Shown here: one piece after another, positions 1 to 64,000 of the stretch | How the letters are laid out: the number at the start of each line of letters is the position of its first letter | Position numbering within the stretch: the stretch's first letter is position 1 | Origin: Amoebophrya sp. A120 | Taxonomy: Eukaryota; Protista; Dinoflagellata | Length of the DNA stretch: 64,000 nucleotides | Direction of reading: 5' to 3' | Assembly: GCA_905178155.1 (NCBI GenBank) | Contig: CAJINV010000001.1 | Coordinates: 10,135,432 to 10,199,431, forward strand | Program-made: the position numbers and the translations under genes | The notes under the pieces: model-generated | What the model was told of the DNA's origin: nothing | The model's input: only the letters and a program-made list of their open reading frames with translations | Database searches by the model: none

Positions 1-3000
1 TCCTCCACCACGGCGTCCGCATCGAGCGAGAGGAGCTTCACGTCGAGCGCCCGCGAGCGCGCTGGCACGAAGCTGCAGAGCGTCCGGCTTCGCCGCATGG
101 CGGCAACCTACTTTTTGGAGACCGCCCGCAGTCCCAAGTGGTGCAAGCCGTTGTTCTGGGGCGCCCCGGTGGTGAACGAAATGACCGGAAGCAAACTCGA
201 GGACACCCAGGATACCAACGCTGCCTTCGCGGAGCTGCTCGGGGCCGTCGCTTTGGAGTCGGACCTGGTAACCCGAAACCTGTATTGGGCCGCTCTGAAA
301 AACGCATTCTACATGGTGCTCCAGCCCGCCGGCGACGACCCGGAAGACTGGCTAGCGCAGTACGAGTGGATTGCCAGTCTGGACGGTGATCTGAGCAAGA
401 AGTACGAGGCTAGCCTGGACCGGCTCCGCGCGAAACAACCCGGAGTGGACCAGAAGTTTGTGAATCGGTACGAACTCGCGAAGAAGCTGGAGGCAGCCCT
501 GCTTTCACTTCTGGAATTACTGGACAAACCCACGGTCGAGCGCGCGTTCAAGAAAGAGATTTTGGAGTTCGTCGAGCACATTCACGAAAAATTCAAGAAC
601 CTGTCGGATGGCTTGTGGTCAAAGTTTGCACAGTTTATCGCGGGTGCGCACACCCAGTTGGTCAGTCTGGCTGCCGACCAACGGCAGCAGGACGCAGCAA
701 AGAGCAAGCAGGAGCTGCGCAAGTTGTTTCGCGAAGTTCAGCAGGAGAGCATGCTCTTCGGTGAGGGTAGCGCTGCAGTTCAGCAGATGGATGTAGACGC
801 TGGATTTGCGGGTGCAGACGATGTGGAAGCAGATGAGAAAAGGCGGAATACAAGACGCAAAAGTCAGGCAAAGACCAAGACGCGCAAGACGCGGCAAGAC
901 CGGGAAGCCCGCATGGCGGGATCCGCGGTGCTGGACCAGGGCGACGAAGCGACGCAGCGTGCTCTTGACCGGTACACCGGTCGCTTTACACAGCAAAGGG
1001 CGGACGACACTTTTGTGGTGCAAGAGAAGCCGAACGTGGACAGCTCCGTGGTGGATGCTGCAGACTGGAGTCTGCTCTTTCTGCTCCGCAACGCACACGA
1101 ACAACGCCACAGCGCACTGGAGAGCGTCCGCACGCTGCAGGTTGGCAAGTACCAGGAGGAGCCGCTGCGCAACTTTTGGGATGCGCTGTATCGGGACTCG
1201 TACGTGGGCGAAGGAGCGGACAACACGAGTGGCGGCGACTATTCGACCTTGCTTCACCAGTCAAAAAACCGCTGGAAGAGCGTCACCACGCCTCGACGCC
1301 TGCAGACGTTGCTGCAAATGTTCGAGCCGTTACTGGTGCGTCTCCAAGATGACCGAATGCTGGTGTATGGGACGGATATGGAGGATACCGTTGTGCAACG
1401 CGCGTCTTCAGCGGCGGCCTCCGACGAGGAGAAAAACACTCAGTCACAAAGCAGAAGAGCCACGGGGGGAAAAGCGTCGGCCAAGCCGGCAGGCAAAGCT
1501 GCAGGAGCGCGAGACGAGCAGAGAAAGGACGACGAGAACAAGTCGCTGCTTCCCATTGAGAGCTACGATGGTCGTGAGTCTCCCGGGCAGAGCAGCGCGG
1601 GGAAATTCTGGAACGCGGCGGACGAGGGGCTCACAGCGGGCCGCTTCGCCGGAAGCCGGAAACCTTTCTCTGTTTTGATCGCCCGGCTGTACGCCGGACT
1701 AGCCCAAGCGCAGTGGCAGCTGGCAGACCAGACGCGCGTGGTTGTGCCTAAGTTGCGCGCCATGTGCGACCGAGTGGTGACCGCGAAAGACGAAAAACGC
1801 GCGGCGCCGGACGACGAAGCTGTTTTCAAATGGTGCCGGAAAATGAAGTTCATCACGGGCGTTATCTCTGCTGGAAAACCCGAAAGCGAGTTACCCGTCG
1901 CGGAACGCGATCGGGTGCTGCTTCAGAAGGTGCAGTTCACGGACTTTGAGCTGTCCCCAGCAGTGCTGGGCATGTTCCATTCGGTTCTCAAGTCCGGTAG
2001 TCAGTGGACCGAGTCGCGCGTGTGGGAGCTACCAGAAGCACTCGCCACGGTGTTGCGCCCACGCCGAGATGTTGGCCACAGCAGTGGAAAGAGTGGCGAT
2101 AACGTTGCCGCTTCCGCCGAGAAGCTCGCGGAACTAATCTACCGAGAGCCTCTAGCCGCCCCGTTCCCGCGCCCGAAGCCCGTGATTATGAGCATCCTGC
2201 GGTTGCTGAACCTGCACCTCTGGGGTGGCAACAGAAGGACCAACCAAATTCCTCCGGCGTTGACCGTGACGTTGTCTGAGTACTCCCTGGGCATGACCGT
2301 GCTACCGAATGCGGGTCGGATTTTGTACGACATGGTATCGCCGCAAATCCAGAAGCTTCTGGACAAAGCAAATGCGCTGAGAAACGAGCTAGCCACCGAG
2401 GTTGCAACCTACGAGGCACGCAAAAATGCTGCCCCGCCGAGCTCTTCACCACGTGAGGCTGGAGCCAGCGTAAGCGGGTCGCCGTCCGCGAGAACAAAAG
2501 ATCGAAAAACCGAAGGCAGTCGCAAGATTCTGAAGCTCGTCGGAGAACTGGGGCTGGTCCGGGAAAAGCGCCAGAAGCTCGAACACGTGGTCGCGAATCG
2601 CATGGCCGTCGTGTCGCGCGACTGGTCCACGTTGGCGACCAGTCGGAAAGCACGGCTTCCGGAAAATCCGTCCGTCGGCTTGTGGCATGTGAATGTGTTC
2701 GCGCGCGTTACCAACATCCAGATCTACAGCGTCATGTCGCTTCTCGGGGCCCTGGACAGTTTGGGGCGACACCTGGCTGCAACGGCGCATAGCACCACCA
2801 CCGTGGAGGATGCGCTGGCGTGGGCGAGGTTCTGCAGCTGGCAGGCCCAGTTGTTCCCAGCGCAGGTACAGGACGAGAGTTGTGGAGGAACTCTGGCCAC
2901 CGGGCCGCCGGCAATGTTCAACGCACAAGGGGCTAGTAGCTTGATGCAACAGATGAAACCAAATCAAGACAGCAGTGAAACTCCTGAAATCGACGGCGCG

Positions 3001-6000
3001 TCATCTGCTCCCGTGCAGCTTGGGGGTGCGAAATACAAACTGCGAGGGCAAGAGGACCATGAGTTCTTCTGGACGCGCGTTGCTGCGACGCCGGACGAGG
3101 AAACGCAGATGCGAACCCGGTTATTGCGGGGTTACCTGGAACTGCTGACGCGTGAGGGCGGTGGAGGTGTGGGCTTTGCGGCTCTGCCGATGTTTCTCTA
3201 CCAAAGCCTGGAAAAGATTCGGGAAGCACAGAATGCCAGGCAAGACCACCGAACGAGCGCCGTGGCTGCGGTGGAAAATCATGGAAATCAAGATGAGGCA
3301 AACCGCAAGGCCCAAGAAGCCGTTTCTACGCGGGAGAAGAGCAAAGGCGCCATGGAGGTGGACGACGGGTTTGTCGATGCGGGCGGAGCAGCGGCGGTTG
3401 AGGCGGAGGCTGCTGCGCGTGCCGAAGAGCAAAAGGAGGGTTTTTTCGGCGGGATGGTGACAGGAGCGCGGGAGTATTTTAATTTAGACGAGGGGCAACA
3501 AGCGGAGGCTGCGATGGATGTGGACGAAGAAGAGGACGATGCACAAGAAAACGCTGCTGACGGCAGCCCTGGAAGCCGTGACTCGAAAGTCAAGAAAACA
3601 ACCATCACGCTGAAGTCGACCGACGGAAATCAGGCTCCGGGAGATAGCAAGACCGAGGAGGAGGCTGAGCAAGCACAAGTCGGAAAACACCCCCGCTTCG
3701 AGCTGTTTCCGTTGTTCCGCGTGATGCTGCTAGGCCTACCTGACGAAAGCACGGTGCTGGACGCGTTTCTGCAAGACGCGAAGGGAGTCGAGGTTGCGGT
3801 ACGAAAAGAGGCGTTTGGGGGATCTTCAGAGAGTGATTTAGGGGAGGACGATCTAACCTCAGAAATTGATCTTCTGGGATCTTCGGCGGTGGCCTACACG
3901 TCTGTCTCGCCGCTCTTCGTCAAAACCGAGGAAACGCGACACCGGGCCATTGCGCGCACGCGCGAGTCTGCAGCTGGCCGTCCCCTGACCGATACCGAAT
4001 TGCGGTCGCTGAGTGTCAGTAGCGTTCTGGCCGCGGCGCTGCAACAGGACGTCCTCCAGAACTTGATCGCTCGAGAGGCTGCCCGCAAGTTGCAGCAGTT
4101 TCAGCAGGTCGCCAACCGCGCATATCGCTTGGCGCAACGCAAAACAGACGTCGTCGAGGCGGTGCAATTCGACGCGGAACACACTTGGTTTGCTCAGGTA
4201 GAAATGGACGGATTGAAGAAGTTTCCGGAAGCGGCCGCGATCCTCAGCGCTGCCAACCTCGACGTTGCGGACGGTTCTCCACAGGGGGGACAGCTGGTGC
4301 TCGTGCACGACCTGCCGCGGTTTGCGCAGCGCGCGGCTGCGGTCGGCCTGCTGCGAAAAGTGGACCAGGTTTTTGGAAGCAAAACTAAAGACGAACTTCG
4401 AGAGGGCGCGCTGCGGCCTGAAGACGACGAGCTGGAGTCGGAGGAGGACCAGCAGCAGAAGGTGTTCCACGATATGATGGCGTCGATCGCGTTACCGCGA
4501 AATGCCGAGCTCGCGACCCAGTACCCGGTGCTGGCCCCGTCTTTGCGGGCCTTTCCGCTGAACAGCCTTTTGCCGTCTACACTGCAGATTTTCACAGCCA
4601 TGCTCGACCGGGGGGCGCAGTTGGAAGGCGGAGGCGCGGCAAAAATGGTGGACAAGATCTCGATCCTCTTTTCGATGGAACGCACGGTCGGAGTTTTGAA
4701 GGCACTGCGGCATCTGTTGGACCAGCACCCGGAAGCGCAGTTTTCGTCCGATATCTGGACAGTTCTGGTTCGTGCCATAAATGAGAATCGGACGGCGTTG
4801 CTGAATATGAAACTGCAGGCCGTGCAGGAATTCCTGCTTCTGATCCGCACATACATGCTGCTGGACCGACAGGATATCAAATTGGCCGCGGCAGCAGCGA
4901 CTGCAAAAAATGCGGAACTGTTTTCGACGACTGAATTTGCGCAGATGCTTCACGAACTGCCTTTCGTTGCAGGTGATCCTCACGCGGATCGACCGGAAAG
5001 CAGTCCAGGAAATGGAAAAACGACAAGCACGTGCAAGAAGCTCGGTTTGTTTCTACCGGACGTCGTTCTAAAGTTCTTGCGGGAAACCTTGCTCGAGCGC
5101 GGAACGGCCAGCAGCGACACAACAGCACCGCTCGCGCAGATTCGTCGGGCCCACCGAGACCTGGCGTTTGGCATTTTGTCCTCCTATGTGGAGTGCGGTG
5201 ACAACATTAGCGTCCCCGCGAACGTTGGCGCGGCCATCCAGTTCGAGGCCGCCGCGCGCCAACTGAAGGAGGCAGTGGAGCTGCGCGCGACTTCCTACGC
5301 ATCCAATACAGTGCTCACAGCGCAGACGCAGATGGCCTACCGTGTCGCGAAGACGACGAGCTGGACGATTTTGAAGGGGTATCTTCTAGACAAGACCAAC
5401 CCCATTCCGGATTCTGCTTTGGACGCGGTGAACGCAGTCATCGACGCCGTGGGTGCCTCCGGGCCGCAAAAAGCCTCTCCTTACGTGAGCGCAGGATCAG
5501 CAGGTGCATCGCCATCGAGCAGCCCGATCGTGCAGCCGAGTCTCGCACGCGCGAATTCGTCTGGCGGCCAGATCACGAATCAGTTTCGTAACCAGCACCA
5601 CAAATCCGATGTCCGTGCTGCCATCCACATGTTCGATCTGCTCGGGCACCTGATATCGGAGAGGCGGCAAAACATCCTTCCGCCGGCCACACTTAGCAGA
5701 ATCGCGCAAGTCTTCCACTCTCTGGCGTGGTGGGCCCGCAAGCGCATCAAGCTGGCGTGCGGCGTGAAAAAGCCCTCGGACCAGCAACCGAGTTTCCTTT
5801 CGCGCGAGACGACGTCCGGGGAACTCACCAGAGGACGAAGTCGAACGAACAAGCTGCGCGACACTTCGCCGGAGGGGTGGTCCCCGACGAAAGGAAAGGC
5901 CGGGAGTTCGCACGCAAATGCTTCGTCGACAAGCAGCTTGCGCCTGGATCTTCTCGACCGCATCACCTCGCTTCTGCTCACCATGCAAGGCAGCAACATC

Positions 6001-9000
6001 GGAGGTGCTCTGACGGACTCCCCGCTGTTGTCCGAGTTGCGCCAGGTGGCGGTTTCCTTCCTTGGCTTCACCACGACTCCTGCATCCCGAGGAGCAGGAC
6101 AAACGAAGACAGACGAGCAGCAAAGTTCTTTCCTGAACCCGGAATTGAAGCGAGCCCTCGAGACCGCAGAGTCGCAGTACAAGCCGGGAAACCAGGACCG
6201 CACCGCGCCATCTGCGAAGGAGCGTTTCCTAGGACCTGCGAAGCCGTCGCTGCAACAGCTGCAACAGTCAGAGTACATGGTCTGTCTCACCTCATTCGAT
6301 AGGTACGCGCGTCTCCGTAGTCGTGTGCTGAACGAGTTCTTTGCAGCGCGCGCCGCGCTCGCAGTCCCAGATAGCGTTCTCGACGACGACATCGCTGCCA
6401 CGCTCCTTCGCGAGCACTTGTTCCTGATACAGCATCTGGCGGGCACCTTGGACGACGGTGACGAAGAGCCGTCGGAGCAGGACGGCACGATTACGAAGAC
6501 AAGTGCAGCAAGAGGCGGGATTCAGAGCGCCGTGAGCAGTTGGCTCATGAACACAGCAGCTGCCAAAGGCGACCAGTTTCAGGAAGTCGTAAGTCGGTTC
6601 TCCGCGTTCGCACAGGGAATTTTCGGCGGCATGGCAGCACCGAGCTCGACTGAAGACGCGGATATGGCAGACGCGTCGCCTGCCACCAGTGCACATCGAT
6701 CGCCGACCCGCACCTCGTCTCTCTCGTCGAATGGCGGCACGGATCTGTCGCGACGTGTGCCGATGAACATCGCGGCCCGGTGGGAAGCCTACCGACGTCT
6801 GCGTCTGATGCGACGGGACGATACCGCCGGTGCGATGAGCCAGGCGCTCGCCGCGCTGCAGACTTTGTTACGCACCAGGCTGAGCGCGACACGTACGTCG
6901 CCGGCGTTGCTCGCCGGAGGCCTGCCCATGCCGGCCGTGGGGGAGGAGCACTATCCGACGCTGCTCTTCCGCGTGCTGCACCTCAGTTTGAAGCACGTGT
7001 CCGCACAGGAAAACGAAGTCCTGGACAAGCGCATCAGGAAAGAGGCCTTCGACCTCGTTGCGCGTGTCCTGGTGCCGGCAAAAGACCCGTCTGCAGCCGC
7101 CCGTGGTCGATCCGGACAGCCGAAAGCTGGCGTTGACGACAAAGTCTACCTGCCCTCCCTGCGTGAGCTCAGCATCATCGCGAAGTCGCTGGGCGTCCCA
7201 CTAAAGGAGACGCGGCGCCAGGGCGGGTCCGCCGAAATCGAATCGCGCATCAACCCGAAGGTGTTTCAGTCACAGCTGGAGTGGGACGCGATCAAGGACG
7301 CGTGCCGGGCTGCCTGGCTGGACCGCGCGACCGACCCGCAGCCCGGTCTCGAAACCGCGATCCTGAACGTCCACCGTGTAGCCTTCCTCCGCAAGTTTGG
7401 TTCGCAACTTCTGCACGCGGCAGAGTTTTCACGAAACCTGGACGCGGCCAACGAAGAAGGTCACGATCAAGAGGACAGCAACGCTCGGGCTAGCAGCTTC
7501 GCTGGATTCGTCGACCAGATGCGCGAACTGATTCCGAACAAAAAGTTTGTCGAGTTTTACCAGGGCGTTGCGCCGCTCCTCGTCACCGCCTCAGATGGTC
7601 CGGCAGGTGGGGGCGACGGCCCGCCCGGAAAGGCTCCAGAAGTAGAGGATGAACATACGCGGGTTGCGCGACGGGCGGCGGAGAACGATGCCCACCGAAA
7701 GTTGTGCGACCATGCGAGTAATCCACAGCACTTGAGTGCCGAACTGCTGCGAAACATTGTTTTGGCGGGTTGTCTTGAGCCGCGCGGAGGCAACATAGGA
7801 GCCACTTTGCGGACTGCGCAAGGTGGAGGTGGGAGTGATGGCGCGGTTTTGGGAGCCGGCCGATCGCTACTTCCGGATCGCCGAGCGGAGCGAGTTTTGA
7901 AGCAGCTCCACGAGCGCGCCCTGGTCAATGAGGACGTGGAGCTTGCGGTGATCCTCCCGGTGCTGGAATACATGGGATCTTCTGGAAGCCCAGCGGGAAC
8001 TGCCGATGCGCCACCCAAACCTGCAGCGAGCAATCTGCTTGTTGTCCTTCCCCTGTATTGGCTCAAACGCATCGCTTTTCTGTATGCGACTACGCGAAGT
8101 ATCGCGATGGACCAGCAAGACGAAACCTCCGCTGCCACCTTGAAGAACTTCGTGAAGCGCCTGCGCAACTTGTTCGAGGCGCAGATCGTGTTACAAGTGT
8201 TTGCGTCGCGGCACGAGGGAGAACCGGAGAAAAGGAAGCTGGCCTTCGACGCGCTTGTCGAATTGCTGCAAGATCCGCTGGTGAAGCAAACGATTACAAC
8301 CTTTGTCGACGAGAACGACGAGGACCTACTCCCAGAACGAGAGTTCCAGGCTGAAGGAACACCTGACAAACAGAAAGTCCCGGCCGCGTCGCTGGTCGCG
8401 AAGATTTTAGCGTTGGTCTGGCGACTAGATTTGATGTCCGGCGTTGCGGCGGGTGACGACGAAGAGAAGAACAGAAAGGACTTCCATGAATTCCGCCGCG
8501 CGGTACAAGCGCAGGTAGAACCCCGCATCGTGAACGCGCTTTTTGGTCGGGACGTTAGCAGCTTCACTGCGGCGGGAAAGCGCTCGGCGTACTTCGGTTC
8601 TGGTGAAGTTGACGAGCTTCTCACCGCCTGTGCGAACATCAAGTCCTATGCGAAATCGCTGAAAACGGTTCCAACGCGGTTTGAAGTGGAGACCCTGGTT
8701 GCACGGGGTGTGGACCAACTGGCCGAGTTTTTCGGCAGTGCTGGCCTCAAGCGCACGAGCGAGATCCAGGACGTGTATTCGAAGATCGTTCTGCGGGAGC
8801 ACAACGTCGCCTGGATTCCGCAGTCGGATGCGCGGGTCGCACTAGATCATCTGTTTTCCGTCCTGCTTGCCACGGCGGATCTGGTCATCACCGCTTCCGA
8901 AAGCTCGGCGTTGCGCAACGCCCTGATGGATTACGGCGCCGAGTCGAGTGTCCTGAATCCGGCGCTGGACCGCCCGGACCGAGCCGCCGCGGTGGCGGGA

Positions 9001-12000
9001 ATTCTTCCGACCCTCGGCCTCTCGCAGTCGCTACACAAGCGGCTCACCGACGTTTTGCTTGCTGGAATGTCCGTGTTCGTGCGCGCCTGGAGCAAAGACG
9101 TGCTCTACGCCAACGCGGACTTACCGCGTGAAGACTGGCACAAGGTGGTGGCCGCGGATGACAAAGAGGACCCCGATCTTCTTCGCCGGCAGACGAATGC
9201 CCAGCTTACTGCGCAGATGCGCGAGGTTGCAAAAACAGAGCAGATGTTGCGCAAATTTGCCGGTTTGTCGAAGAAGCATGTAGACAAAAACAGCAGAGCA
9301 AAGCGAAAAGAAGATGATGAACAAGAACCCACGTCGCAAGTCGAAACCGACACTATGATCGCGACCACCACTTCTCTTTCCCTCACACCTGCGGAAGCGA
9401 AAAAACTTGACGAGGAAGTCGATCGGCGAGCCAGCGAGCGCCAAATCCTGAGCGAACCACCACTGCGAAACACGAAGAACGGGCTGTTTGACGCGGTTGC
9501 ACACCAATTAGAGACCTACCATCCGGAGTTGGTGCGCGCAGCGTTGACACAAAACAGCGTGTGGGTCCACCGCAACTTGGCCGCCACGGATGCACTAGCC
9601 CATGGAGGCAGAGAAGAGAAGAATGAAGAAGAGGTCTCCTCACAGGGGGCGCAAAATTCAGAAGCAGATTCTTCCACGTCCGCATCGGAGCACGTCAACA
9701 CTTCCCGCGTTTCGGACCCCACGAAGCTCACCGGAACGATGCTGCGAGAGCAGGTCTTCACTGTCATGCGCGCGCTAAGGCACAGCCTGTTCGGCCCTCT
9801 CCTCGGCTTTGCCTACGAGTACGATGCGAGGCGAGGCAAGTTTACGGAGATGTTTGTGGGCGAGACGCAGTACAGCTCGGCCTTCCTCGAGTACTGGCGC
9901 ACACTGTACAGTGGGACGCTGTTCCAGAACGCAAGTCTCCGGAACAAAGTTCTGCAGGCGGTGCAGCGAGCGCAGCAGGAAGAGAGCGGCGGCAAAGCCA
10001 CAACGGAGGAACAGCAACAGGCGCTGCTGTCCGTGGACGCGGTAATGCGGGCACGCAAGGCGCCAAGCTTCGACGCTTACTTGGACTACGTACGAAAGTT
10101 CCACGCCGAGGGCGATCTAGAAGCCCTCGCCGCAGCGGAGATTTACCGTCTTCCCATTTACCTCTACGCGGAAAATCGCAATGGAAATCCTGAGTCTAGT
10201 TCTACTAGCAAGGTCAAATTGCGCCGGGTTATCTACCCGCGCTTGCGGTTTTCAGTGGGCGACGACGAGACCCGCGAGCAAACGCGAGATCTGCTAAGTC
10301 TCTACTACAGCGACTTTCAGCGGGCGCCGTCCATCAATGGGCGCGAACACGACCAGGACAAAACCTTGGTGTACACAGCGCAAGAGGCGGAAGTTCTCGA
10401 GCGGCTCGCGGTGCCGCAGGCAGCGCTGCCAGCGCTGCCATGGCTGGAAACACTGACAGAAGAGCGTGTGACGGTCTTCGAAACCGTGGATGTTTCTTCG
10501 CAACGCATCCGCGTCAACTCTTTCTTGACGCGAGCGCGGCTGACCTTGATGGAGCATCCGGATCGCTTCGGAGATTTCGTGCAGAAGACCTTACTTCCCT
10601 TTGGGCTTTCGGTGGATAGCACCCTTGGGGCAGACGGTAACTTGAAAATCAAAAATCTGTCCTTCGACCGGTATGATGCAAACGAGGCGAAACTACTGCG
10701 CGCACTGCTGCTCCTGACAGACACCACAACGGAAGCGAGTCTGGGTGTCGCTTCGATTGCCGAAGTCCTGCCGCGGAACTTGGCGGCGCACGCAGAGGCG
10801 AAGAGGAAGAACCGCATGACGGACGATGCGGAAGTGAAGGCGGGCGCAACGATAACTCAAACGCACGCAGGTCTCCTCGGCCTGGCACCCAGTTCGGTGC
10901 CGCTCGCGGTTCGCGAACAGCTGGCGTTTCTGCCAAAGGAAGATCCAAACGAGATTCTGTTTACACTGATCCCCGGAGTGCCGGGTGCCGACAGCGGCTT
11001 GCACGCGGCCATGGGAGAGGAGGACCAGGCGACCGGAGAGATGCGGCTGCAGCCTCCGAAACCGAAATCCAAAGCAGCACAGAAGCCCAGCGCCCGATAC
11101 GCCCGAGAACGGTTCGCGCACCGCTTGCACGTTGAGACCAAAAACAAGCTAGGCCTTCTCGAACCTCTGCCGGAAGGAGCGAGTGGGGGCATTGTGGCCG
11201 ACATGACTGCAGCAGCAACCGATAAGCTAAAAGCTGTCGGCGAGGGCTTGACGAGGATTCTTGGACCGTCCCCAGAGTCCACTGACGCTGGCAAACCACC
11301 GCTGCAGCTGCACTATGGAGTTACTCAGCGAGAACTGCAGAAGCTTTCAGGAGCACCAGGCTCGTGGTATCGCCTTCTTCGACAGGTTGTCGCCGAAGTT
11401 TTGAAAACCGCTGAACCCGAGTTATCATCTACTTCGAAGGTGGGACCACATCCAGCGCGCGGCCGTAAAACCGTTCGCCGGCAGCAGGAAACGCGCATTG
11501 TGTACAGTGCCGTACTCGGAAAGATGCGCCGGCTGATTACAGAACAGGGTCTGCAAGCTGCTGCCGCCCGGAAGGGCGCCGCAAGTGAGATCGCCCCGAG
11601 CCTCCGTATCACGGAAGGGGAATTTGACAAGGCCGTGACGGATTACCGAAAATCACCGCCCGCGTTAGAAAGCCCCTCGCAGTTGGCGGACTTCTTCGCG
11701 GTTGTGTACGCAAATGCACTCGATCCTGGTGATAGGTACTCTCTGTTGCCACCGGAGCTGAGTCTCTTTGCGGTGCTTGAGGATTCCGTGGCAAAGCGTC
11801 GGCACCAACTTGAATGGGAGACCGCTTCCCCACAAATGGCAGACCGCCTACGACATGCTCCTCCACCGAAGCCGACGCAATTGGAGTTCTTCGACCTTGC
11901 TGACCTCAATTTGCAATTGCTGCAAACGCTGCAGGCACAGGCCGCCAACGGTGTACGCATTCTAACGCGAATACAGGAGCCTACCAGTGGAGACTACTTC

Positions 12001-15000
12001 TACTCGCGTGCGCAATTCAAGCGGCGGGTGGACGTCACAGCCGAGGAAGCGGAGCGGTACCAGTGGCGCGGGGTGAATGCGCGCAACAAGGTCGTTGTGT
12101 ACAGCATCGAGGTTGCAGATGCAGGCAAGTATTCGCTCACTGCACAGGACGTCACGCAGACTGCGACCTCAGTGCACGATCTGCCACTCGCGCACACGGT
12201 ACCGGACGGGCACTTTGCTGCTACTCTCGGGCAGGCACAAACCTACCTGCAAGACCGCAGTGGGGTACGAGTGAAGTACTTGTTGTACCTCGGGGAATTG
12301 CTCTCGCAGAAGTTTTGTCCACGGTCGCAGAGTCGGGACGATGCTCTTCTGGTCGTGCCACTGTATGAGAGTGCGGCGCGGCCCGACGATGCTGGCAATC
12401 AGCCCGACGATCCAATGTCTGGCAGCGCCCAACATCACGAAGAAGCAGCCTACAAGGGTATCGCTAACGTTCTGCACCGCGGGATTTCTTCGCGAGCTGC
12501 TATACGCGCAATGGAGCGCTTCTGGTGCCGCGGCGAAGCGTCCTCATCGATTCTGGATGAATCTTCCACGGTTACACGCCGCTTCATTCGCTTTGACGTT
12601 CCCGCTGTAGCAAGTTCCAGCGCGGACCCAACCGGGGAAAGCACACTGTTGCTGCACGAACCGTCAGTTCTCAGGATGGCGTTTCTGAGCAAAATTTACC
12701 AGCAGAACTTCTCCCCCCAGGCTGAACACGACCTGGACGAGGTGCTGCCTCTGTTTGTGCAACCTGAAGAGGTGGAGCCAGGCAGCAGTAGTGGAGCCGG
12801 TAAAGATTCTGTGCAGAACGCAGGAGCACAGAACAATAAAGCCAGCGGCTCAGCTTTGTACGCCGGGCTCCACACGACAAGCAGGGAGCTCGCGCTTTCC
12901 CCCGCAGTGGAAGAGGCTATGGGTGTGTTGCAGGAACAGCAGCGCCGGTTCTGGGAAGTGGAACAACAGTTGCTCCAGAACAGCCACGCGGTGCAGCTGC
13001 TGCTGCAGCGAAAGCTTGCCGCAGCACACGAGGCTGCGAAGAAGGACATCGATCAACTTGTGAAGGTCCTAGAAGAGCTGCAGAGCATTACTGGTGCGGC
13101 GCCCGACTCGGTCGTGCCGCGTAATCACCCGATCTGGGGTACTTTAAGAGGCGCCATTACATCCGGAGTTCAAGCTCTGGACGATTTGCACCGGCAGCGT
13201 CAGCTTTTTGCAGTGGATCGATCGGCGGGGGTTGGCGACTCAGTCGTGATAGCAGAGTACCATCGTGATGCAACGAATGGCGGAGGGAGTTGGCAGGGGA
13301 CGCTCGGATGGGTCCGAAAATGCACGGTTGTGATGGACGCTGCTAGCGACGGCGGCAGTAGTGCACCGGACGGGGAGTCATCTTTTGCGGACATGCTGAC
13401 GCCAGTAATCGGTTCTGTCACGATGCTTGGACAAATGGAAGCAGCCTCGAAAGCCGCACAGATCAAGGACGTCGAGAAGAAAGTCAAGCTTTCCGAGGAG
13501 AAGTTGGAGGTAAGTCGACAGATCCTCGCGACCCTCACGCCTGCTGGCGCCGCGATTCGGGAGACGCACGAGGTCCAAAGAAAAATGCTTTTCACGGAAT
13601 TTGAGCAGTCGGTCCAGGACTTTGTAGCCAATAAAATCAGAAGCACGACGAGGCAGGGTGGTGGCATCCCGCAAGGTGAGCAACCCACGGATGAGATGTG
13701 GAAGTTCGTGATGGGTTTCATTCAACCTTATGTTGCGGAACTGGGAGAGTTGGAGGAGCGGATTAAGTTCAAGTACTGGCAACAGAAAAAACCAAAAGAG
13801 GATGAAGCTGCTGCGGTGAAGCAGGAGGCTGAGAAGATACTTCAAGAAGCAACCAAGCTCAATGAAGAAATGGAAGGCAAGATTATTGAGGAAATTCGGA
13901 ACCAGCGCCTTGGCGATCCTGACGCCCCGGTGACGCCCGACGAGCGCGCAGACATTGAGACTGGACCGCACGGCGCCAGTATTCGTGCCATGAAAGAGGA
14001 GCAAAAGCAGGCGGCGCTCCGATCAGAGGCTGCGAATACAAAGCTGAAGTCGATTCAAGACGAAGTGAAGCGGATGATGGAGCAGCAGGATAGAGAAGTG
14101 AACGAAGCAAAAGCTACAAGGCATGCGCTTTTGGCTAGTGCGGAAAGGACAATCGCGAGGAGGAACGAAAATGCGAATAGGCTAGCGCAGGCACAGTGGG
14201 ACAGCATTTTGAAAACAAAAGTGACATCGGCGAAAGGAAGCGCGAAAATCAAGCAGTTTCTGACCGATCCATCGTTCGGAGGCTTGCTCGAGGCGCCGAT
14301 CTTTTCGACAGGACGCGTTGCGGTAGAAGGGGACCCGGACATCGCAAATCTCATCTCGAAGATGAACACGGCGCTGACCGTGCAAAATATCCAGCAAAAG
14401 GACGAGCACGAGCGCGCGCTAGATGACTTTAGTACAAAGCTTTCGACCGCGGTCTCGAACTACAACGCACGAGTGAAGAGAAAGGAGGAGGAGAAACGAG
14501 AGGGAATGCTGCAGGCACTGGCGCTGTTGCGAAGGGAGGAGCAGGAGCTCACAGCCAACCCATTGGAGCAGCAGTGGTCCGCAGTTCAGACCCAGCTGCG
14601 GAAGCAAGAGAAGGAGGACTATGGATTCGATGTGAAGGGGCGGTTTGTGTACAAGGAGGAGTGCCACGTAGAGGTGCGCAAAGTGTCCGCTTCACGCGTC
14701 GCCAAAGCGGCCAACAATCCCATACCGGAACAGTACGCTGGGGCCACGGAGGGGGTGAGTGGCGTGTTGGAAGATTCGGACGAGAGCGGGGAAATCCTCA
14801 TCGTGCCGTCGCAGTTGCTCAGCAAAAACAAACTGCTGCTGCGGCGACTCTGGGAGCTGCGCTTGCTGCAGCAACGCACGTTCAAAGCCAAGTCGCTGCT
14901 CCGCGACGCGCGCAGCGATATGGTGGAGTCGATGGCATTTCGCGAACGTTTCCTCGACTTGCCCGCGGACGACTTCCGGCACCGTCCGGGCGCGCTCGAG

Positions 15001-18000
15001 GCCGTGCGCACACTGGACGGCCGAGGAATGTCCGAACGGGGCACGATCGAAGACGTCGTAGACCCACTGCACGTCAGTTTTAGCTCCGATGCGCCGCTGT
15101 CTGGCGGACTGGGTCTACCCTCGCGTCTGGACGTCGCCGCATTTCCGTTTCACGCCTCGAATCTCGAGACTGTCGGATCTGCCGCGGGCCTTACCGACGC
15201 GCACCAGGCTCTGCTCGAGCGCGATCGGCGCACGCGCCGCCAGCTGCAGGAGCAAGCCGACCTGGAGCGCGCGTTGCAGAAATCTTCCTTGCGCGCTATG
15301 GAAAGGGTGTTCGCTGACGTCTTGCAAAGTGCGTCGCTCTACGAGGTGCGCGGGCAGCAGCGCATCATCGACATGGCCTTTTCCGCACTGAAGGACCTGG
15401 CCGCAGCGTCGGTGCGCGTGGAAGAGCCGCGCTTGCCCGGCCTGCCTCTTGAAACCGAGCAAGCGTTTGCGTTTGCCATGGAGCGAAGCGGTCGAGACGC
15501 CCTCGCCGCACTGAAAGTGATCCAGCCGGCGCCCGAAGACAAACAACCGGGATCCGCACGGCCGCCAGTTGTTCTTCCAGGCGATAGCTCCGCTGCATCT
15601 TCTGGTGTTCCAGTGGAAGGCACAACACCTTATCCGAGCGGCGCAGCTGGGAGTCACATGCTGCCAGCACCAGCTGTGCCCGAGGACCAAAGAGCTCCGG
15701 CGGGAGAGGACCATCGGCCATTGATTGCAAAACCAAAATCGACGTATGCGAGCGCATCTGGAACAACGGATCCAACAGGTCTTGCCAGCGTGCCGGAGGC
15801 CACGGAGCTTTCATCCACAGCGCCCGGGGAGCAGGACACGCTACTATCCGACACAGACGCCGAGCAGACCGTGGAGATTGTTTTCGACTACCTTAGCCTC
15901 GCGGATGAAGCGTCGGCAGATTGGTTCGCCTCGCAACCACTGGAGTGGCAGCGCCGACTGTCGGCCAGCAGCTTCGATGCGAACGTGATAGAGCCGGCCG
16001 CGGCAGAGTATTTGCACATGGAACGGCACGGGGAGGACGGTGGCGCAGTGCATGCGCCGTACCGTACGGACTCTGATTTCGAAAATGCTGCGACGACAGT
16101 GCAGCTCGAGCCTGTGGCGCCGGAGAATGTGATCAAGAACCTGATGATCGCAATCTCGCCCAAAAGTTCGGTGCTCAGCAAGAATGCGCCGGAATTGAAG
16201 TTGGAGGCAAAGCAAGTGCAGTTTACCGCGCATCTTCGGGAGAGCGTACGGAAGGAGCTCGAATCGGAAGAAAAGAGGAAAACCGAGTGCGGTCCAGCAG
16301 CAGGGCATGCTCCGGGGGCGGGTAAGCGCACTGCAGGCAAAGAGAGCTCCGGCTCCTCTGCCCAAATCGAGGACCGCACGCTCTGCTGGGTGCTTTCCGT
16401 TCTGCGGGAGGATAACTACCCAAACCCGCTCTTCTGGCGGAAAAACAGCGCGGGTGCAACACCGGTAGCCACAGAGGCCGAAGCGCACGTTATTGCCGCT
16501 GAGAAGATGGGGCTCCAGCTGCCCTCGCAAACTCGCCGTCGGTTCCGGGTGATGTCGGCTGCGGCTGTTTTGTCCAGTGATTACGGGGACGCCGTGACCC
16601 TGCAGAAAGATTCGTTGGAAGCTTTTCACGGCTACGTCCTGCAGCGTGCGGGCGAAGTGTACTTGTCGCTGGCTAACCCGGTGGCGGACGAGGAAAACCA
16701 GGAACCGGTGAGAAACCCGGTCCTGCAGGAAATCATTCGAAACTACCTCCCGCCAGTCTGGTGGACGCCGGAAGACCAGGCCAACATGCCGAGAGACGCA
16801 GAGATCAATACCCCGGAGCAATTGGACGCCTACCGCCGCCCCGTAGACCAAACCTTGGTGGATTTCGTTGAGACCTACTTTGTTGCGGCGCACAAAGACC
16901 TCCGCCCCGGGCGAGTATCCCCGGCAACCGGGGGTCGGCGTGCGACAATCGTGAAGGCTGTGTCAACTACAACCTCGTCGCAGCAGGAACGTGCAGAGGT
17001 GACGTTGAGCGATTTCGCACTGGATTTTCTGAAAACCGAGCTCTTTGCTTTATCGAATGTTGGCGATGGGAAGGAGAGTGCAACCGGGCGGTATGCCCAA
17101 GACGTTGGCCCCACTGTTGAATTGCTGGTGGACCGGTTCCTCGAAGCCGGCTTTAGCCTGGCAGACGTCAATCACGTTCTGCGAGAAGTGGTGCAACTGA
17201 TGACTGCAACCAGCGAAGACCAGCACATTGCGGTGCAGCAAACTTCTGAGCTCGTCAATGGAGATATCGTTTTTGGCTCAGCGTACAGCCCGACCGCGTT
17301 CACGTACTCGGCTTCTACAAAAAAGCATTTTGCGGCGCCAGCCTTGGCGGAAATCATGTCCTTGTTGAAATTGCGCATCGAGCTGGTCGTTGGGAAGGGC
17401 GTGTTTGTCGGTCAAAAAGATCTCGATAGGCAGTATGAGGACCGACGCTCTGTTGCAGCACTTCAGACACGACAGCCCCTGTTTGCGAAGCGCGACTGGT
17501 ACGGTGTCCTACGCCACATCGAAGTTGCGGGGAATTTGCTAGTCGTGCCAGAACAGCCCGAAGAAAACTCGTCCGCTGAGGTCATGTTTCTGAAGCCTTG
17601 GATTGCGGCGTATTATTCTATCGGCGAAGCGCGGACGCCTCCTGGCGTGGCGTTCGTGTGGACGCAACTGGCACAAAAGCTTACGCTATCGCAGCTTCCG
17701 CTCAGCCACATTCGGTCGCTTTTGGATCGATTGCAACACACGGGGGACCGACTAGCCGCAATCAAAACCAGCTACCACTTGCAACTTCCAAGCATCCGCG
17801 AGATGCAGCAGAAGTTCCTGCAAAAACACATCAACACAGCCTCGTCCGCACACTTGAACGCGTTTTCCGGGGGCGATGGTTTCTCAGGCGCCTATTCCCA
17901 CATGACCGGCTCCAACCTTTTCCGGGCGGGGGAAAAAATGGCCCTCGACGCGCAGCGGGATCGGACCATTTTTCGCGAGCAGCTCGCTCCGGCCTACGCT

Positions 18001-21000
18001 CAGGTACAGCGGCACTTGCCGTATCTGGCCGGGACAGTTGGTAGGGGCAACGGGTTGGAAGACTTGATTCAGCTCGTCCACTTTCTCCTGCAGCACGAAG
18101 ACCAACTGTACAACTCCGCGGACATGGAACTTGTCGTCCTGCGGGAGCAGATCGTGCTTGGTGACTTGCTTGCCCCAGTCGGCATCACTGCGGCCTCGGA
18201 CGATAGCGGTGATTTCTCTGGCAGCACGACGCAACAGGAGGACTACACGTCCGACGATGACGAGGCAAAAAGCGCCAAGGGGAAAACCGTTCGTAATTTC
18301 GCTGGGGAGGACGTGTTGCAAAGTCTTCCGACACTGGAAGCGTGTTTGCGGAAATTGCAGACCTTAGTTTTGGCGCGAGAGACTTTGCAGCTGAAAGACA
18401 AAGCCGTGCTGCTCCGCATGAACCGGCACATGGCCGACCTGCTGCGCCGCGCCCGCAAACCCGGAAAGAAAGAGAATGTCGCTTCCGCCACCGTCGCGCA
18501 CCAGTCGTCTGCACAGACGAGCAAACCTCCCGACCGTGCTACCGAGCTCCAGCAGGGACTGACAACCGCGAAAGACCTGGTGCAGGGCGGACACCAGCGC
18601 TTAGACATTGCGATCAGTCGTTTCGACCCTCTCTCGATGCGCATGCTGCTGCAGCCGCAATTTCAAACGGTCATCGAGTCCGGCTCCTCCGCAAGCGGAC
18701 CCAGCAACCAGGTCCAGGGTGCGTTCGCGCAGGTGCAGCATGCGCTGGGAGATTTGCTGGACCAGCATGGCCAGCAATTCAGTGCGGTCCGCCAGGTGGC
18801 GCGCCGGCAGCTCGGCGCGGAGCTTCGGCGGCAAACCGCACAGTGGTACAACCGACTGAAGCACGCAGCCGCGACCGAAGTCCCCAACGTGTACCAGCAG
18901 GCGCAGGAGGGCGAGACGAGGAAATCAACGAACAGGTTTTCTCTTGACGAGGGGGACGTGGCGGTCGCTGCAAGTGGCTCCTCGAGCTCGTCGCCCGACA
19001 GTAGCGTCGAGGGCTCGGGGCTTGCCTCCCCGCCGCAAGGCCCCGCGCAGTCCTCGCCCGCGGGCAGCAGCGACATGGAAGTAGACGGTCAGGGCGGGGG
19101 GCTGCAACAGGGGAAGCAACCGCGGCCCAAATCTTTCACGTTTGGCCGTGCCTCAACATCCGACGGCGCAGTTTCTGGGGAGAAAGATCCCGCTGCCTTC
19201 GATGAGGGTGGGGGCGGTAGCGCTGCCGCGCCGCCGGCCCGACAGCGCGAAGTCGTGTTTGCCACGCTTGAGCCGATCGTGCAAAGTGTGTACTTGGAGA
19301 TTTTGGCAATGCTGAACCAGTTCGGAGTGCCGCCAAAGGACTTCTGGCGCAGCCTGCATGGGAAGTGCAACGCCTGTGGGTCGTCGAGCGCCGAGGCCGA
19401 GCAAGACGAACACCAGGGCGCGGCAGCGGGTGCGTCCTCGCATGAGCTCCAGCCAGTCTCAGCGGGGTTACCAATGCCAGTCGTGGAAGAAAGTCCTGAG
19501 AACTCCGAGGAGGAGAAGCGGCAGGAGGAGCAGGACATGCGGAAAATTGCAAGTCTGCGTCAGATTCTACAGAAGGTGGCGGCCGACGTACACGAGAATC
19601 GCGATTCGGACATTGACCGGGTCATCCGCGACCGTCTCCTATCCGAGATCACCGATTTTTTTGCCCGCAAGCTGGCGACCTACTGGCTGACCTTGCGCAG
19701 CTTTGAGCCGCACGTGAGCATCACGACCGATCCAAAGGCGTGGTTCCAGTCTTTGTTGAAGGTGTACCCACGCAGAAGCCGGGCGGAGATCCGTCGCGAG
19801 GAGGCAGAGCACTTTTTTCTGTTGCAGAACAAAGAGGAGGGCGTTGCGCGCCAGGCGGGAACCGAGCTCTTGCGGTGCACGTTCGAACAGATTCAGCACA
19901 AGGTGTTCATCTCTCCAAAATCGCCGGATAGCAGTTTGCGGGACATCCTTCAGGACTACCGGGAGCGCAACCCGCCGCAGCAAAAGATCCGTGCCAAGGC
20001 GGGCGCCGTGGAAAAATTGAACGCGCAGATGTTGAACCAGGATGGCAGTCCCATCGGCGAGTTCTGGACCAGTCTGTCCAAACCCGTCCAAGACGTCGAA
20101 CTTTTGGACGGCGTAGCGCACCTGGCGGCTTTCATGGGCTCGGCCTTCGACACAGGCACGGAAAATGCAAAAGCCGCACGTGGACTCTCGCAGCGGTTGC
20201 TGAATCAAATGGAAAGCGGTCGCCATGTCCGCAGTCTGAATCTCCTACTGTTCCCCTCTCCGAGTCCGACCACAAAGAGCCTCGCGGGTGTTGGCCCTAG
20301 TGCTTCTTCTCCCGTACAAGAACATCGAGCGAGTTCGAGGGCCTACCCCACCGACACTGTGGCACCTGGATCTGTTCCACCTGTACCACAGCCGCAGCGT
20401 GGTGCATACGTCCCCGGTCCTGCCGCAGGCTCCGTGGCGGAACAGCCGTCGAAAAGTTATCTTCCTGGATCATCTGCCCCCGCACAGCAGCCATCGAGGC
20501 AATATCTTCCTGGATCTGCGTCCGCGCAGCAGCCGCCCAGGAGCTATCTTCCCGGTTCAGCAGGGCAGAAGGCGCCGAAGAGCAGCTACCTACCTGGTTC
20601 TGTCGTTGCAGCCTCGTCTCAACCCTACCTGCCGGATTCTGCTTCAGTACCTCCGCCACCTTACGGCAGCGCAGGGATTTCTGCTGTGGTGCCATTACCG
20701 AAGCCGGCTGCAGTGGGCGCACCCACCGCTCGCACTACAGTTGTTCGCGATACAGGAGTGCTGGAGGAAGAGGATCCGGAGATGGAAAAAGGTCTTGAAG
20801 ATCTAGAGCGCCCAGCCAACAACGTTCGATTTTACGGGTTCGCGCAGCTGCTGCTCGGCAATGCGGAAGACCATGTACGCAAACAAGCGTGGCAGCAGCT
20901 CTTGGAGCAGCGCCAGCAGCTGCTGGTCGATGCCACGCGTGACAGCATGGGCATCGGGGCCATCGATTGGACGAGTGACACGCTGGTGGACGAGGTCGAA

Positions 21001-24000
21001 CACATGGCGCGGCCGGAACTTCCGTGGCAGAAGGACTCGTACAAGCGCACCCGCATCGAGGGCGAAGTGGAACAGTTTTTCTTCGAGGTCTCGCAAATGC
21101 TGTTTGGCTTCGACGAAGAGTGGGACCGGCGCGCGCACGAAGAGTGGCCCCCGCACGGCGCGAATCTTCTGGCTAGTGTGCAAAACAAGCTGCACGCGGA
21201 CGCGCAGGCCATTCGGGACTACCTGCTGAAAAAGGAAGAGGCTGCATTGATTTGCAGGGACAACTTCACGGGAAATGTCGCAAAGAGGAACGATTGCTAC
21301 CGCAAGATTGTGTCGGAGATGGCGGAGCAAAAGCATCCCCTCGGGGAACGGTGGCGGCGCTTCGTTGCGCAGCAGGTGCGGCAGAAGCCGTTGGGCTTGA
21401 AGCTCATCGGTAACTATCTCTGGAACTACCGCTATATTGCGGCCCGCTTTTTCCTCGGCGAGGGGATTCCAGTGACGGTATCCGATGCGGAAGTGGCCGA
21501 AATTATTCAAGATCAACAGACTGGTCCTGAGTCTGGTATTGCTGCTTCCAGCGCGGCGCAACAGGGCGCATCCCAACAGACGCAGACTAGTGCCGTTGTT
21601 TCGGCCTCGTCTCTCGGGGTTTTCCGTCGGATCGCCACCTGGAACGAGTTCGAAATCCAAAATTGGTCGAGTGACGTGCGCACCCGCATCGCGCCGGTCC
21701 TGCGGCAGATGCTTGCTGAGAATCTGGCAAAACTGGATCTCCTTTTGTCGGAGCATTTTGCGGAGAAACGCACACAGGATGTTGGCGGTGAGAATCCGAA
21801 CGACGCTAACGCCGAAGCTGCGGGAAAGCATTTTATGGATGATGCCATGGAGGGCGAGTACACTTTTGTTCTCACGTCGCTGCAACGCTATGACCCAAAA
21901 ATTGCGGAGGAGAACGAAGTTTGGAAAGCGCTGCTCCCTCCGCACGACTTGAAGTTGTTACAGGAAAGACAGGAGAAGGCAACGCGAGCAAACGATCGGG
22001 ACCAGCGAGAGCCTGACTTCGAAGATATCAGCAAACACCGAAACCACAGGGAGCGCGCGCGCTGGCAGCGTGCGCAGGCCGTCGCCTACCGCGGAATCAG
22101 CACGGCGCTGCGCATGTACGAGAAGCTCACGGTGCAAGCCTTGCAGGTATTCAACATCGGTTTGAAAGAACAGCGTGGCTTCATGCTGCACTATGTTCAA
22201 CTTCTGTCGCTGGTCGAAATCCTTGGCGCCCACTGGGAACTGATGCGACGGGACTTTCTCGGCTTTGCTAGCTATTCCGTTGATCCGCACCTGGAGATCA
22301 AAGACCGGCACACACTACTCGCACTGTACAACGAGCTTACTACTCCTGCGGAACAGGCTACGCGAAGCCACTACGGGAAAAGATCGTCCAAATCACCGGA
22401 ACAGCAAGTAGACCCGTTCGAAGCAACACGCGGCCGCGGGCTGCTGCTGCAGGTGGCAACTGGCGAGGGAAAAACCGAACTGCTTGCCGGTGTGGCCACC
22501 GTGCTCGGCTTGGTGTTTTTGAAGAAGATTGACATCATGACCAGCAGTCAGGTCCTGGCGGTCCGCGATGTGGAAAAGAACCGTAGTCTTTTTGACGCCT
22601 TCGCCTTGCGCACGCGCGACAACACGCACAAAGCCGGGGAGCCGAAGACCGGGGCGCGCAGCTGCTACAAGGAGGGCGAAGTCCTGTTCGGCGATCCCTC
22701 AGATTTCATGTTCGACGCCTTAAAGTCCGAGTGGTACGCCGAGGGCACCACGGGCACCCGCTACGGCGCCAAGTACGCGGCCAACGTCGGGGAGGGCAGC
22801 AAGGACCGCAGTCAATCGGCGCGCGAGTTCTACGAGCAGCACGGTGAGCACTTCCCGAACGCCGCGGAGAAGCTGTACCTGGAAGAAGGCTTCCTCGTGC
22901 TCCCGCGGCTGCGCCGCAAGTTCAAGCTGTACATGGACCACATTTTGAAACAGCAGGTGAATGTCTACACGCACCTCAACGAGGGCCGAGGGCGGGAATT
23001 CAAGCCGCCCGATTCTGCGGAAGTGTATCTGGACAAGCAGGTAAAGTCCGGGGAGTACGTGAATCCGGATGCCGTCCTGTCTGCGCTGGTGCATCTTTCC
23101 CGCGGGCGCGGCGAGACGGGAAAAGGCCGCCGCCGGGAGCTGGACTTGGATCCCTTTCAGAAGGTGGGCCCACCGGGAAGCAAAAAGTTTAACGAAGCGA
23201 GTTTCCAACAGGTCCTCGACGAGCCAGAGAAGATTTTCGAACAGACACAGAAAGACTTCGCCACGGCGCTCGCGCGGAAGCGGGTGGCCGTCGCGATGGG
23301 GCGTTTGGATTTTGGATTTGACAACGTTGCTTTAGCCGACGAAGTGGACATGATGTTGGTGAACGACCTGTCCCGTACCGCCAAAGTCGCGACGCCGTTC
23401 CCGGGTGCGGAGTTTCTAGAGCCGATTTACCACGTGCTGAAACTCGAAATGGACAAGTTTCAGACGCGCGTGCTCCCACTGACCACGACGAACGCCAGCG
23501 GCGCGAGAGTGCGGAAACACATCCTGATGTTCGGCGACGTGCTGCGGCGCTTCCAGGACGAGAAGGACCCTGAGATCGAGGCAATCGAGTTCCAGGCGGT
23601 AGCGAAGCACGGCCAGCCGGTCACCATGCGGGTGCCCGATCTGTTGGCGCAGGTTGCCAAGCCCGGAAATACGGTCGGCGCGGACATGTCACCCGAGCCA
23701 GGAGCGCAGAGCAAGGACAACGCGTTGGAAGAGTACCTGCTCCGCTTTCTGGAGCGCGCGATCGAGTGGCGCTCCGAAGATATCCAGGCCGAGACCGCGG
23801 CGAAAGAGGGGGCGGAGAAACAGGAGCTCGCGCAGCTCCTGGCAAAGTTGCAAGATGTTGGACTCTCCGAGGAAGACCGCATGATGAAGCGATGGTACGA
23901 AGAGCAAGGCTTAGAATGGTCCCCGGGAGTAGATGAGAGCAAGACCGAGGATGACGATGTTGTTGATATGAACGTTGACGAGGATGGAAATACTACTAGA

Positions 24001-26065
24001 AATCCAAGCGGTTCCGGTAGTTCTAAGCCGAAGCTGCGAAAAGTTGCGGTCGAAGACAAAGAGGATTTGTTGTTTCGGAAGACACCCGTCGAGCCTAAAT
24101 TGCTGGACGAGCTTCCCTTCCTAAGCAGCGGTTGGGGACCGGTTCTGGATGCAGAGTTCCGGAAAGAGCAGGAACGCGTTGAGAAAGACCGTTTGCAGGC
24201 GGCGAAAAACCGCGAGAAAGGACTCACATCCGTGCACGGGGCCAGCCTCGTCCGCATTCCGAAGCACTGGGAGCGACATGTTAAAGATACTCTCCCGCGG
24301 CTGGTGAAATCCGCGCTGCTAGCGTATTTCACGTTTCAGGAAAACGTGGACTTCATCATCCAGCACGAGCGCATCAAGCCGGTGTCGGGCGCGACCGGGA
24401 TAACTCAAGAGTCGCTGCACTGGTCGGATGGCATCCATCAAATCCTGGAGGTGATGCACGGGCTGCCGGTCACCCCCGAGTCGCTACCAACAAACTTTCT
24501 GTCCAATTACGCGTTCTTCCGGCGTTATCGCTACGTGTACGGTGTCACGGGCACACTGGGCTCCGCCGCAGTGCGCAACTCCTTGCAGACTTCCTACCAA
24601 CTGCAGAGCCGCATCATGCCCTTCTCGCGTCGGAAGCAGTTCCTCCCCTACGCGCCAGAGTTGATTTCTCCTGAAGTAGTCCGGATGGTCTCGTCGCAGA
24701 GCCGCAACGCCTTGACGGCAGCTTTGCCGGCTCCCGGGGACGACGACGAAGGCTCGCAACAAAAGCACAACGAGGACGAATCGTCGGACGAGCTGGTGAA
24801 GCAGACGCAATTTTCCTCCCAAGAAGCCGAAGCGCTGACCGGACTGCTGACGCAGCGGGACCGGTGGGTCACGCGTGTGGTTAACAATGTGATCACCGAG
24901 CTTCAGCGGGATCGCGGTGTTTTGTGCATCTGTCAGAACATCGAGGCGGCAGAGCTGATCGCGAAGGCGTTGAAGCAGCAGTGGGATCCGGATCGGGTGC
25001 ACGAGTACATGCGGCAGAGTAACGCGGACGTGGGGAGCGGCGAAATGGAGCCCTTCCAGAGGGGCATGGTGATCGTCTCGACGAACCTGGCCGGTCGGGG
25101 CACGGACTACGACACCACGGCGATTGAAAAGTACGGCGGCCTGCACGTGGAGCTCACCTTTCTGGCGGAGTCGCGGGAGGAGGCGCAGGCGCTGGGGCGC
25201 ACCGCGCGACAAGGGAAAAAGGGGACCGGCCGGACCACGGCCATGCTGGGAGGCAGCTTCCAGGAGCAGGACGTGTTTGACGCGAGCGCCGGCACTGACG
25301 CTTTTGTCACTGGTCTGGTGAACAGCCGCCGTGCGCACAACCAGCAACTCGGCGGCGGCGGTGCGAAAAGTACTGCTGAAAGCGACATTCTGTCCAGGGA
25401 CCTCACGACCATTTTCGATGAACTTACTAGCAGCTTGGCTTCGTTGCAAGAAAAATTGCGGAAACTGAATAAATCAGAAGATCAATCAGCGGCCGCTCCG
25501 TTCTCGCTGTACCACGGTGCCCGAGGACTGTTGAGCACGCATGAAGGAACCGCGTTAGTGCCAGCTTCTGCAACTGACCAAAGAACCGCTCCGGATGTTG
25601 TTGGTCTTTCCAGCACCAATGCACTTGCGAATATGGTTGCTGGGTGCGTGCTGACAGCTTACATGGACCACCACCAGAAGAGTGGCTTGCCCAAAAATTC
25701 TCCTGGTGCGCCACAACCTCCAGCGTCTTCTGCTAGTAGAGCAGCTACAACGGCGGTGCTTACAGTGGACCCTTCGGCATTCGGTAAAATCGCAACGATG
25801 AACGAGAACCTATTCCTGTCGCTCGTTTCTCACCAGCGCAAGCAGGAGTTGCACGGGCGAGCGTGCCGGGTGAACCCGAAGAAGTGCCTGGAGCGCCACC
25901 ATGCCCGCGCGGAAGCCAGTGAGAAGCAGCGTTTCGATGATTTCGAGCAGAAGGAGCTGGTGACCATCAAGACGCAGGATCTGCTGTACAGCACGTTTCT
26001 GTTCGAGTATCAGACCTTCCGTTCAAAACTGGCACAAGCCTTCGACCTGAAGTCGAAATCTGGCG
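1..26065 (+). CDS. Giant protein, first exon in window (5'-incomplete); contains OTU-like segment and SecA-like ATPase
   Basis: Frame of ORF 97..26073 is also open from base 1. Its TGA (26071) lies inside the left inverted repeat of an intronic element. Contains SecA motifs QVATGEGKT, DEVD, WSDGIHQ, GVTGT, STNLAGRGTD, GGLHV, GRTARQG. Confidence 0.9.
9460..10170 (+). other. OTU-like (deubiquitinase-fold) segment, probably catalytically inactive, split by insertions
   Basis: KNGLFDAVAHQL resembles the OTU Cys box (DGNCLFRAVAxQL) with Cys replaced by Gly. Downstream LREQV and FDAYLDYVR..AEGDLEALAAAEIYRLPIYLY resemble the OTU YxxxMxxxxxWGxxxExxAxxxxYxxxIxVY block. Recognised by eye. Confidence 0.5.
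20404..20643 (+). repeat. Six degenerate (S/Q/A/P)Y(L/V)P(G/D)(S/P) peptide repeats in a P/S/Q-rich linker
   Basis: AYVPGP, SYLPGS, QYLPGS, SYLPGS, SYLPGS, PYLPDS in the translation; DNA tatcttcctggatc recurs. Confidence 0.8.
22170..25240 (+). other. SecA-like SF2 ATPase domain embedded in the giant protein
   Basis: Ordered SecA motifs: HYVQLL, QVATGEGKT (Walker A, ~22450), IMTSSQVLAVRD, FGDPSDFMFDALK, ADEVDMMLV (~23335), ENVDFII..TG..HWSDGIHQILEVMHGL, FFRRYRYVYGVTGT, GVLCICQNIE, VIVSTNLAGRGTD, GGLHV, QALGRTARQGKKG. Confidence 0.92.
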
Positions 26066-26387
26066 TATTGTGAGGAAAAATCCCCCCTCCCCATACCAAA
26101 CCGGGACACTTCTGAAAATTTGTGATGCAGATTTGAGACCACAAATCGTCGCTGTATTGCATGAAGGCAAGTCTACAGGCTCCGCCACATTCTACAGGCG
26201 GTTTGTCATGCTGTTGCTCCTACAGCGTAGACGTCAGCCATGCTAAGTGCCTAGGCCAAAACTTGTCTACTCAGGCCTGATCTGGGCCTGCAGTCCTCGC
26301 CAACAAGACAAATCTGATCTGTGGCCTCAAATACAGCATCACAAATTTCGTTTTCGATATGGGGAGGGGGGATTTTTCCTTACGATA
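26066..26387. mobile_element. TIR introner / MITE-like non-canonical intron, family A copy 1
   Basis: TIR tattgtgaggaaaaatcccccctccccata / tatggggaggggggatttttccttacgata. Direct repeat tggcg at 26061-26065 and 26388-26392. Removing 327 nt fuses the two giant ORFs in frame (KSKSG|GAQAG). Second copy at 62928-63254. Confidence 0.93.
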
Positions 26388-26392
26388 TGGCG

Positions 26393-29300
26393 GAGCGCAA
26401 GCTGGACACTATTTCCAGAAGGCCGTCAAGGGGCTCGCGGGCGCCGGCGTTGGGGGACTCCTCGGGTTCGGGGTCCTCGCGATGGTTCTTGGAATCGCTG
26501 CCGCCCCCTTTGCGGTAGCCGGCGCAATGACTGCGGCCGCCGGCTCGGCGATTTTCGGCATCGCTGTCGCAGGCGGTGTCGCAGCCGGTGCGTACGGGGC
26601 GTACTACGGATCCACGCAGTTGCACAGCACCGACCCGACCGAGAAGATTCGCGAGTTTAACACGCTGCAGGCCATCGCGGAGCGCTGGGCCCTGTTCCTG
26701 GACCGCTCGCGGGGCATCTTGCAGGACGCTATCAGCGCCGCCGAATTTCGCGGGGAGCTGGTCAACGAGCGTGTCGCGCAGGACGAGGCGCTGAAGCGGT
26801 ACGAGCAATGGCTGCAGGAGCTGAAGTGGGACTTCGAGGGCAAACCAGAGCGGCCCTCCGAGCTCGAGAAGGCGAGCGAGCTGGAAAAGTTCCGCGGCAA
26901 GGCGCTGCTCGGTCACGTGCGCGTCCCGGCGGACAGTACACGGCAAAACAACGGCGCGCTGTTTCACTACTTGGCCGCGCAGAGTTCTTCCGCATTGTTC
27001 GACGAGGAACTTCTACAGCAGCTGAAGCCAATCAACGTGGAGGACACGCAGGCAGGCCTGGTGATCGCCGGCCAGAGCGTCGTGCCGGTGCAGGGCAATA
27101 ATCCGGACCATCCCGTGCACAAAAGACATGTGACAACCGAAATTACGTTGCCCGATAAGGTGGTGTACGGCCGACGGGCGGACTTTTCGGAATTTCTGGG
27201 CATGCGCGCGATCACGAACCCGTTCTACCACACGCAAATCGGCATGCTGTGTCTCGACGCGTACCGAAATGACCCTTCGTTTACCCTGACCAGGAATCTG
27301 TGGTCCTGGATGATCTGGGACTACTACAAGCTGCCCATGCGCCACTTCGAAATGGCGATTTGGCTGGACCCCGTGTTTGCGGGGCCGGCCTACATGGGGC
27401 AAGCGTGGTGGGCCGCACAGAAGGGGAAACACGACTCCAAATCGGACCTAAAGCTCACCCTCGAGCGCGCCAGTTTCGGCATTCAGAAAGAAGTGGAGAT
27501 GCGCGAATTCCTCATCCAGGTGACGCAAGGCGCGATCGACCGCAAGTGGGAGCAAACGAGTCCCCGCCCCGCGCAACAAGGAGAAACAACGCGCAACAAG
27601 ATGACAAACGATCCACTTGCTGCGCAGTTGACCACGGCCGAAGCTGCGCACGCGGGGCTGGAAAGTCTAAAGCGGAAGCAGGCGGTCACCAGAGCGTATC
27701 TCGACGCTATTGACAGCAACATCCGAGAGATCGAGGAGACGGAGCGCCTGCTCGACATAACGGCCCACCGTCCCGTGGAACCAGATAGCGCTGCTCACGT
27801 TCTCGCCGTCGTCGATCATTGGGAGGTGCCGCGCGTGCTGAAAGACTGGGGCGAGAAAGATAAAACGTGGAACGAACATGCGGGATTGCAGGAACTCGGA
27901 TCACTCGGCGACTCGCGCACAAAATCCGTCTTCGGGAAAACATTTGTCGAACGGGAAGACGAACCGATTCCCGGGGGCGCACAACCAGAGCAACAGGCAA
28001 GCAAGGGTGTTCTGGGCGGTATCGCCTCTTTCTTGGGTTTGTCTGGCTCAACTGCAGCCGGAACAGCATCAACAACCCAGGGTCACGCGGGGACGATGGT
28101 CAATGCACCGCAAAAACGCTATTTGCAGGAGAATGAATTTCAGAAACACACCGCTCTTCCCAGATCCGCGGCAGACATGCAGCTGAGCGGTCGCCCTAAC
28201 GTCGGTCGGAAGAAGTTGTTTGACCTGCGCGCACGCGGCTTCACCACCTACGAGGACGGCGGGATGACGTGGGACCAGGCAGAAACTGCGCTGACCCAGT
28301 GGCAGAACAACGCGGTATACACGCCCACCCAGGGAACGATTCCGACGGTCGTTGTGGAGCCGGAGTTTTCGGACTTCAATGACTTCAGTTCTCTGCTGCG
28401 TGGGGACCACGCCCGCGGTGCAGGGGACCGCAGCCAGGTCCAGGACCTGGGTTTTGAAGAGTTGCGGGCCAAGCTCGCGGAACGGCAGAAGCACGAGAAG
28501 GAATGGGCGGCGAAATGGTTCGGTGGTTGGCGGCGCAACATGCACAATGGCGAGGCGTGGAACAGCATGCATCGCGCCAAACCAAATGAGGTTGACCGGG
28601 CGGTGAAAAGCATCCACATCTCGCACTGGCGGGAAGTGTCCGATATGGCGGTGGCGTACAGTTTTGACCTGGAAGACGAGGACGACAATGACATGCAGGT
28701 TGACGCCGGCCGCGGTTCTGGTACACCCGGGCAGCAGCAGGGCGATGGTTCTTCCCTGCTTCGCACTGGCACGCGGCGCGTGCGGTTCGACGCGACGTTG
28801 GATTTCAGCTCATTTGAAGAGGCTTTTGCTGCGCTCAACAAAAACGCGGAAGAGTGGTCGAGCAAAGCGCACCGGTTCACCGTCGAATTCAACAAGGGGT
28901 CAGAAGGAAGCACTGGAAGCGTTGATGTGAACAGCGTGAACAGCTTTCACTACGACTTGACCTTTGAGCCGGCTGACACGGGCGACTCGGTCCAGGCACT
29001 GCAGCTGCTCGGCATGGCCACGGAGCCGCTTGCCTTCCCCCTTCCCGAGATTTACCGGAGCGAGAAAAACTTCCGGGGCGTGCAGGCGGTCACTACCGAG
29101 CAGGGCGGGTCTTCCGCGACCACTCCCGCTGCGGTGGAGCAGGAAGCACAGAAGCAGCGCGAGCACTTCTGGGAGGAACGGGCGAAGTACGTGAAGAAGC
29201 TGGTGCGCGAAGGTTTGCCGGGTATCGGAAAGATTGACGAGCGGAAGGACTTCGCTTTCGCACCGCCGGGGGGCAAAAACGAGGTGGTGATCCACAACAA

Positions 29301-32300
29301 ATGGAAGCCGCGCGCCGTGGACGTGGAGTTCTCCGTCGTCTCCGATGTAGAATTACAGGCTTTCTTCTTCGATCAAATTGCACAAAAGGTCCTGAAAAAA
29401 GCTGAGGATAGCCAACGCGCGGAGTGGGAAATGTTGTTGAAACAGTTTGCGACTGACGAGCCAACCGAAGAGGATGATGAAAGCGCCGGCGGAGGACACA
29501 CTGGTGAGAGTTTTCTGAGCACCGCAGGAGCAGGACCACGTCAGCCTGCGCTTGAGTCTCTCAGATCAGAGTTGCATCAGCGCTGGCTGGTGAGTAAGGG
29601 CATTTTGCCGTCCGCGCATCGTGTTTTTGCTCTTGAGACGGTAACGGACTTCATCAAAAGAGCGTGGAGTCAAACGGAAATGGAGCAGGCGTTCAACCAG
29701 GCCAGAGCTGCGGTAGAAGCGTCTTTGTTTCATCACGAGGTAGTTGCCGGTGCTAGTTCTTCTACGCATATCCCAACTGCCTGGCGCCCGCGCATTCGCT
29801 TTTTGGAGGATCCCGAGCGACTGATCGGAAAGGGTGTACAATCTGACCCGACGGACCGCTTCACCAAATTTCGTGTGTTGGACGGAGCCGAACGCAAGCG
29901 TAGTGTCGACCGCACCGAGTACGAAGACAGGTTGGGATCGGGCGAGGCAGCTGCCCGTCTGCCAGTGGAGTATGAAGAGCATCCACAGGTGCGGATCGAG
30001 GCGTTCCAGTCCTGGGACGGAAAAACCATGTACAAGCGGAAGGAAGTCACGCGGCACGAGAAAAAAACGGCCCTGAAGGCCGGGGAGACCATGGTAAAAC
30101 GTAGGCAGAGTCCTCTACAAACCGATCTGCAGTCCGCCGAGAGTCGTAGCCTCCAAAGTCTGACCGCCTTGCTTGGTGGTCCCAGAGCTTTTCAGGATTT
30201 TTACGCGATATTGCTTCTGGACGGAAGTAGAATTAGCAAAGGTAGAACCGAGAACAGCAGCTCCTCCCTTAACGCAGATGAAGCAACTTCGGGCAGCGGA
30301 TTCCAAGCTTTGCGCGAGCTTTGGTCAGCGGAAGTTGACCAGGACCTTGAGCCAGAACTGAGAGCGGTGGAGCTGAAATTTGTTGGTGACAACGCCGATC
30401 CGGCTGCTGATGTGGTGATGGCGCCGGCGGAGGACGAACTACTAAGCGGTCAACAGGAAGACGACGAAGCCGAAGAAGATGAAAACAAATTGGTCGCGTT
30501 GGACCAGCCGGGCGCGACAGTGCCGGTGTCTGATTTGCTTCGAGGCTCTGGCTACGAGTTTGAGCATGGTCTTTACGCAGACATTCAGGCGGAGAAAGAA
30601 GCGCTAGTTGTGGCGGTCCCGCATCAACAGGGCGGCGCGGTCGTTCCAGACGCACAAACCGCGGCACACCCCCAGGAACAAACCAGCGGACTTTCGGAGG
30701 AAGACTTGCGAAAGAAAGAGAAGCAAGAACGCGCACAGCGCAAGCGCGAAGATCTCGCGCTGGCGCGTGCCAAACAGCGGTTCGTGCGACAGTCATTAGA
30801 GGGCCTGCTGTCCGTGCGGAAGGTGAAGAAGAAACTGATCGGACCGGAAGTTGTCGAAGAGGTCGAGGAGCGCTACAACCCCTACGTTCTCTCCTCTTTT
30901 ACGAATTCGAAAGCGAGTGGGGATCACTACCGCATCCGGTTCCAAGGTGTGGACGCCTCCGTAGCGCAGACGCTGATCGCGTTTTTGGGGAAGTCGCTGC
31001 TTGGCGGACCGGAAGACGCCCGGATGCATTTGTACAGCGTTCTCGAGGCTGCGGGCTTGAAGCCGCAGAAGGACGGCAGTTTGCAGGATCCAGAGTTCCT
31101 GCGACCCCTCCGCCGGGATTTGGCCTTGCTGCACGAAAAGCAGGAGCGCGCGCTGCGCCACAGCTGGACGGAGAAGATTCAGTTGCTGGAGCAGGAGCTG
31201 CGCGACGAGGTGCGCAACTCCGCAACGGCGGGGGGCCGTTTCACCGCGCACCACAAAAACCTGTTGCGGCGCCAGGCGGAAATGCAGGAGCACGACTTAG
31301 CGGAGCTCAACGCGGTGCAGGAGCGCGAGCGCGGTGATTTGGACTTGTTGAAGAAGTCCCTACTCGACAAGGTGGTGTCCTACGTGGAGGAGGAGCAGAG
31401 TCAGTCGGTTGACCAGCGTCCCGCGCCGGCCTACATGGACAAGCAGCGCATCTCGATGACCCTGCGGGGCTGCGAACCCGCGCTGGTTGGCTTGCTGCGG
31501 TGGAAGTCCTCAGAAACCACGAAGGAGCGCGAAGTCCTGTTGGGCGACGATGGCCTGTTCGGCGACGACCGCGCACTCGCTCTTGCCTCGGAAAATGGCA
31601 TGGACGCAGAAGACGCAGCTGCGTTGCAAGCCGCACGCGAAGAGGACCACGGCCTGGAAGACGAAGACGGATCTTCATCTCGCTCGGAAGACGCGATGCC
31701 GGGAGACCAGATTATCGCGCCAAGTCGAACGGCGAAGCACCTCAACGCGGACCGCGACCCAACCGCCTTCACGAAGGAGCTCAGCACCGACTTCGCCGAT
31801 CAGAACGACGCGCTGGTGTTTGCCGACCTGCACTTCACAGGCATGCAGTGGGCCGCTGTGGATGGTCCGCAAAGAGACCTGGTGTTGCGCAAGCTACTAC
31901 TGTTCTCGTTAGACTCAGTTTATGAAGAGACCAGTCCCACGGCGGTCGGCGAAGCTAGCCCCCGGTTCTCCGTGGGAAAGCCGGCGAAACCAGATGGGAT
32001 GATAAACATGCTAGCCAGCATGTTTGCCGGGCTGGGTGGAAAAAGTGCTGGCGAAGAAGCTGGCCCTGGCAGTTCGTCTGTTGACCAACCGTCTGTAGTT
32101 CAGAGATCGCGAAGCGAACAAGCGAGACAGAGCTTTCTCGCTTTCCAAGGGGAGGGCGACGCGCAATTCCCCGAGCAGGACGTCGTACTCTCTCCAGCCT
32201 TGCAAGCCGAGGTGATCAAGCTGCTGCCTGCCGAGGCTCAGGAGGCCGCGAGCAGTGATGCCGACGCGGTCGGGCGTGTTTTGCTTCACAATCTTCGGGA

Positions 32301-35300
32301 GCAAGAGAAGCAGCGAAGTTTGGTCATCGAGCGCCCGCAGGCGGTTGATTTAGAGGACAAAGCCCTTTTGCGTGCCTGGCTCCGGAAAAAATTTGCAACT
32401 GATGGAGAGGAAATGAAAATCGAAATGACTGGGAGGTCGAGTCTCCTCAACGTGCCACAGAACGTGGACCCCGCTGTGGTTGCGCAAAAACAACAGGCAG
32501 ACGTGCAGATGTCAGCAACCGGTTCTGAGGGTGATGCCCCTGCTGCGTGGGAAGAGGAGAACAAAAATGGTCTCTGGACGGCACTATGCATGGACGATTT
32601 TCTCTATGCTCCACCGGATCGCTTGTATGTGTACTTCTGGGAACTGAGTTTTACCAAGAAAGCGGAGGAGCGGTCAGGCGAACAAGCCACTGCTGCCAAA
32701 CACGAGTCGAATGATCAGCAGCGCGTTTTGTTCTTCGAGACCGAGGCCGGATTGCGTCGAGCGCTAGAAGAATTCCAAGGAGGTTCTTCCTCGTCCCCGC
32801 AGAAAGCGAGGTCACGAATCCACGCAAGCCGCCTTGTGAAGGTTCTGGAGGACGAAAATCTGACCAGTGTCGCGCAGCTAGACATCGGGATGAAAGAGGC
32901 CTTGCTGACGGACGCGATGTTTCAGCGGCACCGCGAGCGCCAAACCGTGGAGTACGTGGCCATGCTGGAGCAGCAGCACTTTCCGCGAGAGGCCGCGCTC
33001 GAAGCCAAAAAGAGAGCGGCCACCCACCCGGGGATGGACGGATCGAACGTTGCCGTGTTTTTCGACGAAGCGCAAAAAGCAGAAGACGAGGGCTACGGTG
33101 AGGCAAAAGTGAAAAAGATAGAAGCGGCGGCCGCGAAGCACGGGCAAATGGTGGCCGGTGACGAGCGACAGGCCCGGCTCAGTGCCGTCATTTTCGTTTT
33201 GCAGGAGAAGGCCCGGCTGCTCCTGCAGCAAGTGGAGGACAATTTGCAGACCGTCTCCAACGAGGTTGACGCAGCATTGGTCGTCATGAAGAATGAAAGT
33301 GGCCGATCTCTTCGCGGGCTCGTGGGACAAGAACAAGTGCCGGAGCAAGAAGTACATGCTGACTTCGTGCCACCGGCGGAAGCAGGAAGCGCGGGCGGGA
33401 AGAACAGTGGCAATACACCAGCGGAAAGAGGAGCGTCGAGTCTGCAAACTCGTATGGTTCGGTTACAGTCTCGGCTTCGGGCGTCCGCAAGGGAGGCGAC
33501 GGTGCAATACCGCAAGCACCTGCGGACGCAAATTTCCCTAGGGGTTGGTGGGAACAGCCCCGCATTTTCGCTTGCCAAGGTAGAGGCGCACCCGATCCTG
33601 ACCGGAGAGGAGCTCGGCCCCTCGACTGGAACGGCCGAAACCATTGCCGGCTGGTGGGACACGAGCGTCAGACCGTACGCGGATCTGAACCACCTGGAGG
33701 CCGTCCGTGACGTTGTCGTGGACAATTTCCCCTGGACGGACAGGGAGCTAGCGCAGCAGACTGGTGAGCCCTATCCGAACTGCATGAGCGACTTGCGGCA
33801 GCTGCGAGAGAAGTTGTTGCTGCACACCGCTCTGGATGCCAAGGCGCAAGAGGCTGTACACGCGGTGCAGAAGCGGATTCGCGACGAGAAGGAAGCGCAA
33901 GAGCAGCAGCGCATTGAAGCGGAGGAAGCGAAACTACAGGCTGCAAAGGACGCAGCGCAGAACGGAGCTAGTGCAAGCTCGGGACAACAAGATGAACCTG
34001 GTCAGGGGAAGGAAGACGACATCGTCATGGTTGATGCGGCTCCTGATGTGGATGAGTTTGATGTTGAGTCAGAGGATGAGGAGCAACGCGAAACGGACGA
34101 GCTCTACGGTTACCGCGGAGGTCTCCCTGGTGACGATAAAGGCTCCAATGGGAGCAAACCAAAAGAAGACCCAGCGCCGTTCTCCAAAGGCGGTAAGCAA
34201 GGCGGGAAGTCGAAGTTGTCCGGTGCAGCAGGACATGTTTCCTCTGCTGGCCGCTCAACGCGTGCTCCATCTTCCGCTGCGAGTACCTATCTTGCCGACG
34301 ACGACGATGATGACCTCGAGGTATCTTCCGACAACTTAACCGCTGCTTCGGAGGAGGAAAATGAGTTGAGGACCTCACCAACATCGGGACGACCCCAAGC
34401 ACGCGGTTCTCCTGCTAGTGCAGCAAGAGGTCCGGCAGCGGTCGGCACTGCGGGACACCAGCCTGTTATCGTCTTGTCGCTAGCGGGGTTGACGGAGGAG
34501 GCAATCCGAACGGCGGCACTCAAAGGTGAGGCGCATGCGCAGCGGCTGCGCGAGATGCAGCTGCAACTGGCTCGTCGGGGAAGTGGCCTCGGGGCGGGTC
34601 CCAACAAGGAATACGAGGAAGATTCCGAGGCGGGTGAGAACGAAAGCAGCACGGACGGTGGTGAAGAAGAAGAAGTTGACATCAATCAAGTCTGGGAGGA
34701 GGAAGTGGGAAAGTTTGGCGTTCCGAAAGCGTTATACGAGCGAATGAACGCGGAAGAACGGAAAGCGTCCGTTGAGGCGCACACCAACGCGCAACTCGTG
34801 CGAGAAATTTTTGGCAAAGTCTCGCAGCAGTTGGCGACCGCGAAGAGCAGCTCGGTTGACCAAAACAATTACAAATTGCCGAAAAAGACCTTCTTCAGGA
34901 GCCAAATGACAAGCGCGGCCCAAACCGCGGTGGCGAAGACCCAAAAACTAGTCCGGTACCTCCGCTGGGTGGCGCCGGGGGATAAACCAACCTTCACGCT
35001 GCTCTTCCGGGATTTGGAACAACAGGTTCTGCGGGACGTGATTTACCGCTTTTCGTATGGCCGCGGGGCCGTTCACGGCGCGCTGCACGAGGAGAAAGTG
35101 GATCTCAAAGAGGTGTCCTCGCTGAAGTCGCAGTGGCTCGCGAGCGACAACCTCTACGGCGAGGACAGCTCGCGCGCGCGCGGCATGGAGTCGCAGCTGT
35201 TGGAGTCTGGCGTTGTCTCCTCGACCGGCGACGCCAACGCGCGCGCCGCCCTGCAAAAGCACTTAGCGTTGGCCACCAGCAACCAGCCGCTGACTTCGGA

Positions 35301-38300
35301 GGAGTACTTGGCGCAACAGCGGGAGGTCCAGCTTGCCAAGTACGAATCCACCCTCGCGGAGGCGGACCGCCGCGGGGTGTCCTTCATCTTGAAGATGGGC
35401 GAAAAGGCGGTGTTCCCACCGATCAACTTCCTCATCGTTTCCGCCATTTTTGTCGCGCAGTTTGCGGTCGCGGTGTACTGTCCGCCCCTGGCGGTCAAGC
35501 TCGGAATGGAAATGGCGGGAGACGCCGCGGTGCTGTACGAGATGTGGTCCAGCCACACGTTCCAGGGCTGGGGCCGGTACAACGTGCAGAAGGCCATCTC
35601 CGTCGTGTCGATGGGGTTTTCCACCGTGAAAACCGACGCGGACGGCAACTACATGTTTTCGAAGGCGTACGACGAGCAGGGCAAATTCAAGGGCCTGACG
35701 TGGGAGGCCACGGACGAGTTCCAGGCCTGGGCCGGCTGGGCGTCCACGGCCACCGAGGAGAGCGCGGAGCGGGCGGCCGTGGCCGGAAGTACGAAGGCGT
35801 CGACGAAAGCGGGCGCGACCAAGGCCTCGAGCGCCGCCGGCACGGAGGCGGCGGAGGGGGTGGCTACCCAAGCGACTAGGGAGGCGGCGGAGGAGGTCGT
35901 TGAAGAGGCCGCGGAAGACGCGGTGGAGCAGGCAGCCGTGAGAGTTACTCAAGAGAGCGCGGAAGAAGTGGCGGCCGGCGCGACCAGCACCAGTTCCACT
36001 GCCGGGGCGGCGGCCGGGGAACAAGTCGGAGAGGCCGGAGCCGCGGCCTCGTCCGCAGGCGCAACTGCAGGAACCGGTCTGGAGAGCATGACGCTGCAGC
36101 GCACGGCCATTACGACCGGACACGTTGCGGAAAAAGTGTTTGAGAAGGTCGTGGAGAACAAGTTGCAGGAGATCTGGAAACCGATTGAAAACGACATTTT
36201 GACCAAAGTGCAGCAAATGTTTGACACGATCCTGCAGGGAATCTTCGGCCGCGACTGGCTCTACAACGGGGGGACCAGCACGATGGTTGGTTCGTCGCAC
36301 GACCTGAGCAAGGGCCAGAATTTGAACACTTTGTTTGTGCAGCTGCTGGCGGTGAAGAACAACGACATCGCGGACGTGAAAAATGAGATTGAGGGCATCA
36401 TCAACAACAGCATCAACACCGAGACGGACCTGACGCTGTTCATGTCGAAGGGGTTGAAAGACTCGTTCTCGCAGTACTTCAAACCCACGCTGGATGCCGG
36501 CATCGAGCATGGCTCGGGGGCGGTCCTCGGCAAACGCGCCTCGGAGAAACGGTTGGCGGCTCAAGACCAAAAGGAGGAAGACGCTGACAGGGAGGAACAG
36601 GAAGACAAGGACTATGAGGAGGAAATGAAAGCGCAACAGCAATATCTAAACGAGAAGGAGAGAGGCGGGCTCGACATCAATAGCCAAGCGGAAAAAAAGA
36701 TTCAGGAAGAGGAGAAGGAGATCGCGGCTCTCGAAAAACGCCACGGCGGCGCGCAAGAGGAAAGTAAGGGCACCAAAAACTGGAGCAAACAGTGGAAGAA
36801 GTACTACAAAACGGGCGGCCAGGTCCTGGCGGGACTCCAGTTGGTGACCTCGTGGCGGCGCATTGTGCAGCAGACCCTGATTGGTTTTCAGGAGCGGTTG
36901 GCCACGCAGGTCGACCTCGCGAAACTGACGGAGCGAACGGCGGGCAGGCTCGGAAAACGCAAGATGCCCCGGCGGGAGCTGGAAAAGTTGTGGAGTAGCC
37001 ACGAGGGTAGGTACCTGGAGCGGCAGTGGAGGCGCCCCTTCAGCGCGGCGGAAGTGCGGCGCCTTAGCAACAACCCGGCGCTGCGCAAGATGACGGAGAC
37101 GGTCCAGAAATTCCGCAACCTCCGGGACAAGAGGCGCGAGCAGCAGAGTAAAACGATGATCCAAGAGGCGCTTGCCGTGGCCGCCCCGAGCGTTTCCCTC
37201 GGCTGGGGCTCCAGCGAAGAAGACAAGAAAAAGGCGCACACGGTTGAGCAGCGGCGCCAGGAGCTGACGGAGCGGTACCAGGAGGAAATCCGCGCGGTCT
37301 ACGAGCGCCGCGACCGTCCGCAAACGCAACTGCAGGACACTCTGTTGGACGTGCTGGGCCGCAAGATCAAGGCCTACCGGGACTTGCCGATCGTGCGCCA
37401 GAACTTTCTGCTCGGGCTGCGCAACTTCTTCTTCCGGCAAACCCGAGAGTGGGTGAAGCAGCACTTTGTCCCCGACGTCGTGAATCAGCTGATGGGGCAA
37501 ATGGCGGAGCTGGCCGCGAAGGGCGCGGGGACGGCGGTTATCAAGGTGCTGCGGATCAAGGAGTGGGGCCTTTTCAAGGACCACTTCGACGCGGAGGAGA
37601 GAAAAGTGCGCGACGCGCTCGAGAAAGTACTCGCAGCGGAGAACAACCAGAAGGACGCCGAAGAGTTCCTCGCGATTCTCCGGGCCGTCGAAGAACAAAT
37701 CAAGAACGGGGAGCTTGGCGCAGACGGGCTGCTGCCGACTAAGGTCAAGTTGCCCGGGCCCCCGGACAGAGAAGTCGAAGTGCCCGCGTCAGTGAGAAAC
37801 TTGGTAGACACGCCGACAGACGCGGACATGCTGAAAGACCAACTTTCCGACGCGCTGCAGTCGGAAGCGGGCCAGGAGAGCGTGATCCAGAGCACGATTG
37901 AAATGGGCCAGCGTTACAAAGATGCGGGCGTGAAGGGGGACATGGTCAAGTGGAAAATCGGGGACAGAGAGGTGGAGATCTTTTTGTGCGCGGAGATGGT
38001 GGCGTTCGTCACGTTTCGCCACGAGAAAAAGGTGAAACTGCAGGCGGGCGACGATGTCGACCCGAGGGAGAAGCACAAGGCCACCGACCAGCAAGTGAAC
38101 GCCGCGGTGCAAGACCCCGGGAAGGCTTTGAGCTTTCTAGAGCGGAACGAAGACAAGGATCTGAAAGCGCTGGACGATGCCACCGAGGAGGATCGCAAGG
38201 CCGCCGAGGAGAAGCGCAAGCTGACCCCGGAGGAGCGAAAGCAGAAGCAGAAAGAGGCGGCGGAGCGCCGGGAAGCGAACGAGAAACAGAAGAAGCAGGT

Positions 38301-49833: not shown

Positions 49834-50829
49834 GAGGTCTACTGCTTGCAGCATGGAGGCCCAGAGTCCACAAGCCTCCACCAGGGTTGGGGACTCAATC
49901 AATGGAGGTTTTTTCCCAACTCTGAGGAGAACATGAAGACCGTCGCAAAAGAGATAGCCGAGGGGCATGCGACAGCAGCCAAGGAACGTGCCGAGAAACA
50001 CGGGTACCCAGATGCGATTCATTGGAAAATCGTAAATCTGCAGTGCTGCATGCATCCTGATTTTTCTACACACTTGCAGGCAGCCCTCGAGCAAGCCTTC
50101 CAGGACAAGGGCTTGCTTGATGCGCCTGGTGCGAAAGTGAGTCACCTGCACTGCAAGGGCAAGGACGCGCATCAAATTGACGCGGAAAAGAAAGGCAAAA
50201 CGACTTTAGCAATAGCGGGGCCCGGACGAAGTTCCATGTGGTTCAGACGGGATCACGAGGAGAACACTGATGATAAAAAAGTGAATATTGAGCGCGACAT
50301 TAAGAAGAGAGAAAATCCGCTCATGGAGCACAAAAAGGATCCAGATGCGTTTTTCAAGCAGCAGCAGGAAAAAATCGACATGGCTCCTAAGCGCCGCACG
50401 CAACTGCATGACATGATTGGGGATCTGACGACGGTCTTTCGCGCATATGAAGAAACGGGCGAGGAACACACTCCTCAAGCGAAAAAAGTTGCTGAAATGC
50501 AGGAACAAATCGCGCAACAGCTGGACAACTTGCACCTCCATCAAGAAAACGGCCAGGGTGTCGCCACCGCGCAGACAGCAGAAGAGCGAAACGCCCGCGC
50601 CCAAAGATTGTCTTGGGAGGACAGGACTCAGGCCGGGACTCCTCAGGACGAAGACGCTCGCCGAGCTGCGTTGCTTGCAGCAGCATCAAGTTTTATGACG
50701 CGGTCAAATTTTTTTACGCAAGGACCCACATTCCAGCCCGCGCCGTCTCCCAGACGAGCTACCGGGGCTCAAAATGGACGAACTATGACTGAGAGAAAAT
50801 CTGGCTTTCTCAAGACGCCACGTAAGTAG
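49834..50829 (+). CDS. Giant protein, probable further exon (stops at 50829 or splices at gtaagt 50822)
   Basis: ORF 49846..50829 lacks an ATG at its start and is in frame with the upstream join. Confidence 0.65.
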   Translation, partial: EVYCLQHGGPESTSLHQGWGLNQWRFFPNSEENMKTVAKEIAEGHATAAKERAEKHGYPDAIHWKIVNLQCCMHPDFSTHLQAALEQAFQDKGLLDAPGAKVSHLHCKGKDAHQIDAEKKGKTTLAIAGPGRSSMWFRRDHEENTDDKKVNIERDIKKRENPLMEHKKDPDAFFKQQQEKIDMAPKRRTQLHDMIGDLTTVFRAYEETGEEHTPQAKKVAEMQEQIAQQLDNLHLHQENGQGVATAQTAEERNARAQRLSWEDRTQAGTPQDEDARRAALLAAASSFMTRSNFFTQGPTFQPAPSPRRATGAQNGRTMTERKSGFLKTPRK

Positions 50830-50992
50830 CATGCAGCCGAAGCCTCTCAGTTTGTTATTTTTGTCTGGATGTCATAGTCATTCTCAGCAACGGTTGCTGG
50901 CTTTTTCGCTCGAATTGTTCGTAATAGTATAACAACTTGTTACATCAGAAGATACAGCTTTCGCTTCGCGTTCGCCAGACGAGGCACTAGAT

Positions 50993-51038
<46 letters not shown>
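50993..51038. repeat. (TAAG)11 microsatellite
   Basis: Eleven perfect taag units followed by ta. Confidence 0.97.
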
Positions 51039-51351
51039 CATACATCACACCTTCCGCCGTCCTGCTCTTGTTTTCCACAGTAGGCATTGGGAACTTGAGC
51101 TAATTGTTCTGTGACGGTGTCTTTTGAGTTGAGTTGAGGACGATGTGTTCTGCTCCTGTTTGCATGTCATCCAACATCCCGCTTTGTGATTTTACCTAAA
51201 TGGTAATATGGAAAGCGATTTGATGTTGGTCCTTGGGCAAAAGGCAAAGCGTTTGAGACTACCAGATTTGTTTCTGGCATAAGTTCCGGCCCGTATGAAC
51301 CTCGCGGAAACCCTTCACAATGGCACGGCATCTTCCAGAGCAGTCATACAG

Positions 51352-53741
51352 AAGAACATCCGGATCCGTCGGCACCTTGTGCAGGAGTCGGAGTAGATGA
51401 CTCTGTCGGAACTTGGGGCAGGCGTCGTGAGGCTGGTGGCAGGCCCGCGCCGGTGGACGACGAAAGAACAGGACAACTGAGCCGGCGAGCCTCTACTAGA
51501 CCAGAAGATGGCAACTCGGAAGGAGCTCCTGCTGCGTCACTACTAGGAGGCGACGCGCAACACCGCTTTTCCCAGCATGATTTCGGCAACATGGAGCGGG
51601 AATCGCCGACTCTTGGCCCCGCTGCTGCGCCCGTGGTTAGCACGCAGTCACAACACAGATTCACGTTGCCGGGTGGACCGGGAGCTCCCGGTGGCCACGA
51701 CGACCTATTTTCTTTGCCGCCGGCTGCTGCGGGTGCGGGGTCGTCCTCCTCGTCCGGCGCGGGAGGGCACCAGCCGCCGCAGGGGCGTCAGTCTGAGCAC
51801 GAGGATTTCGCGTTTCACGACGCGATTGATCCGCGAGATCGAAGATCCAGCATTAGCTCGATCCCCGGGGACTTGCAACCGGCGCCGCACCCGGCCCCGC
51901 AGGTGGTCGCGGGCGCTGGGGGTGCGGAAAACTACCCCGACCATTACTCGTACGGGTTTGGCATTGCATGGGAGAAAAAAGTCGTTCTCGGGAGGGAGAG
52001 GCCAGCGGTACCCTTTTCACACCACGCTGATGTAGCAGCTATCTTCCAGCAGCGACCCGATTTCTTGCCGGCAAACCCAGACACTGTCAACTGCGGGGGT
52101 GGGTTTGATCATGCGGCTCGTGAATACAGAACGTTTACGGGTCTGAAGGATACCGCAGGGAAAGAACGCGACTTCACGGCTGTGCCGCTCTCCGCGCTGG
52201 ATTCCACTGTAGTGCCTGGCAGCGCAGAGGATGTTCTGAAGCACATCCGTTTTGGATGGTTTCAAAACCACATGTCGAAGCAACACCAGAAGTATGAAGC
52301 CAAGAACGCGATTAAGATGCAAGGCAACCTCCCCGCGGGGTTGGATCCAGATACGTTTGACACTTCTCTGAACACGAACCCGATGAAGGCCGGGCTGGAG
52401 TGGATTCTTGGTTGCCCCGAGAAGCAGCTCGACTTTCGCTTGGCTGCGCCTGTCGAAGTGGTGCAAGAGGTGGCGCAGCGTTGGCCGAAGCCGTCTCGTG
52501 CAGAGTCTTTTTTTGTTAAAAACCTGGGTTTGACTTGTCGCGGGCGGTGGGATAAAGGAGTGCTGCAGCCGCAACAGGAGACGGTCTACAAAGCGAACCA
52601 AAGATATACCACACCGCTTCACAAGATCAAACGCGAAATGGAGGAGCGGGAGCGGAACAACGCGGGTCCCCGGCACCGTACGAAGTGGACGATTCCCTAT
52701 CTCGGCCACGACGGGACGGAGAAGCACTGCCACGTATCAAGTGATGCCGGCGCAAAGCCGTACACCACAAAGGAATTCCACTATCTCATGAAGTGGGGAG
52801 ACCTCGAAGCAGACATCAACCGGGGCAAAGTTCGGCTGTTGCATTGGGACACCGACCAGCCGCTGGATAGAAATGCCTCGATCCAACTAGTCAGGGACTA
52901 CAGGAGGGCCCACAACATCGGGGAGGACAAGCTGCGCCGCCATCATTGGCACCCCCTAAACCGGGCGGACGGGCGAGCGGTTTTTGCGGGACCGCACAGT
53001 AATCCATTTGCAGTTCAACACCAATTGTATGAGAGGAATAAACAAGAATTACAGCAGTGTCGCCCTCTCTGGGACGACACGCAGGTACACCAGGCGGCCA
53101 CGAAAATGACCGTGGAACACAACTGGCAGAACCCATTCGCACCGCACGTTGATCCCAAGCCGCAGGTTCAGGCAGATTACACAAGCGCCCGCGGCTGGGC
53201 AGGGTCACCTGACGGGCCGTACGTTTCTGGGCGAGCCCCCGGAGCTCCGCAGGATAAGGGCGAAGCGAAAGGGGTTCAGGACGCTCCGCCTGCAAGTCAA
53301 GCAACAATAGAAAGGTGTCGCGCACTCAATGCGGAGCAAGAGAAGCTGCAGGGCGCGCCACCCGTTGTTCGTCCGTGGCCACCCGCAGGACATGTTGATC
53401 GGGCGCGGCCGATGCAAGAGCGACCACGACGTCCAAGCTTCGTCGAGTACGGCACACAGCGGCCGCGAGAACAGCAGCAGCAGCAACAAAGAGGACCCAG
53501 CGCACATCAATCCGGGCCTGGTATTAATCCTTCGTCCAGTGTTGGTCTTCGTCAGTTCTCAACACGCCGCAGAGCGTCTGCTTCTGCACACGCAGGACCG
53601 TACACGGCAACGCAGTCACCTGCCCCAGAGCCCTCGCAAGCGGGACAGAGCCTACCGAGCGGTAGCACTGCTGGACGAGGAAGTCCTGCCGAGCCTCCGC
53701 CGGCGGACTTACCGCAGAGCCGAAGAAAGTCGGTCGGATAA
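51352..53741 (+). CDS. Unknown protein (~760-800 aa): terminal exon of the giant gene or a separate gene
   Basis: ORF 51453..53741 is open upstream. The AG ending at 51351 is phase-compatible with donor 50822. Disordered ends flank a W/H/Y-rich core with no recognised domain. Confidence 0.6.
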
Positions 53742-55229
53742 GAAATCTTTCTCGCGAGGAGAAGTAGAAAGCGCAATGTACTTAATAGTCCAGGCCGAAG
53801 ACAAGCTGAAATAAATATTTTCCTGTCACAGACGAGAGAGTCATCACACGTATGGACGATGTTGAGCACTATCAAGTCACAGATGAGAGTGACGCGTTCG
53901 CAGTTGCTCAAGCATGCCATGCATTTTTTCTCAATTTTACATAAACAAAGTTTGATTTTTGTTTTTTCGATTCTGTTTCATAAGTTAGGCACCGTAATCC
54001 AACCTCAATAAGAAATGTTATGTAACTTCTGTGATTACAGCATAAAGATGAACCTAACCAGAAAAACAAACATAATGGAAATGATGTTGATTTGTCACTG
54101 TAGTGAACCGAAATGAGCATATGCTGTAGCACATACAGAAATAAAAAGAGGACACTCACACAAGTTTCATTGAAGTATGCGACGGATAGCGTTTTCTGCC
54201 ATACATCATCATGATATACAGTGAGCGGAGCCACGCACGAAAGTGAGATGCAGCAAAACAAGATAAGTAAATAGATTCATTGATAGATAAAATAGTTTTG
54301 TAAGGACGACCAGCTCGTCAGGTACCATGCAAGTGATATCAAACACTACAAAGACTGACTTCTAGGATCATGCATTTTAGTAGTTTTGCTTTTGTTTTTC
54401 CACGCTGCATGCATTTTAAGTGAAGTTCAAGTTGAACAATCACGCTTCCACAGATAGCTATTCTTTTTCGATTTTGTTAATAGTTGCAATCACATTCAGA
54501 TTCGGTAACGGTATGAATTTGAGCTTTCCAAGAAAGTCACGCAGCGACCACTTCCTCTCGAGCTAGCAGATGCCAGCAACGATTGATAATTGTAATGACA
54601 AATGCACTTACGAGGAAGAGGATTGTTGACGCCATGGGAACCACCGGTGTCACCTGATGAAGATTACTTAAGTACGGTGCTACAATAGCAATTTGTTTGC
54701 GTATTTATGCTTGAGCAGCAGAGCATGTTGCGGTTTACGGTTTCGCTGTGGAAAAGAAACAAGAGGATAAATCAACCATTTGACTCTCAGGCCCAACAAC
54801 ATCGGGGTTCTGCCTCTGCTTGCGCGACCAGCCAGAGTATGCGTGGCTGTGACTTTTCTTTTTGCCCAGGGCACCCTGTTCGCTTCTGCGTGTTACTGTT
54901 TCTTACAAGCAGGCAACCAACCGCAGCTAATTTTGCTACTGGCTATACAGTATGATATGAAGAACACTGACTATTCAATACATACGCTATAGCTTCTGTT
55001 TGAGTTGTTTGTCCAGTTCGTCCTTCGGAGAGTCGTTTGCGAGTCTCAGTTTTCGAGCGTCGTACTAGTGCCTCTAAGTAGAAGCACTGGCTCACCAATA
55101 GGAGTTTGGAGCAATCTCCTAGCACTTGTTTTTATCGAAAAAAATATCAAGGTTTGTCCCTGCAGAAACAAAGCAGCCCGTTCGACGGGATGTAGGATTT
55201 TGAAAAGCCGCGTCAGCCGCTCCGGAAAA

Positions 55230-57118
55230 ATGGGCGTTCCGACGTGGATTATCGGTGTCGCGCTGCAGAATGCGTCCTCCTTCACGTGCACTTTGGGACT
55301 GGTCGTCCAGAAGTGGGCGACGCAGCAGAAAGTATTTCGGTCGTCGGTGTGGTCCTTCGGTTTCGTGCTTTTCATGGGCGGCCAGCTGTTGATGCCCGCC
55401 GCACTCACCATGGCGCCGCAGTCGGTGCTGTCCTGTCTCACGCCGACCACGTTACTGTTCAATTCGGTGCTAACGCCCTGCATCTTGCGCGAAAAATTCA
55501 CCGCCTACCACACGGCGTCGATTATCTGTATCTTCCTGGGTTGCTTCATCACAGTACAGTTCGGTATGCACCCGGACGAGGTCGAGGGTGGAAATGATCG
55601 TCAAAGCGGGATTTCTTCTAGAACCCCCTCGTCAACATCGACATCAACTGCCACGTCAGAAGTAAACGGTCACTATTCTCCGGCCACGGATCCAACGCCC
55701 TTCCTCACCCTTCGCACGGTGCTGCACCTGGGAACGAGGCCGATGTTTCTCGCACTGGTCGTGTTTTCTGCGCTGGTGGCACTGAGCGTCGCCAAGCCGG
55801 TGGTTGAGTGGCGCTGGAGCGGCGCGCCGACGAGTGCGCTAAAGAAGCGTGTCACACCCTTCCAGTTGATCCTGTTGTCAACCATTTTCGGGGCGGTCTC
55901 GGTGACCAACACAAAAGTTGTTTCCACACTCTTTGCGGACAACTACCTACTGGACGAGGGCAAAATGAACCCGCAAGACGCCGCGTCTGCCAGGGGAGAT
56001 GCGGTCGTGGAGCAGCGCCGTCACGACCCACGCAGTGCAGTGGATGCGGCTGGTCGTGGTGTTGACGCGGCGGCCAAGACCGCGGGCGGCGCTGCGTCGG
56101 CGATCGCCTCGTCCTCGTCAAATCCGGTTTTTTGGCTGTTCACCACCGAAACTGGACTGGCCTGCTTGATCCTGATTCTCTTCGGCATCGCGGGAGTGGC
56201 CGTCGTGTCGATTTCTCTTCTCAACTTATCCATGGTGCTGTTCAGTTCGCTGACAACGGTACTACGTGCTGGCCTCGTTGTTCCTGTGTCCTACTTGGGC
56301 TACTGGGTTTTTTAGTTTTAATAGCACCTTCATCATACTTGTTTTCTAGTAGGTGCTATACTTTTTAAAAACTTCGTTCCTGACGGCCGCCCTACTAGAC
56401 GATCAGTGCCTGCATGTGCTTGTTGTCAATCAGCTCACCCTATTGATTCACACCTCTCGAGCTTCATCAAACAAAGAAACAAGCACAGGTCACGTTGAAC
56501 TGCGCATTGGGGCTGGTGATGCAGTTGATCTACGGTGCCGTCTTTTTCGAGGAGTACAAGCTGTACTCTTTTTCTGCCTTTTCCGCCACCGTCCTGGGCG
56601 TTTGTTGCTCTTTTCTGGGGCTCGGATTTTTGTACTTGCACGGCAAGAATGAGGATAGCGCGGACCACGTGGACTTGCTCTCTTCCTCGCCCGGGATGAA
56701 AAATTTGGTGTCCGGAGGGTCCGCACTGCCGTCGCCAAGGAGTGGCGGCAGAGCGGACCTGCCCGGCTGCGGCGACGCTGCCATTTTACAGGGCCGCGCG
56801 TACCAGGTTCTCGAGGATGATAGCAGCACGACAACCGGAATTCTAGAGACTAACACGACCTCCATCTCTGCTGGCTTCAGCAGCGGGGGAGCGTCAAGCA
56901 GTACTAGTGGCTCCTCGTCCTCAACCATGGACCGGGGAGGCACGGGCTACGTAATCGACCAAGTAGCGGGGGCGGTTCCGTCGCCGAACCGCGTGGAGTT
57001 TTATCACAGCACACAAAGAATGCGAATAGCCTCACCGACAAGCAAAACTGTGAACGTGCCACGCCCAGGGATTTCACGGTCGAGTGCCGGATCACGGTCG
57101 AGTGCCGGAAACGAGTAG
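55230..57118 (+). CDS. NIPA-family (DMT superfamily) Mg2+ transporter; exons 55230-56258 and 56489-57118
   Basis: IIGVAL..SSF..LGLVVQK, WSFGFVLFMGGQLL..AALTMAPQSVLSCL..LLFNSVL..ILREKF and IYGAVFFEEY match NIPA patterns. GT-AG intron 56259-56488 joins SLTT|VTLNCAL in frame. Confidence 0.85.
57074..57109 (+). repeat. Perfect 18-bp tandem duplication in the NIPA C-terminal tail
   Basis: tcacggtcgagtgccgga x2 (SRSSAG SRSSAG). Confidence 0.9.
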
Positions 57119-58211
57119 CCAGAGTGAGAAGTCACTGACACAATAAGAATGTCCGCTTTGCGAAGCAAAAGTCCTCATCTACAAAAAAAATAGTTTCGCT
57201 GTATTTCCATGTGTTCCTCTTCCTGGGCCTACAGCTACACCGACTACCGGTACCGTTCTTCAAGTCTCGGCTTTTCGTTTTGCTTGCCCCCTGTCGTGTG
57301 ACATCGTGCTATTTGAGAACATACGTCCACGTGATTCATAATTTCTTGCGATTCGGTTTCAACGGTATGTCGTACTCGGTAGTGAGACGTCCTTTATCGG
57401 TTTGAAGAACTCGTTCCCGATGTCTTTTGAAATCGTACGAACGTGGTCGTCCTCGCGAAGCATGCTAAGTAGATGCAGTTGTCAACCGGTTAGCTTCGTG
57501 CCTGCTAACCTGATACACTTGTCGGTCCGTCCGATTGCCGCTCCAGGAAAAAGAGCAAATAAAGATAGGAACAAGAAACGAATTCTCTTTTAGCCAATTT
57601 CTCTCTTCGTTCCTCGTAATTTCAGTATTTCAAAAATACCACCAGGAACCCATGCCCAGTTTCTCACTAACTACCCAGATTATAATATCAACCCTGTATA
57701 CAGTATGCGCCTTTTTCTACTACCCAGCTACCACTTCTTGTAGACATTTCTATTTCATCAACGTCCACTTTCTTGTTTCTTAGTCTTAGACTGAAAGAAT
57801 TCTTGTTTAGTTACTACACGAGATGGCGAAACGGTGACGGAAGATGCATTACGCATGGCGTCATGATCAGTTTCAGTTTCAAACTCATCCTCATGTATGT
57901 TTCTTTAGGTCCACCCTAGCTTGAATACGGAAAAAATCGTTATTTTTCTCGTGCATGCAAACGGACAGTCATTGGAATTGTAATTGTTTGAAAGCAGAAC
58001 AACGAGTTGGTGATGCTTTTACTTTTTGTTCCATCAGCGCTCCTCACAACAAGCCTGCTACAGTGTCCTGAGGCACGACCGGCGAATTGTCTCCTTTGCT
58101 CACAGTTTTACTAGAGGCTGGACGCCACTACAAGTACGTCGTGATCGTGTAGAAGGCCTTCATCACGAGGAAGAAGGCTGTGCCTGTGCCCCGTGTCCTC
58201 CGCGAAGCAGG

Positions 58212-61200
58212 ATGGATTCTCCCGGCAGACCGGAGCCGATGATGTTCGACGCGGGTGTCGGCCGAGACACTAGGCGAGCGGACGGCCTCGAGCTTGGCAC
58301 GGTCCCCCGAAGGGTCGATGATGTGTGGGTGCTAGATGAGGCAGAGCACATGCTGGTCGATACCACGAACTACGTATTGGCGATGAGCAGCGACACGCTC
58401 GCCTCCCTGTTTGACATGAGCCCCTTCCGCACCGCGCGGCTGTACTCGATCCTGCACGCAGGCGGCCTGCGCAAAAACACCAGTCTAAGTCCCTGGGAGT
58501 TCTCGACCCTGCTGAAACGGGTGGGCCTCGTCACCGAGCAACGGCTGGAGGGCGTGCAGATGCACTGTCCGGACTCGCGGGACCCAGACCGCTGGCTGTT
58601 CTACCACTGGTGCCACTTGCGGAGAGAACAGAACATGCTGCGGATTCCGAATTACCCCCGGCCCACGCTGCCAGAGACGGTCTACCTGGCGCGGGACGTG
58701 CTGAAGCCAATCAATCCTAACTTCGAAGGAGATGAAGCTGCCGACCGGGGCCTTCCGGGCCTCTCGGAGGGCACGGACCTCGAGCGCGCGCGGGATTTCT
58801 ATTGGCAGATCAGCAGCCGCACCGGTCTGGAGCGCAGCCAGCTGGTACGGAGCGTATACGCTATTTGGACGGCCTTTGCCGAGCCATTCCTGGATCGGCG
58901 GGAGCAACAGATGGTAATGTTGCCGCAGTACCGGCTCGCGGACGTCTTGCGGTACGCGTCCCTCCGTGCGTTGCTGATGACCGACGACGCGGCAATCGAC
59001 GAGGAAGCATCTGCCGGGCTCGCTCCGGGCGAAGACAATGGGGTTTCCAGCGGATTTCTGGTCATCGACTACACTGCAGACATGGTGTACGAGCGGCGCA
59101 TCGTTGCGGTGCCGCCGCGAGGAAGCCGCGCCACGAAGGTGCGGCGCACAAACTCGGTCGGCCACTTAGAGACGCAGGTGCAGCACTACGAGATCCGGGA
59201 TTTTTTCCTCTCCCCCCAGCACATGCCATCGGACTCGCCGATGAAGATGCGATGGATCGCGTTCACCATGGGACGCGGCAAACAGGGCAAGAGCACGGTT
59301 TTGCGCCTCGCCGTAAAGTACCGGATCCATCCCCTAGCCGTCGAAGACGCCTTGTCCCTGAGCGAGCAGGCGCCGTCGGGCCGCATAACTCGGTACGATA
59401 ATCGTCTTTCCGACCTGATCCGCCTGACAGCGACCAAAAGCCTCGACGAGAGGGCTGCCGGGCGCAGCCCCGTGTCTGGCGGGGGGTCGGTGGGATTCTG
59501 GGCTCCGGACGACCAAAGAAATTTGGATAGTTTTTCGATGGCGATGCCGACGAGAGCCAGTGCAAAGAGTGCGAACGCGTACTCTCTGGCACGCCAGGTG
59601 AAGAAGAGTGGGCGGCTCGTTGAGGGTGCGCAGCTCCAGAATAAGTCGATCCTTTCGACATCGACGAGCGCGCTGGACGCAGAGCAGGGGGACGAAGAGG
59701 ACGAGGACGCGGCGGCGCGCGCCAAGGCGAAACGCCACGAGGACCAATCGGTTGGGGAGCACTGGTTCGTGTCGGTGCCGCTGTTTCGCCTGAGCCAGGA
59801 CTCCCGACAGCGGATGCACTCGGCCTTGGCCACCTTGGAACGGCTACACGGCAACTCCAAAAACCACAAGAGTGCCATCGACCAGCACCGCGGCGCCATG
59901 GCCCACACCGCGGCGAAGGAAAAGGCGGGGCGGGGCAGCTTCAAGGCTGCCGCAGAGGCCGGCAGGCAGCGCTTAGAGGCGGCCAAGTCTGTATTCGGGG
60001 GGAGCAAGGCCAGAAAGCGGCACACCCGGCACATCGACACCGGTATACAACCGAACCTGGGAATTGAGGTCGAGTCCTCTAAGCTTGGGCTTATCGTGGC
60101 CGTACGGCCAATATGAGAGTGTACAACGCCGCTTCCATCTCATCTGTCATGTATGTAACATACCAAGTCAGCCGTTTGCCCCCTATTGCATTGGCACTGC
60201 TTGTTGCATGACAGAATTGATTCGCAACAGGAAAAATGGAATCTTGTACTTATGAGTGTGTCGTGCAAAAGGAGCTGCATCTTCACCACCACTACTTGGG
60301 TTGCTGTTGATGCCGTCCAAATGAGGGGGAGGGGGAGTTGTGCACTCGCATACCGAACGGGCGACCTTGTCATATCTATCGCGACCCCCTGGCACCAGAC
60401 GCGGGTCAATATGACCGACGAAGCAGTCAAAAAAGCCACAGAGGAAGCCAAGGAGGCCGCAGCAGAAGAGGCAAGAGAACTGGAGCAGGAAGCCCAGAAA
60501 AATGCCTCCGAAGGTACAAAGCGCTGTAAACCTAACTACAAAAGCGATCAAGATCATCTGATTTTACGAACCTGCCATGAAAATGAGAATCTGTCGACGG
60601 AGAGCGATGCCGTAGGAACATCCTCCCGCGTATTCTCGAGCAATTGATCCTATGTGTGTTGTACTCATTCGATGGGCCGGAAAATACTCATAACAGAGCG
60701 AAGCCCAAGCCTTTCAGTACCTTCCTCGTGTGTCTAAGTATTGCTTCTGCACGCCCGACGTCCGACTTACTAGCTCTGCTTGCGAGTAGTGCGAGATTTC
60801 TCCAGCAGCAGTGTGGCTGTTACTCGGCTCTACCAGCAGCATGTTTCATTGCTATTGCCCTCCTGCTGTCATCTGAGCATATCCGGCTCAGGATCAGTTT
60901 CAGATACCACTTATTTATTTTTCACTGAAATCTTTACTTCAGGTTCAGCCAGCGCCAAGGACACGGCCAAAACGGAGAGCGGTTCAGGAAGCTCAATACG
61001 ACATGTGAAAAAGAAGAGAGGAGCAGAAAGTAAGATGTCCCAGGCAGAGCTGGCGGAGATGTTGCTGGATCTGGCCGGGGATCTTTCAGAGGATGACTTC
61101 ACGTCTAGCGACGAGGAAAATGACGCAACACGGGGAAATGAGTCAGAGGTACAGGTCGCACTCACGGGGGCCAAGAAAACACGCGCAGCTCAAAAGAACA

Positions 61201-63475
61201 CGCGGGTGGCCGGACTCCAGACCACGGAAGAGGAGGACGATGAAAGAGAAAGGCGCAGCACTCTCGTCACGGGCTCCGGGGGCCCGGGCACCAGCGTCAC
61301 CGCGGCGAGCAGGGCGGCCGACCTCGTCGACGAAGAAGACGCGGAGGACATCGAGAGAGCGAAAGCGGCTATGGCCGCCGCCTTTGCCACCTCGGGCCCC
61401 TGTGCGGAAACGACTGACAGAATTCTGTACGGGAGCCCCGTAGCCAATGAACGGAACGAAGCGCGCCGTAAAATGGCGGCGGCCGACCGGAAGGCAAGCG
61501 CGGAAGCGCAGCTACTGGAAGACAACGAAAGCGATGCCGAAAGACGGACCACAGAGCGAAAAGCTGGCGGGGCGAGCGCGAGCCACAAACCGAAAATCAT
61601 TAACGCGCTCAAGAGAGTGAAAAAAGCTCTAATCAAAGACTACAGCGTCATTCGCCATGGTGACGCGATCTGGTTACTCTATTGCATCCTAGACAGCTGC
61701 TACGAAACCGAGAAGTCAAAACTCCCTCTACCAGCATGCCCTAACTAGTAGTAAACCAGTGACCAGCTCCTTCACAAGCTGCTGTATCATCTGGACCATA
61801 AAGAAACAAAGAAATATGATCCTCACAGGAGAGAAACGTACAACAACCTACTGACTAGCGTGGTCTTGGTATGACATAGCCTCCACGAGGTTGGTTGCTC
61901 GGTTGGTTCAACTTGGGACTTTATGACTTTTGGTTTTTATAGCTGCCTCACCGAGTGTCTCCCGATCGCCCACGCGTTCGAACTGCAGCTGGCCACGACA
62001 TCGTCGCGACTGCACCAGCACGAACACGCCCTCCCGGAACAGGAAGTGAAGAACCTGTATTTGATAGAAAGGCATCTGGACTGGTATCCTCTGCAAAAAT
62101 CACCTGCGTGCCCCACCAGTTTGTGTCCGCGAGTCATAAGAGAGAACCGCGCATCTGTATCAAACAACCGAAAAACAAAAGAAAGAAAAACGTTACAGCA
62201 CGGGTTTGGATTTGACATGAAGATTTTCTTCCTCAAAAACTATCCAGTTCATCTTTGTTTCGCAATGCAACAAGACATATATCCATAACCATATCGTGCA
62301 TGAGTATGACTATGACATATGGGTATGATGTTGATAGATGGGGATCGTTGTGTGGGCCGCGTGGAAGTTTTTGAAGGTGATACCTCGCTGGAGATGGAGC
62401 TGAAGCCATTCGAGCGGGTGCTGAAGTCCCTGGTTGAGAACTTTGAGGACCGAATACCCGCCGAGGTGCGCGGCTACCTAGAGGACGTGCAGGACAGTCT
62501 GCTGGAGATGATGGACAAGTTGTCGTGCTACCAGCGGTATCAAATGCAAATATGTCCGGGTCTGAGAAAATGTTGTGAACTTGTGATGCACATTTCAGAT
62601 GACACAAAAAGTAGTTCTCTTGCTTGGGCGGGAAAAGTTGCTCTTCATCTTGTTGTCATCAGAGGAACGCTGCATTTGTAGTCAACATCCAGGCGGATTA
62701 GGTATTAAGTATTGAGATTGAATAGAAACAGTCTCACCACCTGTGATGCTAGGGGCTTGCATGGCAGATCTACTTCCTGGCCACGCAGACACTGCATCAT
62801 AGACCTCAGCAAACTTCCAGAGGACCCAGACATATGATTTGCGTAGCATAAGCGAGAGTGCGAGTCGCTGAAGGCGGAGCGGCAGAGCTACGTGGACAGC
62901 AGTTTGAACCGGTTGCTCACAGTGTTGTATTGAGAGGAAAAATCCCCCCTCCCCATATCGAAAAGGTATGTTTCCGAAAAAGAAAATTTGTCTTGCTGAT
63001 TTGAGACCCCAAATCAAGTCTGTCTTGCAAGAAGACAACGCCGCAGGCCCTGCCGCACTATGCAGGCGGTTTGCCATGCTGTTGGGCCTACAGCATAGAC
63101 GTTTCTCATGCTAAGCGCCTAGGCCAAAAGCTCTCTACTCAGGCTCGGCAGGAGCCTGCAGCCCTCGCCAGCAAGACAGATCTGATTTGAGTACGCAAAT
63201 CCAGCATCAGAAACTTCGTTTTGATATGGGGAGGGGGGATTTTTCCTTTTGATATGTTGACCATCATCACCGCTGCGGCGCTGCCCGCGACCATGATCTC
63301 CGGGTATGCAGGCATGAACTTCGAGACCGCGGACGAGGAGAACCCCGGCCAGGCCGACCCGACCGATCCGTGGCTCACGTGGGAGTACGGTTGGGAGTCC
63401 TACTTCATCATCACCGGCTCGTTCACCCTACTATTCCTCTACTACATCATTGTGGCAGCGAGAGGACTGCTATAG
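58212..63475 (+). CDS. corA: CorA/Mrs2/Alr1-family Mg2+ transporter, 7 exons (approx. 58212-60111, 60358-60513, 60943-61700, 61947-62084, 62388-62537, 62856-62927, 63260-63475)
   Basis: YRIHPLAVEDAL, WLLYCILDSC|LTECLPI, SLNRLLTVL|TIITAAALPATMISGYAGMNF (GMN signature), then WEYGWESYF and a second TM helix. All six joins are in frame. Confidence 0.9.
60112..60352. mobile_element. Decayed TIR introner in CorA gene
   Basis: tatgagagtgtacaac...ctcatctg versus caaatgag...gttgtgcactcgcata. Flanks gccaa/ccgaa (3 of 5). Removing 246 nt gives AVRP-T-GDLVISI. Confidence 0.75.
60514..60942 (+). other. Canonical GT-AG intron in CorA gene, phase 1
   Basis: gaag|gtacaa ... tttacttcag|gttca, in frame. Confidence 0.75.
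61701..61941. mobile_element. TIR introner in CorA gene
   Basis: tacgaaaccgagaagtcaaaactccc versus gggactttatgacttttggtttttata. Perfect gctgc repeat at 61696-61700 and 61942-61946. Removing 246 nt keeps the frame. Confidence 0.82.
62085..62382. mobile_element. Decayed TIR introner in CorA gene
   Basis: tatcctctgcaaaaatcacctgcgtgccccac versus gtgggccgcgtggaagtttttgaaggtgata. Flanks actgg/cctcg (3 of 5). Removing 303 nt gives HLDW|LEMELKPF. Confidence 0.75.
62538..62850. mobile_element. TIR introner in CorA gene, family B-type ends
   Basis: tatcaaatgcaaatatgtccgggtc versus gacccagacatatgatttgcgtagcata. Flanks agcgg/agcga (4 of 5). Removing 318 nt gives YQR|ECESLK. Confidence 0.82.
62928..63254. 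mobile_element. TIR introner, family A copy 2
   Basis: Same TIR core (gaggaaaaatcccccctccccata) and alignable interior as 26066-26387. tgttg repeat at 62923-62927 and 63255-63259. Removing 332 nt restores CorA TM1 (LLTVL|TIITAA). Confidence 0.93.
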
Positions 63476-64000
63476 GAGATGGAAAGTCATCATGATGTTC
63501 ATGTTGATCACATCAGGTTCAGTGTGTGCTTTTCGATTTCGATTTCGTCTAGACAATAAGTTTAGTAGTTACTCGTTCCAGGTTTAGTTTGTCCTCGTTC
63601 TAGTACAATACATAGTACCATTGCGATTGGATGCACTTATTGAGAGCGACAGCGATCTTCCCCTTCCAGCAGATTGTTCGCTACGAAAATGCTTAGTCCC
63701 ACGCAGGGCTCCTTGGACCGATTGCTTGGCCAACGGCGTAAGACATGGTAAGTACCTTCCGAAGCGAAGATAAAACACAACCTATGATGGTGAATTTCCG
63801 GCGTGCTCGCAAATTTCAATTATTTGCGAAAACAAGGCGAGAGTGTGTTTGTAATGGCAAACGTGCTTCTACATTAAGATCAAGGACCATGACAACGCTC
63901 AATGTGTCCACCTGGAGTGAGGATCTTCGATTTTTGAGCTCGTAAGACAGAGACGGTTATGAACACGAAGGGGAAGAGGCATTTCCTTCAAATTTGGAGA

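Follow-up and report, generated by a model that had tools for sequence, protein, structure and literature searches.

Does the stretch of DNA analysed here, 64,000 nucleotides from the genome of the algal parasite Amoebophrya sp. A120 (the window), hold a series of separate genes, or a single very large one whose exons are set apart by introns of unusual kinds? A preliminary description of the same DNA had argued for one hidden giant gene built around a SecA-like motor. That there is one hidden giant gene has good support: the elements that interrupt the frame correspond to published A120 introners, the open frame reaches right up to them from either side, and three of the seven junctions are joined in RNA-like contigs. 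More fully stated, the window probably holds a single giant gene in the nuclear genome of Amoebophrya sp. A120, with ordinary introns as well as introner or other non-canonical introns between its exons and a SecA-like ATPase inside. Size alone would not be new, because very long exons (44,016 bp for A120) are already tabulated in the genome paper (PMC7789003). What the locus illustrates is that introner-rich genomes can conceal very large genes as fragmented models.

Reading frame and extent of the gene

The ORF listing begins with a frame-1 ORF of 8690 aa (ORF A, 1..26073, 5′ end open), and a second ORF of 5322 aa (ORF B, 26359..42327) lies likewise in frame 1. This frame is open over 1-26064 and again over 26392-42288; within 1-26064 it has no stop at all, while the remaining two frames have 253 and 203. 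With the seven intervening segments out, it stays open for 14,975 codons as far as 49552, and the in-frame joining described earlier was reproduced: segments 1-26064, 26392-42288, 42621-42986, 46438-46901, 47027-49114 and 49507-49552 give 8688+5299+122+866 codons with 0 stops. The gene begins upstream of the window, exon 1 being open at its first base; nt 1-96, ahead of the first ATG, have a GC3 of 0.906. The GC content of exons is 0.53-0.60 and that of introns 0.37-0.49, with 0.55 for the second introner element (IE2). The transcript-like evidence comes from one sequencing run, X1, the RNA nature of whose contigs is a guess (hence "RNA-like") and whose coverage of the window is thin (13/30 bins); three RNA runs labelled with the same species yielded 0-1 reads, too few to judge splicing. 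The coding features are as follows.

1..26064, + strand: exon 1, 8688 codons, no stop in frame 1
22321..25380, + strand: SecA-like ATPase module, aa 7441-8460, inside exon 1
26392..42288, + strand: exon 2, 5299 codons, RNA-like contigs at 40148-40306 and 41817-42018
42621..42986, + strand: exon 3, 122 codons, GC3 0.836
46438..46901, + strand: exon 4, joined frame, RNA-like contigs
47027..49114, + strand: exon 5, holds a 78-nt tandem repeat
49507..49552, + strand: predicted exon 6, 46 nt, dependent on the next intron being real
49852..50783, + strand: exon 7, X1 contigs 50031-50235 and 50246-50783
51287..53741, + strand: last exon, same frame as exon 7, ends at a stop

Predictably, the full model comprises 16,103 aa with its stop at 53741. 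The last ORF does not, however, end at 50829, the end point given earlier: an RNA-like contig leaves it at 50783 for 51287, its loose end at 50783 being an exact match to 51287-51316.

The only public A120 protein found across the SecA region is CAD7926421.1 (614 aa, partial), a chopped model of the same locus, on a 16.5-Mb contig, that is 100% identical to the giant gene in blocks (122/122, 98/98 and 45/45 residues), a further block showing 309 identities over 379 columns with 60 gap columns. It differs in keeping mainly the SecA-homologous blocks and in calling four in-frame open stretches (~60 to ~210 aa) introns. It also omits 26065-26619 as an in-frame GT-AG intron, by which the first hydrophobic cluster of the protein would be lost; with a GC content of 0.684, the stretch 26392-26619 resembles an exon. 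The public model being so reduced, the giant ORF is unrepresented in the protein collection searched, and a gene of 15,000-16,100 codons is represented there by a partial entry of 614 aa.

Introner elements and junctions

A120 is reported to hold 29,850 repeated introns, with non-canonical introns making up >60% of those validated by RNA-seq, and its introner elements were published as RNA-seq-validated introns (Farhat et al., 2021, PMC7789003). Four elements of the window (IE1, IE2, IE3 and a second copy of the IE1 family) fit the introner pattern of an inverted repeat starting with TAT, 7 nt and at least 3 A, together with a border direct repeat of 3-5 nt; in all of them TAT and 7 nt lead into an A-run, and the direct repeats are 5 nt long. 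They are listed below with the other introns.

26065..26391, + strand: IE1, predicted non-canonical intron, 327 nt; element 26066-26387
42289..42620, + strand: predicted canonical GT..AG intron, 332 nt, in frame, GC 0.446
42987..46437, + strand: IE2; element 42989-46434, 3446 nt; direct repeat GAGGT at 42984-42988 and 46435-46439
46902..47026, + strand: canonical GT..AG intron, 125 nt, removed in an X1 contig at depth 3.8
49115..49506, + strand: IE3; element 49120-49506; direct repeat GATTG at 49115-49119 and 49507-49511; inverted repeat
49553..49851, + strand: hypothetical GT..AG intron, 299 nt, in frame, GC 0.455, 13-nt inverted repeat
50784..51286, + strand: non-canonical intron, 503 nt, TATGACTGAG...GCATAAGTTC, removed in an RNA-like contig
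62928..63254, + strand: another IE1-family element (its second copy), with TGTTG as direct repeat, in a CorA-like gene outside the giant gene

The introners of the window belong to an already published class and are not new. With those described for A120 (Farhat et al., 2021, PMC7789003; Gozashti et al., 2025, PMC12130899) they share the inverted-repeat start, the 5-nt direct repeats that overlap the borders, and ends that pair in a hairpin. Removal without GT-AG was seen in RNA-like contigs for IE3 and for the intron 50784-51286, in which an inverted repeat of 17 nt and a run of (GTAA)n occur; for IE1 and IE2, removal is predicted. There is no essential difference, except that IE2 is long (3.4 kb) and its GAGGT happens to make GT..AG. 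Indeed, the IE2 repeat copies provide a 5′ GT and a 3′ AG, and removing 3451 nt therefore restores the frame exactly; no transposase-like ORF was found within IE2, and contig loose ends at 42989 and 46434 lead to further copies of it elsewhere. IE3 allows no GT-AG register and is removed exactly, the joint 49114->49507 skipping 392 nt at depth 4.7 with 5 letters that fit both sides.

Mapping RNA across each junction, which the preliminary description had proposed as a check, gave a partial answer: 46901->47027, 49114->49507 and 50783->51287 are joined in RNA-like X1 contigs, and the other four (26064/26392, 42288/42621, 42986/46438 and 49552/49852) are predicted. None of these four was seen joined in the thinly covering X1 contigs (13/30 bins). 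Exon 3, entered through 42288/42621, has no start codon near its 5′ end.

The key junction is the one at IE1, by which ORF A and ORF B would be fused. IE1 is bordered by the direct repeat TGGCG (5 nt, at 26061-26065 and 26388-26392), has the inverted repeat TATTGTGAGGAAAAATCCCCCCTCCCCATA, and folds as RNA with a terminal stem (z = -12). Were it unspliced or rarely spliced, ORF A would end at the TGA in the element as a soluble SecA-like protein of 8,690+ aa, and ORF B would encode a membrane protein of its own, begun at the ATG within IE1 (26359) or translated from another transcript. The presence of that ATG would suit such an arrangement, as would the failure to see 26064/26392 joined in the RNA-like contigs and the same-strand gene clusters reported for Amoebophrya (PMC7789003). 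Against it, the ORF A stop (26071-26073) and the ORF B ATG both lie inside a mobile element of a published intron class, removal of IE1 and one direct-repeat copy makes the frame exact again, no UTR spacer lies between the two ORFs, and the public model CAD7926421.1 joins across the same point. Bacterial relatives, moreover, keep the module and downstream hydrophobic segments in one polypeptide. The second copy of the family points the same way: it splits the TM1 coding region of the CorA-like gene just ahead of the GMN motif, the GMN pore requires rejoining, and taking out the copy with one direct repeat restores the frame (the right flank matches Pfam CorA at 6e-4, from profile position 238). 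Two separate proteins are thus improbable, and the peptide SKSGGAQAGHYFQK is the predicted product of exact element removal in the single giant gene.

Of all junctions in the model, 49552/49852 is the weakest and remains hypothetical. Without the intron 49553..49851, the frame from 49507 continues to a stop at ~49739, and the giant gene could stop there at ~15,037 aa, with 49852-50783 plus 51287-53741 forming the next gene of a cluster. We regard this shorter gene as a tenable possibility: the joint 49552->49852 is missing from the thin X1 contigs, the stop is indeed met, and an in-frame ATG at 49933 could begin a separate ORF. The longer gene is favoured by the availability of an in-frame intron, GT(49553)..AG(49851), whose acceptor is strong and rich in pyrimidines and whose GC content is typical of introns here, and by a downstream frame that is open for 81 nt before its first ATG (GC3 0.59).

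The SecA-like module and its relatives

The SecA-like module is real, as seen by Pfam, by sequence search of the PDB and by Foldseek. It is laid out as NBD1, a PPXD-like insert and NBD2, with three large lineage-specific inserts, and the ordered SecA motifs noted at the outset are all present: a Walker A GEGK (nt 22462-22473), DEVD (nt 23338-23349), TGT, and the NBD2 motifs TN.AGRGTD and Q..GR..R.G. Profile search and structure prediction, both suggested in the preliminary description, agree. Over aa 7480-8370, three Pfam families exceed their gathering cut-offs, namely SecA_DEAD (39.3 bits, cut-off 24.6), P-loop_SecA (28.7 bits, cut-off 27) and SecA_PP_bind (31.3 bits, cut-off 23.5, yet over profile positions 52-110 of 110 only). 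A phmmer search of the PDB with the module matched SecA at 6e-20, and Foldseek with an AF2 model returned SecA or SecA2 in all of the top 29 rows listed; these 29 are all the listed rows with E <1e-3, helicases appearing only at E>1e-3.

Judged from its sequence, the module is nevertheless not a canonical SecA and probably not a motor of the Sec pathway. It scores 81-98 bits against NCBIfam SecA models whose equivalog cut-offs are 725-1493 bits (TIGR00963, 81 bits vs 800; PRK09200, 98 bits vs 862). Neither SecA_SW nor SEC-C was matched at E<=0.05 by Pfam in 50 tiled pieces of the protein, whereas canonical SecA matches carry PF07516 and PF02810. In the AF2 model, long helices follow NBD2 (residues 992-1051, pLDDT 50-68), and one of them may be scaffold-like. 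Plastid loss is reported in the published A120 genome paper (PMC7789003), so that no plastid Sec pathway is expected.

The closest relatives lie elsewhere. With SecAs the module shares 23-31% identity (E 4e-6 to 9e-8), as against 26-35% (E 1e-28 to 1e-47) with large bacterial proteins. A pattern scan found 51 loci with the module, 30 of them from named intracellular lineages; because the patterns came from this subfamily, their taxon spread is no unbiased survey. The relatives come from Rickettsiales, Legionellales, Francisellaceae, Chlamydiae, Amoebophilaceae/Cardinium, Holosporaceae and Mycoavidus, and the clade proteins measure 1,000 to over 4,000 aa (module-bearing ORFs of up to 4051+ aa). 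They also carry Ank, TPR, UCH, C48, Scabin/Pertussis_S1-like, lysozyme and Colicin_D domains, the UCH/C48 type being deubiquitinase-like peptidases and the Scabin/Pertussis_S1 type ADP-ribosyltransferase-like. In the tree, the window protein nests among relatives in a clade of 26 rows (SH-aLRT 100), separate from the four canonical SecAs sampled, none of them from plastids; its branch is long (1.44), and its sister is a Francisellaceae MAG with a support of 91, under the 95 mark. By this placement, the module is grouped with large effector-like proteins, most of which come from intracellular bacteria. The earlier view that it is no housekeeping translocase is supported by this clade, by the low equivalog scores and by the missing SecA_SW and SEC-C matches.

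Every residue that is invariant among the 29 aligned relatives (29-row alignment) is kept in the module, which bears on whether the gene still functions. Three transposon-type insertions within the coding sequence and low coverage in the single informative run could be taken as signs of a relic in decay, the gene having been acquired horizontally, struck by transposons and no longer made into protein. That is very hard to reconcile with ~48 kb of frame without a stop (exon 1's other frames hold 203-253), with the kept invariant residues and coding-like GC3, and with contigs from which introns have been removed; we consider a relic highly improbable.

The rest of the protein, a possible function and known systems

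The ~7,400 aa ahead of the module contain no recognisable family, and no similarity to the relatives was found in ORF A upstream of it; ~7,600 aa follow. As the preliminary description had noticed, hydrophobic Gly/Ala segments come after the motor. Four strongly hydrophobic, Gly/Ala-rich clusters were located, all downstream of the module, at aa 8699-8758, 11692-11725 and 13612-13646 (exon 2, nt 26422-26601, 35401-35502 and 41161-41265) and at aa 14066-14092 (exon 3, nt 42855-42935). One further feature covers the third of them.

41101..41307, + strand: Gly-zipper-like hydrophobic segment, Pfam DUF6861, 30-31 bits, cut-off 28

The DUF6861 match may be compositional, because the same segment also weakly matches Gly-zipper_YMGG and Bacteriocin_IIc. 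Among bacterial relatives, a hydrophobic segment lies downstream of the module in 20/25 in-clade proteins and upstream in 1/32. A profile of 20 bacterial hairpins scored 0.3 bits on ORF B, no better than shuffles, and a pairwise hairpin match to one relative was weak (E 1.8e-4, 36-sequence database).

Other motifs proposed for the protein fared less well. The OTU-like domain is not supported: Pfam gave no match at E<=0.05 in 50 tiled pieces, and no PDB sequence match was found. What is left is a sub-threshold language-model lead (Atlas score 0.88, 137-142 shared features), the top three named clusters carrying OTU in 20-77% of members; by eye, a Gly stands where the catalytic Cys of the OTU motif would be. 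The PKI-like reading holds at the level of the motif only: RRNAV occurs seven times (aa 14599-14787) and fits the PKI-type pseudosubstrate motif R-R-N-A-[IV], and the copies are not independent because five of the seven sit in a 26-aa tandem repeat, the 78-nt repeat 48162-48629 encoding RRNAV(Y). Pfam searches of the 50 tiled pieces found none of the relatives' Ank, TPR, DUB, ART, lysozyme or colicin-D domains in the giant protein, and no effector or toxin domain in ~16,000 aa, which leaves the self-translocating effector or toxin of the preliminary description as a proposal.

Because its module is closest to those of large effector-like bacterial proteins, the protein likely serves the relationship of parasite and host at a membrane, instead of housekeeping translocation. 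The parasite lineage would have gained the module by horizontal transfer from a bacterium of the intracellular type, and the module would likely use ATP to clamp polypeptides or, as a motor, to thread them, either in cis or with partners as substrates, beside the membrane-embedded segments of the same polypeptide; the protein would thereby work at a parasite or host membrane and not in general secretion. The module might instead be a nucleotide-dependent switch, or a nucleic-acid helicase-like part of a giant scaffold or cytoskeletal protein without host interaction. Zhang et al. (2012, PMC3482391) count SecA-like helicase-related domains among the "regulatory modules" found in effectors of Amoebophilus, ~15,000 aa here lack a family, and the N-terminus, with any secretion signal, lies outside the window. 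Such a switch is nonetheless rather unlikely, given that the PPXD-like insert (SecA's polypeptide clamp) is kept above its Pfam cut-off, that helicases trail all SecA/SecA2 rows in the Foldseek comparison, and that the hydrophobic clusters lie solely downstream of the module, matching the relatives. In a stronger version of the threading motor, the parasite would have captured a SecA-type motor from bacteria of its own niche and built it into a 16,000-aa protein that, independently of SecYEG, threads its Gly-zipper segments into a membrane of the host or the parasite, or inserts them there. This is a long shot; if true, no earlier case would be known of a eukaryote using a SecA-driven, self-contained device for translocation in host takeover.

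Among known systems, canonical SecA and SecA2 share with the module the NBD1-PPXD-NBD2 order and the motifs, and they are its best structural matches. On the other hand, they are stand-alone proteins and the module is embedded; it falls outside the canonical clade and far under the equivalog cut-offs, with no SecA_SW or SEC-C match.

The large SecA-like proteins of the Amoebophilus type are nearer: they belong to the same subfamily, embed the module in a multi-thousand-aa protein with hydrophobic segments downstream, and keep the invariant ATPase residues. The window gene differs in being eukaryotic and nuclear, with introner introns, ~4 times longer, and in having three large inserts in its module; the relatives' host-interaction domains were not found, and there is no bacterial secretion system for delivery. 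A SecA-like subfamily of effector-like proteins of intracellular bacteria thus also occurs in the nuclear genome of a eukaryote that lives as an intracellular parasite, and the shared module points to gene flow among organisms that live inside protist cells.

Giant bacterial proteins with divergent SecA_DEAD domains have been described from Omnitrophota ("Archaeovorin", "Dockerin-type") and Actinobacteria, with the proposal that the giant protein is exported by its own module (10.1101/2023.11.21.568195). As far as that description goes, these giants resemble the window protein in size, in their many unannotated residues, in adjacent transmembrane regions, and in combining SecA_DEAD with a preprotein-binding domain and no detected scaffold/wing domain. 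They differ in their glycosyl hydrolases, peptidases and beta-helices, which were not found in the window protein, and in coming from free-living predatory bacteria. Beside them, the window protein offers a eukaryotic case for asking whether SecA-like modules of giant proteins move polypeptide, a question for which it is suited because all invariant ATPase residues are kept beside membrane segments.

Reading frame and introner elements of the giant gene

On the forward strand, frame 1 contains an open stretch over 1-26073 (8690 aa), with no stop met before the window start, and a second one over 26359-42327 (5322 aa); over 1-26064 this frame holds 0 stops, against 253 in frame 2 and 203 in frame 3. 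Because GC3 reaches 0.906 over the 32 codons ahead of the first ATG, the coding part of the giant gene very likely extends upstream past the window start. When the segments 1-26064, 26392-42288, 42621-42986, 46438-46901, 47027-49114, and 49507-49552 are joined, 14,975 codons with zero stops are obtained, which reproduces exactly the in-frame figures of the preliminary description (8688+5299+122+866). Its estimate of ~16,100 aa with the last ORF included also holds, as the addition of 49852-50783 and 51287-53741 brings the joined model to 16,103 codons with a stop at the end. A single polypeptide of 15,000-16,100 aa or more would be produced if the remaining junctions are spliced.

Features of the giant gene and of its neighborhood
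1..26073, forward strand: ORF A, with exon 1 inside it
22321..25380, forward strand: SecA-like ATPase module, aa 7441-8460 of the joined protein (counted from window base 1)
26066-26387: introner element IE1; direct repeat TGGCG; inverted repeat starting TAT TGTGAGG AAAAA
26359..42327, forward strand: ORF B, with exon 2 (26392-42288) inside it
42989-46434: introner element IE2; direct repeat GAGGT; inverted repeat starting TAT CCTGAGT AAAAA
49120-49506: introner element IE3; direct repeat GATTG; inverted repeat starting TAT GCATTGC AAA
62857-63472: C-terminal part of a CorA-like Mg2+ transporter gene
62928-63254: second copy of the IE1 family; direct repeat TGTTG

The giant gene is cut by interruptions of the introner type, a strain-specific class of element. 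IE1, IE2, and IE3 share TAT-initial inverted repeats and 5-nt direct repeats, and match in repeats and borders the published description of A120 introners, in which inverted repeats made of TAT, 7 less conserved bases and at least 3 A are bordered by direct repeats of 3-5 nt, and the element ends pair as a hairpin, placing the two exon borders side by side (Farhat et al., 2021, PMC7789003). By the same account, A120 has 29,850 repeated introns, and >60% of the introns validated by RNA-seq are non-canonical (Farhat et al., 2021). A120 introners are described as descendants of diverse TIR DNA transposons, with tens of introns possible within one gene (Gozashti et al., 2025, PMC12130899).

The fold of IE1 (z = -12) includes a terminal stem joining the element ends. 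Since IE1 supplies the stop codon that closes ORF A as well as the ATG that opens ORF B, these signals are not native ones. Its second copy splits the first transmembrane helix of the CorA-like gene directly ahead of the GMN motif (in ...ISGYAGMNFE...), and deletion of the element plus one TGTTG copy restores the frame as ...LTVLTIITAAALPATMISGYAGMNFE...; Pfam CorA matches the right flank (6e-4) from profile position 238 on. As this copy breaks a coding sequence, the IE1 family is repairable there by removal from the mRNA only. The direct repeat of IE2 supplies by chance a 5′ GT and a 3′ AG, and no convincing transposase ORF was found in its 3.4 kb. Contigs of X1, a sequencing run whose contigs are guessed to be RNA, reach their highest depth (8.4) in the part of IE2 at 43007-43673; they show loose ends at 42989 and 46434, and join and exit IE2 via other flanks, so that copies of IE2 exist elsewhere. 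IE2 is a multi-copy repeat, either transcribed or abundant.

Splice junctions and the public gene model

X1 contigs cover 13 of 30 bins on 31001-51000, and three of the seven junctions are seen joined in this run; two of the contigs fall within exon 2. Three raw RNA runs bearing the same species label place 0-1 reads on the same interval, too few to bear on splicing. At 46901->47027, 125 nt with GT..AG ends are skipped. At 49114->49507, the 392 nt skipped correspond to IE3 plus one direct-repeat copy, five letters fit either side, and GT-AG is found in no register. The third joint comes from a contig whose alignment breaks off at 50783 and resumes as an exact match to 51287-51316. This defines a 503-nt non-canonical intron (50784-51286), which carries a 17-nt inverted repeat and, at 50996-51039, a (GTAA)n microsatellite; with it removed, 49852-50783 and 51287-53741 share one frame. 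At 31352 and 48663, X1 contigs align from the loose end onward, but the 255 letters ahead of it have no counterpart in the window; these ends could reflect chimeric contigs, paralogous sequence or distant splicing.

With 13/30 bins covered, X1 provides no joint at 42288/42621, 42986/46438, or 49552/49852. The first of these is a predicted plain GT..AG intron, and exon 3, which follows it, has a GC3 of 0.836 and is devoid of a start codon at its 5′ end. The junction 49552/49852 is the weakest of the model: a 299-nt GT..AG intron that preserves the frame and has an intron-like GC of 0.455 fits across it, but the frame of the giant gene could instead end at ~49739, giving ~15,037 aa, and a new gene begin at the ATG at 49933.

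The junction that unites ORF A with ORF B (26064/26392) is probably spliced, judging from the class of the element, the exact restoration of the frame, the absence of a spacer, and the exon-like composition that follows (GC of 0.684 right after IE1 vs. 0.486 within it). Joined in the register of the direct repeat, it is predicted to encode the peptide SKSGGAQAGHYFQK. In-frame GT-AG introns ending at 26418 or 26619 exist as alternatives; all of them retain ORF A and ORF B in one coding sequence, and they would trim or remove the first hydrophobic cluster of the protein.

The intron ending at 26619 is the one used by the public model. A 1101-aa piece around the SecA region matches CAD7926421.1 (Amoebophrya sp. 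A120, 614 aa, partial, on a 16.5-Mb contig) by BLASTP: blocks of 122, 98, and 45 residues are 100% identical, and a further block of 379 columns holds 309 identities and 60 gap columns, which identifies the window as A120. Set against 22138-26620, this entry takes four in-frame, stop-free stretches as introns, and splices ...SKSG (26064) to LHSTDP (26620); what it retains is chiefly sequence homologous to SecA, which gives it the look of a homology-driven fragment. No longer A120 protein was found over the SecA region among the proteins of 605-1927, 1928-5000, and 4779-15208 aa searched, and it is in this sense, for these size ranges, that the giant gene is "hidden," as it had been termed. No giant homologue of near length was found either. 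Bacterial contamination was ruled out, since introners of the A120 type cut the gene and the public model sits on a contig of megabase size.

The SecA-like module and its bacterial relatives

The ordered set of SecA motifs announced by the preliminary description is borne out by profile, alignment and structure comparisons. SecA_DEAD (39.3 bits, cut-off 24.6), SecA_PP_bind (31.3 bits, cut-off 23.5), and P-loop_SecA (28.7 bits, cut-off 27) of Pfam match in SecA order at aa 7480-8370, with Helicase_C slightly under its cut-off. Every invariant column of a 29-row alignment with bacterial relatives is retained, including GEGK, DEVD, TGT, T..GRG.D, and Q..R..R.G. A search of PDB sequences with the module returned 25 SecA or SecA2 sequences (best 6e-20). 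The AlphaFold2 model built on the same alignment has a mean pLDDT of 62.9, with conserved cores at 80-95 and three poor inserts; SecA or SecA2 accounts for each of the 29 Foldseek rows listed at E <1e-3 (best 4e-16), and among the matches listed helicases appear only at E >1e-3.

The module is nonetheless, by its scores, not a canonical SecA. NCBIfam models for canonical SecA give it 61-98 bits vs. cut-offs of 725-1493, and SecA_SW and SEC-C are without a match in the window protein (50 tiled pieces, E ≤ 0.05). True SecAs align with it at 23-31% identity (E 4e-6 to 9e-8), whereas four proteins of 2056-4198 aa do so at 26-35% (E 1e-28 to 1e-47); a Ulp1/ElaD-SseL-like peptidase is present in one of the four, and a colicin-D domain at the C-terminus of another. 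On these residues and similarities, it is recognizable as an intact SecA-like ATPase of a subfamily of large bacterial proteins.

When prokaryotes were scanned at one genome per species with patterns drawn from the sequences of this subfamily, 51 of the 235 matches were confirmed as loci. Thirty come from lineages with a known intracellular life (Rickettsiales, 8; Legionellales including Coxiella, 5; Francisellaceae, 1; Chlamydiae, 6; Amoebophilaceae/Cardinium, 3; Holosporaceae, 2; Mycoavidus, 5), 14 are named to class or phylum only and 7 are others, a taxon spread that amounts to a biased survey since the patterns exclude canonical SecA by design. In the 29 loci with a match over most of the module, the ORF bearing it spans 508 to >4051 aa and is at least 2000 aa long in 14, many ending at contig edges. 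Pfam searches on 11 relatives revealed ankyrin, TPR, UCH, phage lysozyme and DnaJ domains and a Scabin/pertussis-S1-like ADP-ribosyltransferase match; the module is accompanied by a C-terminal phage lysozyme in a Francisellaceae MAG (L007), by an ADP-ribosyltransferase-like domain and DnaJ in a Legionellaceae MAG (L009), and by a UCH deubiquitinase-like domain in an Amoebophilaceae MAG (L026). "SecA-like helicase-related domains" have been mentioned in Amoebophilus effectors (Zhang et al., 2012), and giant actinobacterial toxins carry the same SecA-like class, predicted to aid secretion (Kaur et al., 2021).

In trees of 12 and 37 rows, which include four canonical SecAs, the window as the one eukaryote and no plastid SecA, the module nests in a 26-row bacterial clade (SH-aLRT 100) apart from the canonical SecAs; its nearest neighbor is a Francisellaceae MAG protein (support 91, window branch 1.44). 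That a lone eukaryotic sequence falls within a bacterial group suggests that the parasite lineage acquired it by transfer, a putative direction given this taxon sampling. Arthropod and chordate clusters of SecA_DEAD proteins are also listed in the Atlas. A relic of plastid SecA was set aside on the scores and on the same trees, from which plastid SecA is absent.

Protein architecture and possible function

Nine stretches of the window protein exceed a mean hydropathy of 1.5. The hydrophobic segments that had been described as following the SecA motifs stand as four strong, long clusters (aa 8699-8758, 11692-11725, 13612-13646, and 14066-14092), all located downstream of the module. Large bacterial SecA-like proteins have the same polarity: a strongly hydrophobic segment lies 300-700 aa past the module in 20/25 bacterial clade rows, three of the other five ending at a contig edge, and upstream of it in 1/32 proteins; in the sister clade, a downstream segment occurs in 0/7 rows. 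The module belongs to ORF A and the clusters to ORF B and the parts after it, so the conserved order also speaks for one protein. In a phmmer search against a 36-sequence set, ORF B gave one weak match to a relative (E 1.8e-4, two colinear segments; controls, 0 matches in 6), and a profile of 20 bacterial hairpins scored 0.3 bits on ORF B, not above shuffles; homology of the hairpins to those of the relatives is therefore treated as unproven. By eye, eight sequences suggest a hairpin motif common to many relatives, ...AQ(I/V)..G...G(I/L)GL(I/L).EG(V/I).DL(I/F)TA.... The third cluster matches Pfam DUF6861 (30-31 bits, cut-off 28), a match that may be compositional, as the same stretch scores weakly on glycine-zipper profiles.

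No similarity to the relatives was found upstream of the module, and of 30 pattern matches obtained in metagenomes for the N-terminus of ORF B, none was confirmed. Elsewhere in the protein, tiling into 50 pieces (E ≤ 0.05) gave no other Pfam family beyond chance-level matches, NCBIfam gave nothing outside the module, and self-BLAST at 1e-5 gave no internal repeats; Cys content is 0.4%. OTU, proposed earlier from a motif, was rejected as a family call because neither the Pfam tiling nor the PDB sequence search matched it, leaving a sub-threshold language-model lead. RRNAV, which we take to resemble the PKI pseudosubstrate motif, is present in seven copies, and a 26-aa tandem repeat, encoded by 78-nt units, accounts for five. 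For the last 499 aa encoded by exon 2, a single-sequence AlphaFold2 model reaches a pLDDT of 38.8, too low to use. Downstream on the same strand, an ORF at 55005-56312 with sub-threshold EamA/PUNUT/NIPA-type transporter matches is probably a separate gene of a same-strand cluster.

The introners and the very long exons of A120 are already published, the longest exon being 44,016 bp (Table 1 of the genome paper, PMC7789003). No report of the giant gene, or of a SecA-like protein in Amoebophrya, was found in print: no paper in the library searched combines "Amoebophrya" with "SecA," and neither "SecA" nor "giant" occurs in the genome paper. Introner families or gene models for the locus may figure in the supplements of PMC7789003 and PMC12130899.

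The module may have been acquired from an intracellular bacterium and would serve as an ATP-driven polypeptide clamp or motor next to the membrane-embedded parts of its own protein. The bacterial company of the module and the parasitic lifestyle of Amoebophrya, and nothing else, point to a role of the giant protein at the parasite–host interface. A clamp- or motor-type role has likewise been proposed for SecA domains in giant proteins of Omnitrophota and actinobacteria (10.1101/2023.11.21.568195). Giant proteins built around a SecA-like ATPase have so far been described in bacteria; the present case is found in Amoebophrya sp. A120.

Follow-up and report, generated by a model that had tools for sequence, protein, structure and literature searches.

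The window analysed here, a 64,000-nucleotide stretch of DNA from Amoebophrya sp. A120, a dinoflagellate parasite, carries a 5'-open giant gene with a SecA-like motor in the middle of its product. The usual account pairs SecA with SecY. It appears, with a probability of roughly 45%, that this motor is a SecY-independent, polypeptide-pulling machine of SecA type, tethered to membrane segments of its own within an Amoebophrya protein predicted to have at least 13,987 residues. Powered by ATP, such a motor would hold an unfolded polypeptide, probably the C-terminal part of the giant protein itself, and push it into or across the membrane via hydrophobic hairpins of the same protein and not via SecY. 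We infer that the substrate is a polypeptide, that the protein delivers itself, and that it acts as an effector in conflict with a host or competitor. The question reaches beyond one parasite: members of a large family, spread over animals, protists, fungi, and intracellular bacteria, have a SecA motor for which no channel is known, and they are regularly mislabelled "protein translocase SecA".

The giant gene and its introners

Exon 1 spans 1..26064 on the plus strand (8688 codons, first ATG at 97), and the SecA-like domain occupies residues ~7400–8420 of an ORF with a minimum length of 8690 aa, which very likely carries on in the next one. At the junction lies an introner (26066..26387), a high-copy element with terminal inverted repeats that contains the stop ending the first ORF. 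A 5-nt direct repeat occurs at 26061 and 26388, 327 nt apart, so that removal of the element preserves the frame, and exon 2 (26392..42288, plus strand) adds 5299 codons without a stop. Introners are normal introns of the genus, defined by inverted repeats and 3–5-nt direct repeats, according to the accessible text of PMC7789003. The terminal inverted repeats, direct repeats, and genome-wide repetition expected of an Amoebophrya introner are all found at 26066..26387, and a second copy lies near 62927. It is very likely that the giant gene continues across the 327-nt introner into the next ORF and thus encodes at least 13,987 aa. Further downstream, a probable phase 0 GT-AG intron (42289..42620, plus strand) leads to a probable exon 3 (42621..42988, plus strand); at 42989..46434 follows a large element that has inverted repeats and 5-nt direct repeats, and if it is taken out the frame is preserved into a probable exon beginning at 46435. 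Splicing of the introner and the intron is predicted here from the DNA. Three raw RNA runs placed 0, 0, and 1 reads on the window, too few to test expression, and two runs presumed to be RNA yielded one identical 230-nt contig at 34388-34617, with no splice joint among the pieces listed; this contig carries no weight in the reading given here.

The predicted length of at least 13,987 aa compares with a family median of 2647 aa and a maximum of 4326 aa in 112 representatives, and is more than twice that of the longest relative found (6427 aa). The first ~7390 aa gave no domain or match in Pfam, NCBIfam, family profile, and BLAST searches. Paralogues of the gene are present in A120. The public gene model reduces the window copy to a fragment of 614 aa; spurious introns are reported in gene models of the clade (PMC3639933), and the model for the window likewise contains them.

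The size of the gene and the stop at its junction could also mean decay, in which relaxed selection inflated a non-functional copy that the introner stop now truncates. The long branch of the motor in trees, the in-frame stop within the introner, and the lack of any spliced read seen agree with decay. Nevertheless, decay is improbable: stretches of 8688 and 5299 codons run without a stop and with strong codon bias, every catalytic residue is kept, and excision of the introner, a normal type of intron in the genus (PMC7789003, accessible text), is frame-preserving.

The SecA-type motor and its inserts

The motor (22186..25242, plus strand) consists of NBD1, PPXD, and NBD2, delimited by motifs, Pfam matches, and structure match. 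All the motifs named in the preliminary description are borne out, in a single frame on the plus strand. The Q motif (22186-22206) is followed by Walker A (TGEGKT, 22459..22476), the Walker B strand with DEVD (23323..23349; DEVD starts at 23338), WSDGIHQ (24421), and motif III (GVTGT, 24541..24555). Motifs V and VI (25081..25215), with TNLAGRGTD at 25081 and GRTARQG at 25195, supply the ribose Asp, the Gln, and two Arg fingers. SF2 motifs I–VI are thus all present, with a DEAD-like Walker B. In B. subtilis SecA, nucleotide is handled by Q85, K106, D207/E208, D492, Q521, R525, and R528 (PMC9926265), and each of these has a counterpart in the window; ATPase activity is what such a complement of residues would predict. 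In a Pfam scan of the window, SecA_DEAD, SecA_PP_bind, and P-loop_SecA score above their own cut-offs, and the preprotein cross-linking domain is present (PF01043, 30.2 bits, cut-off 23.5).

Could the motor instead be a helicase or translocase of the SF2 type that acts on nucleic acid and merely resembles SecA? DEAD-box and other SF2 cores do align with it, with Z up to 20.0. However, SecA comes first in every search by sequence and by structure, the first non-SecA Foldseek match has an E-value of 1.8e-3 against 1e-15 for SecA, and the PPXD is present, so that a helicase is highly improbable. The best structure match of the motor model is substrate-engaged SecA (6itc_A; Z 24.6, 3.7 A, 488 residues), and the motor is predicted to have the SecA fold with its clamp.

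The window motor belongs firmly, as judged from sequence comparison, to the published "eukaryotic secA" clade of rotifers, ciliates, arthropods, fungi, and intracellular bacteria. The clade was described with wBol1_1091/1092 and insect, Daphnia, Tetrahymena, and Amoebophilus members (Duplouy et al. 2013, PMC3639933), and a WO-phage "SecA" is also on record (PMC5062602). A phylogeny of bacterial and eukaryotic SecA-like domains, one of the checks proposed in the preliminary description, places the window in the eukaryotic clade: in an IQ-TREE analysis of 41 rows the clade has support of 100/100, and the window groups with three of its members (P0005, P0008, and P0014) at 100/99. An AU test rejects grouping with canonical SecA (p 2.9e-21). 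These trees were built without plastid or cyanobacterial SecA and without the giant-protein domains of Omnitrophota and actinobacteria. The window branch is long (1.23), and its sister differs between FastTree and IQ-TREE. The window fits 58 of the 70 columns that are at least 90% conserved across 106 family rows and deviates at 12; of 29 diagnostic columns, 20 agree with the family and 2 with canonical SecA. The family does not retain R327, the arginine in SecA's PP-loop. An ordinary plastid or bacterial SecA with a SecY partner, or contamination, is largely refuted. Its profiles do match, all far below their cut-offs (TIGR00963 gives a whole-protein score of 81 bits, cut-off 800), whereas the tree and the AU test contradict it, the domain is embedded behind 7400 aa, the introner context is eukaryotic, and both plastid and plastid import machinery are reported absent from A120 in the accessible text of PMC7789003.

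The large inserts described before DEVD, between DEVD and WSDGIHQ, and after GVTGT are real by their coding character and by their spacing against 119 relatives, counted where the motif patterns matched. Insert 1 (22762..23325) adds ~188 aa to NBD1 ahead of Walker B; it is coding and partly helical, and mostly of low confidence in the model. The preprotein-binding domain is expanded between its two connecting strands (23377..24510; Pfam, spacing, and model); in the model, an extra beta-rich part lies there at about 23470-23685, and an acidic, disordered insert at about 23926-24246. Insert 3 (24643..24831, ~63 aa), acidic and of low confidence, lies at the start of NBD2, and a further low-complexity insert of ~200 aa (25291..25915) separates NBD2 from the scaffold helix; all are on the plus strand. 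Motifs I and II are 292 aa apart in the window against a family median of 104 (maximum 125, n=83), II and W 362 against 163 (maximum 312, n=63), and III and V 180 against 119 (maximum 129, n=77); the motor span is 912 aa against 431–628 aa (n=64). None of 80 metagenome loci holds a relative with comparable inserts. The public model CAD7926421.1 treats the inserts as introns and drops the Walker B strand; it is rejected for this loss, for the codon bias of the inserts, which is in frame and like that of the core, and for the lack of any in-frame stop. The inserts are specific to the window's lineage, part of a 2–4-fold inflation of the whole protein, and most likely tolerated surface expansions with no new function.

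It is here that the idea of an active ATPase repurposed away from SecY needs division. A SecA-type motor with intact motifs, a non-canonical clade, and a plastid-less host uphold it. The inserts are no sign of repurposing, because repurposing is old and family-wide, in a clade with compact motors; they are the headline of the preliminary description and its least informative part. No secY-like gene was found in the scanned window, as had been stated, and this absence is uninformative because the genome is eukaryotic. Canonical SecA and long family copies occur together in three of the five bacterial genomes tested.

Predicted scaffold, finger, and membrane segments

The tail had been described as lacking a recognisable wing or scaffold. 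The first part holds, in that wing and scaffold Pfam families have no match in the window and the model of a compact relative (L001) is wingless; the second is not borne out, since family profiles find the conserved part of a long scaffold-like helix (25918..25998, E 4e-6) and a helical pair resembling the two-helix finger, with a conserved E-R-W (26656..26835, E 0.002). The finger match, weak as it is, is the top match in 28,024 residues including reversed controls. A family TPR-like helical region (27205..27807, E 1.4e-8) and the family hydrophobic block, a putative membrane hairpin (35350..35646, E 1.4e-6, displaced ~2500 aa further downstream by insertion), complete the set, all of it on the plus strand. 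The order long helix, E-x-x-W helix, TPR-like region, and hydrophobic block is kept in the window and is collinear on both sides of the introner; reversed and shuffled controls gave no matches.

In the compact relative's AlphaFold model, residues 1-304 superpose on SecA 352-775 (297 aligned, 3.6 A), and 22 of the 28 SecA rows reach the two-helix finger. AlphaFold may here lean on known SecA structures. A profile-profile comparison of the tail with the SecA scaffold was not significant (probability 0.8%), and the family tail model was searched for its fold as one whole. Mapped to the window by profile, the model suggests that scaffold helix and two-helix finger appear to be retained and the wing is missing.

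Two more hydrophobic elements lie on the plus strand. A glycine-rich hairpin absent from the family profile (26449..26568) probably occupies the position of the SecA wing, and a second glycine-rich stretch (41101..41307) matches Pfam DUF6861 at 31 bits against a cut-off of 28, which may be compositional. One or two hairpins may serve as an anchor, not a pore. Among 147 long-tailed relatives, the motor has a hydrophobic segment no more than 1000 aa away in 139, and the finger motif is present in 104.

A seemingly retained clamp, scaffold, and finger would also suit a motor that docks on ER Sec61, the counterpart of SecY in eukaryotes, and powers the post-translational import of other proteins or of the giant chain to which it belongs; self-export has been proposed for SecA domains of bacterial giants in the accessible text of bioRxiv 2023.11.21.568195. 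Such docking is improbable, however. The family finger is ~10 aa shorter than that of SecA (W-to-F median 23, n=50, against 33 counted in L084), none of 12 family fingers inspected has a counterpart of the finger-tip tyrosine, and the PPXD, which rests on SecY in SecA, is heavily expanded in the window.

Relatives and known systems

Some bacterial or phage relatives have a polymorphic-toxin layout, with variable tips and adjacent immunity genes, and named tips are in the minority. WHH nuclease tips end 3 of 47 complete loci, with a SUKH gene next to two of these (L016 and L082), and the other 44 have no recognised toxin tip. Toxin-type tips occur in 5 of 120 listed family proteins, and the nearest long relative, P0135, has a lysozyme tip (1 of 13 scanned). 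In a grouping by tip, 39 complete ORFs fall into 34 groups. L081 and L082 share 92.6% identity over 3418 aa while their last ~140 aa are unrelated, and each has an overlapping small ORF. In the window protein and its probable later exons, whose C-terminal end is provisional, no toxin tip was recognised, and atlas searches with two C-terminal pieces gave no match, which shows neither novelty nor absence. A phage collection gave merely 5 weak partial SecA-type matches, and a viral scan with single proteins gave none.

The predicted retention of scaffold and finger, together with the toxin-immunity layout of some relatives, gives the family a concrete and testable job, namely SecY-free protein translocation. 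A bolder and rather unlikely extension is that the whole "eukaryotic secA" family consists of unrecognised self-delivering polymorphic effectors, in which a wingless motor with clamp and finger passes the variable C-terminal part of its protein, as cargo, through hairpins of that protein without SecY, and that the Amoebophrya version is a giant weapon (14,000 aa or more) to invade or kill the dinoflagellate host.

The domain content of other relatives points to a different and somewhat unlikely role. OTU, UBA, DnaJ, TPR, and ankyrin domains, paralogues in A120, patchy expansions in animals, and a window without a toxin tip would fit a membrane-anchored remodelling or sensing ATPase that pulls other proteins within the parasite cell, in quality control or innate defence, and delivers no cargo to other cells. 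This role leaves unexplained the nuclease tips with adjacent SUKH genes, the swapped C-termini, and the diversity of tips noted above (34 groups in 39 complete ORFs). We retain the SecY-independent, self-tethered motor as the preferred reading.

The literature found holds no measured activity or substrate for any family member, and the accessible parts of PMC8163844, PMC3113570, PMC9111745, PMC7397232, and bioRxiv 2026.03.19.712371 hold nothing on the family.

Compared with known systems, the window is closest to the "eukaryotic secA" clade, where it falls among members from Wolbachia, Cardinium, arthropods, rotifers, and ciliates and shares a long protein, a central SecA domain, and the same tail elements. 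The other members differ in having shorter proteins and motors, no extra hydrophobic hairpin, and no N-terminal region in common. With canonical SecA and SecA2 it shares the NBD1-PPXD-NBD2 fold, nucleotide residues, and clamp strands, and by prediction perhaps also the scaffold helix and two-helix finger. Unlike them, it probably lacks the wing, has no C-terminal zinc tail, forms part of a giant protein that also has membrane segments, belongs to a separate clade, and has no known SecY partner. In polymorphic toxin systems (PMC3482391, PMC3113570) the likeness is to relatives, through the WHH tip and SUKH gene of L016 and L082 and the tip swap of L081 and L082, whereas the window protein has no recognised tip or immunity gene. 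Omnitrophota and actinobacterial giants (bioRxiv 2023.11.21.568195; PMC8195603) and Amoebophilus effectors (PMC3482391) likewise embed a SecA motor in a very large protein that bears membrane segments, and the motor is proposed to help that protein's export or to serve an effector role. These systems, which are outside the trees and likened by description, are bacterial and, unlike the window, carry many recognisable enzymes.

The SecA-like motor and its inserts

The SecA-like motor at window 22170–25240 lies at the 3' end of ORF1, a 5'-open frame on the forward strand (window 1–26073; 8690 codons in an ORF scan), and every motif named in the preliminary description is found in a single frame of it. 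Pfam SecA_DEAD, SecA_PP_bind, and P-loop_SecA all score above their cut-offs, and all 25 solved-structure matches are SecA; no NCBIfam SecA model gives the protein more than 98 bits, where the cut-offs are 725 or higher. Modelled with AlphaFold (45 rows, pLDDT 67), the motor has a high-confidence core and low confidence over most of the inserts. Superposing this model, the check suggested at the outset, returned SecA as the best match (6itc_A; Z 24.6, 3.7 Å, 488 residues). Each of the nucleotide-handling residues identified in PMC9926265 has a counterpart in the motor. That this SecA-like fold serves as a nucleic-acid motor is improbable.

The motif spacings are wide compared with 119 relatives: 292 aa between motifs I and II (median 104, n=83), 362 aa between II and WSDGIHQ (median 163, n=63), and 180 aa between III and V (median 119, n=77). 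The motor spans 912 aa, against 431–628 aa in the 64 of 112 further representatives that have the full motif set. Because spacings and span exceed those of relatives, the large inserts originally described are real and unusual. In the public A120 gene model CAD7926421.1, a partial protein of 614 aa that matches the window exactly in six blocks, the inserts are called as introns. That call was rejected and the inserts are read as coding, since their in-frame codon bias is that of the core, stop codons are confined to other frames, and the public model loses the Walker B strand. Inflation affects the entire protein, so the inserts in the motor call for no separate explanation and are a case of lineage inflation.

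A probable giant gene interrupted by an introner

The stop of ORF1 falls within an element of 327 nt that carries terminal inverted repeats; a 5-nt direct repeat stands at 26061 and again at 26388. The element is a high-copy repeat, its removal preserves the frame, and it fits the introner elements described for the genus Amoebophrya in PMC7789003. A second copy of this family (named for 26066), 76% identical, lies at window 62927–63254. A profile from 69 family tails matches, in order, residues 8639–8674 of ORF1 and residues 100–463 and 2993–3583 of ORF2, the next forward-strand ORF; reversed and shuffled controls gave zero matches to this profile, and the mapping was repeated with 18 near relatives. 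Because the profile maps collinearly across both ORFs and the controls are empty, the two very likely belong to a single gene encoding at least 13,987 aa, joined by splicing inferred from sequence. A probable GT-AG intron and a second inverted-repeat element would prolong it further in frame. Judged by its sequence, the window protein is a real, extreme-size variant of a described family and apparently intact; that the gene, with its interrupted frame and complete motifs, is decaying seems unlikely.

A 3.4-kb element at 42989–46434, whose inverted repeats measure 55 nt and within which a 760-nt inverted-repeat element is nested (44574–45337), is possibly an autonomous or composite introner. 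Beyond it, forward-strand coding stretches without database matches (46435–46908, 47085–49193, 49846–50829, and 51453–53741, within 46435–53741) could belong to a separate gene or be further exons of the giant one. At least five tandem 78-nt (26-aa) repeats lie in coding sequence at 48162–48629, an inverted repeat pair at 49111–49515, and a TAAG microsatellite at 50993–51038. A gene for a NIPA/EamA-like transporter, split into two or more pieces, follows at 55005–57118 (Pfam matches below cut-off), then two ORFs at 58026–61748 with no Pfam or NCBIfam match, one bearing a short motif that may be CorA-like.

The family and its C-terminal tips

The core search gave 2738 matches out of 7993 scored candidates; those of the best 120 that carry names come from rotifers, a tardigrade, insects, Folsomia, nematodes, ciliates, glomeromycete fungi, and intracellular bacteria, together with a few bins under other labels. 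A search of the representative library yielded 564 proteins at E ≤1e-30, headed by two further A120 paralogues. The A120 paralogues P0133 and P0134 sit on other scaffolds; the P0133 gene model omits the same site before DEVD, a hint of a shared insert mis-called as an intron. Duplouy et al. (PMC3639933) recognise a clade of 'eukaryotic secA' genes that is distinct from prokaryotic SecA, and report transfers into Wolbachia and Amoebophilus; PMC5062602, PMC9203015, and PMC3482391 mention the clade too, and one Legionella fallonii protein listed in PMC4256840 is SecA DEAD-like.

In trees built without plastid SecA, FastTree (147 rows) places the window next to relatives P0107 and P0123 in a family group of 107 rows (support 93), and IQ-TREE (41 of the 147 rows) recovers the family at 100/100, with the window joined to P0005, P0008, and P0014 (rotifer) at 100/99. 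Grouping with canonical SecA was rejected (p 2.9e-21), and an ordinary SecA is scarcely credible. The genus has lost both plastid and plastid import machinery, according to PMC7789003. Among bacteria, long copies are carried mainly by Rickettsiales, Legionellales, Cardinium, and Chlamydiae, and canonical SecA occurs together with long copies in three of five bacterial genomes tested. Family genes in bins labelled Methanobrevibacter (L005) and Saccharibacteria (L019) could be eukaryotic or endosymbiont DNA assigned to the wrong bin. SecA-like proteins of 770–1070 aa from Mycoavidus, Neisseriaceae, and a chlamydia (L053, L042, L094) branch between canonical SecA and the eukaryotic clade.

A hydrophobic segment follows the motor in 139 of 147 long-tailed relatives. 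The tips of 39 complete ORFs fall into 34 groups, 8 of 47 ORFs having been dropped as short or very AT-rich, and in eukaryotes an apparent ORF end may in some cases be the border of an intron. Recognisable named tips are a minority: CdiA_C, Ntox50, WHH, Tox-HNH-EHHH, and Ntox46 in 5 of the best 120 proteins and C-terminal OTU in 2 (both picked by precomputed domains), and lysozyme in 1 of 13 long near relatives. WHH nuclease tips occur in 3 of 47 loci, with a SUKH gene behind two of them (2 of the 19 downstream ORFs that were scanned are SUKH); in a Peranema endosymbiont the WHH tip precedes an SMI1/KNR4 gene (L016:10973–12854). Two IMG/VR contigs encode near-identical 3555-aa SecA-like proteins whose differences are limited to the final ~140 aa and to the overlapping small gene that follows, one with a WHH tip and SUKH gene (L082:15270–16239), the other with an unnamed pair (L081:15275–16167) that is a candidate new toxin-immunity pair. 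Swapped tips with a small gene behind constitute a polymorphic-toxin layout in relatives; the part of the literature searched held nothing linking this layout to the SecA-like family. No recognised tip was found in the window protein.

Probable scaffold and finger, and proposed function

The motor was initially thought to have no scaffold. This is probably wrong: family profiles place a long helix at window 25918–25998 (E 4e-6) and a finger pair at 26656–26835 (E 0.002), and the model of a compact relative superposes on SecA, although profile-profile comparison detected no scaffold or finger likeness of the family tail to SecA. A glycine-rich hydrophobic hairpin lies between helix and finger pair, at the expected wing position. 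TPR-like helices follow, then the family's hydrophobic block, ~3350 aa past motif VI compared with 415–885 aa in near relatives (the 12 of 18 with the marker). In the compact relative (L001; NBD2 and tail, pLDDT 76), residues 1–304 superpose on B. subtilis SecA 352–775 (297 aligned, 3.6 Å), and the superposition reaches the finger region in 22 of 28 SecA rows. About 127 SecA residues are skipped, which in this model would be mainly the wing; the superposition gives range ends only, and the wing limits are those we assume. Finger tip Y743, named in PMC9926265, falls within the superposed range.

At the level of the family, the proposed repurposing away from SecY is probably correct; the inserts belong to lineage inflation. 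Our preferred reading, at a probability of roughly 0.45, is a motor that would pull polypeptide independently of SecY while held by its own membrane segments, its cargo probably being its own C-terminal part. An in-cell remodelling ATPase is a possible but doubtful alternative to such delivery, and a Sec61 partner is unlikely. The PP-loop arginine of canonical SecA has no counterpart in the window or the family. The reading of a tethered, self-delivering motor has a parallel in bacterial giant proteins, whose SecA domains without wing and scaffold are proposed, in bioRxiv 2023.11.21.568195 and PMC8195603, to export their own protein.

Follow-up and report, generated by a model that had tools for sequence, protein, structure and literature searches.

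Locus and element

The window (the whole stretch of DNA analysed, 64,000 nt) holds two long open reading frames (ORFs), both in frame 1 and parted by a short inverted-repeat element, here called copy A. The upstream ORF (1..26073) closes on a TGA at 26071-26073 and the downstream ORF opens on an ATG at 26359-26361; as the preliminary description had reported, both the stop and the start fall inside the terminal repeats of copy A. Once 327 nt are deleted, the two read through as a single frame of 13,999 codons closed by a TGA, with 0 internal stops. SecA-like domains lie near the end of the upstream exon and a DUF6861 match near the end of the downstream exon, and copy A is the sole element found in the 42 kb of this giant ORF. 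Elsewhere in the window, the whole of an ORF at 51453-53741 matches, at 100% identity, a 1307-aa protein entered as "unnamed protein product [Amoebophrya sp. A120]", which assigns the DNA to that organism.

Relatives of the last 498 aa of the upstream ORF are only 26-52% identical (proteins of 873-2490 aa), and no homologue of the same region was found among proteins of 4778-15204 aa. For the first 500 aa past copy A, the best match in a library of cluster representatives is 42% identical (405 aa). Neither the downstream ORF nor the upstream ORF from its ATG has an exact entry in the protein collection. The features of the giant gene and of copy A are as follows (evidence in parentheses).

1..26064, + strand: upstream giant-gene exon, open at the window start, its end at 26060-26065 by register (ORF, joined ORF, SecA-like domains)
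26061..26065, + strand: left target-site duplication copy, TGGCG (sequence)
26065..26391, + strand: predicted copy A intron in the preferred register, GT..GC, 327 nt (two decayed-repeat elements, sense-strand G in 14/22)
26066..26387, + strand: introner element copy A, 322 nt (inverted ends, fold, family, six-frame stops, DNA-contig ends)
26066..26100, + strand: left terminal inverted repeat, holding the in-frame TGA (inverted-repeat match, duplex energy)
26116..26147, + strand: left subterminal inverted blocks (inverted-repeat match)
26316..26348, + strand: right subterminal inverted blocks (inverted-repeat match)
26353..26387, + strand: right terminal inverted repeat, holding the ATG that opens the second ORF (inverted-repeat match)
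26388..26392, + strand: right target-site duplication copy, TGGCG (sequence)
26393..42327, + strand: downstream giant-gene exon, ending in TGA (ORF, joined ORF, DUF6861 match)

Copy A has TAT...ATA ends, with TGGCG immediately outside them on both sides, and lies in the same orientation as the giant gene. Its inverted arms (26059-26100 / 26353-26394; 42 nt, 83% complementary) include terminal inverted repeats of ~35 nt each, which enclose a perfect 22-nt core, GGAAAAATCCCCCCTCCCCATA, at 26074-26095 (+) and 26358-26379 (-); 0 matches to such a core are expected (100 shuffles). The left end reads TAT, TGTGAGG, AAAAA and then the C-rich core. Further in are two subterminal inverted blocks, one of 13 nt (26116-26128 / 26336-26348, 100%) and one of 17 nt (26131-26147 / 26316-26332, 88%). 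The ~30-bp terminal repeats, the further inner block and the TGGCG duplication of the preliminary description are thus all present at the positions it gave. The element is non-coding, with stops in all six frames; those in frame with the giant gene number four, every one TGA. RNA folding, which the preliminary description had proposed as a check, returned a strong hairpin for copy A with 20-nt flanks (minimum free energy, -156.2 kcal/mol; z = -10.2; 0/100 shuffles equal), and the terminal 30/30 duplex alone reached -54.8 kcal/mol (z = -11.6).

Repeat family and coding context

The 22-nt core recurs in at least 131 stretches on other contigs, where at least 52 full-length copies (305-331 nt) are 69.5-96.9% identical to copy A; with copy A and a sister copy in the window (copy B), the family counts at least 54. 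Three other copies are 96-97% identical to copy A, which may hint at recent activity. In the DNA run, 2,117 contig pieces pile on copy A (summed depth in bin, 42,501, versus ~23 on the flanks), and loose contig ends at 26064/26065 and 26387/26388 mark the family borders. A 5-nt flanking duplication is exact in 33 of the 39 copies with flanks and matches at 4/5 positions in the other 6, with none lower; an unrelated 5-mer control gave 0/39. All 33 exact duplications differ from one another, and there is no target consensus. The label "MITE-like" (miniature inverted-repeat transposable element) given earlier is borne out by this large family with terminal inverted repeats, a fixed 5-bp target-site duplication, small size, no ORF and many copies.

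No transposase is encoded within the 64-kb window, no Rfam family matches anywhere in it, and, copy A apart, the retrieved family loci do not overlap it. When the window was scanned crudely for inverted ends of the type TA..TA, 11 pairs appeared (1-9 in shuffles); only the subset that also carries a duplication stands out (3 versus 0-1). In the alignment of the hairpin, compensatory changes occur in 4 of 45 pairs, and the stem is conserved rather than covarying; as a test of a structural role, covariation is neutral.

Coding context was assessed by codon usage, comparing the best-scoring coding frame to the left and right of each insert. A stop-free-frame test across the junctions gave 15-16/37 at every offset and is powerless in GC-rich DNA, and the codon-usage test was used instead. 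The frames on either side agree after 5-nt removal in 22/38 copies (p = 1e-8 against a 1/6 chance) and in 0-5/38 for 3, 4, 6 or 7 nt. The family copies lie in coding DNA that needs "element + 5" removed. Among the 22 frame-concordant copies, 11 are sense and 11 antisense; among confident coding calls, the ratio is 6:6.

These frames bear on how the intact 16-kb downstream ORF is to be read. The preliminary description took it to imply precise removal of copy A. The ORF is indeed intact, and the argument is weak alone, because the copy A subfamily is young and the downstream ORF might survive intact after a recent disruptive insertion. Copy A would then be unspliced and the gene split or killed, with ORF 1 stopping at TGA 26071 and ORF 2 silent or separate from ATG 26359; both the missing RNA coverage of the giant gene and the single element in its 42 kb fit such a history. 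We consider it improbable, since family frames are continuous only after removal of element + 5 even though copies have diverged by 20-30%, copy B is absent from RNA (below) and neither ORF by itself is a catalogued protein. The case for removal of copy A stands on the behaviour of its family, not on the intact downstream ORF.

Elements skipped in RNA-like contigs

Copy B and four other elements of the window are skipped in contigs from runs X8-X10.

49120..49506, + strand: TAT-ended element, 387 nt, repeat GATTG; 392 nt skipped, 49115-49506 (RNA-like contigs, public protein model)
50784..51281, + strand: TAT-ended element, 498 nt, decayed flanks CGAAC / AGTTC; 503 nt skipped, 50783-51285 (RNA-like contigs, public protein model)
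61701..61941, + strand: TAC...ATA element, 241 nt, repeat GCTGC; 246 nt skipped, 61695-61940 (RNA-like contigs)
62538..62850, + strand: TAT-ended element, 313 nt, repeat AGCGG / AGCGA; 318 nt skipped, 62533-62850 (same contig that skips copy B)
62928..63254, + strand: sister copy B, 327 nt, 79% identical to copy A, flanks TGTTG at 62923-62927 / 63255-63259, splitting a CorA-like gene (RNA-like contig skip)

The RNA nature of X8-X10 was a tool's guess; we read them as RNA because they skip GT..AG introns (two ordinary ones) and because their depth is uneven between genes. A 498-nt contig of X8, at depth 6.8, lacks 62923-63254, the 332 nt made up of copy B and a single TGTTG (5 letters can be assigned to either side of the joint), and lacks 62533-62850 as well, giving two joints along one contig. 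The skipped length equals element + 5 nt in 5/5 window elements, with ends that are not GT-AG, and the public A120 protein P0011 maps onto the same exon blocks as the RNA-like contigs. Joined across copy B, the reading is ...LNRLLTVLTIITAAALPATMISGYAGMNF...; the last exon of this gene scores against the CorA family of Pfam at E = 2.4e-4 and 21 bits, under the cut-off of 27. Around copy A itself (23000-29500), hardly any of the sampled words occur in X8-X10 contigs. Raw RNA runs X5-X7 have 0 reads on 19000-33000 (14 kb of the giant gene) and are no test of copy A, and X5 has 0 reads on 44001-64000.

Whole-element folding gave z values of -9.4 for copy A and -11.6 for copy B, versus -0.4 to -3.2 for the other four elements, while terminal pairing was common to all six (z, -4.4 to -11.6). 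The full-length hairpin is special to the copy A/B family; terminal pairing alone is what the six elements have in common. The GCAAATATGTC-type elements at 49120 and 62538, which have only their termini in common, could not be oriented relative to each other.

A hairpin with direct repeats is a classic setting for template-switch artefacts of reverse transcriptase. Apparent removal could arise in that way, and the protein would then require read-through at each of the four TGA codons in frame, or bypass by the ribosome; it fits that all four copy A stops are TGA, and a review, in the passages drawn on here, cites stop codons read as sense in another Amoebophrya strain. The joints argue otherwise: the 50784 element is skipped with only 1 nt shared at its joint and the 62538 element despite an imperfect repeat, and the joined form spans a whole contig with two joints. 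Copy B, if read through, carries several stops, TAG and TAA among them. TGA read-through was rejected: the giant ORF has 0 internal TGA versus 169 TGG in its 13,999 codons, and itself ends in TGA. We regard this combination as exceedingly unlikely.

Loss of a transposon with one duplication copy is also the product expected of precise DNA excision, and the samples behind the DNA runs differ from those behind the RNA-like runs. The element might accordingly be cut from the DNA of transcribing nuclei, like the internal eliminated sequences of ciliates, and not from RNA. Copy A is nevertheless kept in DNA contigs at flank depth, which does not fit programmed elimination: contigs 19000-26088 and 26361-33000 run from exon into copy A with 0 mismatches (depth, 23.6 and 21.9, as on the flanks), and the 8 joints listed for the region in the DNA contigs, where rare forms could hide, include none across an empty site. 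The RNA-like runs contain element sequence, and in the sections drawn on here, Farhat et al. (2021, BMC Biol 19:1, PMC7789003) called the non-canonical introns of A120 from RNA-seq. Excision at the DNA level is very unlikely.

Cut register

Exact removal of 327 nt from copy A allows six registers (TG-TA, GG-AT, GC-TG, CG-GG, GT-GC or TA-CG), of which 0/6 end in AG. The copy B joint admits only TG-TA, GT-AT, TT-TG, TG-TT, GT-TT or TA-TG; neither element has the AG-ended register of a GT/GC-AG introner. The earlier statement that there is "no GT-AG register" holds for exact repeat-bounded removal and fails beyond it. Because 130 in-frame stop-free G[T/C/A]..AG combinations lie within 25900-26560, the sequence of copy A alone leaves room for splicing at nearby cryptic canonical sites, for example GT 26065 with AG 26418 (354 nt), by which the mRNA would lose or keep a few extra codons and would not regain the sequence it had before the insertion. 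The acceptor of this pair is pyrimidine-rich (cactatttccAG), the inverted-repeat/direct-repeat layout occurs in 15% of canonical A120 introns according to the sections of PMC7789003 drawn on here, and A120 families of ~321 bp have mixed gt/ag and non-canonical calls (Gozashti et al., 2025, PMC12130899). Such splicing of copy A is unlikely all the same: copy B has 80 in-frame G[T/C/A]..AG alternatives, none of them the joint seen, yet repeat-bounded removal was observed, and all of the skipped elements lose exactly element + 5 nt.

Two elements with imperfect repeats narrow the register. At 62538 (AGCGG/AGCGA), the exon can keep 0-4 nt of the upstream repeat copy, and at 50784 (CGAAC/AGTTC) it can keep 4-5 nt; since 4 is the only value common to both, we take the register to be 4 nt kept. 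This register, N-TAT ... ATA-NNNN, in which the intron takes in 1 nt ahead of TAT and 4 nt past ATA, fits all six elements and is our best guess. Of 22 copies read on the sense strand, 14 carry G immediately before TAT, 6 carry C, 2 carry A and 0 carry T (codon-position-corrected expectation for G, 8.1; p = 0.0095), and AG stands at the 3' end in 0/22 copies in this register. The register draws on two informative elements and the G enrichment is modest; the latter could instead reflect downstream exons that prefer to begin with G.

Relation to described introns

The preliminary description assigned copy A to the known non-canonical introns of Amoebophrya with inverted and direct repeats, and its architecture fits the A120 "introner elements" in the portions of PMC7789003 used here. 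These report inverted repeats in which an initial TAT is followed by 7 variable nt and a run of three or more A, located 1-5 nt away from the splice sites; direct repeats of 3-5 nt (5 bp in Fig. S19); no transposase and no U1 snRNA found in A120; and, in the legend of Fig. 3, a non-canonical intron border whose position is still unknown. Copy A lies in frame within a 13,999-codon ORF of A120, has inverted repeats of at least 8-20 nt (TAT TGTGAGG AAAAA on the left, with its perfect core) and a 3-5-nt direct repeat over its borders (TGGCG on both sides), and is repeated in the genome. It is a member of the kind described for A120 in 2021, with nothing different in kind: the TAT + 7 nt + A-run, the 5-bp repeat overlapping the borders, the end-to-end hairpin, the missing GT-AG, the lack of coding capacity and the very many copies are alike in the sections compared. 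Absence from mRNA at non-GT-AG borders was likewise seen here in RNA-like contigs, for copy B and the four other elements, and is predicted for copy A. Equal orientations, a single common register and a sense-strand first-base G were not found in the text of PMC7789003 covered.

Also in the A120 genome and of the same length class are the "TIR DNA / Unknown" families fam160, fam183, fam32 and fam68 (319-322 bp; Gozashti et al., 2025, PNAS, dataset sd07), which have long terminal repeats (termTIR ~94-98) and mixed canonical/non-canonical splice calls and are likened to copy A by description only; fam160 and fam183 have an automated target-site duplication of 5, as in the copy A family. The 22-nt core string was not found in the 12 dataset files searched, of 14 (files without consensus sequences). 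The nonconventional introns of euglenids, as far as covered in PMC11282704, resemble copy A in their non-canonical borders, end-joining terminal repeats, duplication-like junction repeats, supposed MITE origin and unexplained excision mechanism; they differ in belonging to an unrelated lineage and in that excision as circular RNA has been shown for them. No register of copy A places CAG/CTG, the euglenid motif, at +4-6 / -8-6. Introners of Micromonas, Aureococcus and Polarella are alike in that a DNA transposon with terminal repeats and target-site duplications makes an intron on insertion, according to the passages used of PMC11282704 and PMC7789003; those introners supply or co-opt GT/GC-AG, whereas the 3' end of the A120 family has no AG. 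The same passages describe MITE-derived non-canonical introns in Fritillaria borealis, with a spliceosome adapted to such ends; those are mostly AG-A(N), unlike the A120 family, with AG at the 3' end in 0/22 copies in the preferred register.

Proposed mechanism

We propose, with a probability of roughly 0.8, that copy A is an A120 copy of a miniature transposon, bounded by terminal inverted repeats and duplicating 5 bp, that is likely cut from pre-mRNA together with one TGGCG (327 nt), restoring the 13,999-codon frame. By analogy with its family, copy A would be excised as its sister elements are. The exact loss would join ...AAATCTGGC to GGAGCGC..., and the mRNA of the giant gene would read ...AAATCTGGCGGAGCGC....

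What sets the borders would be the paired termini of the element rather than a GT-AG pair. Because no consensus marks the target duplication and coding DNA holds copies in both orientations, the symmetric TAT...ATA inverted ends would be the only possible carrier of the signal. With the cuts one base ahead of TAT and four bases past ATA, the intron would start N-TAT (GT in ~2/3 of copies; GT..GC in copy A). The unusual spliceosome of A120, for which Farhat et al. could not find a U1 snRNA, may read N-UAU as a relaxed 5' site, with the 3' cut placed by position. As the machine, the spliceosome is most likely, at somewhat better than even odds when set against a spliceosome-independent nuclease-ligase route. 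More doubtful, if conceivable, is a machine that takes its distances from the paired TAT...ATA ends (1 nt before and 4 nt after the stem) and is blind to orientation and to the sequence of the 3' cut; it would be a structure-guided endonuclease-ligase independent of the spliceosome, possibly releasing a circle. In the Amoebophrya intron and splicing literature, we found no paper that resolves the mechanism of removal, and nothing on it in the passages of a 2026 review.

Significance

For A120, copy A is an ordinary feature: the sections of PMC7789003 cited here report 29,850 repeated introns of such build. Standard gene-finding programs, built around GT-AG, will break up genes like the present one of 14,000 residues. 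To the published picture, the present analysis adds the equal orientations in coding DNA, the removal of element + 5 nt even where the repeat has decayed, the N-TAT ... ATA-NNNN register fitting six elements and the sense-strand enrichment of G at the first intron base. These additions turn the question of the borders and removal of the non-canonical introns of A120 into concrete tests, for which copy A, the sole element found in a 42-kb ORF and a very stable hairpin, is a convenient substrate.

Results

A 322-nt element, copy A, interrupts a giant gene spanning window positions 1-42327 (+), which is open at the window start and at least 13,999 codons long. Its parts are as follows.

1..26073, + strand: ORF 1 of the giant gene, very long, open at the window start, in the same frame as ORF 2
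26066-26387, + strand: copy A, 322 nt, between ORF 1 and ORF 2, with a TAT start and an ATA end
26059-26100 and 26353-26394: inverted arms of copy A, 42 nt, 83% complementary, with a perfect 22-nt core inside
26359..42327, + strand: ORF 2 of the giant gene, very long, in the same frame as ORF 1

Both ends of copy A are directly abutted by TGGCG, two more inverted blocks lie internal to the arms, and the terminal repeats hold the ORF 1 stop (TGA, 26071) and the ORF 2 ATG (26359); the preliminary description of these features was correct in all details. In the window the 22-nt core has four occurrences, forming two inverted pairs (0 expected, 100 shuffles). Copy A has stops in all six frames, and removal of 327 nt leaves a single TGA-terminated ORF of 13,999 codons. 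For exact removal, the six end pairs anticipated in that description recur, none ending in AG, and the RNA fold it called for (copy A with 20-nt flanks) gave a long hairpin (-156.2 kcal/mol, z = -10.2). The giant gene was absent from every run recorded as RNA, and three raw RNA runs placed 0 reads on it.

The giant gene carries a SecA-like ATPase module at ~22438-25215 (SecA_DEAD, E = 2.6e-10; SecA_PP_bind, E = 2.8e-7; P-loop_SecA, E = 9.9e-5 at 22.5 bits, under the cut-off of 27) and, near its C-terminus, a DUF6861 match (~41101-41308). For the 498 residues preceding copy A, stretches of 26-52% identity occur in large proteins with SecA domains, some named from rotifer, fish and Capsaspora, and a hydrophobic Gly/Ala-rich stretch directly follows the junction.

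Copy B (62928-63254, flanked by TGTTG), which splits a CorA-like gene, is 79% identical to copy A. Public metagenome-labelled contigs, scanned with the 22-nt core, contained at least 131 matching stretches and at least 52 full-length copies (305-331 nt; 69.5-96.9% identity to copy A), making at least 54 with A and B. Among the copies listed, the 5-nt duplication was exact in 33 of 39 flanked on both sides and matched at four of five positions in the other six, with none lower (control with unrelated 5-mers, 0/39). All 33 exact duplications differ, with consensus at no position. In a DNA-like run, 2,117 contig pieces map to copy A, and loose ends at 26064/26065 and 26387/26388 mark the same borders. 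The family is a MITE, in line with the MITE-like element of the first description; its target-site duplication is 5 bp long, with no apparent target preference. One locus, L005, holds two full copies (78-398 and 470-793) 72 nt apart, and contig JACKZZ010018566.1 (loci L017, L027, L028 and L029) has at least four core matches inside 18 kb; this clustering is consistent with the literature, in which single A120 genes are reported to contain tens of introners.

The ORF downstream of copy A is intact over 16 kb, as first described; taken there to imply precise removal, it is weak evidence alone, because the three nearest copies (among those listed) are 96-97% identical and copy A might be a recent disruptive insertion. 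The wider family was assessed with a codon-usage score trained on the giant ORF, comparing the best frame left and right of each insert after removal of the element plus k nt. At k = 5, frames were concordant in 22/39, 22/38 and 16/38 copies (flanks of 60, 90 and 120 nt), and at k = 3, 4, 6 or 7 in only 0-5 copies; 22/38 against a chance of 1/6 gives p = 1e-8. Over half of the copies thus lie in a coding frame that is uninterrupted only once the element and 5 nt (modulo 3) are removed, despite the 20-30% divergence of family copies from each other. Of the 22 frame-concordant copies, 11 are in the sense orientation and 11 in the antisense; where the coding call was confident, the split was 6:6.

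Excision from the DNA itself is another rival for copy A. In the DNA-like run, a 46-kb contig covers the upstream exon and the first 23 nt of copy A without mismatch at flank depth (23.6), a second contig, of 16.6 kb, starts 27 nt inside the right end of copy A and extends into the downstream exon, also without mismatch and at flank depth (21.9), and none of the eight joints listed was an empty site. These data argue against DNA-level excision as the main route, though contigs may mask rare forms.

Three contig runs from one sample (X8-X10), whose RNA status is a guess, were aligned to 44001-64000. They behave as RNA, since their depth varies widely from gene to gene and from run to run, and they leave out two ordinary GT..AG introns. 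In X8, a contig of 498 nt (depth 6.8) lacks 62533-62850 and 62923-63254 and continues to 63594; the latter gap corresponds to copy B together with one TGTTG, five letters being assignable to either side. The segments 49115-49506, 50783-51285 and 61695-61940 are skipped by other contigs. Each of the five skipped pieces contains an element that begins TA[T/C], ends ATA and has termini that pair (terminal 30/30 duplex, -22 to -52 kcal/mol; z, -4.4 to -11.3), and in all five the skipped length is the element plus 5 nt. Only two of seven real transcript joints in these 20 kb are GT..AG.

Joining across copy B restores ...LNRLLTVLTIITAAALPATMISGYAGMNF... in the CorA-like gene, whose last exon has a Pfam CorA match of 21 bits (E = 2.4e-4; cut-off 27), a score under the cut-off because the C-terminal piece alone was scored. 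Exon blocks of a public A120 protein (P0011) are bounded by the same joints. Along its whole length, ORF 51453-53741 shows 100% identity to a protein of 1307 aa recorded as 'unnamed protein product [Amoebophrya sp. A120]'. Cryptic canonical splicing at copy A could draw on 130 in-frame options (e.g., 26065..26418); around copy B there are 80 in-frame alternatives of the G[T/C/A]..AG type, and none is the form seen. It is unlikely that apparent removal is a reverse-transcription artefact combined with read-through of the stop: removal occurs also where the repeat has decayed to one shared nucleotide, and the giant ORF has 0 internal TGA versus 169 TGG in its 13,999 codons.

Canonical intron 49553-49833 has paired ends as well (terminal duplex, -29.5 kcal/mol; z = -4.0), and those of the other, 56258-56487, are unpaired (z = -0.3). 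A candidate element of 241 nt at 60112-60352, between ORF 58026-60116 and the next ORF, has ends TATGAGAGTG... and TATGCGAGTG... matching at 16/20 and flanks GCCAA and CCGAA; RNA-like X9 contigs have loose ends at 60352, with no RNA joint listed there.

A duplication without consensus cannot provide a fixed splice signal. Pairing of the outermost 12 bp is strong in one orientation (-13.3 kcal/mol in A and -10.3 in B, G-U wobbles included) and weak in the opposite one (-6.0 and -4.4); as copies show no orientation bias despite this difference, the signal would lie in the 22-bp core or the TAT...ATA termini. Contigs permit 0-4 nt of the upstream repeat in the exon at element 62538 (AGCGG/AGCGA) and 4-5 nt at element 50784 (CGAAC/AGTTC), which, if one register is common to all, places the cut one nucleotide ahead of TAT and four beyond ATA. 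The N-TAT intron start would then be GT in 4/6 window elements and CT in 2/6. The sense-strand base before TAT in the frame-concordant copies is G in 14/22, C in 6, A in 2 and T in 0 (8.1 G expected, codon-position-corrected; p = 0.0095). No such G bias was found in element orientation, and in this register AG closes the intron in 0/22. From these few cases, the copy A intron is predicted as 26065-26391 (GT..GC); the first-base G could equally be a preference for G opening the downstream exon. Whole-element folds (z = -9.4 for A, -11.6 for B, -0.4 to -3.2 for the other four) indicate that a full-length hairpin is not required, and in the family alignment the stem is conserved, not covarying (compensatory changes in 4/45 pairs).

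About 870 nt past the giant-gene stop lies an exact 22-nt dinoflagellate spliced-leader-like string (43198-43219, +), followed by AT, not GT. The 17-nt stretch directly upstream (tgtcatgcgtgactcac, 43183-43199) is found again at 46349-46365, where RNA-like contigs end in a near-copy of the 30 nt at 43153-43182; depth across 46349-46436 reaches 292 (at 46391). The locus may be a multi-copy SL-RNA-gene-like unit or relic.

Discussion

The intron kind is already known, in this same strain. Passages of Farhat 2021 (PMC7789003) report that >60% of A120 introns are non-canonical, with 29,850 repeated introner elements in 1,954 families, bearing inverted repeats at both ends (TAT, 7 variable bases, at least 3 A), set 1-5 nt away from the splice sites, as well as 3-5-nt direct repeats (5 bp in the case shown in Fig. 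S19), which bears out the preliminary description on non-canonical Amoebophrya introners with such repeats. They add that U1 snRNA was not found, that splicing mechanism and exact border are unresolved, and that 15% of canonical A120 introns share the layout, a remark that the paired ends of 49553-49833 fit. With TAT TGTGAGG AAAAA, copy A is, judged by its sequence, a textbook member of this class. By description only, it resembles A120 'TIR DNA' introner families of 319-322 bp (TSD, 5) in the portion consulted of Gozashti 2025 (PMC12130899, dataset sd07). Word searches and passages of the Farhat 2021 text and supplement yielded no orientation balance, common register or first-base G.

A spliceosome-independent, structure-guided route might act here, by analogy with the nonconventional introns of euglenids, for which review passages describe such a route as suspected. 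If removal is real, we put at about 55 to 60% the reading that it would occur at the RNA level by an unusual A120 spliceosome, with a relaxed N-UAU 5' site at the element end and a 3' cut placed by position relative to the paired termini. We favor the spliceosome because of the GT enrichment, the ordinary GT-AG introns in the same transcripts, the shared layout of canonical introns and the precedent of Fritillaria, where review passages describe MITE-derived non-canonical introns processed by the spliceosome. The five TAT-ended elements have at least three unrelated interiors and in common the TAT + 7 nt + AAA-type termini and the 5-nt flank rule, and the analysis suggests one mobilising or excising machinery serving many families.

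Follow-up and report, generated by a model that had tools for sequence, protein, structure and literature searches.

Hairpin-ended, MITE-like introns in a 64-kb Amoebophrya A120 locus and a likely fixed cut beside the hairpin

Ten hairpin-ended elements lie within the coding sequence of the 64-kb stretch of DNA analyzed here (the window), each between flanks of 5 bp, and the locus raises the question of what these elements are and how the borders at which they leave the transcript are set. The general phenomenon, a transposon burst that fills genes with introns carrying no splice signals, has already been published for this lineage. What the window adds is a set of 5-bp repeats whose two copies have diverged and therefore show which copy the mRNA retains, a cheap test of the cut site. 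The elements are most probably non-autonomous DNA transposons with inverted repeats, MITE-like introners of the Amoebophrya A120 type, inserted in coding exons. Transcript contigs lack eight of the ten, along with exactly five bases of flank in each case, which restores the pre-insertion frame.

Shared ends of the elements

All ten elements are given on the forward (+) strand. E1 (26066-26387, 322 nt) lies between TGGCG and TGGCG, has 18/20 complementary terminal bases, and forms a family with E9 (62928-63254, 327 nt; flanks TGTTG/TGTTG), which is 76-81% identical to it. A second family comprises E3 (49120-49506, 387 nt; GATTG/GATTG) and E8 (62538-62850, 313 nt; AGCGG/AGCGA). E2 (42989-46434, 3446 nt; GAGGT/GAGGT) is the only long element, and its terminal bases are complementary at 20/20 positions. 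E5 (61701-61941) and E6 (60112-60352) are each 241 nt, with flanks GCTGC/GCTGC and GCCAA/CCGAA, and E7 (62085-62382) is 298 nt with flanks ACTGG/CCTCG. E4 (49554-49829, 276 nt; AGACG/CGAGG) retains a terminal hairpin and a decayed 3' end. These nine had been listed in an earlier note made from the sequence, and all were located as described, with TAT (one TAC) and ATA (one decayed) termini; the sizes given there (327, 3451, 392, 281, 246, 246, 303, 318, and 332 nt) equal element length plus 5. The tenth, E10 (50784-51281, 498 nt; flanks CGAAC/AGTTC), which runs from TAT to ATA and also forms a hairpin, was missing from that list.

The 5' terminus is TAT in nine of the ten elements and TAC in E5, the 3' terminus is ATA in nine and ATG in E4, and folding placed the start of a terminal stem at TAT/ATA in every case. 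A motif of TAT, 7 nt, and at least three A residues occurs in 13/20 terminal arms. The terminal repeats had been called unrelated in sequence, which is not truly so, as the TAT-N7-AAA motif is common to the families. The flanks are identical at 5/5 positions in five elements, at 4/5 in one, at 3/5 in three, and at 2/5 in one; a 7-bp target duplication that includes the TA was ruled out by the flanks of E1. An ungapped scan of the window returned 56 TA...TA pairs with at least 14/20 complementary terminal bases, among which E1, E2, E3, E5, and E9 alone had flanks identical at 5/5 positions. A gapped scan returned 19 pairs, compared with 10 in a shuffled control, and yielded no convincing element in the window beyond the ten. 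An Rfam search of the whole window gave no match. The elements are repetitive: 14 contigs of the DNA assembly X1 begin matching exactly at 42989, and 14 begin exactly at 49120.

The interior of E2 is a nested insert and not a transposase gene. E2 consists of an element of ~281 nt, short copies of which (~280 nt) occur elsewhere, and a 3.15-kb insert at 43199-46349 (+, 3151 nt), the break being placed by alignment to the short family copies. A 16-bp direct repeat (43183-43198 and 46350-46365) bounds the insert, and the dinoflagellate spliced leader matches its start at 21/21 positions (43198-43218), with 0 matches in shuffled sequence. None of the 15 ORFs of E2 had a Pfam match.

The same ends recur outside the window. 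In 72 further public loci with an E2-type end, full copies of the E2 family had 5/5 flanks in 48/55 cases, and among 114 pairs from other families in the same loci the flanks agreed at 5/5 positions in 33 and at 4/5 in 6. In this wider sample, 85 unique perfect-repeat elements fall into about 5-7 terminal-repeat families with a common 5-bp duplication; their arms start with TAT in 170/170 cases and carry TAY-N7-AAA in 162/170.

Removal from transcripts and the position of the cut

We compared the window with public assemblies, none of which is recorded as RNA; X3-X6 were treated as transcript assemblies because conventional GT..AG introns are absent from them too. The transcripts do not derive from the sample that gave the genome; X4 represents the same sample as X3, and X6 another. 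All of the RNA evidence takes the form of assembled contigs, and in the raw RNA runs X9-X11, which carry the same species label, 0 reads matched 43401-63400. Three conventional introns on the + strand illustrate the comparison. The first (46902-47026) is skipped by a joint from 46901 to 47027 (125 nt). In a third gene, X6 joins 56257 to 56488, which after a 1-nt shift gives a GT..AG intron at 56259-56488. In a CorA-like gene, a joint from 60511 to 60941 (429 nt; X3 and X4) gives GT..AG when cut 2 places to the right (60514-60942).

Contigs of X3 skip exactly 392, 281, 503, 246, 246, 303, 318, and 332 nt, corresponding to eight of the ten elements, and in each of these eight joints the removed length is that of the element plus 5 nt. 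The joints, given as the last base before and the first base after the gap, run from 49114 to 49507 for E3 (5 nt ambiguity), 49552 to 49834 for E4 (1 nt), 50782 to 51286 for E10 (1 nt), 60109 to 60356 for E6 (2 nt), 61694 to 61941 for E5 (6 nt), 62083 to 62387 for E7 (1 nt), 62532 to 62851 for E8 (4 nt), and 62922 to 63255 for E9 (5 nt). In a second transcript comparison, covering 42900-62899 and thus not E9, the joints of E5, E6, E7, and E8 recurred in X4, and those of E5 and E8 also in X6, among the joints listed. For E2, no joint appeared among those listed for the same interval and no RNA contig covered the interior, the latter counting neither for nor against its removal. The predicted introns of E1 (26065-26391, +, 327 nt, GT..GC) and E2 (42988-46438, +, 3451 nt, TT..GG) are based on the restored reading frame: removal of E1 puts the ORFs 1-26070 and 26281-42324 into a single frame, and removal of E2 leaves the frame open. 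Once every intron is taken out, ORFs of 2138 and 1195 aa result. The observation in the earlier note is confirmed; for E1 and E2, what speaks for removal is the restored frame.

Where the two flanks of an element differ, the joint limits the possible cut positions. Relative to TAT, the 5' offset can be -1 or 0 for E4, E7, and E10, -2 to 0 for E6, and -5 to -1 for E8. The only offset common to these five mismatched-repeat junctions is -1 (p = 0.015 under uniformly random offsets), which corresponds to cleavage one base ahead of TAT and four bases past ATA (-1/+4). The preference for -1 over 0 is due to E8 alone, seen in two samples; with flanks AGCGG/AGCGA, its A is kept in the mRNA, and no other junction rules out a cut right at TAT. 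A fixed cut 1 nt before and 4 nt after the hairpin is therefore likely, from few cases. The earlier note had proposed that mismatched repeats and transcripts be used to locate the cut and that the 3' cut may lie at a constant short distance past the stem; the copies it named (E6, E7, and E8), joined by E4 and E10, gave this single common offset and support the proposal to that extent.

Under the -1/+4 rule the transcript-supported introns, all +, are 49119-49510 for E3 (392 nt, GT..TT), 49553-49833 for E4 (281 nt, canonical GT..AG), 50783-51285 for E10 (503 nt, CT..TT), 60111-60356 for E6 (246 nt, AT..GA), 61700-61945 for E5 (246 nt, CT..TG), 62084-62386 for E7 (303 nt, GT..TC), 62537-62854 for E8 (318 nt, GT..CG), and 62927-63258 for E9 (332 nt, GT..TT). 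Seven of the eight RNA-contig joints lack GT..AG. The ten introns show nine different pairs of end dinucleotides with none preferred; E4 is the only one with GT..AG and the only one ending in AG, in keeping with the remark in the earlier note that the 3' end is usually not AG, and none ends in AC. U12-type introns have the 5' consensus RTATCCTT and end in AG or AC. That class was considered and rejected: E7 begins GTATCCTC and E2 TTATCCTG, the other starts differ, and the only AG or AC end is that of E4.

The base at -1 is G at all six positions that the earlier note had named, that is in 6/9 elements (6/10 with E10), which does not clearly exceed what base composition predicts (G = 0.32; p = 0.064). 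Calling strand in the wider sample by open frame alone left only 14 usable elements and was replaced by a codon-based caller that had been trained with the giant ORF and was correct in 47/48 test chunks. With this caller, the sense-strand -1 base was G in 12/34 elements overall and in 10/31 outside the window, about the value expected from composition. The frequent G-T donor claimed from the window thus finds no support beyond it, and since G at -1 is not enriched, something other than a GT donor defines the site. Gozashti 2025 (PMC12130899) tabulates per-family end dinucleotides in sd07 (gt about 26-30%, at about 14-27%, ag about 24-30%). We rejected these counts, as given in that table, as a test of cut position, since identical repeats let an aligner place the border freely, perhaps favoring half-canonical sites.

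Origin, mechanism, and competing readings

We propose that one integrase-like (Ginger-like) transposase class generating 5-bp target duplications likely mobilizes all of the families. Pairing of the terminal repeats in the pre-mRNA would form a hairpin that brings the exon ends together. The stem likely fixes the -1/+4 cut, at any bases, and the machinery that makes it is probably a spliceosome that recognizes its sites loosely. E4 may be a case in which these very positions have turned into the borders of an ordinary GT..AG intron. The broader reading, in which splice sites are set by RNA shape and not by sequence, so that a fresh insertion with its 5-bp duplication is removed scarlessly at once from -1/+4 of the hairpin whatever the bases, and can later drift to GT..AG at the same positions as E4, is put forward tentatively, as one with a real chance of being right. 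The single transposase class, also suggested in the earlier note, is plausible: the common 5-bp duplication, the TAT arms, and the Ginger label of a published A120 family (fam38, below) speak for it, while the corresponding transposase ORF was not found, no integrase-type (DDE) ORF being found in the window or the public loci examined and none reported for A120 in the sections of Farhat 2021 on these elements (PMC7789003).

The same transposon introns could also be removed without any set distance, the spliceosome being relaxed enough to use any workable site in the duplicated 5 nt, GT where present, with an offset that varies by element. Six of the ten window elements do offer GT at -1, the legend to Fig. 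3 of Farhat 2021 calls the splice sites 'variable' with respect to the hairpin (PMC7789003), and the informative junctions number only five. However, one offset suits all five of these, a result improbable under random offsets, E6 (A at -1) and E10 (C at -1) are nevertheless cut 0 to 2 nt from TAT, and G is unenriched in the wider sample, so that we judge this account unlikely. In another account the spliceosome plays no part, and an endonuclease and ligase recognize the hairpin base, as proposed for euglenid nonconventional introns, releasing a linear or circular intron. GT..AG is missing in 9/10 elements, Farhat 2021 did not find a U1 snRNA in the analysis it reports (PMC7789003), and the euglenid introns are built alike, their ends paired and the unpaired bases staggered (PMC11282704). 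We nonetheless regard this route as doubtful, since E4 has GT..AG at the identical two positions and 15% of canonical A120 introns show the same repeat layout, according to the intron data in Farhat 2021 (PMC7789003), both of which fit one machinery for both intron kinds.

Transcript contigs alone cannot separate removal from RNA and removal from DNA, and rare variants can hide in contigs; precise excision from the DNA of some cells, with transcripts arising from the emptied genes, would thus give the same joints. The DNA contigs of X1, however, are continuous through E3, E4, E5, E7, and E8, and no RNA-type joint occurs in them among the joints listed; of the words sampled across 53500-63400 with its elements, 0.98 are present in X1 and X2. 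In addition, RNA contigs were found in which element ends are joined to other flanks, from which it follows that the elements are transcribed. Excision from DNA is accordingly highly improbable. Returning to the fixed -1/+4 cut, if it were true genome-wide, a single structural rule would replace borders published as 'variable' and 'unknown', genes in such genomes would be easier to predict, and splicing studies would gain a defined substrate in a lineage reported, in the snRNA survey of Farhat 2021, to be without U1 (PMC7789003).

Relation to known introns

Several known systems resemble the window in part. In Micromonas pusilla and Aureococcus anophagefferens, the introners summarized in Farhat 2021 (PMC7789003) are likewise non-autonomous DNA transposons, with inverted repeats, target duplications, and insertions that create introns, but they use canonical splice motifs, with GT..AG coming from the element, its target duplication, or both, whereas nine of ten elements here do not. 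MITE-derived introns of Fritillaria borealis share inverted repeats, target duplications, and non-GT-AG removal, but prefer AG-AC and AG-AT ends, as described in PMC11282704, where the window introns have no preferred pair. The euglenid nonconventional introns treated in the same source have non-canonical borders, stem-paired ends, junction repeats resembling target site duplications, and a suspected MITE origin, and, like the window introns, more unpaired bases at the 3' than at the 5' end (PMC11282704). The pairing differs in position, CAG/CTG at +4..+6 / -8..-6 in euglenids against TAT/ATA at +2..+4 / -7..-5 here under -1/+4; circular products and late removal, after the conventional introns, are known there (PMC11282704).

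The closest match is to Amoebophrya A120 itself, and this kind of intron is already published as the introner elements of that genome (Farhat 2021; Gozashti 2025). Supplementary table sd07 of Gozashti 2025 (PMC12130899) classes the A120 families as TIR DNA introners, several with an automatic or manual TSD of 5 and, as here, mostly non-canonical splice sites. One of them, fam38, is annotated 'Ginger; 5-bp TSD, TA/TA Termini' and has integrase-like ORFs; the window elements share the 5-bp duplication and TA/TA termini, while no integrase-type (DDE) ORF was found in the window, the 15 ORFs of E2 included, the families being compared by description (PMC12130899).

The portions of Farhat 2021 concerned with introns (PMC7789003) describe for A120 inverted-repeat ends of 8-20 nt with TAT, 7 nt, and AAA, hairpins, short direct repeats (3-5 nt) at the borders (with a 5-bp example in the legend to Fig. 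S19), and mostly non-GT-AG borders, more than 60% of A120 introns being non-canonical and minor-spliceosome snRNAs being reported absent. The introners average ~240 nt, belong to many families, and have no internal transposase, in a genome with genes all on one strand and a GC content of about 58%, as in the window (PMC7789003). Intron size, GC content, one-strand gene order, and the spliced-leader sequence in E2 are compatible with an A120 host. The window elements have the same combination of terminal inverted repeats with a hairpin, direct repeats, TAT motif, and non-GT-AG removal, the last in seven of eight joints. In the introner literature on these borders, including the corresponding parts of Farhat 2021 (PMC7789003), we found no published fixed cut offset, and the -1/+4 detail may be new: where that study gives the borders as 'unknown/variable' with 4-nt repeats commonest, the duplication found here is 5 bp in 85 elements, and the cut to which five junctions point is -1/+4.

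Hairpin-ended elements and their removal from transcripts

A base-by-base check found all nine intron-forming elements of the earlier note at their coordinates: E1 (26066-26387), E2 (42989-46434), E3 (49120-49506), E4 (49554-49829), E5 (61701-61941), E6 (60112-60352), E7 (62085-62382), E8 (62538-62850) and E9 (62928-63254), all on the forward strand. Eight start with TAT and E5 with TAC (61701); eight end in ATA and E4 in ATG (49829). Element length plus 5 is 327, 3451, 392, 281, 246, 246, 303, 318 and 332 nt, exactly as claimed. The 5-nt flanks, putative copies of a target duplication, are the same (5/5) in E1, E2, E3, E5 and E9, and match at 4/5 in E8 and 3/5 in E4, E6 and E7. Folds of all elements have a terminal stem starting at TAT/ATA; E1 and E9 are 76-81% identical over their whole length, and E3 and E8 have their ends in common. 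To these we add E10 (50784-51281, forward strand; TAT...ATA; flanks CGAAC and AGTTC), absent from the earlier list, which holds a (GTAA)n microsatellite (50985-51050) masked as a repeat in the contig alignment. A scan of the window for TA...TA pairs, requiring complementarity at 14 or more of 20 terminal bases, gave 56 pairs, with 5/5 flanks only in E1, E2, E3, E5 and E9; a gapped scan gave 19 pairs versus 10 in the shuffled control and no further convincing element.

Removal was followed in six public sequencing data sets with contigs matching the region (X1-X6). With 0.98 of the sampled words present, X1 and X2 behave like DNA; X3-X6, with 0.43-0.59, behave like transcript assemblies, as they also do without three ordinary GT..AG introns (46902-47026, ~60514-60942 and 56259-56488). 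Contigs of X3, aligned to 43401-63400, skip exactly 392, 281, 246, 246, 303, 318 and 332 nt at E3, E4, E6, E5, E7, E8 and E9, and 503 nt at E10. A second alignment covered 42900-62899, a range that ends before E9. Among the joints listed there, X4, from the same sample as X3, repeats at least four (E6, E5, E7 and E8), X6, from a different sample, repeats at least two (E5 and E8), none lies at E2, and the RNA joints are absent from X1, whose DNA contigs are continuous through E3, E4, E5, E7 and E8. Transcript skips were thus seen for eight elements (E3-E10), E1 lying outside both ranges. The RNA evidence consists of assembled contigs throughout because three raw RNA-seq runs (X9-X11), with the species label of the DNA holder, gave 0 reads on 20 kb at 95% likeness; these runs may come from another strain or a host-dominated sample.

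The GC content of the window is about 0.48-0.62. A frame open over 1-26070 resumes at 26281-42324; this stretch (1-42324) holds more than 14,000 codons in one frame, is open at the window start and has E1 as its sole interruption. Its Pfam matches are limited to SecA DEAD-like, preprotein-binding and P-loop pieces (codons ~7480-8400) and DUF6861 near the end. Smaller genes on the same strand follow downstream. With all introns taken out, two reading frames result, one of 2138 aa and one of 1195 aa, the latter with a CorA-like GMN segment at its end. The coding sequence of the gene bearing E2-E4 and E10 includes a 78-nt unit repeated five times in tandem (48162-48629), which codes for a repeated RRNAVYDPDTSHDGEWHPDVTND-like peptide.

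Position of the cuts relative to the hairpin

The cut can be placed only where the flanks have diverged, since the mRNA then reveals which copy is kept; identical flanks leave it ambiguous. Relative to TAT, the 5' offset is -1 or 0 in E4, E7 and E10, -2 to 0 in E6, and -5 to -1 in E8. Only -1 is common to all five junctions (p = 0.015 if offsets are uniformly random). Offset 0 is ruled out by E8 alone, where the right-copy A is kept in mRNA and the left-copy G is lost, at a junction present in two samples. An offset of -1 places the 3' cut 4 nt past ATA. Under this -1/+4 rule the 5' dinucleotides of the ten introns are GT in six, CT in two, TT in one and AT in one, and the 3' dinucleotides are GC, GG, TT (3), AG, GA, TG, TC and CG, a mixture that implies no common acceptor signal. 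The proposal that the hairpin acts as a ruler for the 3' cut therefore gains modest support, with five junctions compatible with -1/+4 and offset 0 excluded by one, and is the point deserving a genome-wide test.

E4 (49553-49833) is GT..AG exactly at -1/+4 and retains its hairpin ends, while its flanks read CGAG on the right versus AGAC on the left. It fits a non-canonical element that has drifted to a canonical intron. Its AG coincides exactly with the cut position of the others, a sign that elements of the non-canonical kind may turn into ordinary introns. Among canonical introns of A120, 15% have the same repeat layout (Farhat 2021, PMC7789003).

Families beyond the window and the question of a transposase

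A 22-nt E2 end used as query returned 72 loci from a metagenome-contig collection, with contig names all of one assembly, in which the E2 family is an element of 279-280 nt. The flanks match at 5/5 in 48/55 unique full copies, at 4/5 in four, and at 0-2 positions in three, probably through mispaired ends. The 600-nt flanks of these loci hold other families, E3/E8, E1/E9 and E6 types among them; of 114 inverted-repeat pairs there, 33 have 5/5 flanks, 6 have 4/5, and the rest, with 0-3, are chance pairs or neighbouring elements' ends. The earlier note had staked its reading on enrichment of 5-bp repeats beyond the window, and this was found: perfect-flank elements number 85 unique copies in about 5-7 families. 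Their arms start with TAT in 170/170 and carry TAY-N7-AAA in 162/170, in a set where the scan demanded TA[TC] ends and 49/85 elements come from the query family. The other enrichment that the note had asked for, of G before TAT, did not appear, and the suggestion of a G-T donor was unsupported. Strands were called with a codon model for which the giant ORF served as training set (47/48 test chunks correct); it assigned a coding strand to 34/85 elements, the 51 omitted having short, closed or ambiguous flanks. Sense G at -1 occurs in 12/34 (10/31 outside the window) versus a G composition of 0.32, and its antisense counterpart in 10/34; within the window the count is 6/10 (p = 0.064).

No transposase was found in the window or in the loci examined. 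The families have in common the 5-bp duplication, TAT/ATA ends, a TAT-N7-AAA motif and a subterminal octamer, TGTRATGC, features that fit the idea of one transposase class mobilising several families; a single class for all remains plausible but unproven. All eight window matches to TGTRATGC fall within elements, which make up 10% of the window. They lie at 26121, 26343 (minus strand), 43021, 43052, 43133, 49401, 62582 and 62742, in E1, E2, E3 or E8, near the ends. The octamer may act either in transposase binding, as a site that the families share, or as a signal for splicing. One A120 family with integrase-like ORFs is tagged 'Ginger; 5-bp TSD, TA/TA Termini' (Gozashti 2025, PMC12130899).

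E2, the longest element, is non-autonomous. Its two ends align with short copies of its family, and its interior (43199-46349) is a nested 3151-nt insertion with a 16-bp direct repeat on both sides (43183-46365 including repeats). The insertion starts with a 21/21 match, found 0 times in shuffles, to the dinoflagellate spliced-leader motif. This beginning gives it the appearance of a trans-spliced mRNA that was retro-copied and then inserted into a MITE, the MITE being an intron in its own right. Its 3' end has no poly(A), and a Pfam search of the 15 longest ORFs within E2 gave 0 matches. Summed contig depth in X1 is ~43-112 over the interior versus 43,000-54,000 at the ends, which marks the ends, unlike the interior, as highly repeated. 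In transcript contigs, E2-type ends (42989-43066 and 46370-46434) reach a summed depth of ~34-143 per 667-nt bin and up to 495 at single bases, joined to other flanks, where local gene depth is 1-5; RNA thus contains many copies of the E2 family, whether unspliced or as pieces already excised.

Comparison with published introns

The observation is confirmed and extended here; the kind of intron is already known. In A120, more than 60% of introns are non-canonical, with a mean of 240 nt, and introner elements form hairpins, fall into thousands of families, and have inverted repeats of 8-20 nt that start with TAT, 7 nt and AAA, and direct repeats of 3-5 nt, one of 5 bp being given in the legend of Fig. 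S19 (Farhat 2021, PMC7789003). The sections of that paper drawn on here report that neither a transposase nor U1 snRNA was found; of the intron border they say that it 'remains unknown' and that its place with respect to the hairpin varies. A120 families have since been classed as TIR DNA introners (Gozashti 2025, PMC12130899). When the literature was searched for a cut at a fixed offset, nothing beyond these papers came up, as far as the sections drawn on extend. The nonconventional introns of euglenids follow a similar logic, yet the positions paired there differ from those in the window elements (PMC11282704).
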